From positions 960,001-992,000 of the forward strand of contig NC_008578.1 of assembly GCF_000015025.1 (NCBI RefSeq): a DNA stretch of 32,000 nucleotides, written 5' to 3'. Below are positions 1 through 32,000 of the stretch, in pieces. The DNA is from Acidothermus cellulolyticus 11B. Lineage in GTDB: Bacteria; Actinomycetota; Actinomycetes; Acidothermales; Acidothermaceae. Both the position numbers and the translations under genes were made by a program. The notes under the pieces are model-generated. The model saw nothing but the letters and a program-made list of their open reading frames with translations. It was not told the origin of the DNA and ran no database searches. Numbering within the stretch: position 1 is the first letter of the stretch; every line of letters starts with the position of its first letter.

Positions 1-1
1 C

Positions 2-700
2 TTGCGGGGAGCGTTCATCGCGGCCGGAGCGGCGGCCATTCAACGGTTCACCGCGACGTTCTACGTCTTCGGCGCGATTCTCTTCATCACAGCGGTCCAG
101 TTGCTCCGGAGCAGCGGGCATGCCCCCGACCCGAAACGCAATCCGCTCTGGCGGCTTGCCGCGCGCGTGCTGCCGACCACGGATTCCTATGCCGGTGGAA
201 GAATTGTCACCCGGGACGCCGGCCGGTGGGTGACGACGCCCCTGTTTCTCGTCCTCATCGCGATCGGGACGACTGACGTGCTCTTTGCCCTCGATTCCAT
301 TCCAGCCATTTACGGCCTGACGCGGGAGCCGTACATTGTCTTGACAGCCAATGCCTTTGCCCTCATGGGCTTGCGGCAGCTGTATTTCCTCCTGCTCGGC
401 CTGCTCGGGCGACTCCGGTATCTGCGGCACGGCTTGGCGGTGATCCTCGGTTTCATCGGCGTGAAGCTCGTTCTCGAAGCGGCGCATCAGAGTGTCGAGG
501 GATTGCCGGAGGTGCCCATCTGGCTCTCACTCGCGGTGATTTTCGCCGTCCTTGCGGTCACCACGCTGCTGAGCGTGCTGCGGACGGCGCGTCCCGCGCC
601 GGTCGAGCCGGCACGGCCTAGTGGGACCGGCGGATCGAGCTCTGACGCACGATCAATTGAGCCGGGACGACGTACGAGTTCTGCGCCGCCTCACCGCTGA
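2..700 (+). CDS. TerC/Alx-family integral membrane protein, 5'-truncated by window edge
   Basis: ORF is open from the window edge. Multi-pass hydrophobic sequence with TerC-like blocks (GTTDVLFALDSIPAIYGLT, ANAFALMGLRQLYFLL). Its last 83 nt overlap the 3' end of the convergent LacI gene. Confidence 0.75.
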   Translation: MRGAFIAAGAAAIQRFTATFYVFGAILFITAVQLLRSSGHAPDPKRNPLWRLAARVLPTTDSYAGGRIVTRDAGRWVTTPLFLVLIAIGTTDVLFALDSIPAIYGLTREPYIVLTANAFALMGLRQLYFLLLGLLGRLRYLRHGLAVILGFIGVKLVLEAAHQSVEGLPEVPIWLSLAVIFAVLAVTTLLSVLRTARPAPVEPARPSGTGGSSSDARSIEPGRRTSSAPPHR

Positions 701-1604
701 TTTCGCTGATGAGCAGTCGGATGGCGTGCTCGCCGACGGCGGCGAAATCCTGCCGGATCGTGGTGAGGGGTGGGGCGAAGTACGCCGCCTCGGGAATGTC
801 GTCGAAGCCGACGAGCAGAACGTCCCGCGGCACGCGGATGCCGTGTTCGTGAAACGCCCGCAGCACCCCAAGGGCCATCTGATCGTTGGCGACAAAGACC
901 GCGTCAACCTCTTGGATCTTCTCGACCAGGAGCAAGCCCGCGCGATAGCCGGAGGCGGGCGTCCAGTCGCCGTAGAGCACACCGGGCGACTGAAGACCCG
1001 CTGCTTTCAACGCAGACCGCCAGCCGCGGGCGCGAGCCTGGGCGTGCAGCCAGCTCCGCGGGCCGGCGATGTGCCAGATGCGCTCCGCGCCATGCTCAAG
1101 GAGGTGGTTCGTGGCGAGGCGGGCGCCACCAGCTTGATCGACGTAGACAGCAGGAACGTCGCCGGCGAGCGCGTCACCAGCGGTCACCATCGGAACGCGG
1201 TGGTGCAGCGGTGAAAGGGCTTGACCGATCTGGCTGCTCGGTGCGATGACGACGATTCCCTCGACCGCCTGACTGGTCAGCCGATCGAGTCCTTCGGCGG
1301 CGCTCCGGGGGTCGACGGTTTTGATGCTGGTGATGGTGAGGGAGAACCCGGCACGCCGGGCGGCGTTCTCGACCGCGTAAAGGGTTCCAGCCGGCCCATA
1401 CAGCGTGGTGTCGATCGTGAGGACACCGATGACTCCCGAGCGGCGAGTCGCCAGCGCCCGGGCGGCGGTGTTCGGCTGGTAACCAAGCTCTTTGATCGCA
1501 GCCAGTACCCGTCGCCGTGTCTCCTCGCGGACCGCCGTGTGATTGTTCAAGACCCGCGAGACCGTCATGTGCGAGACGCCGGCAAGCCGTGCGACGTCCG
1601 CCAT
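618..1604 (-). CDS. araR: LacI-family transcriptional regulator, probable arabinose repressor
   Basis: N-terminal HTH MADVARLAGVSHMTVSRVLNN and a periplasmic-binding-fold core ending in ...LIVRQSS. Divergent from araBDA. I chose ATG 1604 (M43 of the 618..1730 ORF) because LacI proteins start a few residues before the HTH. GTG 1610 or upstream starts are possible. Confidence 0.8.
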   Translation of the reverse strand: MADVARLAGVSHMTVSRVLNNHTAVREETRRRVLAAIKELGYQPNTAARALATRRSGVIGVLTIDTTLYGPAGTLYAVENAARRAGFSLTITSIKTVDPRSAAEGLDRLTSQAVEGIVVIAPSSQIGQALSPLHHRVPMVTAGDALAGDVPAVYVDQAGGARLATNHLLEHGAERIWHIAGPRSWLHAQARARGWRSALKAAGLQSPGVLYGDWTPASGYRAGLLLVEKIQEVDAVFVANDQMALGVLRAFHEHGIRVPRDVLLVGFDDIPEAAYFAPPLTTIRQDFAAVGEHAIRLLISEISGEAAQNSYVVPAQLIVRQSSIRRSH

Positions 1605-1877
1605 GTTCACCGGCCGGGCCTGGGCGCGCGCCGTCCGAGCCTGCGTGGGTTCGGCGGCTGGCAGCGATCGACCGGTGTGAGCGGATGGCAACCGTCGTGA
1701 GCGGGTTCGGTCAGCCATGGCCTTCCGCATCGTCGAGTGGCTCCGTACCGCAGACGGTCACCGGGTGAGGGAGTGGATCGGCGCTCTCAGCATATCGCGC
1801 TGGTCGCAGGCGCCCAGGCTTGCCGCTGACCGAGATCCGGTGAGGTTGCGCGGTCGCGTTCGCCCTGCGGCGTACAG

Positions 1878-1893
1878 CAGTTAGCGCTCACAT
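1878..1893. promoter_or_regulatory. LacI-type operator 1 of ara control region (CAGTTAGCGCTCACAT; reverse complement ATGTGAGCGCTAACTG)
   Basis: CG-centred imperfect palindrome close to the symmetric lac operator TGTGAGCGCTCACA. Lies in the araR/araB intergenic region. Shares ATGTKAGCGYTAWC with site 2. Confidence 0.6.
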
Positions 1894-2057
1894 TTAGTGG
1901 CCGGTGTCCAACGTGCCGCGCACGAGCAGCGTCGGCAACTTTTCGGTCCTCATCCTGTATAGGGACTCAAGGAGGCCGACAATGCCCGCTCACACCATGG
2001 GACGAGGTCGGCGACGCCCTTGACGACACGCAATTCCCCGCGCGACGATACGTGCAG

Positions 2058-2073
2058 GTGATAACGCTAACAT
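2058..2073. promoter_or_regulatory. LacI-type operator 2 of ara control region (GTGATAACGCTAACAT; reverse complement ATGTTAGCGTTATCAC)
   Basis: Second copy of the same CG-centred palindrome, ~90 nt upstream of the araB ATG and 180 bp from site 1. Confidence 0.6.
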
Positions 2074-2163
2074 TAGGTGCGCGGTGAGAACCTCGCCGTC
2101 GGGTCCGCACGGCGCGATCCGGCGGCGAGCCGAACAGCGCGTCCTGCGGGAGGGTGGCTGGGC

Positions 2164-3858
2164 ATGGCAGCGCCGGTGGTAGAAGGCGATCCGCTCGTCG
2201 TGGGCGTGGATTTCGGCACGCTGTCGGGTCGGGCCGTGGTGGTCCGGGTCGCCGACGGCGCGGAGTTGGCCAGTGCCGTGCACGAGTACCGGCACGGCGT
2301 CTGTACCGACGCGCTGCCCACGGGGGAGCGGTTGCCGGCGGATTGGGCGTTGCAGGTACCGTCCGATTACCTTGAGGTGCTGCGCACGGCAGTCCCGAAA
2401 GCATTGGCGGAGAGCGGCCGGTCTCCCCGGGACGTCATCGGCATCGGCACCGATTTCACCGCCTGCACCGTCCTGCCGGTACGTGCCGATGGGACACCCC
2501 TCTGCGAAACACCGGAGTTCGCACGGCGTCCGCACGCCTACGTGAAGCTGTGGAAACACCATGCCGCTCAGCCCTACGCCGACCGGATCAACGAGGTGGC
2601 GCGCGACCGCCGCGAGCCGTGGCTGGCCAGGTACGGCGGACGGATTTCGTCGGAATGGGAATTCGCGAAGGGACTTCAACTTCTCATCGAGGATCCGGAA
2701 ATTTACGCGGCAGCGGACCTGTGGGTTGAGGCTGCGGACTGGATCGTCTGGCGGCTGTCGGGCCGATACGTCCGCAATGCGTGCACCGCAGGCTACAAGG
2801 GGCAGTATCAGGACGGCAGGTATCCGAGTCAGGATTTCCTTGCTGCACTGGATGAGCGCTTCGCGGATTTCGTCGCCGCGAAGCTGGCCGGACCGGTCGC
2901 CGCTCTCGGGGAGGCAGTCGGCAGGCTGACCGAAGAGGCAGCCGGGTGGACCGGCCTTCCCGCCGGCATCCCGGTTGCGGTCGGCAATGTCGATGCGCAC
3001 GTCACCGCCGCAGCCGCACACGCGTTGGCGCCGGGCCAGATGGTGGCGATTATGGGTACGTCAACGTGCCACGTGATGAATTACGACCGGCTTGTCGAGA
3101 TTCCGGGGATCTGCGGCGTGGTGCGGGACGGCATCGTCCGGGGGATGTGGGGATATGAAGCGGGGCAGAGCGGCGTCGGCGATATTTTCGGCTGGTTCGT
3201 CGAGCACGGCGTTCCCCCGTCGTACCACGCGGCGGCCGCGGCACGCGGTGTGGACCTGCACGGGTATCTCTCCAGCTTGGCGGCACGGCAACGCGTCGGC
3301 GAACACGGCCTGGTGGCGTTGGACTGGCACAGCGGCAACCGCTCCGTCTTGGTCGACCACGAACTCTCCGGCGCCGTGCTCGGCCTCACGTTGACGACCA
3401 GACCGGAGGACGTCTACCGCGCGTACGTCGAGGCGACCGCTTTCGGCACCCGGCTCATCATGGAAACCTTCGCCGCACATGGATTACCGGTCACCCAGCT
3501 CACCGTCGCCGGCGGTCTGGTCAAGAATCCGTTCGTCATGCAGGTGTACGCGGACGTGCTCGCGATGCCGCTGTCGGTCCTGGATTCGGCCTGCGGTCCG
3601 GCCCTCGGCGCGGCGATTCACGCCGCTGTCGCGGCCGGCGCTTATCCGGACGTGCCGGCTGCGGCCGCCCGGATGGCCCGGGTGCGTCGCGATGTGTACC
3701 GCCCGAACGGGGCGAACGTTGCCGCGTACCACGACCTCTATGAACGGTACCGGCTGCTGCACGACTATCTCGGCCGGGAACGGCCCGATGTGTTGCACGG
3801 GCTGCACCGCCGCCGCGCCGAGATTCTCGAGATCCGTAGTGCGGGGGACGCGTCGTGA
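2164..3858 (+). CDS. araB: Ribulokinase
   Basis: FGGY-kinase N-terminus LVVGVDFGTLSGR and full-length AraB-like sequence (..MGTSTCHV.., ..GLVKNPFVMQVYADV..). ATG 2164 is preceded by GGGAGGG; the upstream part of the 2077 ORF is Arg-rich junk. The stop overlaps the araD start (GTGA). Confidence 0.9.
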   Translation: MAAPVVEGDPLVVGVDFGTLSGRAVVVRVADGAELASAVHEYRHGVCTDALPTGERLPADWALQVPSDYLEVLRTAVPKALAESGRSPRDVIGIGTDFTACTVLPVRADGTPLCETPEFARRPHAYVKLWKHHAAQPYADRINEVARDRREPWLARYGGRISSEWEFAKGLQLLIEDPEIYAAADLWVEAADWIVWRLSGRYVRNACTAGYKGQYQDGRYPSQDFLAALDERFADFVAAKLAGPVAALGEAVGRLTEEAAGWTGLPAGIPVAVGNVDAHVTAAAAHALAPGQMVAIMGTSTCHVMNYDRLVEIPGICGVVRDGIVRGMWGYEAGQSGVGDIFGWFVEHGVPPSYHAAAAARGVDLHGYLSSLAARQRVGEHGLVALDWHSGNRSVLVDHELSGAVLGLTLTTRPEDVYRAYVEATAFGTRLIMETFAAHGLPVTQLTVAGGLVKNPFVMQVYADVLAMPLSVLDSACGPALGAAIHAAVAAGAYPDVPAAAARMARVRRDVYRPNGANVAAYHDLYERYRLLHDYLGRERPDVLHGLHRRRAEILEIRSAGDAS

Positions 3859-4526
3859 CAATCGCTTCGTCGGACGTCATCGCGCAACTGCGACGCGAGT
3901 TGCTCATCCTGCACCGCAAACTGGTGACCTGGGGTCTGGTGGTCTGGACGGCGGGCAACGTCTCCGCGCGGATCCCCGGCGAACCGCTCATGCTCATCAA
4001 ACCGAGCGGGGTGGACTACGATCTGCTGCGCGAAGAATCCTTCGTCGTCTGCGACTTCTCCGGTGGCCGGGTCGAGGGTTCGCTCACCCCCTCCAGCGAC
4101 GCCCGCAGTCACGGCTACATTTACGCGCACATGCCACACGTCGGCGGCGTCGTCCATACCCATTCGCCCTACGCAACGGCCTGGGCGGCGCGAGGCGAAC
4201 CGATACCATGCATCCTTACCGCGATGGCCGATGAATTCGGCGGCCCCATTCCAGTCGGACCGTTTGCACCGATCGGCGACGAGCGGATCGGCCGCGGCGT
4301 GGTGGAGACGCTCCGCACGTCACGATCTCCGGCTGTTCTGATGAAGAACCACGGTGTTTTCGCCGTCGGTGCGACGGCGGAGGCTGCGGTCAAGGCGGCC
4401 GTGATGTGCGAAGACGCCGCCCGCACCGTCTACTTGGCGCGCAACCTCGGCGAGGTCGAACCATTGCCGGCGCACGACATTGACGCCCTGCACCGCCGCT
4501 ATCAGACGGCGTACGGCCAACGGTGA
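3855..4526 (+). CDS. araD: L-ribulose-5-phosphate 4-epimerase (class II aldolase fold)
   Basis: Blocks WTAGNVSARIPGEPLMLIKPSGVDYD and HTHSPYATAWA match AraD. GTG start overlaps the araB stop. Confidence 0.9.
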   Translation: MTIASSDVIAQLRRELLILHRKLVTWGLVVWTAGNVSARIPGEPLMLIKPSGVDYDLLREESFVVCDFSGGRVEGSLTPSSDARSHGYIYAHMPHVGGVVHTHSPYATAWAARGEPIPCILTAMADEFGGPIPVGPFAPIGDERIGRGVVETLRTSRSPAVLMKNHGVFAVGATAEAAVKAAVMCEDAARTVYLARNLGEVEPLPAHDIDALHRRYQTAYGQR

Positions 4527-4541
4527 CGAAACGGAGAGTCC

Positions 4542-6047
4542 ATGACCGACCTGCCCTATCCGGAATATGAGTGTTGGTTTCTCACCGGCAGTCAGCATTT
4601 GTACGGCGAGGACGTTCTTTCCGCGGTGGCCCGGCAATCCCAGGCCATCGTGGAGGCGCTCAATGCCGCAGGACTACCGGTGCGGTTGGTGTGGAAACCG
4701 GTCCTGACCGACGCCACAGGCATCCGGCGCATGTGCAGCGAGGCAAGCGCAACCGACGCGTGCATCGGCGTCATCGCGTGGATGCACACGTTCTCCCCGG
4801 CAAAAGCCTGGATCAATGGATTGCTGGCGCTGCGCAAGCCGCTGCTTCACTTGCATACGCAGGCGAATCTCACCCTTCCGTGGTCGACCATCGACATGGA
4901 CTTCATGAATCTCAACCAGGCCGCCCACGGCGATCGCGAGTTCGGCTATGTGGCCGCTCGGTTGGCCATTCCGCGGAAAATCGTCACCGGTCATTTCTCG
5001 GACCCCGACGTGGTGCGGGACATTGCCGCATGGCAGCGCGCCGCCGCCGGATTGGCGGATCTGCGGTCCACGCGGCTCGTCCGGTTCGGCGACACGATGC
5101 GAAACGTTGCGGTCACCGACGGCGACCGGGTCGAGGCGCAAATCCGGCTGGGCAGTGCCATCGAGACGTACGGCGTTCACGACCTCGGGGTACGGGTCGA
5201 TGCCGTCGCCGAGAGCGACGTGGACGCCCTCGTTGACCGGTACCTTGCCGACTATGACATGGCACCGGAACTCACCATCGGGGGCGCGCGCCACGAGTCA
5301 CTGCGGTACGCAGCGAAACTCGAACTTGCCTTGCGGTCCTTCCTCCACGACGGACGATTCACTGCCTTCACCACGAATTTCGAGGACCTCGGACCGCTCC
5401 GCCAGCTTCCCGGCATCGCAGTTCAACGGCTGATGGCCGACGGCTTCGGGTTCGGCGCCGAAGGTGATTGGAAAACCGCCCTCCTGGTCCGCGCGGTCAA
5501 GACGATGAGCCGCGGCCTGCCGGGCGGCACCTCATTCATGGAGGATTACACCTACCACCTGGAACCCAGCGGCCGGCTCGTCCTCGGTGCGCACATGCTC
5601 GAAGTCTGTCCGACACTGACGTCTGCAACGCCGCGCTGTGAGATTCACCCGCTGCTCATGGGCGGACGCGAGGACCCGGTGCGGCTCGTCTTCACCGCGG
5701 ATCCAGCTCCGGCCGTCATCGTGGGACTGTGCGACATGGGTGACCGACTCCGCCTTGTCGCGAACACCGCCGACCTGGTTGCCCCGCCTGAACCATTGCC
5801 GCGGCTGCCGGTGGCTCGCGCCGTGTGGCAGCCGCACCCGGAGCTGAAAACCGCCGCTACGGCGTGGATCGCCGCCGGCGGACCGCATCACACCGCGCTG
5901 TCAACCGCCGTCAGCGCAAGGGAAATCCGGGACTTCGCCCGGATGGCCGGCCTCGAGCTTGTCCTCATTGACGAGCACACCGCACTTGACGCCGCCCTCG
6001 ACCGGCTCTGGGCAATCGAACAAACCCGCGCATCGCGGCCGTGGTGA
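4542..6047 (+). CDS. araA: L-arabinose isomerase
   Basis: 501 aa. N-terminus [18 protein letters not shown] and FMEDYTYH block are typical AraA. RBS ACGGAGAG lies before ATG 4542. Confidence 0.92.
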
Positions 6048-6082
6048 CAATGTTGCCGTGGTGACGTCGCGGCCGTGGTGAC
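6033..6082 (+). repeat. Three direct copies of GCCGTGGTGAC at 17-nt spacing; outer copies are the 16-mer TCGCGGCCGTGGTGAC
   Basis: Copies read directly at 6038-6048, 6055-6065 and 6072-6082. The first copy contains the araA stop codon (6045-6047). Confidence 0.7.
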
Positions 6083-6138
6083 GCCGCTGGCTGTGCGTTC
6101 CTGCTCTAGTGACGCCGCCGGTTGCGCCGACAGGAGTG

Positions 6139-7563
6139 TCAGAGGGGGATGTTGCCGTGCTCGCCGCGGACCGGCGGCGCGGCGGCAATGGCATCCGCGA
6201 TGGCGCTGCGGGTTCGGGCCGGGTCGACGACGTCGTCCACTACGCCCAAGGCAACAGCCTTCTCGATACCGCCGGCGATTTTCTCATGCTCGGCGGCAAG
6301 TTCCAGTTCCAGCGAGGGACGGAGCGCCTCACCGACTTCGGCAAGCTTGCGCCGGTGCAGGATCCGTACAGCGGCGACCGCCCCCATGACGGCGACCTCC
6401 GCACCCGGCCAGGCCAGCACCCGGGTGGCACCGAGTGCGCGGGAATTCATCGCGATGTACGCGCCGCCGTAGGCTTTCCGGGTTATCAAGGTGATGCGTG
6501 GCACGACGGCCTCGGCAAAAGCGTGCAGGAGCTTCGCGCCGCGACGGACCACGCCGTCCCACTCCTGCCCCAGTCCCGGTAGATATCCCGGGACGTCGAC
6601 CACCACCACCAGCGGCACCCCGAACGCATCGCACATCCGGACAAAGCGGGCCGCCTTCTCCGCCGACGTCGTGTCCAGGCAGCCGCCCAGCCGGAGCGGA
6701 TTGTTCGCGATGACACCGACCGTACGGCCGGCGAGCCGGCCGAGAGTGGTCACAATGTTCGGCGCCCACTTCGGGTGCAATTCGACGCCGGGGGAGTCAA
6801 GCAGCCCGTCGACGAGCGGGTGCACGTCGTAGGCCCTTTTCGCTGCTTCCGGAATCCGGTCCGCGAGGTCGACGTCCACCAGCGGCGCGTCGCCCAATTT
6901 CCCCTGATTCCCCAGCAGCGCAACCACGTCCCGTGCGTACCCCAGCGCCTGCTCATCGGAGTCCGCGAGCAGGTGAACGACGCCGCTTCGGCGGCCGTGC
7001 ACTTCTGCACCACCCAACCGCTCCATGTCGACGTCCTCGCCGGTCACACTCCGCACGACATCCGGTCCGGTCACGAAAATACGGCCAGCCGGGCCCATGA
7101 TGACGATGTCCGTGAGGGCCGGCCCGTACGCCGCCCCACCGGCTGCCGGGCCCAGAACCACCGAAATCTGCGGGATTTTTCCCGAAGCTCGGGTCATTGC
7201 GGCGAAAACCCGCCCGACCCCGTCGAGACTCTCGACACCTTCGCGCAATCGAGCGCCGCCGGAATGCCAGAGCCCGACGATCGGCGCGCCGTCGGCGAGT
7301 GCCCGGTCGTATGCGCCGACGATGACCGAGCATCCGACACTGCCCATGGCCCCACCTTGAATCGTGGGGTCGCTAGCGAATGCAACCGTGTGCGTGCCGG
7401 CGACGGTGCCGACACCGGCCAGGACACCGCAATCGTCGAGGGGGCTGATGGGCTGGAAAGTCCCCGGATCAAAGAATGCGCCGAGCCGCGCGGTGGGCGT
7501 GCGCGGGTCGAGGTCCTGCGGTCCGGATGTGCCCGGCCGGGTGTCGTGTGCGTCGTGCGTCAC
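6139..7563 (-). CDS. accD6: Acyl-CoA carboxylase carboxyltransferase (beta) subunit, AccD6-like
   Basis: 474-aa carboxyl-transferase domain protein; its size matches the short AccD6 type. GTG start lies 9 nt after the fabF stop, with GAGGGA as RBS. It is the last gene of the fas operon, as in mycobacterial fasII. Confidence 0.85.
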   Translation of the reverse strand: MTHDAHDTRPGTSGPQDLDPRTPTARLGAFFDPGTFQPISPLDDCGVLAGVGTVAGTHTVAFASDPTIQGGAMGSVGCSVIVGAYDRALADGAPIVGLWHSGGARLREGVESLDGVGRVFAAMTRASGKIPQISVVLGPAAGGAAYGPALTDIVIMGPAGRIFVTGPDVVRSVTGEDVDMERLGGAEVHGRRSGVVHLLADSDEQALGYARDVVALLGNQGKLGDAPLVDVDLADRIPEAAKRAYDVHPLVDGLLDSPGVELHPKWAPNIVTTLGRLAGRTVGVIANNPLRLGGCLDTTSAEKAARFVRMCDAFGVPLVVVVDVPGYLPGLGQEWDGVVRRGAKLLHAFAEAVVPRITLITRKAYGGAYIAMNSRALGATRVLAWPGAEVAVMGAVAAVRILHRRKLAEVGEALRPSLELELAAEHEKIAGGIEKAVALGVVDDVVDPARTRSAIADAIAAAPPVRGEHGNIPL

Positions 7564-7572
7564 GGAGTTCCC

Positions 7573-8817
7573 TCAGCTCGCTCGGATGACGAGGACGACG
7601 TTGTGCCCGCCGAAACCGAAGGAATTGGACAGCGCCGCGCCGTCCCGCAACGGTCTCGGTTCGAGAGCGGCGATGTCGAGGTCCACCTCGTCGTCCTGGT
7701 TCTCCAGATTCAGCGTGGGTGGTGAGACTTTTTCTCGGACGGCGAGAAGCGTCGCGATCGCCTCCACCGCACCGGCGGCGCCGAGAAGGTGACCGAAGGA
7801 CGATTTCGGCGCGGTGACGACGATGCCATCGGCCGCGGATCCGAAAACTTCCCGGATTCCTTTGGCCTCCGCAACATCTCCGATCGGCGTGGAGGTGGCG
7901 TGCGCGTTGATGTGCACGATGTCAGCTGGGCTGAGATCGGCGTCGGCGAGTGCCGACCGCAGGGCCCGAACGGCTCCGCGCGCCTCCGGATCGGGGGCGG
8001 TGATGTGGTAGCCGTCGGAACTCAGCCCGGCGCCGGCGATTTCGCCGAGAATCCGGGCGCCCCGGGCGCGGGCGTACTCGAATTCTTCGAGGACGACGGC
8101 ACCCGCCCCTTCGCCCATGACGAAACCGTCGCGCGCCTTGTCGTACGGCCGGGAGGCCCGCTCGGGCTCGTCATTGCGGGTCGACAGCGCCCGCATCGAA
8201 GCGAAAGCGGCCAGCGGAAGGGCGTGGATCGCCGCCTCGGTTCCGCCGCACACGGCGACGTCCGCCCGGCCGGACCGAATCATCTCCAAGCCGTAGGCGA
8301 TCGCCTCCGCTCCGGAGGCGCACGCGCTGACCGGGGTGTGCACGCCGGCTTGCGCGCCAAGGTCGAGCCCGACCGCTGCGGCCGGGCCGTTCGGCATCAG
8401 CATCGGCACGGTGTACGGCGACACTCGCCGCGGCCCTTTCTCGCGGAGGACGTCGTACGCGTTGAGCAGGGTGGTGACCCCGCCGATGCCCGAAGCGAAA
8501 ACGACGCCCAGCCGCTCCCGGTCCACCTCGGGCCGGCCGGCGTCCTCCCACGCCTGCCGAGCCGCGATGAGAGCGAATTGCTGGGAGCGATCGAGCGTCC
8601 GGGCTTCGACCCGGTCCAGCACCTCGGTCGGCTCGACGGCTACCCGCGCGCCGATCCGCACCGGCAGGTCGGCGGCCCACTCCTCGGTGAGGGTCCGAAC
8701 CCCGCTCTCACCGGCGAGGAGCCGCCGCCAGGTCGTTGCCACGTCCCCGCCAAGCGGCGTGGTGGCACCGAGACCGGTGACCACAACACGACGTCGTCCA
8801 CGTTGCTGCTCAGTCAC
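7573..8817 (-). CDS. fabF: 3-oxoacyl-ACP synthase II (KAS II)
   Basis: VVVTGLGATTPLG N-terminus, active-site PVSACASGAEAI, and the two His motifs INAHATSTPIGD and GHLLGAAG. Confidence 0.9.
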   Translation of the reverse strand: MTEQQRGRRRVVVTGLGATTPLGGDVATTWRRLLAGESGVRTLTEEWAADLPVRIGARVAVEPTEVLDRVEARTLDRSQQFALIAARQAWEDAGRPEVDRERLGVVFASGIGGVTTLLNAYDVLREKGPRRVSPYTVPMLMPNGPAAAVGLDLGAQAGVHTPVSACASGAEAIAYGLEMIRSGRADVAVCGGTEAAIHALPLAAFASMRALSTRNDEPERASRPYDKARDGFVMGEGAGAVVLEEFEYARARGARILGEIAGAGLSSDGYHITAPDPEARGAVRALRSALADADLSPADIVHINAHATSTPIGDVAEAKGIREVFGSAADGIVVTAPKSSFGHLLGAAGAVEAIATLLAVREKVSPPTLNLENQDDEVDLDIAALEPRPLRDGAALSNSFGFGGHNVVLVIRAS

Positions 8818-8882
8818 TCGTCCGCCGTCCGCTCTCGGATGAGGTCTGCTTTCGAATGATCTCCGTTGCCGTTCCGCCGGGC

Positions 8883-9137
8883 CTACGCGGACACCGTCGC
8901 GTTGGCGATGTAGTCCACCGCGTCGCCGACGGTCTTGAGGTTCTTGACCTCGTCATCGGGGATCCGCACCCCGAATTTCTCCTCCGCTGCAACGACCACC
9001 TCGACCATCGACAGGGAGTCCACGTCGAGGTCATCGGTGAAGCTCTTCTCGGGTTGGACGTCGGACGTCGGTATCCCGGCGACCTCGTTGATGATTTCCG
9101 CGAGACCGGTGAGGATTTCCTCTTTCGACAGGGCCAT
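8883..9137 (-). CDS. acpP: Acyl carrier protein
   Basis: 84 aa with phosphopantetheine attachment motif LDVDSLSMVE. RBS AAAGGAG lies upstream. Confidence 0.9.
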   Translation of the reverse strand: MALSKEEILTGLAEIINEVAGIPTSDVQPEKSFTDDLDVDSLSMVEVVVAAEEKFGVRIPDDEVKNLKTVGDAVDYIANATVSA

Positions 9138-9160
9138 AGTGTGCTCCTTTTCGTCAGTGG

Positions 9161-10165
9161 TCAGGGAATCTCGACGACCTGGGCAGCATACGTGAGCCCG
9201 GCGCCAAAACCGATCAGCAGGGCCGGTTGCCCGCTCTGCACCTGGCCCTGCTCGATGAGCGCGGCCATTGCGAGCGGAATAGACGCCGACGAGGTGTTGC
9301 CCTGCGTCTCGATGTCACGGGCGATCACTGTGCTGGGCGGAAGGTCGAGTGCCTTTGCGAGTGATTCGACGATACGCAGGTTGGCCTGGTGGGGGATGAA
9401 CGCGCCCAGCTCAGCCGGCCGGACCCCGGCGAGGTCCAACGCCCGACGCGCCACCGGCGCCATCTGGGTGACGGCCCAGCGGAACACACTGGGTCCGACC
9501 ATCCGCAATGCGACCGGTTCAACGAGTGATCCGGCGGCCAATGCGCGCTGCACCTCGACGTACGTCGGCTGCTGGTAGATGAGCCGGGACTGTGAACCGT
9601 CGCTTCCCCATGCGACCGGGCCGATCCCCGGCCGATCCGCCGGACCGACCACCACCGCGCCAGCGCCGTCCCCGAAGAGAAAGGCCATGCCCCGATCCGT
9701 CGGATCGATGAAGTCGGTCATCCGCTCCGACCCGGCCAGGACGACGTACCGTGCGGCGCCGGAGCGGATCGCCGCGTCGGCCATCGCGAGCCCATAGCAG
9801 AACCCGGCGCACGCGGCGTTGAGGTCGTACGCCCCCGCCCGTATGGCGCCGATCAGGTGCTGAACTTCGCTGGATGCGCCGGGGGTCTGCAGGGGGTGCG
9901 AGCAGGTCGCCACGATGACGAGGTCGACGTCCTCCGGTTCGATACCGGCGTCGGCCAGCGCTTTGGCCGATGCGGCGGCTGCCATTGACACCACGGTCTC
10001 GTCGTCGCCGGCGAACCGGCGGGTGACAATCCCGGTCCGTTCCCGGATCCATGCGTCGGAGGAGTCGATTCGCTGGCAGATCTCGTCATTCGTGACGACG
10101 CGGGCCGGCCGGTATTCGCCGACCGAGAGGATGCGCGACCCCGGCGCGCCGGAGGCTGCGTTCAC
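9161..10165 (-). CDS. fabH: 3-oxoacyl-ACP synthase III (KAS III)
   Basis: Cys/His/Asn triad motifs LNAACAGFCYG, IPHQANLRI and GNTSSASIP. I chose GTG 10165, which overlaps the fabD stop (GTGA). The longer ORF to 10246 would overlap fabD by 85 nt. Confidence 0.88.
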   Translation of the reverse strand: MNAASGAPGSRILSVGEYRPARVVTNDEICQRIDSSDAWIRERTGIVTRRFAGDDETVVSMAAAASAKALADAGIEPEDVDLVIVATCSHPLQTPGASSEVQHLIGAIRAGAYDLNAACAGFCYGLAMADAAIRSGAARYVVLAGSERMTDFIDPTDRGMAFLFGDGAGAVVVGPADRPGIGPVAWGSDGSQSRLIYQQPTYVEVQRALAAGSLVEPVALRMVGPSVFRWAVTQMAPVARRALDLAGVRPAELGAFIPHQANLRIVESLAKALDLPPSTVIARDIETQGNTSSASIPLAMAALIEQGQVQSGQPALLIGFGAGLTYAAQVVEIP

Positions 10166-11370
10166 GCGAACACCTCGTCGGCTCTCGGATGCAACCGGAC
10201 GATCGGCTGGCCCGGGGAGATCGGATCGCCGTTCTCGGCTAACCATTCGACGATCACAGCATCATGGGCGGTGACGATCTCGGCCGCTTCCCGCTTGGCA
10301 ACCACCCGGCCGAGCACGGTGCCGGCGGTCACCTGCGTGCCGAGGTCCAGGGCCGCGCGTTCCAGCGTTCCGGCGATGGGCGCGACCAGCAGCCGCCAGC
10401 TCGGCGCCATGCTCGGCTCCAACTCGTGCCGATGCCGTTCGAGCAGTTCCTGGGCGGCGGGAATGTCGTCGGGTGTCTTGAGCGCGAGGGTCTCCACACC
10501 GGGCAGGGCCCTCCGGATCAGGCCGGTCAGCGTTCCTGCCGGGGGCAGCTCGATGACCGCAGTAACGCCCAGCGCGCCCAGTGTCTCCATGCACCGATCC
10601 CAGCGCACTGGCGCCGCGACCTGCTGGACAAGCCGGTTGATGACGTCCCGGCCGTGCTGGACGACCGTGCCGTCGGCGTTGGAGAGCAACCGCGTGTGCG
10701 GTTCGCCAACCGGCATTCCCGCGGTGAGCTCACGGAGCCGATCGACAGCACTCGCCATGTACGCGGTGTGGAAAGCTCCGGCCACCGCGAGCGGGCGGAG
10801 CCGGGCGCCCTCCGGTGGGTCCGCAGCCAACGCGGCGAGATCGTCGATCGTGCCGGCAGCGACGATCTGGCCGGCACCGTTCATGTTCGCCGCGGTGAGC
10901 CCGTGTTCGGCAAGCTTTGCCTGGACGGCGGCCGGGTCGCCGCCGAGGATCGCGGTCATCCCGGTGTCCCGCAGCGACGCGGCCCGGGCCATGGCCCGGC
11001 CCCGTTCCCGGACGAGAACCAGGGCGGCTTCCACCGGCAGGACGCCGGCGACCGCGGACGCGGTGAGCTCACCGACGCTGTGGCCGGCGACGGCGGCGAT
11101 GTGGTGGGGAAGATTGTCGAGGACGGCGTGCGGATCGTCGTCCGGCAAGAGAGTGGCGGCTGCGGCAAGCCCGGCCGCGACGATCAGTGGCTGGGCGATC
11201 GCGGTGTCTTTGATCTCGTCTGCGCCGGCCTTGGTGCCCAGGTGGACGAGGTCAAGGTCGACGACGGCGGACCACCAGTTGAGAAGATCGGCAATTCGTG
11301 GCACATCCAGCCACGGAGTGAGCAGGCCGGGCGTCTGTGCCCCTTGGCCTGGCGCAAGGATCGCAAGCAC
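10162..11370 (-). CDS. fabD: Malonyl-CoA:ACP transacylase with C-terminal biotinyl/lipoyl-like domain (fusion)
   Basis: N-terminus LAILAPGQGAQ and active site GHSVGE give a FabD core of ~300 aa. A further ~85 aa resemble a biotinyl/lipoyl hybrid-barrel (LVAPIAGTL...GTVLGRVVAKREAAEIVTAHDAVIVEWLAENGDPISPGQPIVRL). There is no stop between the two parts. Confidence 0.88.
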   Translation of the reverse strand: MLAILAPGQGAQTPGLLTPWLDVPRIADLLNWWSAVVDLDLVHLGTKAGADEIKDTAIAQPLIVAAGLAAAATLLPDDDPHAVLDNLPHHIAAVAGHSVGELTASAVAGVLPVEAALVLVRERGRAMARAASLRDTGMTAILGGDPAAVQAKLAEHGLTAANMNGAGQIVAAGTIDDLAALAADPPEGARLRPLAVAGAFHTAYMASAVDRLRELTAGMPVGEPHTRLLSNADGTVVQHGRDVINRLVQQVAAPVRWDRCMETLGALGVTAVIELPPAGTLTGLIRRALPGVETLALKTPDDIPAAQELLERHRHELEPSMAPSWRLLVAPIAGTLERAALDLGTQVTAGTVLGRVVAKREAAEIVTAHDAVIVEWLAENGDPISPGQPIVRLHPRADEVFA

Positions 11371-11499
11371 GTCTCTACTCTGCCGCCCTCGGTGCGCTGC
11401 GTCGTTGCCGATCGGTACGAAGTCGGCTCCCGGTGTTTGTAGGAATTCTCTAATGACGGCGGCTCTCCGGTGAGCGTTCGGGCCGGTCCGGGGTGGCAG

Positions 11500-12675
11500 T
11501 CACGGCTTCTCTTCGGTGAGCCGGCCGTACACCAAGGCGAGGTGGAGCGCGAAGGCGTCGCGAGGATCCGTCGGGCTGTATCCCGTCAGATCCGCCACCC
11601 GACGCAGCCGGTAGCGCACCGTGTTGGTGTGGATGAACAACATCCGGGCCGTCGCCTCGAGCGAGCCGGCCTGCTCAAGGTACGTCGCCACAGTGTCGAC
11701 GAGTCCGGCCGCCACCAGCGGCTGGTAAATCGACTCAACGAGCGCTGTGCGAGCCAGCTCGTCACCGTCGAGTGCCCGCTCCGGCAGGAGGTCTCGGGCG
11801 TGAACCGGGCGGGGGAGCGACGGGCGGGCCCGGGCGGCCCGCAATCCGGCAAGTGCCTCGCGGAGCGCCGGTCCCGCGGACACCAGATCCGTTGCCGTTG
11901 GCCCGATCACCACCGGCCCCGGGCCGAACTGTGCGAGCAGAGCCCGCGACGCGTGCATCGGATCAGCCACCCCGCCGAGGACGGCGATGAGCCGGTCCCC
12001 TTGGACGCCGGCGAGCACGTCCCAACCGGCGTGCCGAGCCGCCCGCCGGACGCCGTCGACGACGACCTCCGGCTCGTCGTCCGGGGTCATGCCCACCACG
12101 ACTGCAACGGACGTCGGGTTGCGCCACCCGAGTGCCGCCGCCCGGGATCGGAGCACGTCGCCGGCCTCGCCGCGCACCAGGGCGTCGACGATGATGGCTT
12201 CAAGCCGGGCGTCCCAGGCGCCGCGGGACTCCGCCGCCTGCGCGTACACCTGCGCCGCGGCGAAGGCGACCTCGCGGGAGTAGATGAGGATCGCTTCCCG
12301 TAACGGGCCGACGTCCGGCGGCTCGACGATCCGCTCGACGGCGTCCTCGACAACGTCGACGGTGATGCGGACCATCTCCACGGTCTGCCGGAGGCTCACC
12401 GTCCGGGCGAGGTCCCGCGGGGCGGTGCCGAAGATTTCGGCGGTGATCTCCCTCGACCGATCCGGATGCTTGAACCAGTTGACGAACGCGGCAATCCCGG
12501 CCTGCGCGATCAACCCGACCCACGACCGGCTCTCTGCCGGTAACGCCTGGAACCACGGCAGTGTCGCCTCCATGCGGGCGACCGCTTCGCGGGCCAGCTC
12601 ACCGGCCGCCCGCTCGAGGGCGCGGGCCGTCGTCGCACGGCGGCGAGGTTCCATACCGAGGGCGGGCGCGGTCAC
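11500..12675 (-). CDS. fasR: PucR-family transcriptional regulator, FasR/MabR-like
   Basis: C-terminal PucR HTH (ARMLFIHTNTVRYRLRRVADLTG). Sits immediately upstream of fabD, as for Streptomyces FasR and mycobacterial MabR. Start is GTG 12675 or ATG 12654. Confidence 0.75.
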   Translation of the reverse strand: MTAPALGMEPRRRATTARALERAAGELAREAVARMEATLPWFQALPAESRSWVGLIAQAGIAAFVNWFKHPDRSREITAEIFGTAPRDLARTVSLRQTVEMVRITVDVVEDAVERIVEPPDVGPLREAILIYSREVAFAAAQVYAQAAESRGAWDARLEAIIVDALVRGEAGDVLRSRAAALGWRNPTSVAVVVGMTPDDEPEVVVDGVRRAARHAGWDVLAGVQGDRLIAVLGGVADPMHASRALLAQFGPGPVVIGPTATDLVSAGPALREALAGLRAARARPSLPRPVHARDLLPERALDGDELARTALVESIYQPLVAAGLVDTVATYLEQAGSLEATARMLFIHTNTVRYRLRRVADLTGYSPTDPRDAFALHLALVYGRLTEEKP

Positions 12676-12779
12676 GATGGCAGGCTACGAGATCGCGGCT
12701 CATCCCGGGAGAAGGCTCGTCTCGCGGCGTTCGGGTATCCGGCGCGTGGTCGCGAGCGGCGGCGATGCGAGCCGGCGGG

Positions 12780-13226
12780 CTACGGCAACTGGTAGATGAC
12801 GCGGCGCCAGGGAGCGCCGAGGGCGAGGTATTCCCGAGGGCGGAGCACAGGCTGGGCGTACGCAGCGGCCAGGGCGTCCCGGACCGCCTTCAGTGCTGTC
12901 TCCACGATCGTCGGATGCAACGTGGCGGACGAGACCCGGGCGATCGCCTGCGGCTGGGTGAGGACCTCATCGAACGCCTGCTCGATCGTGGCGAAATCGT
13001 GCAGGACGTCGACGACCAACGGCGCATCGACCGACAAGGCGCGGGCCCGGATTGCCGCAAGGTAGGGCGTGTTCCGCCACAGCCGGGCCAGCCCGGTGAT
13101 CTCGCGCTCGCGGAGCATCGTCGCCCGGCGGCGGATCGCGAGAATCTCGCCGCGGTTCGGGTGCTCGTCGAGAGATGCGACGCGGACCACCGGTCGGCGT
13201 CCGTGCAGCCACGGCAGAATCGGCAT
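12780..13226 (-). CDS. Hypothetical protein
   Basis: ORF with strong third-position G/C bias and a balanced amino-acid composition, unlike the overlapping plus-strand Arg/Pro-rich ORFs. I recognise no family. Start taken at the internal ATG (MPILPWLHG); 13286 is possible. Confidence 0.5.
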   Translation of the reverse strand: MPILPWLHGRRPVVRVASLDEHPNRGEILAIRRRATMLREREITGLARLWRNTPYLAAIRARALSVDAPLVVDVLHDFATIEQAFDEVLTQPQAIARVSSATLHPTIVETALKAVRDALAAAYAQPVLRPREYLALGAPWRRVIYQLP

Positions 13227-13412
13227 GTGCGCGCTCCTCGACGGTTTCTCATCTGGTCGGCACCCGCGCGCCGGGTGAATAGGCATTTTTTAGCAAACCG
13301 CCCGCGGACTACCCGAACTGCCTGGGTCGGGTGGTCCGGCCGGTCGGCGTGACGGTCGTGGCGACGATGACGGTCGGCGTCTCCCGGTCGCCGGCTGCGT
13401 CAACAGGACGAC

Positions 13413-14213
13413 GTGACGGTGGTAGCAACCATGCCCACGGTTGACCGTCGACCCGCGACGGCACGGTACGAGACGCGATCCCCAGGGATCGTGTCCCGGC
13501 ACTCCTTCTCGTACGGTCGGCACTACGATCCGGCGAACATCGGTTTTGGCCCGCTGATCGCCCATAACGATGAGGTTCTGGAACCCGGCGCGGGTTACGG
13601 CTGGCACGGTCATCGCGGGATCGACATCCTCACCTGGGTGCTGACGGGGGCGCTCCGACACAGCGATGATCTCGGCAACATGCGAACGCTGGTCGGCGGG
13701 CAGATGCAGGTTCTGCACGCCGGGCACGGTGTGCGGCATTCCGAGCAAAATGCGGCAGCCGGCGTGACCCGATACCTGCAGATGTGGCTCACGGCCGATG
13801 ACACCAGCGAACCCTGGTATCAGACCCCGGCGCCGGCGCAGCGGATGCGCGCGGACGGCTTCGTGACCGTTTTCACCCGTCACGATGCCCGGCTGGACGT
13901 CGCGTGCCTGCCCGCGGGCGGCACGGTGGAGCTCGCGTACGACGAACTCGCGCATCTTTTCGTCGCCACGGGGCGCGTCACGGTCGCCGTCGCCGACCGG
14001 CACGTGCTCGGCGCTGCGCCTGCCGGTATCGGCGGTCCAGATCCGGGCTGGGTGCTGGACGACGGTGATGCGGTCCGGCTCACCGGTGCGGCCACCGTTG
14101 TGCTCTACGCCGTGACCGAGGCGGAGGTGTTCGGCTGGTCGCTGAAATCCTCGCCGTCCGGTGCTGCAACCTCCTCCGACTTCGGCGAGACTAGGCAGCA
14201 TCATGTCCGGTAG
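13413..14213 (+). CDS. Pirin-family protein
   Basis: Pirin cupin motifs SRHSFSYGRHYDP, WHGHRGIDILTWVLTGALRHSDDLGN and LHAGHGVRHSEQN. Start is GTG 13413 or ATG 13431. Confidence 0.85.
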   Translation: MTVVATMPTVDRRPATARYETRSPGIVSRHSFSYGRHYDPANIGFGPLIAHNDEVLEPGAGYGWHGHRGIDILTWVLTGALRHSDDLGNMRTLVGGQMQVLHAGHGVRHSEQNAAAGVTRYLQMWLTADDTSEPWYQTPAPAQRMRADGFVTVFTRHDARLDVACLPAGGTVELAYDELAHLFVATGRVTVAVADRHVLGAAPAGIGGPDPGWVLDDGDAVRLTGAATVVLYAVTEAEVFGWSLKSSPSGAATSSDFGETRQHHVR

Positions 14214-14228
14214 GTAAGGAGGGTATTG

Positions 14229-14678
14229 GTGAGCACGACCGCGGGCCACGCGGAGGGGCAGCGAAGCTCCGTCGAGCTTCGGCTCCGGGCCGAGAAGCTG
14301 GGTTTCTCGGCCGGGCAGGTCGTCCAGGAAATCGGGTACGACACGGACGTCGATGAGGATCTTCGGCGGGCGATTGAAGAAGTCACCGGCAACGCGCTTG
14401 TCGGCGCGGATTATGACGACGTTGTGGACGCCGTTCTCCTCTGGTGGCGGGATGGCGACGGTGATCTCGTTGATGCCTTGGTCGACGCGCTCACGTCCCT
14501 GGCCGACGGCGGCACCGTCTGGGTGCTGTCGCCCAAGGCAGGCCGACCGGGCCACGTCGAGCCTAGTGACATCACCGAAGCCGCCCCGACCGCGGGACTC
14601 GCGCAAACCAGCACGGTGAGCGCCGGCCGGGACTGGTCCGGTGCGCGGCTGGTGGCGCCGCGGTCGAAGCGACGGTGA
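14229..14678 (+). CDS. DUF3052-family conserved actinobacterial protein
   Basis: Typical DUF3052 sequence (KLGFSAGQVVQEIGYDTDVDEDLR...VLLWWRDGDGDLVD...). RBS AAGGAGGG lies 5 nt before GTG 14229. Confidence 0.75.
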   Translation: MSTTAGHAEGQRSSVELRLRAEKLGFSAGQVVQEIGYDTDVDEDLRRAIEEVTGNALVGADYDDVVDAVLLWWRDGDGDLVDALVDALTSLADGGTVWVLSPKAGRPGHVEPSDITEAAPTAGLAQTSTVSAGRDWSGARLVAPRSKRR

Positions 14679-14814
14679 GCGGCGTCGTCCCCGGAACGCG
14701 CGGTGGACGGCGCAATCGAGCGGGCTCATGAACGGAATCGGCGTTCTCGCGCTGGTCTGACGGTCACCTCGTCGCGTGCACGGTTTGGCCGCGCTGCCGT
14801 AGGCTGCGGCTCGC

Positions 14815-14886
14815 GGGCGCGTAGCTCAGTGGAAGAGCACCCGGCTTACAACCGGGGGGTCACAGGTTCGAACCCTGTCGTGCCCA
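14815..14886 (+). tRNA. tRNA-Val (anticodon TAC)
   Basis: I folded a 72-nt cloverleaf by hand. Acceptor stem is GGGCGCG/CGTGCCC (one G-U), D arm GCTC-AGTGGAA-GAGC and anticodon arm CCCGG-CTTACAA-CCGGG. T arm is ACAGG-TTCGAAC-CCTGT with discriminator A. CCA is not encoded. Confidence 0.9.
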
Positions 14887-15045
14887 CGCATCTGCTCGGC
14901 TGGTTCCGGGGTCGCCGTTGATCGAACCGTAGAGCTGCGGCGTCGAGACAGCGCCCAGGTCGGCGTTGGTCCGACGGTGTCCCATGGATGCGTTCCTCGT
15001 TCACCCGCGATCTCGGGCATCTGCACGTCCGGCGGCTGTCACCGA

Positions 15046-15075
15046 TTGACGTCCCCTGACCGTCCGGCCTAGCGT
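15046..15075 (+). promoter_or_regulatory. Putative sigma-70-type promoter of nitrilase gene (TTGACG-N18-TAGCGT)
   Basis: -35 TTGACG at 15046-15051 and -10 TAGCGT (TANNNT) at 15070-15075, ~35 nt upstream of ATG 15110. Confidence 0.45.
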
Positions 15076-15081
15076 AAGGAA

Positions 15082-15093
15082 GCAAACGATTGT
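15082..15093. promoter_or_regulatory. Operator-like site A, GCAAACGATTGT (motif RCAAACGRTTGC)
   Basis: CG-centred near-palindrome 6 nt downstream of the putative -10. One of five intergenic copies of the motif. Confidence 0.55.
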
Positions 15094-15109
15094 GAACTGG
15101 GAGGTGCGG

Positions 15110-16222
15110 ATGGGTGATGAATACCCGACCGTGCATGCCGCGGCTGTCCAGGCGGCCTCCGTCTTCCTCGACCGGGAACGGTCGACGCAGAAGGCTTGTC
15201 GACTGATCCGGGAGGCGGGTCGCGGAGGCGCTGACATCATTGGTTTTCCGGAGGGATTCATTCCGGCGCATCCCATCTGGTTTCACTTCCACCCCGCAAC
15301 GGGGTCGATCGCGACCGAGCTGAGCGTCGAATTATTCAAGAACGCCGTTGAAATCCCGGGACCGGAGGTAGTCGAGCTGCAGCGGGCAGCGGCTGATGCC
15401 CGCGCCTACGTTGTCGTTGGCGTCTGCGAGAAACGCCCCAATACGTTCGGCACGCTGTACAACAGCCAACTGTTCATCGGACCGGACGGTACACTTCTTG
15501 GCTGCCGCCGTAAGATCACGCCCACCGTGGGAGAGCGTCTCGTGCACACCGGCGGCAGCGGGGACGGTTTGTCGGTGTTCCGGACGGATTTCGGGCCGGC
15601 GAGTGCACTCATCTGCGGAGAGAACTCCAATCCGCTGGCCATTTTTGCGCTGACCGCGCAATACACCCAGGTGCACGTCATGAGCTGGCCGTGTCACTTT
15701 CCGACAACCGGCGCCCCGATGCGCGACCGGGTCTCGGTGGATTCCCGGGCCTTCGCTCAGATGACCAAGGCATACGTCATGAGCTGCTGTGGAACAGTCG
15801 ACGAGACCGCTCTCGCGAAGCTTCGTCTCAGCCCGGACGACGAGGAACTCATCCGCCGCCCCGACTTTTGCGGCGGATCCCTCATCGTCGCACCGGATGG
15901 TCGGGTGATTGCCGGACCACTCGGCAACGAGGAAGCCATCCTCTACGCGGATTTGGATCTGGAACTCGGGATTCGGATGAAATTGCGTCACGATTTCGCC
16001 GGGCATTACAACCGCCCGGACATTTTTGAGCTTCGGATCCGCACTGCGGAGCCTCGACTGCTCACCGTCCGGGACACTGCCGAAAATCCGGTTCTCGAAC
16101 AGGTCGAGGGCCCTGCGCGGGCCGAACAAGTTTCTGCACCGGTGCGGTTCGCCGTCGAGCAGGGCGGCCTGCCGAGCCTAACCGGTGGTCTCGGGGTAGA
16201 CGTTGGCGGTGAGCAGCACTAG
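15110..16222 (+). CDS. Nitrilase-superfamily carbon-nitrogen hydrolase (nitrilase-like)
   Basis: Nitrilase-type N-terminus HAAAVQAASVFLDRERS. Glu-Lys-Cys triad context: GFPEGFIP, CRRKITPT, LICGENSNPL. RBS GGGAGG lies 5 nt before ATG 15110 (GTG 15092 is an alternative). The 3' end overlaps the convergent cupin gene by 45 nt. Confidence 0.85.
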   Translation: MGDEYPTVHAAAVQAASVFLDRERSTQKACRLIREAGRGGADIIGFPEGFIPAHPIWFHFHPATGSIATELSVELFKNAVEIPGPEVVELQRAAADARAYVVVGVCEKRPNTFGTLYNSQLFIGPDGTLLGCRRKITPTVGERLVHTGGSGDGLSVFRTDFGPASALICGENSNPLAIFALTAQYTQVHVMSWPCHFPTTGAPMRDRVSVDSRAFAQMTKAYVMSCCGTVDETALAKLRLSPDDEELIRRPDFCGGSLIVAPDGRVIAGPLGNEEAILYADLDLELGIRMKLRHDFAGHYNRPDIFELRIRTAEPRLLTVRDTAENPVLEQVEGPARAEQVSAPVRFAVEQGGLPSLTGGLGVDVGGEQH

Positions 16223-16528
16223 ATCGCCGGTCGAATCGGCCCAAAGACCGTGGGGTTCCCGGATGTCGGTGACAATGAGATCGCCGGGTTCGATCGCCCT
16301 GCGTTCCTTTCCAACCATCGCCTCACCGCGTCCCTGGAGAACGCAGAAAACGTGTTCGTAGTCGTCGATATGTGGACCGAATGCTCCGCCGCGCTCGATC
16401 CGGGTGAGCGAGAGTCGCGTTCTGCCGCCGCGTTCGGTGGGCAGCAGCAGGTACGAGGTCACTTGATCAGCTCCTCGGCGCTCAACGTGTCGCCAACCAT
16501 TTTCCTCGGGAGTAAAGATCCGGCCCAT
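16178..16528 (-). CDS. Cupin-domain protein
   Basis: Small beta-barrel protein with cupin-like motifs (GAFGPHIDDYEHVFCVLQGRGE, IEPGDLIVTDIREPHG). RBS GAGGAGGA lies before ATG 16528. Confidence 0.7.
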   Translation of the reverse strand: MGRIFTPEENGWRHVERRGADQVTSYLLLPTERGGRTRLSLTRIERGGAFGPHIDDYEHVFCVLQGRGEAMVGKERRAIEPGDLIVTDIREPHGLWADSTGDLVLLTANVYPETTG

Positions 16529-16704
16529 CGTCGTCCTCCTCGCGGGCGAAACTCCTCGTCGCGCCGACACGCAATGTGTCGAGCAGGGCTTCCGTCGACG
16601 GAGTGGCTCCTTGGCTCCTCGATGCTATGACCTTTCGTGGTGCAGTGTCACAGCGTCCACAGAGAACCCCTTCGCGTAGCACGGGCATCTAGAGGAAGGA
16701 TGCA

Positions 16705-17172
16705 ATGGCTGGCGGATCAGTGTTCGTCAAGGAAATCGTTCGAGTGCCGGGACTCGAGGAGACCGCCGAATTCGGGTACTCGCAGTGTGTGCGGGCCGGG
16801 CCGTTGGTCTTCATCGCCGGGCAGTGTGGACTGAACGAGCGGCATGAGGTCGTCTCCAGCGATTTCCTCGAGCAGGCGCGGACTGCACTCGATCGTGTAC
16901 ATGCCGCGGTCCGGGCGGCCGGTGGAACGCTCGGTGACATCGTCGCGATGACCGTCTTTCTCACGGACACCAGCCTTGGTCGGATCTTCACGGCGCTCCG
17001 GAGGGAGTACTTCGGCGGCGACTTCCCGGCGAGCGCCTTGATTGGCGTGCATAGTCTCATGCCTACGGGTGCGATGATCGAGATTCAGGCGATCGCCGTT
17101 CTTGGCGCGAGCGGTCAGCCAAATCCGACCGGTGGGCCGAACGATTGCGGACGACGCGGCTTCAGGCCGTAA
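16705..17172 (+). CDS. RidA/YjgF-family reactive-intermediate (enamine/imine) deaminase-like protein
   Basis: YSQCVRAGPLVFIAGQCG ... DIVAMTVFLTD ... IEIQAIAVL is typical of the RidA family. RBS AGAGGAAGGA lies upstream. Confidence 0.85.
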   Translation: MAGGSVFVKEIVRVPGLEETAEFGYSQCVRAGPLVFIAGQCGLNERHEVVSSDFLEQARTALDRVHAAVRAAGGTLGDIVAMTVFLTDTSLGRIFTALRREYFGGDFPASALIGVHSLMPTGAMIEIQAIAVLGASGQPNPTGGPNDCGRRGFRP

Positions 17173-17177
17173 AGCCT

Positions 17178-17189
17178 GCAATCGTTTCT
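17178..17189. promoter_or_regulatory. Operator-like site B1, GCAATCGTTTCT (reverse complement AGAAACGATTGC)
   Basis: Matches the regulon motif. Lies 6 nt after the RidA stop, at the start of the 304-bp non-coding leader. Confidence 0.4.
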
Positions 17190-17444
17190 TCCAGACATTG
17201 ATCTCGAAAGAGGCCTGCGCACTGCGGTCGAGTGACAGGAGCCTCCCGACGTGCACCGGCCGACGGTGCGATGTCACCCGGCATGCGCGCCAGACAGCGC
17301 AGTTCCGCCACGCATGTGCGACCGAGGACGCCGTCCGGGCCGGGTGCTTCGCCGACAACGTCACGGAAATGTTGCGACCGTATTGGACGGCTGTGCCGGC
17401 TCTTGACTTGGCTCGGAACTCGGCGGATGCTAAGGCTCAAGCAT

Positions 17445-17456
17445 GCATCCGTTTGC
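17445..17456. promoter_or_regulatory. Operator-like site B2, GCATCCGTTTGC (reverse complement GCAAACGGATGC)
   Basis: Matches the regulon motif, 21 nt upstream of the permease GTG. Its left part pairs with CGGATGC at 17424-17430 as an inverted repeat. Confidence 0.5.
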
Positions 17457-17476
17457 AGTGCGGTGGGAGGCGGATA

Positions 17477-18244
17477 GTGCAGCCGGACTGGCGGCGGCGC
17501 ACCCGAGCCCTTGCCGGATACGCCGGCGGCGTCCTGCTGGGCGTTGCCGCGTGGCAGATCGTCGGGAGTCACAGCCAACCGCAGATCTTCGTTACCCTCA
17601 CCGCGACCCTGCGGCACCTCGGCAGCATGATCGACGATGGTACCTTGCCGCAGGCGCTGGTGAATTCGTTCTCGGTTTACGGCGCAGGGGTGGGAATTGC
17701 GATTCTTCTGGGTGCCCTCGGCGGTCTGCTTCTCGCACGAATTCGCGTGTTGCGGGTCGCCTTCGAGCCGTACATCATGGGGCTCTACGCCACGCCGCTC
17801 ATTGCGTTGATCCCGTTCATCCTCGCTCTGCTGGGGTACCGGTTCTGGCCGAAGGTCGTCGTCGTCTTTCTCTTTTGCGTTTTCCCGGTATTGCTGGCTA
17901 CCCAGCGAGGCGCCCAGAGCGTAGCGGTTGAGTTGATGGAGGTTGCCAAACTTTATCGATCGAGTGAACGGGCGATTTGGTTGCACGTCGTCATTCCGTA
18001 CACCCTGCCGTTCTTCATGACGGGTGTTCGCCAGGCGCTGGCCCGGGGACTTGTTGGCATGATCGCTGCCGATATCTTCCTCAGTGCGAACGGGCTCGGC
18101 GGCTTGCTCGTCTCGGCGGCCCAACAGTTCAGCACCGCCGAGATGCTCGCCGTTGTTCTCGTGATTACCGTCGCAGGCTTGATGCTGATGGCGGTCGGCC
18201 GGCTCGTGGAGAAGTACTTCGCTCGGTGGCGGGTGACCGGATGA
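17477..18244 (+). CDS. ABC transporter permease (NitT/TauT / SsuC-like family)
   Basis: Six-TM BPD-transporter permease with an EAA-like loop (EVAKLYRSSERAIWLHVVIPYTLP). GTG 17477 is preceded by GGGAGG. The upstream 125 codons of ORF 17102 are not protein-like. Confidence 0.85.
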   Translation: MQPDWRRRTRALAGYAGGVLLGVAAWQIVGSHSQPQIFVTLTATLRHLGSMIDDGTLPQALVNSFSVYGAGVGIAILLGALGGLLLARIRVLRVAFEPYIMGLYATPLIALIPFILALLGYRFWPKVVVVFLFCVFPVLLATQRGAQSVAVELMEVAKLYRSSERAIWLHVVIPYTLPFFMTGVRQALARGLVGMIAADIFLSANGLGGLLVSAAQQFSTAEMLAVVLVITVAGLMLMAVGRLVEKYFARWRVTG

Positions 18245-19071
18245 GCAGCGGTGTGGAAACGTTGCGCAGTACTCCGGTACGCGGAGACGACGAATGGGCG
18301 GCCGCGGGTGCCGGACCGTGGTGGTGTCGTCCCGCTGTGCTTCGTATTGCTGCGGGCGTGCTCATTCTTGCGGTCTGGCAGTTTGTCGTCGGATCGTGGG
18401 CTCCCCATTACGTGGCCCGACCGATCGGGGTCGTGCGCGACCTGCCGAAGGTCTTGACCGACAACGTCTTTTATCACGACCTCGGCAGTACGCTCTTCGC
18501 GGTCATCGTCGGCCTTCTCATTGCTCTCGTTGGCGGTAGTCTTCTCGGCCTTGTGGTGGGTCGACTGAGCGACGTGCAACGCGTTCTCGGCATGTACGTC
18601 AGCGGCCTCTATGCGATGCCCATCATCGCGCTGGTCCCGCTCATCACGGTCTGGTTCGGCTACAGCGCGACCACGCGCCTCGTCGTCATCGTCATCGAAG
18701 CAGGATTGCCGATCGTCTACAGCGTCGCGGAGGGAGCGCGGGCCGTCCCGGTGATGCACATCGAGGTGAGCCGGCTCTACCGTGCGCCCTGGTGGCGGGT
18801 CTGGGGCGGAGTCGTCCTTCCGGCGGCGGTACCGTACGTGCTTGCCGGCGTCGATCTGGCCATCGGCCGAGCGCTTATCGGCGCTGTCGCCGCTGAGTTC
18901 ATTGCAGCCGTCCATGGACTGGGCTATTACGTGCTCTCTCACGTCAATTCCTTCAAAGAGGATCAGGCATTCGTTGCTGTCTTAGCCTTGGCGCTCCTTG
19001 CCGTGCTCCTCCGGGCGGCGGTCAATGGGGCGACTCGGCGATGGCTCCGGTGGTACCGGCAGAGTGGCTGA
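18241..19071 (+). CDS. ABC transporter permease (second subunit, same family)
   Basis: Paralogous permease (EVSRLYRAPWWRVWGGVVLPAAVPY). ATG 18241 overlaps the previous stop (ATGA). Confidence 0.85.
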   Translation: MSSGVETLRSTPVRGDDEWAAAGAGPWWCRPAVLRIAAGVLILAVWQFVVGSWAPHYVARPIGVVRDLPKVLTDNVFYHDLGSTLFAVIVGLLIALVGGSLLGLVVGRLSDVQRVLGMYVSGLYAMPIIALVPLITVWFGYSATTRLVVIVIEAGLPIVYSVAEGARAVPVMHIEVSRLYRAPWWRVWGGVVLPAAVPYVLAGVDLAIGRALIGAVAAEFIAAVHGLGYYVLSHVNSFKEDQAFVAVLALALLAVLLRAAVNGATRRWLRWYRQSG

Positions 19072-19082
19072 GCGAGGGAACC

Positions 19083-19937
19083 GTGACCGCTTCACCGACG
19101 ATTCGCGTTGAGGGCTTGACGAAAGCCTTCGGCACGAGGGTTGTCTTCCGCGACCTCTCCTTTACGGTGGGGGGCGACGAAATTGTCTCCATCGTCGGAC
19201 CGTCCGGTTGCGGAAAGACCACCCTGCTGCGTTGCGTTGTCGGCTTGATGGCTCCAACCGATGGCGCGGTGTACATTCACGATCGGAGGGTGACCGAACC
19301 GCCGCCCGGAGTGGCGATGGTGTTCCAGAATTTTGGTCTCTTTCCATGGAAGACCGTCACGGCGAACATCGCCTATGGGCTGGTTGTTCAGGGCGTGCCG
19401 GCACGGGTCTGGCGGCCGAAAGTTGAGCACCTCATCAAGCTTGTCGGTTTAGCGGGTTTCGAGAAGGCGTATCCGTACCAACTCTCCGGCGGCATGCAGC
19501 AACGTGCCGGTCTCGCGCGTGCACTGGCCATCGACCCCACGGTCCTGGCGATGGATGAGCCGTTCGCCTCCCTTGATGCACAGACCCGTGACCTCCTGCA
19601 GCTTGAGGTGCTGCGGATCTGGGATGCACACCCGGTGGCGACACTCTTCGTCACGCACTCGATCGACGAAGCTGTGCTGATGGGGGATCGTGTCGTGATT
19701 TTGCGTGGCCGGCCGAGTCAAATCTTCGACATTGTGACTGTTGGACTACCAAGGCCCAGGACGCGGGAGGCCGTCGACACGGAGCGGTTCCGGATCGTAC
19801 GCGATTACGTCTGGAACGCGGTGATGCAAACGGATTCACCGGCATCTCCCCTCAACGATGCTGCAGCGTCCGTTCACCAAGGCGTCGCTTCTTCGGCACG
19901 TATCGTCGGGCACGAGACAGGACAGGAAAGAAGATGA
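19083..19937 (+). CDS. ABC transporter ATP-binding protein (NitT/TauT family)
   Basis: Walker A GPSGCGKTT, signature LSGGMQQR, Walker B LAMDEPFASLD. GTG 19083 is preceded by GAGGGA (ATG 19041 is an alternative). Confidence 0.88.
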   Translation: MTASPTIRVEGLTKAFGTRVVFRDLSFTVGGDEIVSIVGPSGCGKTTLLRCVVGLMAPTDGAVYIHDRRVTEPPPGVAMVFQNFGLFPWKTVTANIAYGLVVQGVPARVWRPKVEHLIKLVGLAGFEKAYPYQLSGGMQQRAGLARALAIDPTVLAMDEPFASLDAQTRDLLQLEVLRIWDAHPVATLFVTHSIDEAVLMGDRVVILRGRPSQIFDIVTVGLPRPRTREAVDTERFRIVRDYVWNAVMQTDSPASPLNDAAASVHQGVASSARIVGHETGQERR

Positions 19938-21106
19938 CAACACGCGCACTCAACCAGCGGCTGGCATGGGCCAGCCTTCTCACCGCAGGAATGCTTGCCC
20001 TTGCAGCGTGCAGCAGTTCCAAGCCGGCGTCGACGTCCGCGGCATCCTCGACGGCTGCACCGAGTAGTGCAGCGTCCAGCTCGGCGAGCTCTCCGGCAAG
20101 TTCAGCGAGCGGGTCGGCCGGCGCCTCGGCACCCACGGCGCCGCACGGCACCGCCCCGGTGAGCCCCCCTCCGGCAGGACCGCTGCCTAAGCTGACCATC
20201 GGAAGTCCAGGCGTGCCGCCGGTCGTCTCCGGTCTGCTTCCCTACATCGCCGACAAGAAGGGCTTTTACAAGGCGTTCGGCGTCGACGTGACGGTGAAGA
20301 GCTTCACGACTGGTACCGATGCCACGCGAGCCATGTCCACCGGACAGATTGACATAGCCATCGCGCCTCCCGCTCAGGTGGTGGCATTGGTCGCGAAAGG
20401 CATCCCTATCGTCGCGATCCAAGGACAAGAGAATCCTGACTGGGTTGTCGTCTCTACCGATCCGGCCATCAACTCGTGTCAGAAACTCAAGGGTCAGGGC
20501 GTCGGTGTCGACGCGATCGGCGGCATCCGGTACACCGCACTTGCCGTGATGCTCAAGACCTGCGGTCTTACCATTAAGGACGTTCATCCGCTGGCCTTCC
20601 CAGGTGACGCCAACCCGCAAGCAGTCATCGCCGGTCAACTGAAGGTGTCCGTGCTGCACCTCAATGAGGTGGTAGCGGTTCAGCAGCAACTCGGCAAGCC
20701 GCTGACCACCGTGATGGTGCAAGCGCAGGTTGTGCCGAACTCCATGTATGAGATGTTCGCCACCTTGAAGAGCAAGCTCGACCAGAACAGGGACGCTTTC
20801 GTCCGGTTCGTTGCTGCGCAGATCGCTACCTTGAATTGGATGTTTGATCCCGCCAATGCCGACGAGGTGGCTCAGCTGGCGACCGTGGTTGGCGACAGCG
20901 CCCAGGTGATGAAGCAGGCGATGGCCGAGTACAAGCAGATGGATTTCTGGAGCCTTGACAGCGCCGGACTGCCGCAGACGAATGTTGAGAATGTCATCAA
21001 ATCTCAAGTCGCGGCAGGCAATGTGCCGGCGGACAAGGCCCCGACTTACAGCCAGATCGTCGACCTCTCGGTGTACCAGGACGCGCAGAAGCTCGTCCAG
21101 CCGTAG
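19934..21106 (+). CDS. ABC substrate-binding lipoprotein, NMT1/THI5-like (SsuA/TauA-type)
   Basis: Signal peptide with lipobox LAAC, then a ~65-aa Ser/Ala/Pro linker and a type-2 periplasmic-binding fold. ATG overlaps the ATPase stop (ATGA). Confidence 0.85.
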   Translation: MTTRALNQRLAWASLLTAGMLALAACSSSKPASTSAASSTAAPSSAASSSASSPASSASGSAGASAPTAPHGTAPVSPPPAGPLPKLTIGSPGVPPVVSGLLPYIADKKGFYKAFGVDVTVKSFTTGTDATRAMSTGQIDIAIAPPAQVVALVAKGIPIVAIQGQENPDWVVVSTDPAINSCQKLKGQGVGVDAIGGIRYTALAVMLKTCGLTIKDVHPLAFPGDANPQAVIAGQLKVSVLHLNEVVAVQQQLGKPLTTVMVQAQVVPNSMYEMFATLKSKLDQNRDAFVRFVAAQIATLNWMFDPANADEVAQLATVVGDSAQVMKQAMAEYKQMDFWSLDSAGLPQTNVENVIKSQVAAGNVPADKAPTYSQIVDLSVYQDAQKLVQP

Positions 21107-21233
21107 CCGTGAGGCGGCATGCCGGGTGAACCGGTTGGCCGAGCGGATGACGTTCAGGCAAGCGCTTCGATAACGAGCCGAAGCGGTGCGGAGTGCGCAT
21201 GAACCGTGCGTACGGCCGGTGCGGCGTCGATGC

Positions 21234-21279
21234 GGCGGTTTCCTGGCCCACGAAACGACCGGCGGGCCAGGAAACCGTC
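21234..21279 (+). terminator. Strong hairpin (13 perfect bp GGTTTCCTGGCCC / GGGCCAGGAAACC, extendable to ~16 bp, 14-nt loop); possible U-tail-less terminator of the ABC operon
   Basis: Arms read directly at 21237-21249 and 21264-21276, ~130 nt after the binding-protein stop. There is no T-tract, so the assignment is tentative. Confidence 0.4.
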
Positions 21280-21547
21280 CACCGGCCCCCTCGCCGTGAC
21301 TGCTTCCGTCCGCCGCAGTCTGTTTGGTCCACTGAACGTGGGTGTCCGGCGCTGCGGCGGTGTCGTTACCCGAACGGTGGAGATCAATGGAAACCAAGGG
21401 AAAGTCCGGCGGTGGTCGGGACGAGTTGATGCGCACGGCAAACCTGGCTGCGGTGCTTCGAATCGAGCGTTGCGCCGGACGTCCTGCGCGCATCGGACAG
21501 ACGCTGGGCGCGCTGATCGCCCTGAGGCCGGCGGAAGGTGGAGGACC

Positions 21548-22621
21548 ATGGTGGATGAGCGCGTAAGAATCGCGATTGAGAATTGGGGCCCCCGCTTCAC
21601 GACGAACGGGGTGACGTACAGCGACTTCCACGAGGTGCTCAGTCGCATCACCACGTGGGAGGAGTGGTGCTCGGCGTGGTGCACCGCCGCGGAGCCGTAC
21701 GTGGAACTGGGCAGAGCGGCGCTTGACGAGGGGCGTACGTTGTCCGCAGGAGATCACTTCTCGCAAGCAGCCGTGTATTATCACTTTGCGAAGTTTCTCT
21801 TCGTCGATGACATGGAACAAATGCGCGCTGCGCACCAGAAGGCCGTGGAGTGTCTCACCACCGCCCTGCCCTATCTCGATCCGCCGGGTCGGCGCATCAC
21901 CGTTCCGTTTGAAGGCGCGCGGATGGTCGGCATCCTGCGCCTGCCGCGCGGCGAGCCGCCTTTCCCCGCGGTCATGCTCATTCCGGGGCTTGACTCAACC
22001 AAGGAGGAGTTCCGTTCCACCGAGCAACTCTTCCTGCAGCGTGGATTGGCGACATTCTCTGTCGACGGACCCGGCCAAGGCGAGGCCGAGTACGACTTAC
22101 CGATCCGGCCGGACTGGGAGGTTCCAGGCGCGGCGTTGCTCGATGCCCTGGCTTCTCAACCTGAGATTGATCCAGCCCGGCTGGGGATCTGGGGCGTTAG
22201 TCTCGGAGGTTATTACGCTCCGCGGCTGGCTAGCGGTGATCAACGTGTCAAGGCGTGTATCGCCCTTGCCGGACCCTGGAACTTTGGTGCGTGTTGGGAC
22301 GGACTCAACGAGTTGACCCGGGCGGCGTTCCGGGTCCGATCGCGGAGTCGTTCCGACGAGGAGGCACGCGCAAAAGCCGCCCAACTGACGCTCGACGGCC
22401 GCGCGGAAAGGATTCGCTGCCCCTTACTCGTCGTTGCCGGAAAGCGGGATCGACTGATTCCTTGGCAGGATGCGGTCAGACTCGCCGAGGCGGCAGGGTC
22501 GCAGGCGGAATTGCTCCTGCTGGAGAACGGAAATCACGGCGGCATGAACGTTGCTGCGCAGCATCGGCAGCGATCGGCGGATTGGATGGCCCGCATTCTC
22601 GGCGGGCGAGTGGCCGGATGA
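21548..22621 (+). CDS. Alpha/beta hydrolase, DHPON-hydrolase/FrsA-like family
   Basis: Nucleophile elbow GVSLGG. Family-like blocks NWGPRFTTNGVTYSDF, YYHFAKFLF, GLDSTKEE and DGPGQGE. ATG 21548 is preceded by GGAAGGTGGAGGA. The upstream in-frame stretch is not protein-like. Confidence 0.8.
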   Translation: MVDERVRIAIENWGPRFTTNGVTYSDFHEVLSRITTWEEWCSAWCTAAEPYVELGRAALDEGRTLSAGDHFSQAAVYYHFAKFLFVDDMEQMRAAHQKAVECLTTALPYLDPPGRRITVPFEGARMVGILRLPRGEPPFPAVMLIPGLDSTKEEFRSTEQLFLQRGLATFSVDGPGQGEAEYDLPIRPDWEVPGAALLDALASQPEIDPARLGIWGVSLGGYYAPRLASGDQRVKACIALAGPWNFGACWDGLNELTRAAFRVRSRSRSDEEARAKAAQLTLDGRAERIRCPLLVVAGKRDRLIPWQDAVRLAEAAGSQAELLLLENGNHGGMNVAAQHRQRSADWMARILGGRVAG

Positions 22622-22692
22622 CATGAACCGTCTGCGCGACTCAGCGGTGCGGTTCCCTCACAGTGTGCGATGGGATAAGGAGGTTGTCAAAC

Positions 22693-23349
22693 ATGGCGCC
22701 GAAACAGCGCATCAGCTACGTTCCCTTTGATGCGATGGACGAGGCGATGCAGGCGGAAATTCTCCGTTGTGCGCGCGAGGGCACGCCGCGGCCGGAGAGC
22801 TCCGCGGTCCGCGCCCACGCTCCGAACGCCTTCTGGGCGTTCGCCAATTCGTGGAAAGCCTTGTTTCACGAGGGAATCTGCGACCACGCGATCAAGGATC
22901 TGTGCCGGATCTACATTTCCCGGACGGTCAAGTGTGAGTACTGCGGTAATCAGCGGTCAACAAAGGCGATGGCGAAGGGCCTGTCGGAGGCTCAGTATGA
23001 CGAGTTGTTGAACTTCGAGTCATCCGACAAATACGACGATCGTCAGAAAGCCGCACTTGCGTATGCCGAGGCGATCGCGTGGGGGACAGACAGCGACGAG
23101 CTGTGGGATCGTCTTCACCGCCATTTCTCCGAGGTCGAATTGGTCGAGCTCGGCTGCTTCATCGCGTTGACGTTCGGTCAGCAGAGCTGGATTCGGCTGC
23201 TGAACATCGAGCACCATGAGTATCTTCCGGGAACGTCGGCCGGCATGGCGCCCGGCTTCGAGACGCGCGACGCCCTGGAGAAGACGAAAGCGTCCTCCGA
23301 CTACTGGGCGGTGAAGGTGGCAGGCGGACCACGCTCCTCCACCGCGTGA
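22693..23349 (+). CDS. Carboxymuconolactone decarboxylase (AhpD-like) family protein with CEYC motif
   Basis: CMD-domain helices around VKCEYCGNQ. Strong RBS AAGGAGG lies before ATG 22693. Confidence 0.8.
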   Translation: MAPKQRISYVPFDAMDEAMQAEILRCAREGTPRPESSAVRAHAPNAFWAFANSWKALFHEGICDHAIKDLCRIYISRTVKCEYCGNQRSTKAMAKGLSEAQYDELLNFESSDKYDDRQKAALAYAEAIAWGTDSDELWDRLHRHFSEVELVELGCFIALTFGQQSWIRLLNIEHHEYLPGTSAGMAPGFETRDALEKTKASSDYWAVKVAGGPRSSTA

Positions 23350-23372
23350 GCGGCGAGGCGCCTGCGCGGGCC

Positions 23373-24512
23373 CTAGAGCTCGGTCAGAATCGGAGAGTGG
23401 GGTCGGCTCGGGGATACGCTGTCGGGCCGGTCCTGCGTGGCGGGAGCACGAAGCGTCGTCTCACCGCTTTGCCTGGCGCCCCCCGGCCGACGAGAAGAGG
23501 CCGGCGGAGCAGTCGAGCCCCGGACGACAAGCTCCAACGGGAGAAGGATCGATTTCGCGGGCGTATCGGGCTTGTGAAGGCGTTCGAGGAGCATGTGGGC
23601 CGCCTCGGACCCGACCCGATAATGCGGAATGCGCACCGTGGTAAGGGCGGGCTGAAGCTTGTCAACGATGGGCATGTCGTTGAAGCCGACGATGCTGAGC
23701 TCGTCAGGGCAGTGAATGCCGCGCTCGCGCATGAGGTCGTAACACCCGAGCGCCAGGAGGTCGTTGCCGGCCAGGACGGCGGTGAATTCCACGCCGCGAT
23801 CAAGGAGTTCGGCAAGGCCGCGGGCGCCCTCCGCTTCGGTCCACGCGCTGCAGTGGGCAACGAGGTCGTCATCGTGCGGCAAGCCAAGGTCCTGCAGCGC
23901 TTGCCGGTAGGCGCGCAGCCGGAATTGACCAGTCGACGTGTGCTGCGGGCCGGCGAGATGTGCGATGCGGCGATGACCGAGCGTCACCAGGTGATGCACC
24001 GCGAGGTACACGCCGCCCGCGTCATCTCCGGTCACTGACGGGAAGCCGGGGGTGTTCATTCGCCGGTTGATGAGGACCAGCGGCACCCGCTGCTCCCCCA
24101 GCCGCTGGAGAAGCGGGTCCTCCAAGAGTGCGGTCGCCAGAATGAGTCCGTCGACCTGGCGGGCGCGCAGCGACGCGATGTGAGCGGCCTCGCGTTCCTT
24201 GTCGTTGTCTGTGTTGACAAGCAAGAGGCTGTACCCGAGAGGGCTCAGCACGTCGTCGATGCCGCGCACAATCGGTGGAAACAGGAGGTTCGTCAGGTCA
24301 GGGATGACAACGCCGATCGAATTCGTGCGGTTCGTTTTCAGACTTCTCGCGATCGGGTTGGCGACGTAGCCGAGCTGCGCGGCCGCTTCGAGGACCCGTT
24401 GCGCCGTCTCCGCGCTCACCATCGAGCGGGTGGCGGGATTGAGCGCCCGCGATGCGGTGGCGGCATGGACGCCGGCCAATCGCGCGACATCGCGGAGGCG
24501 GGGCACGGTCAT
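23373..24512 (-). CDS. LacI-family transcriptional regulator (candidate regulator of the accessory block)
   Basis: HTH LRDVARLAGVHAATASRALN, hinge ARSLKTNRTNSIGVVIPD and a sugar-binding-type core. A ~50-aa low-complexity C-terminal tail follows. Start taken at MTVPRL (ATG 24512). Confidence 0.85.
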   Translation of the reverse strand: MTVPRLRDVARLAGVHAATASRALNPATRSMVSAETAQRVLEAAAQLGYVANPIARSLKTNRTNSIGVVIPDLTNLLFPPIVRGIDDVLSPLGYSLLLVNTDNDKEREAAHIASLRARQVDGLILATALLEDPLLQRLGEQRVPLVLINRRMNTPGFPSVTGDDAGGVYLAVHHLVTLGHRRIAHLAGPQHTSTGQFRLRAYRQALQDLGLPHDDDLVAHCSAWTEAEGARGLAELLDRGVEFTAVLAGNDLLALGCYDLMRERGIHCPDELSIVGFNDMPIVDKLQPALTTVRIPHYRVGSEAAHMLLERLHKPDTPAKSILLPLELVVRGSTAPPASSRRPGGARQSGETTLRAPATQDRPDSVSPSRPHSPILTEL

Positions 24513-24617
24513 GAGTCTCATTATCCGGGTGAACAACCGATTGTCCATGGAAAGCAGCGGCGGGAGCGGCTCGCGCAGTGGCGCGGAAGGAGTGCACCGT
24601 CTCGCGCCGTCCGCTGC

Positions 24618-25535
24618 TCAGCTGGTCGGGTTTGGGGGAAATTCTCGATCCGTGACCGCTGCGAGCACGGTGGCAGACTCGGTCTCGGCGCCCATGGAGG
24701 CGCCTGAACCGTACTGGAGGCGCAGACGGAGGACGGTAGCCCACGCATCAGTGTCGATGCGGCCGTCCGGAATGAGTCCCTCGCGGTCGTTGACCAGTGT
24801 CCGATAGAAGAGATTGGCCGCTGTCGGGGAGAGTCCCATCTCGGCAGTGATCAAATCTATCGTCTCGGAGCGATACCGAGGGTCGGTGGTCCGTCGCAGC
24901 GCTTCCGTCCACGCCGCCGCCAACTGACGGGCGAGCCCGCGATGAGCGTCGAGCCAGCTCGTCGTCGTCGCCAACACGCTTCCCAGGTAGGGCTCAAAAC
25001 GGTCGACGACTCGCATCAGTCGGTTGCAGCCGGCTTCTTCGGCGAGGATGTCCTGACCGGCGTTGAGCATCGTCGCGTCGCACTCACCTGCGAGCAGGGC
25101 GGATCGTCGACGGGGGGTGGCGCCGAGCTCGACGACGTCGAATTCGTCCCGCCGGATGCCCGCCGTGGCAAGGAGACCAAACATCGCCAGCGCGAAGCCG
25201 GAATGCGTGACGTCGACGGCCACGCGCCGCCCGATGAGCTGGCTCGGGTCTCGAATCTCAGGTCGGGCAAGGAGCGAGAGCCCTAAACCGCGATCGATAC
25301 CGAGCAGGATGCGGAGATCGAGCGGCTGTCCCAGCCGAGCGGCGAACCGGTAGGCGAGGACATTGTCCGGGCTCGTCACCACCACGTCGTACTCCCCGGC
25401 GGCGAGTGCGGCGAACTGCGCCAAGGACGAGGCGACGCGCTCGGCGTGCAGCAGGATGCCGTCGGCGGCGAGCGCCGTGATGACGCGGGGGAGCACCGGA
25501 GAGGGACTGAAGTAGCCGAGGCGCACCTCTGACAT
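24618..25535 (-). CDS. NMT1/THI5-like periplasmic-binding-fold protein without signal peptide
   Basis: Starts MSEVRLGYFSPSPVL with no hydrophobic leader or lipobox. Has a type-2 PBP-like alternating pattern. RBS GAGGAG lies upstream. Immediately upstream of, and co-oriented with, the LacI gene. Confidence 0.7.
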   Translation of the reverse strand: MSEVRLGYFSPSPVLPRVITALAADGILLHAERVASSLAQFAALAAGEYDVVVTSPDNVLAYRFAARLGQPLDLRILLGIDRGLGLSLLARPEIRDPSQLIGRRVAVDVTHSGFALAMFGLLATAGIRRDEFDVVELGATPRRRSALLAGECDATMLNAGQDILAEEAGCNRLMRVVDRFEPYLGSVLATTTSWLDAHRGLARQLAAAWTEALRRTTDPRYRSETIDLITAEMGLSPTAANLFYRTLVNDREGLIPDGRIDTDAWATVLRLRLQYGSGASMGAETESATVLAAVTDREFPPNPTS

Positions 25536-25548
25536 CGTGACTCCTCAT

Positions 25549-25560
25549 ACAAACGGTTGC
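25549..25560. promoter_or_regulatory. Operator-like site C, ACAAACGGTTGC
   Basis: Regulon motif within the 57-bp divergent region between the NMT1-like/LacI operon and the LVIVD operon. Confidence 0.55.
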
Positions 25561-25592
25561 GTCGATGATAGGGGCAGCAGCTAGGCTGAGCC

Positions 25593-26840
25593 ATGCAACC
25601 GGGGCGTGGAGGTGACTGGACGGTGATCGACGGTCCGGACGGCGGATATCGCCCTTCCGAGCGGGGTTTACGGCTGACCGGACACCATGATCTCGGCGGT
25701 CGGGGCGATGGGATGCAGGTGATGCGCTGGGGATCGGCGGTGTACGTCGGACACGTCGGCACCAGCCGCGCCGGCACGTCCGTCCTTGACGCCTCGGATC
25801 CGGAACGACTTCGACTCGTCGAGCAGTGGCCGGCCCCCAACCGTTCGCATACACACAAGGTTCAGGTCGCGGACGACGTGCTCCTCGTCAATCACGAGAA
25901 GTTCCCCTACCGCGTACCGGCCGACGGACCGGTCTCCGCGGGCGTAGCCATTTACGACGTCAGCCGCCCTCTGGAGCCCCGGCGGATCGCCTTCTGGGAG
26001 TGCGGCGGCATCGGGGTGCACAGGATCGTCTGGACCGGGGGACGGTATGCGCACATGTCAGCGACGCCGGCGGGTTTCCGGGACCGCATCTGGATCGTGC
26101 TCGACCTCGCTGATCCATTCCATCCGGTGGAGGCCGCGCGATGGTGGTGGCCCGGTCAACGGGACGACGAGGTGCCCGACTGGCCGGCGGAGCTGCGTTA
26201 CGCCGCGCACCATGCGTTGATCGCCGACGGACGGGCGTTCGTTGGCTATGGCGATGCGGGCATGGTGATCCTGGATGTCGCCGATATCACCCGGCCACGG
26301 TTGCTTCACCGTGTTTCCTGGCCGGACGGCGGCGATACCCACACCTGCCTGCCGCTGCCGGGGCGCCGTCTCATTGCTGTGACGGACGAGCAGGTCCGGG
26401 ACGGTCCCGGCGCGCCGCCACGGAAGATTCGGCTGTTCACGATGGACGATCCACCCCGGCTGGTGAGCGTGCTGCCGGCACCGGACGACGAGTTCGCGAG
26501 CCTGCCGCTGCGCTACGGTGCACATAATCTTCACGAGAACCGGCCGCGTTCCTACCAGAGCGAGGACATCCTCTTCGCGACGTATTTCAGCGCCGGGCTC
26601 CGTGTTTATGACATCAGCGATCCCGGGCAGCCGGTGGAAATCGCCCATTGGTGTCCGCCGGTGCCGCCGGGTCAGGCGGTGCCGCAGATCAACGATGTAT
26701 TCGTCGACCATGAGGGGCTCATCTGGGTGACGGATCGGCTGAACGGCGGCCTCTACGTGCTCGAGCCGGAACCGGAACTGCGGCGGCGGATGCTCCATCA
26801 CGCGCCACCCACCCGGTCCGGCGGCCCGAGAGGATGGTGA
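25593..26840 (+). CDS. LVIVD-repeat beta-propeller protein (COG5276-like), no signal peptide
   Basis: Repeated LVIVD-type units: VAIYDVSRPLEPRRI, MVILDVADITRPRLL, LRVYDISDPGQPVEI, TSVLDASDPERLRL. Confidence 0.68.
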   Translation: MQPGRGGDWTVIDGPDGGYRPSERGLRLTGHHDLGGRGDGMQVMRWGSAVYVGHVGTSRAGTSVLDASDPERLRLVEQWPAPNRSHTHKVQVADDVLLVNHEKFPYRVPADGPVSAGVAIYDVSRPLEPRRIAFWECGGIGVHRIVWTGGRYAHMSATPAGFRDRIWIVLDLADPFHPVEAARWWWPGQRDDEVPDWPAELRYAAHHALIADGRAFVGYGDAGMVILDVADITRPRLLHRVSWPDGGDTHTCLPLPGRRLIAVTDEQVRDGPGAPPRKIRLFTMDDPPRLVSVLPAPDDEFASLPLRYGAHNLHENRPRSYQSEDILFATYFSAGLRVYDISDPGQPVEIAHWCPPVPPGQAVPQINDVFVDHEGLIWVTDRLNGGLYVLEPEPELRRRMLHHAPPTRSGGPRGW

Positions 26841-27463
26841 TTCCGGTGAAGGCGCCGCGCATTTCGCTCGTGGATCCCGCATCGGCGGAAGGAGAGGTCG
26901 CGGAGATCTTCGCGCGTCAAGTAGCTCAATTCGGCACCGTGAGCAACTTCTACCGGACGCTGGCGCATGCCCCGGCCGCCATCGCATGCTGGACGACGAT
27001 GAATGCCGGGCTTCGCCTCCGCTACGTGACGGACGACCTGAGTTTCCTCCAAGTCGAACAGATGGCCATCATCAAGACGTCACAGCTCAACGGCTGTGAC
27101 TATTGCCTCGGTCACAATCTCGAGCTGGGCCGCGACGCGGGACTTAAGCCGCGCCAAATCGCCGCCGTACTCGGTACCGTGCCGGACGACGACGTGCTGA
27201 CCCCCGCGCAGCGGTGTGCGGTCCGGTGGGCGGAAGCGGTCACATTGCTCACCGCCGAAGACGACGACGAGCTTTTCACGGAACTGCGCCGGCACTTTTC
27301 CGAGCGCCAAATCGTCGAACTCACCTTCCTCATCGGCATGTGGAACTGCTCGAATCGGGTCAACCGTGCACTGCGGGTCGAGCTCGAGGCGCCGGAATGC
27401 CGACTCCACTTCGTCCGGCCAGCCGGCTCTCCGACCCGTACCGAAAGGGGGCGAGAGGGGTGA
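26834..27463 (+). CDS. Carboxymuconolactone decarboxylase (AhpD-like) family protein with CDYCLGH motif
   Basis: CMD-domain protein with LNGCDYCLGHN. The start overlaps the LVIVD stop (ATGGTGA) and the stop overlaps the next start (GTGA). Confidence 0.8.
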   Translation: MVIPVKAPRISLVDPASAEGEVAEIFARQVAQFGTVSNFYRTLAHAPAAIACWTTMNAGLRLRYVTDDLSFLQVEQMAIIKTSQLNGCDYCLGHNLELGRDAGLKPRQIAAVLGTVPDDDVLTPAQRCAVRWAEAVTLLTAEDDDELFTELRRHFSERQIVELTFLIGMWNCSNRVNRALRVELEAPECRLHFVRPAGSPTRTERGREG

Positions 27464-27966
27464 CCGAGCACGTCACATTCGTCGTCAACGGCGTGGAACG
27501 GACGGTGACAGGCTCTCCGGATGTCCCGCTGTTGTACGTGCTGCGGAATGATCTCGGTCTCATGGCAGCGAAATTTGGCTGTGGCATGGGACTCTGCGGC
27601 ACATGCACGGTTCTCCTCGACGGCCGTCCGGTGCATTCCTGCGACACGCCGCTGTGGGCGGCGGCCGGCAAGACCGTCGCCACGTTGGAGGGCATCCTGG
27701 ATGAACCGGTGGGCGCCGCCTTGGAACGAGGATTTCTTGACCACCAGGCATTGCAGTGCGGATATTGCACGGCCGGGATGATGGTCACTGCGGCTGCATT
27801 GCTGCGGGAGAAGCCCAATGCCGACGAGGACGCTGTTCGGGCGGCGCTCAGTCGCAATCTCTGCCGCTGCGGGGCACACCAGCGTATTGTCGCCGCAATT
27901 CGCAGCGCTGCGCAGCAACTCGCGAACAGTGCTTCCGCCGGCAACCCAGCGGAGGACGGCCAATGA
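27460..27966 (+). CDS. (2Fe-2S)-binding small subunit of molybdenum hydroxylase (IorA-type)
   Basis: Two [2Fe-2S] cysteine clusters: GCGMGLCGTCTV...SC and QCGYCTAGMM...LCRCGAHQRI. GTG 27460 is coupled to the CMD stop. Confidence 0.9.
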   Translation: MTEHVTFVVNGVERTVTGSPDVPLLYVLRNDLGLMAAKFGCGMGLCGTCTVLLDGRPVHSCDTPLWAAAGKTVATLEGILDEPVGAALERGFLDHQALQCGYCTAGMMVTAAALLREKPNADEDAVRAALSRNLCRCGAHQRIVAAIRSAAQQLANSASAGNPAEDGQ

Positions 27967-30104
27967 GCGGTTCGACGTACGCGGCATGGTTCGACCGGCC
28001 GAAGCCGAGCCTGGAGAGAAATCCGAAGCTCCTGAGGTGGCTGGATTTCGGCACCGAAGGCCGCATCACCGTCAAGACGGGGAAAGTTGAGCTGGGACAG
28101 GGGATTCTCACTGCGCTCGCCCAGATCGCGGCTGAGGAGCTCGACGTCGACATCCGTCGCATCGTCGTGGAGCCCAGCCGGACCGGAGTGAGTCCCGAAG
28201 AGGGATACACGGCCGGGAGTCTCTCCGTCCAGCACTCTGGTGATGCCATCCGCCAGGCCTGTGCGCATGCACGGGCGCTGTTCCTGCAACTGGCCGCTCG
28301 AGAGCTTGGTGTTGCTGCGGAGGCGCTGCGCGTCGACGACGGTGCCGTCGTGACGACCGATGGCCGCCGTACCGACTACTGGCGGCTCGCACGCTACCTC
28401 AACGAGGACATTGACGTCGATCCGACGGTCGCGCCGAAGAAGCCTGACGAGTACGTCATCGTCGGGCGTTCGCATGCCCGAGTGGACATTCCGGCCAAGG
28501 TGCGTGGAATTCCGCGGTTCATCCACGACATCCGCTTGCCGGGCCAGCTGTTCGGGCGGGTCGTTCATCCGCCGGCACGGGTTGCCACCCTGGTCGCGGT
28601 CGACGAAGCAGCCGTGACGGCGCTGCCAGGCGTTGTCCGCGTGGTACGCGAGAACAATTACCTGGGCGTCGTGGCTGAGCGTGAAGACATCGCCGTCCGT
28701 GCCGCCAAACTGCTCAACGAGAAGGCGCGCTGGAACGTCGAGCCCAGCCTGCCGGATGAGTCCCGGCTCGTCGATTACCTCACGTCGGCTCCTTCGGAGG
28801 AGAAGGTCTTGTACGAGAGCGGCGAGCCGGGCTCAATTTCCCGGTACCTGCGCCGGCGCTTCTCCCGCGGGTACATCGCCCACGCCTCGCTCGCGCCGTC
28901 GTGCGGTATCGCCCGGTGGGACGGCGACCGCTTGACCGTCTGGACGCACTCGCAGGGAATTTACGCGCTGCGTCAGGACCTTGCCCGGGCTTTTGGCCTG
29001 GACGAAAGGAATATCGAGGTTATTCACGCCGAGGGTGCTGGTGCGTACGGTCACAATCCGGCTGACGACGCGGCCTACGATGCAGCATGGCTGGCAGCTG
29101 CGGTTCCGGGACGGCCGGTTCACGTCATGTGGTCTCGTGAGGATGAGTTGTCCTGGGATCCGTTCGGCGCGGCGATGGTGGTCGACGTGACGGTGGGGCT
29201 CGACCCTGCGGGCGCCATCGCCCACTGGGAACAGCATGTGTGGAGCAACGGGTTCTCCAGCCGCCCCGGGATGTTGCCCGAACCCGCGTTCTTCGGCGCC
29301 TGGTACAAGGGTCGCACGACGTCCCCGATGGTCTCCGTGGATCCGCCGTTGAGCAACGGCGCGGGCTCGGGACGGAATGCGGTACCCGGATATGCCGTGC
29401 CCTCGATTCGGGTGGTGACGCACCGATTGCTTGAAATGCCGCTGCGGACGTCCTCGCTGCGTTCGCTCGGTGCTCACCTCAACGTGTACGCGATCGAGTC
29501 GGTCATTGACGAGGTCGCGCGGGAATCCGGACGCGATCCGGTCGAGTTTCGGCTCTCGATGCTCTCCGATCCACGCGCGCGACGCGTCGTGGAGACCGTC
29601 GCCGAGCGGGCCGGATGGGGGAGCGCGTTGCCCTCCGGCGGCGCCTGGGGGCGGGGCCTCGGATTTGCGCGGTACAAGAATATGGGTGCCTACTGCGCAG
29701 TTGTTGCCGACGTGGAGGCGGAGACTGACATTCGGGTGCGTCGGCTTACGATCGCTGTTGATGTCGGCCTGGTCGTCAATCCTGACGGCGTGCGCAACCA
29801 GATTGAGGGCGGCGCAATTCAGTCGGTGAGCTGGACAACGCTCGAGCAGGTGCATTTTGACCGCTATCGCGTCGTGACCAGTACCTGGGAGGATTACCCG
29901 ATTCTCGACTTTTCCCGGGTGCCGGACGTCGACGTGGTTCTCATCGATAATCCTGAGGCGCCGCCGGTCGGTTCCGGCGAAGCGGCAACAGGACCCACCG
30001 CAGCGGCCATCGGCAACGCGGTCGCCGATGCGCTGGGTGTTCCGGTTCGAGCCCTGCCCCTGGTTCCCGAGAACGTCGTGGCGGCATTGACGACCACGTC
30101 CTGA
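27963..30104 (+). CDS. Molybdopterin-binding large subunit of xanthine-dehydrogenase-family hydroxylase (IorB-type)
   Basis: 713 aa. IorB-like N-terminus (KTGKVELGQGILTALAQIAAEELDV) and C-terminal Mo-co binding blocks (NPDGVRNQIEGGAIQS, PPVGSGEAATGPTAAAIGNAV). ATG overlaps the small-subunit stop (ATGA). No twin-arginine signal. Confidence 0.88.
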   Translation: MSGSTYAAWFDRPKPSLERNPKLLRWLDFGTEGRITVKTGKVELGQGILTALAQIAAEELDVDIRRIVVEPSRTGVSPEEGYTAGSLSVQHSGDAIRQACAHARALFLQLAARELGVAAEALRVDDGAVVTTDGRRTDYWRLARYLNEDIDVDPTVAPKKPDEYVIVGRSHARVDIPAKVRGIPRFIHDIRLPGQLFGRVVHPPARVATLVAVDEAAVTALPGVVRVVRENNYLGVVAEREDIAVRAAKLLNEKARWNVEPSLPDESRLVDYLTSAPSEEKVLYESGEPGSISRYLRRRFSRGYIAHASLAPSCGIARWDGDRLTVWTHSQGIYALRQDLARAFGLDERNIEVIHAEGAGAYGHNPADDAAYDAAWLAAAVPGRPVHVMWSREDELSWDPFGAAMVVDVTVGLDPAGAIAHWEQHVWSNGFSSRPGMLPEPAFFGAWYKGRTTSPMVSVDPPLSNGAGSGRNAVPGYAVPSIRVVTHRLLEMPLRTSSLRSLGAHLNVYAIESVIDEVARESGRDPVEFRLSMLSDPRARRVVETVAERAGWGSALPSGGAWGRGLGFARYKNMGAYCAVVADVEAETDIRVRRLTIAVDVGLVVNPDGVRNQIEGGAIQSVSWTTLEQVHFDRYRVVTSTWEDYPILDFSRVPDVDVVLIDNPEAPPVGSGEAATGPTAAAIGNAVADALGVPVRALPLVPENVVAALTTTS

Positions 30105-30200
30105 ACATCGCCCCGGCTCGGCGCTTCGTCGGGCGACGGCCCGCGAACCTCGCGATTCCAAGGCCGCTCCGACTCGTGGCGCTCGATGGCGGCGCGAGCG

Positions 30201-30230
30201 TTGACAGTCGAGCCCCACGCTCGCTAAGGT
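30201..30230 (+). promoter_or_regulatory. Putative sigma-70-type promoter (TTGACA-N18-TAAGGT) of the dehydrogenase gene
   Basis: -35 TTGACA at 30201-30206 and -10 TAAGGT at 30225-30230, 40 nt before GTG 30270. Confidence 0.5.
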
Positions 30231-30235
30231 GATTA

Positions 30236-30247
30236 ACAAACGATTGC
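30236..30247. promoter_or_regulatory. Operator-like site D, ACAAACGATTGC
   Basis: Regulon motif 5 nt downstream of the putative -10, nearly the same geometry as site A. Confidence 0.55.
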
Positions 30248-30269
30248 ACGATGCAAGAGAGGAAGCCCC

Positions 30270-31214
30270 GTGGTGGACACCCCGCAACCGCTGCGCGTCG
30301 GCTGGATCGGAACCGGGCGAATGGGCTTCGCGATGGCTCGTCGCCTGGCTCGAAGCGGTATCAATCTCACCGTCTGGAATCGCACCCGGTCCAAAGCCGA
30401 ACCGCTCGCCGGTGACGGTGCGCGGGTGGTCGAGCGGATCGCCGATCTCGGCGGCTGTGACGTGGTATTCACGATGGTGGCCTCGTCGCCCGACCTGGAG
30501 GAGGTTCTCGCCGGCCCCGAGGGACTGCTCCGGAAGGCCGAGCCCAAGCCGCAGATCGTCGTCGATTGTTCGACCGTCTCGGTTGAGACCTCAGCGGCGA
30601 TGCGCACCACGGCTGCCAAGGAAGGCGTGCAATTTCTCGCGGCACCGGTTAGTGGTAACGATCGAGTGGTGGCAGCCGGAAAGCTCAGCATCGTCGCATC
30701 CGGTCCGCGTGAGACGTTCGACCGGGTCGAACCCCTGCTGCGCACCATCGGCAGCGCGGCCATCTACGCGGGCGACGGCGAGATAGCCCGGTTGGTGAAA
30801 ATTTGTCACAACCTTCTCTTGGCGGCGGTGATCCAATCGGTTGCGGAGACTGCTGTTCTGGCGGAACGGGCCGGCGTACCACGTGCGACGTACCTGGAAT
30901 TCATCAACGCGAGCGTCATGGGCTCGATGTTCACCCGATACAAGACGCCGAGTCTCGTGTATCTTGACTGGACTCCCACGTTCACTCTCGAACTGCTCCG
31001 CAAAGATCTCGATCTCGGTCTCGCTGCGGCTCGAGCACTGGACGTGCCAATGCCCGTTGCTGCAGTCACGCATGAAGTCGTGCAAGCCGCCCTTGGGCGC
31101 GGTCATCGCGGAGTGGATTTCGCCGTCCTCCTGCTCGAAGCAGCACGGAACGCCGGTTTCGAACCCGCTCCGGAGACTGCGCAGGTGGACGACGGACTCG
31201 GCGGCAATTCCTGA
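30270..31214 (+). CDS. NAD(P)-dependent beta-hydroxyacid dehydrogenase (3-hydroxyisobutyrate / tartronate-semialdehyde reductase family)
   Basis: Rossmann motif VGWIGTGRMGFAMARRL and LAAPVSGN. Catalytic-Lys context ARLVKICHNLL. RBS AGAGAGGAAG lies upstream. Confidence 0.85.
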   Translation: MVDTPQPLRVGWIGTGRMGFAMARRLARSGINLTVWNRTRSKAEPLAGDGARVVERIADLGGCDVVFTMVASSPDLEEVLAGPEGLLRKAEPKPQIVVDCSTVSVETSAAMRTTAAKEGVQFLAAPVSGNDRVVAAGKLSIVASGPRETFDRVEPLLRTIGSAAIYAGDGEIARLVKICHNLLLAAVIQSVAETAVLAERAGVPRATYLEFINASVMGSMFTRYKTPSLVYLDWTPTFTLELLRKDLDLGLAAARALDVPMPVAAVTHEVVQAALGRGHRGVDFAVLLLEAARNAGFEPAPETAQVDDGLGGNS

Positions 31215-31262
31215 ACGTCGCCGTCGCGCCGCGTGCCTCCGGCCCGGTTGCGAGCGGACTAT

Positions 31263-31303
31263 TATGATCCAGTCTGCAACCGTATGATCGCAGCCTGCAA
31301 CCG
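31263..31303 (+). repeat. Adjacent imperfect tandem repeat TATGATCCAGTCTGCAACCG / TATGATCGCAGCCTGCAACCG
   Basis: Read directly: 20-nt unit at 31263-31282 and 21-nt unit at 31283-31303, in the intergenic region upstream of the SRPBCC gene. Confidence 0.7.
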
Positions 31304-31360
31304 CTGAATTCCCGTCGAACGGCCCTGGTACCTGGAGTCGGTGAGGAGCACGATAGAGCC

Positions 31361-31831
31361 GTGACGGAGACCCAAGCTCTGGAAACGCCGCTGACGGTTG
31401 AGCCGGTCCACGTCACGTTCGTTCCGCAGCGGGTCGAGCTCACGGCGGACCTTCGGCTTGGCGCCATGCGACGGCGGGTCTTCGACGCGCTGCTGCAGCC
31501 GGCGACGTGGTGGCCGTTGCAGCGCGGCGCGGTCGTCGTGGAACCCCGCGTCGGCGGCCGGGTGTACGTGGATTACGCCGACGGTTGCGGGGTGCTGCTC
31601 GGGCACGTCACGCGGTTGCTGCCGCCCGAGGAGTTCGTCGTCGCAGGTGCTTTCGGCCTTCCCGGACCGGCGATCGGGGTGTGGGAGACGCGTCTGTCAA
31701 CGGAAGACCGCACCACTCGATTGGTCGCCCGGCTCTGCGTGGTCGGCGAGGTTGACGAATCGGCCCGCCGCGGGCTGCTCCGGGACTGGGACGCCGCGTA
31801 TGCCGCGCTCGCCGCGCACTTTCCGGCATGA
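31361..31831 (+). CDS. SRPBCC-superfamily (AHSA1-like) protein
   Basis: 156-aa ORF with the AHSA1-like pattern (RRVFDALLQPATWWP..., EPRVGGRVYVDY). The stop overlaps the next ATG. The family call is tentative. Confidence 0.6.
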   Translation: MTETQALETPLTVEPVHVTFVPQRVELTADLRLGAMRRRVFDALLQPATWWPLQRGAVVVEPRVGGRVYVDYADGCGVLLGHVTRLLPPEEFVVAGAFGLPGPAIGVWETRLSTEDRTTRLVARLCVVGEVDESARRGLLRDWDAAYAALAAHFPA

Positions 31832-32000
31832 CCGCTCGCGACGCTGCGGAGACGCCACCCGCTCCGCCCACGCTGCGCGACGTGGTCGCCGTCCTCAATC
31901 AGTTGTATCCGCCGGCCCTCGCGGCCGAGTGGGACGCCGTTGGGCTGGTCTGCGGTGAGCCCAGCCAGGCGGTCCGCCGGATTCTCTTCGCAGTAGACCC
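31828..32000 (+). CDS. Nif3-family dinuclear-metal-centre protein, 3'-truncated by window edge
   Basis: Not in the ORF track because it is too short. ATG 31828 (ATGA overlap) opens MTARDAAETPPAPPTLRDVVAVLNQLYPPALAAEWDAVGLVCGEPSQAVRRILFAVD, the characteristic Nif3 N-terminal motif. Confidence 0.7.
   Translation, partial: MTARDAAETPPAPPTLRDVVAVLNQLYPPALAAEWDAVGLVCGEPSQAVRRILFAVD

Follow-up and report, generated by a model that had tools for sequence, protein, structure and literature searches.

The window analysed here is a 32 kb stretch of Acidothermus cellulolyticus 11B, and all in-window motif counts are limited to these 32 kb. It carries a LacI-family regulator gene and, between the neighboring genes, several copies of a short palindrome. 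The features are as follows.

15046–15075, + strand: putative promoter of the nitrilase gene, read from the sequence (TTGACG 15046–51, 18 nt, TAGCGT 15070–75)
15082–15093: candidate operator site 1, GCAAACGATTGT; matrix score 18.2, highest of the window
15110–16222, + strand: nitrilase gene (CN_hydrolase); among solved structures, NitA and cyanide dihydratase are closest
17178–17189: site 2, GCAATCGTTTCT (+ strand), a weak candidate or auxiliary operator
17445–17456: candidate operator site 3, GCATCCGTTTGC; matrix score 16.7
17477–23349, + strand: six co-directional genes (Pfam), listed in the next five lines
17477–18244 and 18241–19071, + strand: two ABC permeases (Pfam)
19041–19937, + strand: ABC ATPase (Pfam)
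19934–21106, + strand: NMT1-type binding protein (Pfam)
about 21548–22621, + strand: α/β-hydrolase akin to 2,6-dihydroxy-pseudo-oxynicotine (DHPON) hydrolase (Pfam, structure match)
22663–23349, + strand: CMD-family protein (Pfam)
23373–24512, − strand: LacI-family regulator, helix-turn-helix and periplasmic-binding-protein-like core (Pfam)
24520–24547, − strand: promoter-like element TGGACA, 16 nt, GATAAT (sigma-70 scan, 10/12 matches)
24533–24544: candidate site 6, ACAACCGATTGT, absent from the preliminary description; core score 14.2
24618–25535, − strand: NMT1_2-family protein, probably cytosolic (Pfam), first gene of the regulator's operon
25549–25560: candidate operator site 4, ACAAACGGTTGC; matrix score 15.3
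25593–26840, + strand: LVIVD β-propeller protein (Pfam, NCBIfam)
26834–27463, + strand: CMD-family protein (Pfam, NCBIfam)
about 27460–27966, + strand: 2Fe-2S subunit (Pfam, NCBIfam)
27963–30104, + strand: molybdopterin hydroxylase large subunit (Pfam, NCBIfam)
30201–30230, + strand: putative promoter of the dehydrogenase gene, read from the sequence (TTGACA 30201–06, 18 nt, TAAGGT 30225–30)
30236–30247: candidate operator site 5, ACAAACGATTGC; matrix score 17.8
30270–31214, + strand: NAD(P)-dependent dehydrogenase of the 3-hydroxyisobutyrate (HIBADH)/tartronate-semialdehyde reductase type

The regulator displays a LacI-type helix-turn-helix joined to a periplasmic-binding-protein-like effector domain, as is characteristic of LacI/GalR-type systems (PF00356, E = 4.3e-12; PF00532; PF13377), and aligns full-length to the CcpA, PurR, and LacI structures. 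The sequence is a 100% match to a 391 aa A. cellulolyticus 11B database protein with a start at 24548. The true start is probably ATG 24512 rather than 24548; the orthologs, about 339 aa long, align from this ATG onward. By Pfam, the cluster has no transcription-factor gene apart from that of the regulator. Its hinge motif ARSLK aligns with the PurR hinge and with ARGL of CcpA, and the alignment shows the hinge-helix leucine that serves LacI/GalR-type proteins as a lever for the central CpG. Across 29 orthologs that share 63–71% overall identity, little or no variation is seen in the recognition helix and hinge, L58 and K59 being invariant, and this constancy of the DNA-reading residues fits with a conserved operator.

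Sites 1 to 5 had been described as five non-coding 12-mers. A sequence search of the window shows their coordinates and strands to be all correct, and the non-coding placement holds for all five. Site 1 lies 6 nt past the −10 hexamer of the putative nitrilase promoter and 5 nt ahead of GGGAGG, followed by ATG 15110. Site 5 is 5 nt past its −10 hexamer and 5′ of GAGGAA and GTG 30270. Site 3 is flanked by TTGACT (17403–08) and by GGGAGG/GTG 17477, just 5′ of the ABC permease start, as described. Site 4 is indeed inside the 57-bp divergent region (gap 25536–25592); it follows TATCAT by 4 nt on the − strand, 2 nt ahead of GAGGAG, with ATG 25535, and on the + strand it overlaps TTGCGT, the −35 of a predicted TAGGCT promoter that would serve a leaderless ATG 25593. 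The strong sites in the window are 13–32 bp 5′ of start codons and 4–6 nt past −10-like hexamers of predicted promoters. The TTGACR-N18-TANNNT promoters proposed 5–6 nt before two of the sites stand as a layout that can be read from the DNA and is conserved in orthologs, but the promoters of sites 1 and 5 are missed by a simple strict sigma-70 scan of the window, since TAGCGT and TAAGGT each share no more than 3/6 positions with TATAAT. Both hexamers fit the looser actinobacterial TANNNT form.

The sequence RCAAACGRTTGC with one mismatch or less gives 6 matches in the window versus 0.56 expected, a number reached in 0/100 shuffles; the sixth match, at 7382–7393, is within a coding open reading frame. 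The symmetric RCAAnCGnTTGY is a better form of the motif. It shows 4 exact matches in the window (15082, 24533, 25549, 30236) and 10 with one mismatch or less versus 3.19 expected. An 18-nt scoring matrix, built solely from 192 sites of other genomes and then run on the window, places four of the five claimed sites (15082, 30236, 17445, and 25549) as its top four matches, all non-coding, where non-coding DNA makes up 8.5% of the window. Markov simulations (1000) give a mean of 0.17 matches per 32 kb at a score of 15 or better. Five coding matches are found with the matrix, at scores of 10.3–14.3, and coding near-matches lie at 7382, 30833, 16885, 25016, and 20974.

Site 2 is the exception among the five. 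Its matrix score of 10.2 is like those of chance coding matches and alone is not above chance; the core 12-mer scores 11.4 versus a background 95th percentile of 5.2 (best match per 205-nt region). It begins 6 nt past the stop codon of a RidA-like gene and is 267 bp from site 3. Thus the five-site set of the preliminary description is retained for 15082, 17445, 25549, and 30236, with 17178 weak and uncertain. Site 6 is situated 20 nt 5′ of ATG 24512 and overlaps both the −35 hexamer and the spacer in the regulator's promoter-like element, which ends 7 nt before this ATG and so implies a leaderless regulator transcript. The 18-nt matrix score of site 6 is only 7.5, below the coding chance matches; in three of the orthologous loci (L072, L075, and L079) a site is found 22–25 nt upstream of the regulator gene.

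Orthologs of the regulator with 56–73% identity are found in at least 590 genome stretches. The preliminary description had proposed footprinting of orthologous clusters, and the sample consists of the best 80 of these at least 590 loci, 1.45 Mb from other genera with regulators 56–73% identical. The motif is kept beside orthologous genes in the 80 loci. RCAAnCGnTTGY occurs exactly 111 times versus 1–5 times in Markov simulations, a 20- to 100-fold excess. The coding density proposed as a check also favors the motif, with 96/115 exact matches in the ortholog loci called non-coding by a classifier that over-calls coding. A non-coding site is called automatically in 72/80 loci, and six loci without an automatic site all (6/6) display, between the hydrolase and NMT1-like genes, pairs of sites with one mismatch each. 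The site recurs beside orthologous genes wherever the regulator ortholog occurs.

Sites precede the NMT1-like gene in 52 of the 80 loci, the α/β-hydrolase (C-C hydrolase-like) in 26, the HIBADH-like dehydrogenase in 21, and the regulator gene itself in 14. In 3 loci a site lies ahead of the LVIVD ortholog, and sites also precede transporter genes of other genomes (clusters 1, 7, and 10). The distance from site to start codon has a median of 16–47 nt. The NMT1-like gene is directly 5′ of the regulator in 64/80 loci and the dehydrogenase is near the regulator in 53/80, but the Mo-hydroxylase accompanies it in 8/80 only, and neither a counterpart of the nitrilase site nor a nitrilase ortholog within 10 kb of the regulator is found in the other 80 loci. 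Three members make up the conserved regulon core: the NMT1-like/regulator operon, the α/β-hydrolase, and the dehydrogenase. For site 5 the 21 loci include 20 exact sites, and the upstream layout of the dehydrogenase gene is kept across genera in about 20 orthologs: TTGACx, 17–18 nt, TAGGxT, 3–5 nt, the operator, then a ribosome-binding site and ATG.

The symmetrised profile of the 111 ortholog sites gives the consensus GCAAWCGWTTGC with weak aYY/RRt flanks. The resulting aYY-GCAAWCGWTTGC-RRt is an even palindrome within the range of about 12–20 bp found in LacI/GalR-type operators. A CG center, which the scans require, is present in every candidate window site and every scanned ortholog site. 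The description of the motif as a CG-centered LacI/GalR-type palindrome is borne out by the ortholog profile.

We consider it likely that the LacI-family protein of 23373–24512 uses the 12-mers as its operators and represses several transcription units. Judged from the sequence, the predicted system has the form of a classical repressor-operator regulon of the LacI/GalR type, with autoregulation; the conserved motif and the sole transcription-factor gene of the cluster support the single LacI-controlled system proposed for these units. A regulator dimer would bind each palindrome via its helix-turn-helix heads, with the hinge-helix leucine in ARSLK inserted at the central CpG. The strong operators, 4–6 nt 3′ of the −10 hexamer, would lie over the transcription start and the divergent-region operator would also cover the opposing promoter's −35, so that a bound repressor would block RNA polymerase; the predicted action is repression rather than activation.

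The units predicted to be repressed are the nitrilase gene, the ABC-transporter unit, the NMT1-like/regulator operon, the divergent LVIVD, CMD, and Mo-hydroxylase operon, and the dehydrogenase gene. No motif is found in the 441-bp gap before the α/β-hydrolase (21107–21547), and the hydrolase and CMD genes are probably on the ABC-transporter transcript. Repression of the NMT1-like/regulator operon would amount to autoregulation, for which the operon structure conserved in 64/80 loci and the promoter-like element with its overlapping site at 24520–24547 provide support; site 6 is probably a second, weaker operator on the regulator's own leaderless promoter. Genes recognisable as belonging to sugar metabolism are absent from the regulon, and the genes present suggest a nitrogenous, non-carbohydrate substrate. 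Induction would follow when a small molecule, a substrate or intermediate of the encoded pathway and probably a compound of this kind, binds the sugar-binding-type core and releases the repressor.

The same protein and sites could instead follow PurR-like logic, with DNA bound only in the presence of a co-repressor, for instance an end product. A precedent is PurR itself, the classic case of a LacI-family protein that departs from the rule in its need for a co-repressor (PMC4052901), and the half-site here resembles the PurR box. We regard this as unlikely, since the targets are uptake and degradative genes, for which the usual logic is substrate induction, and the regulator resembles CcpA or RbsR at least as closely as PurR.

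The regulator and E. coli PurR with its pur operator (ACGCAAACGTTTGCGT) do have features in common. Both are of the LacI/GalR family, with a dimeric helix-turn-helix and hinge-helix reader, a conserved ARSLK hinge, a palindrome with GCAA arms around a central CpG, and several scattered transcription units under one regulator. The term PurR-box-like is nevertheless appropriate only as a superficial resemblance. The regulator shows 30% identity to PurR, and the targets and the operator center are different. CcpA structures outscore the PurR structure as a match. Orthology to PurR was rejected at 187.7 bits versus a cut-off of 501 (NCBIfam NF007979). The PurR operator consensus GCAAACGTTTGC was also rejected, its A...T (AC|GT) center being found in 4/111 ortholog sites and 0/6 window sites; the dominant ortholog forms are GCAATCGATTGC and GCAAACGATTGC, with T/A preferred beside the CpG, and the preferred half-site is GCAATC. 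The base-contacting positions are AA..R in the regulator versus TT..H in PurR, and alignments show a 2-residue insertion after the recognition helix. PurR regulon targets (purine/nucleotide biosynthesis) were likewise rejected, with nitrilase, ABC transporter, hydrolase, Mo-hydroxylase, and dehydrogenase genes found instead. PurR acts on purine biosynthesis by co-repressor logic, whereas the regulator targets catabolic and transport genes, probably by inducer logic.

It is very unlikely that the palindrome is read by another transcription factor, for example another of the 7 LacI paralogs, with the adjacent regulator having its targets elsewhere. A. cellulolyticus does carry 7 LacI-family genes (PMC4052901 supplement) and a CG-centered architecture is common to LacI-family operators, but the motif travels with orthologs of this regulator in 80 loci of many genera, precedes the regulator's own operon in 52 of them, and is accompanied by DNA-reading residues that are invariant or nearly so. 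A reading of the repeats as chance matches or as a compositional or repeat-element artefact draws on lone matches of such score that arise in 32 kb (95th percentile of the best null score, 17.1) and on the chance-range score of site 2, but is effectively refuted by the simulations (four or more matches at 15 or better in 0/1000), by the non-coding, promoter-proximal position of all four strong sites, and by the ortholog excess and conserved geometry; the flanks of the sites are not conserved and therefore do not represent a mobile repeat.

The repressor-operator regulon proposed here is similar to those of LacI, GalR, RbsR, and the actinobacterial CelR/CebR in that the regulator is encoded inside its own regulon and is autoregulated, with CG-centered palindromes of 12–18 bp at or just 3′ of the promoter. 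Paired operators are frequent in local LacI-family catabolic repressors, and about 96% of pathway-assigned LacI-family groups control carbohydrate metabolism (PMC4052901). Unlike these systems, the genes here specify a nitrilase, a DHPON-hydrolase-like C-C hydrolase, a Mo-hydroxylase, CMD and LVIVD proteins, and NMT1-type transport. CytR, UriR, AdeR/AduR, and HpxR are LacI-family regulators of the use of nitrogenous compounds (nucleosides or purines), but their regulons differ in gene content; CytR is the best NCBIfam match of the regulator, at 227 bits far under the cut-off of 436 bits. A literature search found no described regulon with this motif and no published account of the switch itself. 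The repressor, the site, and the core genes turn up repeatedly across the Actinobacteria, where they appear to place genes for non-sugar breakdown under control.

Nicotine catabolism in Paenarthrobacter nicotinovorans includes ketone dehydrogenase and 2,6-dihydroxy-pseudo-oxynicotine hydrolase steps. To our knowledge this pathway has not been described as LacI-family regulated, and other nicotine-pathway genes were not identified here. The similarity is in the enzymes and not in the operator: a Mo-hydroxylase is paired with a DHPON-hydrolase-like α/β-hydrolase, for which the closest solved structure is the DHPON hydrolase 2JBW (E = 1.2e-45, full length).

A pattern search and direct reading of the sequence find the five palindromic 12-mers of the preliminary description all in place. 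The sequence RCAAACGRTTGC, allowing one mismatch, has six matches in the window against 0.56 expected, and none of 100 shuffled sequences reaches six. The sixth match, at 7382–7393, lies inside a long coding open reading frame. A matrix built from the five sites found a further site, ACAACCGATTGT, at 24533–24544. These five sites and the one at 24533 all fit a true palindrome, the symmetric motif RCAAnCGnTTGY. The window contains four exact matches to it, and ten when one mismatch is allowed (3.19 expected).

Surroundings of the five 12-mers, read directly
15082, plus strand: TTGACG 15046–15051, 18 nt, TAGCGT 15070–15075, 6 nt, the site, 5 nt, GGGAGG, ATG 15110 (nitrilase gene)
17178: starts 6 nt past the stop codon of the RidA-like open reading frame
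17445: between TTGACT 17403–17408 and GGGAGG/GTG 17477
25549: in the 57-bp divergent gap, 25536–25592
30236, plus strand: TTGACA 30201–30206, 18 nt, TAAGGT 30225–30230, 5 nt, the site, GAGGAA, GTG 30270 (dehydrogenase gene)

The sites at 15082 and 30236 had been described as sitting just downstream of promoters of the nitrilase and dehydrogenase genes, and this layout is borne out. The site at 17445 is close upstream of the ABC permease start, as claimed, with TTGACT on one side and GGGAGG/GTG 17477 on the other, and the site at 25549 does lie in the divergent region. A weak two-mismatch palindrome, GCAACCGTATGA (31276–31287, matrix score 6.9), is found intergenically upstream of the SRPBCC gene and could be either a seventh site in degenerate form or a chance match.

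The sites were scored with an 18-nt matrix trained only on the 192 non-coding sites of orthologous loci, with none from the window. The four highest scoring window positions are 15082 (18.2), 30236 (17.8), 17445 (16.7) and 25549 (15.3), all of them in non-coding DNA, which makes up 8.5% of the window. In 1000 simulations a score of 15 or more was reached by a mean of 0.17 matches, and no simulation had four or more. These four positions are firm predictions as operators. The site at 24533 scores 7.5 with its flanks, but its 12-mer core scores 14.2, where the background 95th percentile for the best match in a 205-nt region is 5.2; it is a plausible candidate for an autoregulatory operator. Position 17178 scores 10.2, indistinguishable from coding matches at 7382, 30833, 16885, 25016 and 20974, and is doubtful as an operator.

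The genes of the window were identified with Pfam and NCBIfam.

Genes in order along the window
15110–16222: branch-1 nitrilase
16178–16570, minus strand: cupin, antisense; converges on the nitrilase gene with a 45-nt overlap with its 3′ end (16222)
after the cupin: RidA-family protein
after RidA: ABC transporter with two permeases, an ATPase and an NMT1-type binding protein
after the binding-protein gene: α/β-hydrolase, then CMD-family protein
23373–24512, minus strand: LacI-family regulator
24618–25535, minus strand: NMT1_2-like protein, upstream of the regulator
from 25593, plus strand: LVIVD β-propeller protein, second CMD protein, hydroxylase 2Fe-2S and molybdopterin subunits
30270–31214: HIBADH-type dehydrogenase, then SRPBCC protein

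The regulator gene is the only transcription-factor gene found in the cluster by Pfam and NCBIfam. Its open reading frame matches a LacI-family protein of Acidothermus cellulolyticus 11B at 100% identity. The protein combines a LacI helix-turn-helix and a type-I periplasmic-binding-protein core with a hinge whose motif, ARSLK, includes the leucine lever. In an alignment of the window protein with 28 orthologs (63–71% identity), the recognition helix and hinge are invariant or nearly so. At the C-terminus of the Acidothermus protein (window 23373–23500) there are about 40 aa of low complexity, rich in Pro, Ser and Arg, a tail which the orthologs lack. The RidA-like open reading frame also has a C-terminal tail, of about 23 aa past the conserved domain (17100–17172).

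Conservation was studied in the best 80 (1.45 Mb) of at least 590 matching genome stretches, with regulator identities of 56–73%. The loci come from Nocardioides, Actinoplanes, Streptosporangiaceae, Nonomuraea, Actinomadura, Nocardia, Streptomyces, Mycobacterium and many metagenome-assembled genomes. Phylogenetic footprinting, which had been proposed as a check, found 111 exact RCAAnCGnTTGY matches in these loci against 1–5 in first-order Markov simulations. With the window included, 96 of 115 exact matches are classed as non-coding, by a method that leans towards coding calls. The gene caller is a crude one based on GC3, and some intergenic sites were called coding (window site 17445 and Nocardioides sites); these were checked by eye. 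A non-coding site is called automatically in 72 of the 80 loci. Six loci without an automatically called site all have paired one-mismatch sites, cTGCAAWCGAGTGCAg, in the intergenic region between the hydrolase and NMT1-like genes. This asymmetric variant, with a right arm of GTGC in place of TTGC, is consistent in one Nocardioides-type clade (L015, L017, L022, L035, L036, L039, L042 and L059 of the 80 loci, at about 7740–7890), and is always found in pairs around TGTCAAG, the −35 of the opposing promoter.

Gene families in the 80 loci, and number of loci where a family is directly 3′ of a site
NMT1-like: directly upstream of the regulator in 64/80; 3′ of sites in 52
dehydrogenase: 53/80; 3′ of sites in 21
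α/β-hydrolase: 46/80; 3′ of sites in 26
CMD protein: 12/80; 3′ of sites in 2
LVIVD protein: 9/80; 3′ of sites in 3
Mo-hydroxylase: 8/80
nitrilase, cupin, RidA: 0/80
Peripla_BP_6 binding protein: 3′ of sites in 30
FAD amine-oxidase-like enzyme: 3′ of sites in 16
regulator itself: 3′ of sites in 14
MFS transporter: 3′ of sites in 7
NMT1-type ABC ATPase: 3′ of sites in 7
NMT1-type binding protein: 3′ of sites in 2

Dehydrogenase orthologs across genera show upstream TTGACx, 17–18 nt, a TAGGxT-like −10, 3–5 nt, the operator, a ribosome-binding site and ATG, in agreement with the window site at 30236. The proposal that the sites are operators of one LacI-controlled regulon is supported both by conservation next to orthologous genes and by the independent matrix scoring.

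By domain content and operator type the system is a member of the LacI/GalR repressor-operator class and works like that class; we infer the DNA binding, regulatory sign and effector of the regulator. In front of the nitrilase, dehydrogenase and NMT1-like genes, the operator begins 4–6 nt past the −10-like hexamer of the predicted promoter and therefore covers the expected transcription start. The operator at 25549 also overlaps TTGCGT, 19 nt upstream of TAGGCT (25582–25587). TAGGCT stops 5 nt before ATG 25593 and no ribosome-binding site is present there, thus the divergent transcript looks leaderless. A single dimer on the 57-bp region could switch off both promoters. As the second gene of an operator-bearing operon, the regulator would be autoregulated, repressing its own operon. 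By the usual logic of local repressors, the ligand-free protein would bind the operators, and a pathway substrate or intermediate would free it from DNA.

The site at 24533 overlaps a minus-strand promoter-like element, TGGACA, 16 nt, GATAAT, which scores highest (10 of 12 positions) among the sigma-70-like matches over the 16.7 kb scanned and stops 7 nt before ATG 24512. The regulator orthologs (about 339 aa) align from this ATG and not from ATG 24548, the start of a 391-aa database copy. Most likely, then, the site precedes a leaderless regulator transcript and is not within the gene. The database copy probably carries a spurious N-terminal extension of 12 residues, which hides the site in "coding" DNA. 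Both the LVIVD and the regulator genes have a −10-like hexamer ending 5–7 nt before the ATG and no ribosome-binding site, and both transcripts look leaderless. In three orthologous loci (L072, L075, L079), which also have LVIVD, NMT1-like and dehydrogenase genes, a site is found 22–25 nt upstream of the regulator gene.

Most orthologous loci (within L003–L079) have two operators flanking divergent promoters in the hydrolase/NMT1-like region, e.g. at 5222 and 5303 in L020 and at 7855 and 7953 in L013; the divergent region of the window has one operator only. Spacings cluster at 66–70, 79–83, 90–91, 97–101 and 108–110 bp, with a periodicity that by Rayleigh test is strongest near 10.5 bp (R = 0.61 over all pairs; R = 0.48, p ~0.02 with unique spacings). 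Such phasing with the helix is a hint that the paired operators are bound cooperatively or with looping. The orthologs of about 339 aa look too short for the LacI-type C-terminal tetramerisation helix.

The motif had also been called PurR-box-like, but the likeness is superficial and the regulator is no PurR ortholog. Identity to E. coli PurR is 30%; the regulator gives 188 bits with the PurR model, whose cut-off is 501 bits, and CcpA structures outscore PurR. The base-reading positions differ, a 2-residue insertion follows the recognition helix, and a PurR-type centre is present in only 4 of 111 ortholog sites. A riboswitch (e.g. TPP) acting from the 300-nt gap ahead of the NMT1-type transporter genes was also considered and rejected; Rfam over the window yields nothing except a tRNA-Val.

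Of the LacI-family groups to which a pathway has been assigned, about 96% are regulators of carbohydrate metabolism (PMC4052901). No recognisable sugar-metabolism genes are found among the regulon genes. The portion of the PMC4052901 supplement available lists seven LacI-family genes for Acidothermus; none of the regulogs in it bears the name of an Acel gene or shares this gene content. Searches of literature text for the motif strings gave only unrelated primers and an H. influenzae purine/competence paper, and searches on LacI with pseudooxynicotine hydrolase, or on Acidothermus with LacI and nitrilase, gave nothing relevant. The regulon is apparently a new, not previously described member of a very well known type of system. 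As a well supported, rare non-sugar LacI regulon with an invariant DNA-reading head, it can aid the understanding of specificity in the family, and regulator and operator are a possible orthogonal repressor/operator pair.

The conserved core of the regulon consists of the NMT1-like protein, an MFS or ABC importer, a C-C hydrolase similar to DHPON hydrolase, and the HIBADH-type dehydrogenase. Variable extras are a creatinase-like M24 protein, aldehyde dehydrogenase, FAD oxidoreductase, LVIVD and CMD proteins, and the Mo-hydroxylase. Among solved structures the α/β-hydrolase is closest to 2,6-dihydroxy-pseudo-oxynicotine hydrolase (2JBW, E = 1.2e-45 over the full length), an enzyme that hydrolyses C-C bonds. 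In Paenarthrobacter, a Mo-hydroxylase followed by a DHPON-type hydrolase carries out two consecutive steps of nicotine catabolism. The pair recalls these steps and by analogy suggests a nitrogenous heteroaromatic or ketone substrate. The dehydrogenase, M24 peptidase, LVIVD and NMT1-like proteins give PDB and NCBIfam matches too generic to name a substrate. The NMT1/THI5-like protein (24618–25535 and orthologs) has a periplasmic-binding fold and is probably cytosolic; in 64 of 80 genomes its gene forms an operon with that of the regulator. By sequence the PDB offers one marginal match only (3QSL, E = 5e-4), and the protein could be an enzyme, a ligand carrier or a co-sensor.

It is quite possible, though somewhat short of probable, that all of the following hold jointly: the regulators form an undescribed, actinobacteria-wide LacI subfamily (at least 590 stretches), the effector is nitrogenous and not a carbohydrate (for example a pyridine, ketone or nitrile-type metabolite), the core is a novel catabolic pathway, and the paired operators found in most genomes at about 70/80/90/100/110 bp reflect cooperative or looped binding by a family member without the tetramerisation helix of LacI. 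Operator, regulator and recurrent targets give a regulatory handle on an uncharacterised gene set found widely among soil and thermophilic Actinobacteria. The regulon is a clean way into a widespread non-sugar pathway, and the set makes both pathway and inducer directly testable.

The nitrilase gene has a predicted operator in Acidothermus, and no nitrilase is found within 10 kb of the regulator in the 80 other loci. The nitrilase is a lineage-specific recruit, in Acidothermus only, to an otherwise widely conserved regulon. The divergent region between the cupin and RidA genes (16571–16704) has no operator, thus these two genes appear to be outside the regulon. The 441 bp between the binding-protein and α/β-hydrolase genes (21107–21547), apparently non-coding, shows no operator, Rfam match or obvious terminator, unlike the hydrolase gene in 26 other genomes, which has sites just upstream.

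A tRNA-Val(TAC) at 14815–14887 is situated exactly where GC falls from 0.69–0.72 to 0.62–0.65. From the nitrilase to the hydrolase gene (segment 15000–23000) GC3 is lower, 0.70–0.76 versus 0.78–0.80. A search within the window for a second copy of the tRNA-Val 3′ end, as an island boundary repeat, found none. The tRNA at the GC drop and the lower GC3 suggest horizontal acquisition of the nitrilase/ABC-transporter segment beside the tRNA, with later wiring into the regulon. Acidothermus offers an example of regulon plasticity: its nitrilase, and apparently all of the lower-GC segment by the tRNA-Val, joined the regulon.

Follow-up and report, generated by a model that had tools for sequence, protein, structure and literature searches.

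We have identified a repressor-controlled set of uptake and breakdown genes in the chromosome of Acidothermus cellulolyticus 11B, parts of which recur jointly in many soil bacteria. The block spans about 16 kb (15110-31214) of the window, the 32,000-nucleotide stretch that was analyzed. The data support one regulated unit that is co-conserved and co-regulated in other genomes. The compound degraded is possibly a nitrogen-containing ring compound. Our best explanation of the whole, offered tentatively, is a single LacI-repressed catabolic regulon for a nitrogen compound, most likely a heteroaromatic one.

Pfam, NCBIfam and PDB sequence searches located every gene type named in the original prediction within the block (Table 1). 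They also revealed two genes that the prediction had not listed, one for an LVIVD beta-propeller and one for a cytosolic protein of the SsuA/THI5 fold (NMT1cyt). As originally claimed, the block lacks any canonical gene set of the nic, pic, rut or xanthine type, with RutC, RutD, XdhA and PucD far below threshold. No block member reached an NCBIfam equivalog cut-off or provided a substrate-specific marker, which counts against our explanation. A literature search found no paper that describes the cluster.

Table 1. Features of the block and its left edge, in window positions
Feature	Position	Strand	Evidence
tRNA-Val (TAC), left edge of block	14815..14887	+	ARAGORN; Rfam RF00005, 72.4 bits
Operator-like LacI-type palindrome GCAAACGATTGT	15082..15093		Pattern search; sequence read directly
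Nitrilase-superfamily C-N hydrolase, branch-1 nitrilase-like (NIT)	15110-16222	+	PF00795, 7.6e-41
Small cupin (Cupin_2)	16178-16570	-	PF07883, 2.6e-12
Rid/YjgF-family protein	16705-17172	+	PF01042, 8.6e-24
Operator-like site, distal, upstream of ABC operon	17178..17189		Pattern search
Operator-like site, proximal, upstream of ABC operon	17445..17456		After TTGACT/TAAGGC hexamers
ABC permeases (two)	17477-18244; 18241-19071	+	PF00528; gene calls in locus L001
ABC ATPase	19041-19937	+	PF00005, 1.7e-29
NMT1/THI5-type substrate-binding lipoprotein	19934-21106	+	PF09084, 3.1e-25; lipobox LALAAC (LAAC)
Strong hairpin 3' of ABC operon	21233..21281	+	MFE -52.1 kcal/mol for 21215-21300, z = -4.1
DHPON-hydrolase-like alpha/beta hydrolase (HYD)	21548-22621	+	PDB 2jbw, E 1.5e-45
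CMD/AhpD-fold protein CMD1, CEYC motif	22693-23349	+	PF02627; YciW-related NF053654, 54.5 bits
LacI-family repressor	23373-24548	-	PF00356, PF13377, PF00532
Cytosolic NMT1_2/SsuA/THI5-fold protein (NMT1cyt)	24618-25535	-	PF13379
Operator-like site, divergent NMT1cyt/LVIVD promoter region	25549..25560		Pattern search
LVIVD beta-propeller, first gene of IorAB operon	25623-26840	+	PF08309; alternative start 25593
CMD/AhpD-fold protein CMD2, CDYC motif	26834-27463	+	PF02627; TIGR01926, 66.5 bits
IorA-like small subunit, two [2Fe-2S] domains	27460-27966	+	PF00111, PF01799; gene call
IorB-like molybdopterin subunit	27963-30104	+	PF02738, PF20256
Operator-like site ACAAACGATTGC	30236..30247		After TTGACA/TAAGGT hexamers; 23 nt before HIBADH start
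Beta-hydroxyacid dehydrogenase (HIBADH family)	30270-31214	+	PF03446, PF14833; PDB matches

The LacI-type palindrome CAAACGNTTG precedes four transcription units in the window. Pattern searching gave eight matches in the window where 2.9 were expected, and five of the eight are promoter-proximal and intergenic. The nitrilase site lies 17 nt 5' of the start, downstream of promoter-like hexamers (TTGACG/TAGCGT). The same type of search found no operator in the 442-bp gap 5' of HYD, a point against our explanation. Across 1.96 Mb of related loci, the operator 10-mer occurs 114 times, or 134 times with matches in both orientations, compared with a mean of 5.9 for composition-matched shuffled motifs in both orientations; the palindrome is roughly 20-fold enriched. 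Fifty-nine percent of these sites fall in the 7% of sequence immediately upstream of the same families, including HIBADH (23 loci), HYD (10) and NIT (10). We propose that LacI represses the whole block as a single catabolic regulon. Its binding sites would be the palindromes that directly follow the promoters of four units, namely the nitrilase gene, the ABC importer operon next to Rid, the operon LVIVD-CMD2-IorA-IorB and the HIBADH gene. The repressor gene itself would be co-transcribed with that of the cytosolic SsuA-fold ligand-binding protein.

To assess conservation, we took the neighbors within 10 kb of 80 HYD homologues, which come from Dormibacterota and numerous actinomycete families. 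HIBADH was present in 52 of these loci, LacI in 39 (47-66% identity), IorA in 34, IorB in 29, NMT1cyt in 24, LVIVD in 20 and CMD1 in 15 (72-81% identity). Of the 20 loci with LVIVD, 18 also have IorA/IorB; about 10 loci contain the minimal IorAB-HYD-LVIVD trio, and NMT1cyt adjoins LacI in most related loci. The nitrilase, cupin, Rid and CMD2 families occurred in none of the 80, which counts against our explanation. Metagenome loci centered on the nitrilase contained CMD1 (16 loci, 59-80% identity), HIBADH (11) and HYD-like genes (11), together with LacI, NMT1cyt, LVIVD, an M24 enzyme (M24a) and an aldehyde dehydrogenase (ALDH). A cupin homologue (71%) adjoins a nitrilase homologue in one locus (L090). 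Because the block families recur as neighbors in 160 loci of other organisms and five promoter-proximal operator-like sites are present, the grouping is more than chance. The original prediction was to be abandoned if the genes were not co-conserved elsewhere; in other genomes they prove to be conserved together and regulated together, in a modular form visible from both HYD-centered and nitrilase-centered loci, and it therefore survives this check. Elsewhere, a "lower" set of LacI, SBP-like and HIBADH genes also holds the DddP/creatinase-like M24 enzyme and an SSADH-like ALDH. The "upper" modules with which this set pairs are interchangeable: IorAB with LVIVD and HYD, the nitrilase, an LLM monooxygenase, or a CrtI-like flavoprotein. 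The window has no M24a, ALDH or flavoprotein gene, common as these are elsewhere, so its pathway may be partial, which also counts against our explanation.

One closely similar arrangement is known from the pAO1 nicotine pathway of Paenarthrobacter nicotinovorans, in which kdhC is divergent from the DHPON hydrolase (DHPONH) gene. The Mo large subunit and HYD are divergent neighbors in about 30 related loci, and the block further resembles pAO1 in having a C-N hydrolase and a small cupin close by. HYD aligns over its full length with pAO1 DHPONH at 33-34% identity and keeps the Ser-Asp-His triad (family invariants S218, D301 and H330). By analogy, this layout favors a heteroaryl substrate that is first hydroxylated and then cleaved by C-C hydrolysis. 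The divergent pair adds one real piece of support to the nicotine analogy drawn originally. The omega-amidase part of that analogy fails: the C-N hydrolase is related to the branch-1 nitrilases, with true nitrilases and cyanide dihydratases as its nearest matches (PDB 6zby, 2.7e-51; CynD, about 1e-49) and Nit2/omega-amidase much more distant (2w1v, 1.8e-10). Unlike pAO1, the block has a two-subunit IorAB-type Mo enzyme with no FAD subunit in place of KDH, an HYD from a separate and highly conserved clade (65-74% internal identity), a LacI-type regulator, and no NDH, 6HLNO, DHPH or MABO; the cluster sits on the chromosome of a thermophile, is widespread among soil MAGs and is not confined to nicotine degraders.

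The small subunit with its two [2Fe-2S] domains and the large subunit with only MoCoBD_1/2 domains, lacking an FAD subunit, resemble IorAB-type Mo hydroxylases and 8gy3. The IorAB-type family also includes isoquinoline 1-oxidoreductase, NicAB and NdhAB. Among solved structures, IorB is closest to an aldehyde dehydrogenase (8gy3_C, 5.1e-49 over residues 26-706), not to a ring hydroxylase, and IorB shares only 46-49% identity with ordinary cytochrome c-linked IorAB of proteobacteria; both observations count against our explanation. No FAD or cytochrome c subunit gene lies near IorB, whereas the S. meliloti and Roseomonas homologues have a cytochrome c partner gene. In further contrast to known IorAB-type enzymes, the N-terminus of IorB, read by eye, has no twin-arginine motif, and translational coupling links the genes to that of a CxxC CMD protein (the CMD2 gene shows start/stop overlaps with both neighbors), with the LVIVD propeller upstream. 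The best NCBIfam match of HIBADH is tartronate-semialdehyde reductase (181 bits; cut-off 341).

LVIVD is a predicted seven-bladed propeller (AF2 model, pLDDT 90.5) whose top PDB fold match is the Sphingobium sp. TCM1 phosphotriesterase Sb-PTE (5hrm, E 5e-17, TM 0.71), and its family has many invariant His/Glu/Asp residues. The model predicts a metal-dependent hydrolase with a binuclear-metal phosphotriesterase as its nearest fold. Identity to Sb-PTE is about 19-20% and its length is 405 aa, against about 500. Its genomic context points to a catabolic hydrolase alongside a Mo hydroxylase, not to organophosphate hydrolysis.

The nitrilase-like protein carries its Glu-Lys-Cys motifs as FPEG, RRKITP and ICGEN. 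CGE stands where CWE is usual, and classical nitrile activity is therefore not assured. As in Nit1C clusters, it is related to the Nit6803 family (TIGR04048, 190 bits) and its relatives adjoin an MSMEG_0569-type flavoprotein; unlike those clusters, the block has no radical-SAM, GNAT or AIR-synthase genes, and the score is far under the family cut-off of 502. For nitrilase subfamilies 4-6, a conserved cluster was not reported (Podar et al. 2005, PMC1199592). The cupin gene is present as predicted, with its strand corrected to minus; it is convergent with the nitrilase gene and overlaps its 3' end.

With the Rut system (RutA-G), the block shares a family cast of C-N hydrolase, Rid-family protein, alpha/beta hydrolase and semialdehyde reductase, and a Streptomyces variant of the guild holds an LLM monooxygenase and flavin reductase. 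It differs from Rut in having neither RutA nor RutB; the RutC model scores 43 bits against a cut-off of 169, the RutD model 22 against 238, and the Streptomyces LLM enzyme gives no RutA match. The "RidA" of the original prediction belongs to the Rid family, but the RutC-like imine-deaminase role assigned to it is unlikely because alignment to E. coli RidA places Ser at the catalytic Arg105 (FPAS versus FPAR). The missing Arg, needed for imine deaminase activity, counts against our explanation. The original interpretation is thus partly supported, for one co-conserved, regulated unit outside the canonical sets and for the likeness to the nicotine pathway in the divergent pair, but not for the omega-amidase and RutC-like roles.

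The binding lipoprotein has weak PDB matches to 3qsl, THI5 and ThiY. NMT1cyt has no signal peptide, and Foldseek matched its AF2 model (pLDDT 93.2) to 3qsl, SsuA, TauA, ThiY, PqqT, THI5 and DszB.

What we observe is the identity of the genes, the operator sites, the co-conservation of the families and the way in which the Mo subunit and the hydrolase are arranged; we infer the sequence of reactions and the type of substrate, an N-heterocycle. Uptake through the NMT1-type ABC system would deliver a small, polar compound that contains nitrogen, most likely an acid or ketone with a heteroaromatic ring of the pyridine or pyrimidine type. In the cytosol, the two-subunit Mo hydroxylase would place an oxo group beside the ring nitrogen. 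The predicted LVIVD metallohydrolase, HYD or both could then split the ring so activated, or the acyl side chain on it, much as DHPON hydrolase follows KDH in the breakdown of nicotine. The nitrilase may remove a nitrile or a similar C-N group, with ammonia as the product, and HIBADH would interconvert the semialdehyde and hydroxy acid so formed.

Breakdown of an aliphatic nitrogen compound (a nitrile, a cyanohydrin, or an amino-acid- or betaine-derived beta-substituted acid) is an unlikely alternative that nevertheless deserves weight. IorAB would then be an aldehyde oxidoreductase, the nitrilase would catalyze the key C-N step, HYD would be an esterase or beta-keto-acid hydrolase, and HIBADH/ALDH would handle semialdehydes. 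The branch-1 nitrilase with its Nit6803/Nit1C kinship and flavoprotein-adjoining relatives, and the membrane aldehyde dehydrogenase as best solved relative of IorB, agree with this, as do the commonest partners elsewhere (SSADH-like ALDH, DddP/creatinase-like M24, Liv-type amino acid/urea-like ABC systems and 2-oxoacid dehydrogenase E1/E2) and the TctC carboxylate receptors flanking the nitrilase in proteobacteria. However, the divergent Mo-subunit/DHPONH-like pair is known from heteroaryl-ketone cleavage, the CGE motif again leaves nitrile activity in doubt, and IorAB is often present in ALDH loci too, so that ALDH and IorAB are not simple alternatives. An organosulfur substrate (a sulfonate, sulfonium or thiol derivative), served by SsuA-type binding proteins and YciW-like CxxC CMD proteins, with TauE exporters for released sulfite in relatives, is improbable. 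Both binding-type proteins are nearest to SsuA/TauA families, the YciW-related model matches CMD1 and CMD2, M24a is closest to the DMSP lyase DddP, and the Streptomyces variant combines its LLM monooxygenase and flavin reductase with an SsuA-type ABC system; TauE/SafE genes adjoin CMD1 in mycobacterial loci and L092, and a 3-mercaptopyruvate-sulfurtransferase-like rhodanese accompanies HIBADH-Rid-TctC-NIT in four loci. Yet TauE and rhodanese occur in few loci and are absent from the window, all the scores involved are far below curated cut-offs, the LLM enzyme has no SsuD match, and the Mo hydroxylase, nitrilase and C-C hydrolase are left with no role. The TauE, rhodanese, SsuA-type binding proteins, DddP-like M24 and SSADH of relatives suit an aliphatic or organosulfur substrate about as well as a heterocycle.

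A chance gathering of unrelated accessory genes that share no pathway is, in our view, as improbable as an organosulfur substrate. Locus-to-locus gene content is highly variable, M24a and ALDH are common partners lacking here, and four families never appear in the HYD-centered loci, but a common operator stands before four window units and before the same families in 48 other loci, and HYD-centered and NIT-centered searches associate the same families reciprocally. A diverged copy of a known pathway (nicotine, nicotinate, picolinate, Rut/oxidative pyrimidine or xanthine) is scarcely credible: the family-level likeness to pAO1 genes (Mo enzyme, DHPONH, cupin, C-N hydrolase) and the weak RutC/RutD matches are offset by the low HYD-DHPONH identity and separate clade, by all equivalog models falling far under their cut-offs, and by the absence of a three-subunit Mo enzyme, DHPH, 6HLNO, NicC/NicX, RutA/B and barbiturase.

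The search at the block found no att-like direct repeat, and no integrase supports an island, which counts against our explanation. Past the tRNA-Val gene, GC drops from 0.70 to 0.63-0.65, and the flanks exceed the block in both GC and GC3. The block was probably acquired horizontally beside tRNA-Val.

In related loci the genes of the block (window positions 15110-31214) are co-conserved and co-regulated, since the neighbour families recur there and the operator is conserved. Co-conservation was a point on which the original prediction of an N-heterocycle uptake and degradation pathway had depended. The genes form a modular set and not a fixed operon. Alignment of homologues of HYD, an alpha/beta hydrolase resembling 2,6-dihydroxypseudooxynicotine hydrolase (DHPONH) of the nicotine plasmid pAO1, gave 80 genome loci with HYD at 57-68% identity. 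Their hosts are Streptosporangiaceae, Geodermatophilaceae, Micromonosporaceae, Mycobacteriaceae, Pseudonocardiaceae, other actinomycetes and Dormibacterota. All window proteins were searched against these loci, and the neighbour counts are listed with the coordinates below.

Features of the window, with the number of 80 HYD-centred loci that carry each family within 10 kb of HYD (tblastn) and the identity of the homologues
Feature	Position (strand)	Context	Loci of 80	Identity
AraR-like, second LacI-family regulator	618-1730 (-)	divergent from FGGY kinase, class II aldolase/epimerase and L-arabinose isomerase		
araBDA-type arabinose operon	618-6047			
Fatty-acid synthesis cluster	6139-12675 (-)			
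PucR/GGDEF_2-type regulator	11500-12675 (-)	upstream of fatty-acid cluster		
tRNA-Val	14815-14887	upstream of block		
Operator-like site	15082	before nitrilase gene		
Nitrilase-like C-N hydrolase (NIT)	15110-16222		0	
Cupin	(-)	convergent with nitrilase gene	0	
Rid protein	16705-17172		0	
Operator-like sites	17178, 17445	before ABC operon		
Same-type ABC system			3-5	
Non-coding gap, 442 bp	21106-21548	binding-protein gene to HYD		
Hairpin	21233-21281	end of ABC operon		
HYD	21548-22621			
CMD1	22693-23349		15	72-81%, one at 52%
NMT1cyt	24618-25535 (-)	co-transcribed with LacI	24	
LacI			39	47-66%
Operator-like site	25549	between divergent NMT1cyt-LacI and LVIVD operons		
LVIVD	25623-26840	first gene of LVIVD-CMD2-IorA-IorB	20	mostly 58-66%
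CMD2	26834-27463		0	
IorA	27460-27966		34	about 50%
IorB	27963-30104		29	about 50%
Operator-like site	30236	before HIBADH		
HIBADH	30270-31214		52	
AHSA1/SRPBCC-like ORF	31361-31831	after HIBADH	0	

De novo ORF clustering of the HYD loci showed LVIVD, a beta-propeller protein, together with the two-subunit Mo enzyme (IorAB) in 18 of the 20 loci that have LVIVD, and approximately ten loci hold a minimal IorB/IorA-HYD-LVIVD trio. Frequent partners that are not in the window are a DddP/creatinase-like M24 protein (M24a; 36 loci), a CrtI-like flavoprotein (26) and an SSADH-like aldehyde dehydrogenase (17), as well as a Liv-type ABC system, a fused 2-oxoacid dehydrogenase E1 with E2, a second M24 protein and an MFS transporter. 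The nitrilase belongs to the same neighbourhood as these HYD-associated (guild) genes. In a reciprocal, nitrilase-centred set of 80 metagenome loci (61-78% identity), CMD1 occurs in 16 (59-80% identical), the beta-hydroxyacid dehydrogenase HIBADH in 11 and a HYD-like gene in 11, together with NMT1-type ABC genes, LacI, NMT1cyt (a cytosolic SsuA/THI5-fold protein), LVIVD, M24a, aldehyde dehydrogenase and E1/E2. Proteobacterial contigs of this set carry TctC receptors, an aldo-keto reductase, a Rid protein with an Arg-to-Ser change and a rhodanese. The loci together suggest a common "lower" set (LacI, NMT1cyt, HIBADH, M24a and aldehyde dehydrogenase) joined to interchangeable upper modules.

On a plasmid of Streptomyces sp. 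YIM 121038 (733-749 kb; loci L171/L172), a variant of the guild is bracketed by several transposase genes, which is evidence that the module is mobile. This variant comprises NMT1cyt-LacI, HIBADH-M24-SSADH, VOC, E1ab-E2 and an SsuA-type ABC system. The place of IorAB/HYD is taken by an LLM monooxygenase and a flavin reductase. Elsewhere, in mycobacterial loci and one metagenome locus (L048, L060, L062, L092), a TauE/SafE-type anion exporter gene, absent from the window, adjoins the homologue of CMD1, a CxxC protein of the CMD/AhpD fold; this adjacency is a hint that CMD1 may be connected with sulfur or an anion.

Every gene type named in the original prediction was recovered by GC3-guided ORF selection with Pfam, NCBIfam and PDB sequence searches, and LVIVD and NMT1cyt are two members missing from its list. 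Its statement that no Rut gene set is present also holds, as RutA and RutB are absent and the NCBIfam scores for RutC and RutD are 43 bits against 169 and 22 against 238. Among all window members and main partner families scanned, none reached a curated NCBIfam equivalog cut-off. Sequenced plasmids searched with HYD, NIT, IorB and NMT1cyt gave distant homologues only. None of the papers retrieved describes this cluster; the published gene set for riboflavin catabolism differs in having a P450 and a Rieske protein. The parts fall into superfamilies already known, and together they follow the logic of an ordinary catabolic regulon.

The regulator (23373-24548) combines HTH_LacI with a periplasmic-binding-like effector domain (Pfam). 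A layout read by eye recurs four times in intergenic DNA: TTGAC(N), 17-18 nt, TA(A/G)G(N)T, and then a palindrome of the type GCAAACGATTGC. A search for the palindrome with two mismatches allowed returned eight sites in the window against 2.9 expected, five of them intergenic and promoter-proximal. The promoters read by eye were not picked up by a generic sigma-70 scan. In 1.96 Mb of related loci, CAAACGNTTG occurs 114 times, or 134 times with both orientations counted, against a mean of 5.9 for 200 composition-matched shuffled motifs counted in both orientations. The 200-nt stretches upstream of guild genes account for 7% of the sequence and contain 67 of the 114 sites; the motif precedes HIBADH (23 loci), HYD and the nitrilase (10 each), and ABC genes and NMT1cyt (six each). 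These features, namely the domains and the putative palindromic operators with a central CG that lie near promoters and are conserved and enriched upstream of orthologous genes, are those of a LacI-family repressor regulon. No operator-like site was found in the gap before HYD, so expression of HYD-CMD1 may differ from that of the other units. The hairpin in this gap has a folding energy of -52 kcal/mol for 21215-21300 (z = -4.1). A longer HYD ORF starting at 21206 is probably not real, and both gene callers and DHPONH homology give the start in the table.

HYD matches the DHPONH structure 2jbw with an E value of 1.5e-45, and AntI and Ayg1-like proteins at 1e-16 to 1e-18. AntI and Ayg1-type enzymes are retro-Claisen C-C hydrolases like DHPONH. 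The nicotine-pathway likeness originally claimed for the hydrolase stands at the level of the family, given its alpha/beta fold, full-length alignability and a Ser-Asp-His triad that aligns to DHPONH and is invariant in the HYD family. It does not extend to orthology: HYD is 33-34% identical to pAO1 DHPONH over the whole length and has no nicotine genes nearby, and we rejected its identification as DHPON hydrolase itself (EC 3.7.1.19).

The Mo enzyme has the make-up of a two-subunit hydroxylase of the IorAB type, with two [2Fe-2S] clusters in the small subunit, MoCoBD_1/2 domains in the large subunit and no FAD subunit (Pfam, gene order). Proteobacterial IorB homologues (46-49% identical) are accompanied by cytochrome c; no such partner is present here, and no twin-arginine motif was read at the IorB N-terminus by eye. 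Two apparent relatives were set aside: an IorB homologue on S. meliloti pSymB lies in an ordinary cytochrome c-IorA-IorB unit without guild genes, and the SBP-like gene after Roseomonas IorB is not homologous to NMT1cyt. On pAO1, kdhC, encoding the large subunit of the preceding Mo enzyme KDH, is divergent from the DHPONH gene, which a cupin gene then follows; IorB and HYD are divergent in the same manner in related loci. This shared layout gives the strongest reason to think that IorAB and HYD may catalyse successive steps, as KDH and DHPONH do.

The C-N hydrolase had been compared with an omega-amidase, and this analogy fails. NIT has full-length homology to nitrilases and cyanide dihydratases (E 1e-41 to 1e-51, PDB sequence search), and Nit2 of nitrilase branch 10 (2w1v) scores 1.8e-10 against 2.7e-51 for true nitrilases. 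Judged from its sequence, NIT is related to the true (branch-1) nitrilases and cyanide dihydratases and not to Nit2/omega-amidase. The catalytic Glu-Lys-Cys motifs are present (FPEG, RRKITP and ICGEN), with C-G-E after the catalytic Cys and not C-W-E, the usual nitrilase motif, and the score of 190.5 bits is below the curated threshold of 502.6 for TIGR04048 (Nit6803 family). The coding region of its C-terminal tail of approximately 50 residues overlaps the cupin gene. A nitrilase ORF of 1131 bp, as long as ORF 15092-16222, is listed for A. cellulolyticus 11B (NC_008578) in a genome-mining paper. For nitrilase subfamilies 4-6, Podar et al. (2005, PMC1199592) reported no conserved cluster. The closest plasmid-borne homologue (54%; Rhodococcus ruber plasmid pmega_2, L167) lies in a different, demethylation-like context of Rieske/VanA-type oxygenases, PDR reductases, a cupin, a second C-N hydrolase, a cyclase, a CMD protein and formate dehydrogenase.

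The RutC-like imine deaminase role proposed for the Rid protein is doubtful because Ser aligns with the catalytic Arg105 of E. coli RidA (FPAS versus FPAR). The protein scores 71 bits against a cut-off of 106 for TIGR00004. The FPAR-to-FPAS change also occurs in Rid proteins linked to nitrilase homologues on proteobacterial contigs (L102, L113, L121), a pattern that looks like a distinct Rid subfamily tied to this nitrilase clade.

The three gene junctions of the operon that LVIVD opens overlap by a few bases. The AF2 model of LVIVD (pLDDT 90.5) is a seven-bladed propeller as in Sb-PTE-like hydrolases, and its sole specific structural relative by Foldseek of the predicted model is the binuclear-metal phosphotriesterase of Sphingobium (5hrm; E 5e-17, TM 0.71). 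Many His, Glu and Asp residues are invariant in the LVIVD family, which has approximately 2,100 homologues at E <= 1e-10, the best 120 being unnamed, "hypothetical protein" or "LVIVD repeat-containing protein". The number of homologues exceeds 7,800 for the HYD clade at E <= 1e-20. For both HYD and LVIVD, the 120 best homologues share 63-74% identity with the window proteins, with Dormibacteria and Gemmatimonadota MAGs among the named hosts. The CxxC motifs of CMD1 and CMD2 are CEYC and CDYC. NMT1cyt (305 aa, NMT1_2-type, without a signal peptide) has the predicted fold of a class II binding protein, with SsuA, TauA, ThiY, PqqT, THI5 and DszB as its nearest matches; the modelled fold is confident but undiscriminating and points to no one ligand. 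The importer, of the NMT1/THI5/SsuA type, consists of a lipobox binding protein (19934-21106; 50.9 bits against the SsuA_fam cut-off of 163.5), two permeases and an ATPase. By PDB sequence search, HIBADH is a true beta-hydroxyacid dehydrogenase and not an imine reductase.

We hypothesize that the block is a LacI-repressed catabolic regulon of four parts: the importer; an "upper" oxidative and hydrolytic module of IorAB, LVIVD, HYD and the CxxC CMD partners; a nitrilase/Rid side module that would release ammonia; and HIBADH, which would connect the pathway to central metabolism. As substrate, a heteroaryl ketone or acid is the best single guess, because of the pairing of a Mo hydroxylase with a DHPONH-like hydrolase. 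Several observations point elsewhere: the nearest solved relative of IorB, matched at full length, comes from a membrane aldehyde dehydrogenase (large subunit, 8gy3_C, E 5.1e-49), the C-N hydrolase is related to true nitrilases, relatives occur with amino-acid- and carboxylate-type transporters, and sulfur-related neighbours are scattered among the loci (TauE, rhodanese, SsuA-type proteins and the DddP-like M24). A nucleotide-related role could be read from one actinomycete MAG group (L009, L012, L015, L017, L020, L022, L024, L036, L044, L051), where the IorAB-HYD-LVIVD trio has no regulator or transporter and sits among adenylate-kinase-, PRPP-synthetase-, glycerate-kinase-, MaoC- and methionine-aminopeptidase-like genes. 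The PRPP-synthetase-, adenylate-kinase- and methionine-aminopeptidase-like neighbours were judged to be local synteny of one locus group and were not taken as pathway members.

A broader proposal is tentative and, taken whole, somewhat unlikely: that the window holds a variant of a catabolic system, widespread among soil bacteria and hitherto undescribed, with a conserved LacI operator. In this system new enzyme families, namely a metallohydrolase of the LVIVD-propeller type, a cytosolic IorAB Mo hydroxylase coupled with a CxxC CMD partner, a cytosolic protein of the SsuA fold and a deep clade of DHPONH-like C-C hydrolases, would jointly act on a common natural N-heterocycle or nitrile. Across distant lineages the hydrolase and the propeller share 65-74% identity. 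Finding the substrate would give a function to large families that lack one (the LVIVD propeller, the HYD clade, CMD1 and the cytosolic SsuA-fold protein). These families abound in soil metagenomes and in MAGs of Actinomycetota and Dormibacterota. Were the substrate heteroaromatic, the route would be a new hydrolytic one needing just one two-subunit Mo enzyme. The conserved operator is a handle for inducer discovery, and Acidothermus is a source of thermostable versions of all the enzymes. The block is of value chiefly because it offers pathway discovery a target that is well defined and widespread, with unusually high conservation and a clear operator.

A foreign origin of the block is suggested because GC falls from approximately 0.70 to 0.63-0.65 at its start and GC3 of its genes is 0.67-0.78, compared to 0.78-0.86 in the flanks. 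No integrase or att repeat was found at the block in a search that included direct repeats of the tRNA-Val 3' end. TerC, pirin and DUF3052 genes also lie upstream, and NIF3, a zinc-ribbon protein and an RNase H/phosphatase fusion lie downstream. The AHSA1/SRPBCC-like ORF was left out of the regulon because it is unconserved in the related loci and has no operator; an SRPBCC gene is also found near the DHPONH region of pAO1. Further upstream, the fatty-acid synthesis cluster encodes a fabD-like acyl transferase, KAS III, ACP, KAS I/II and a carboxyl transferase (fabD-fabH-acpP-fabF-accD type), and with its PucR-type regulator it resembles the Streptomyces fab operon with FasR.
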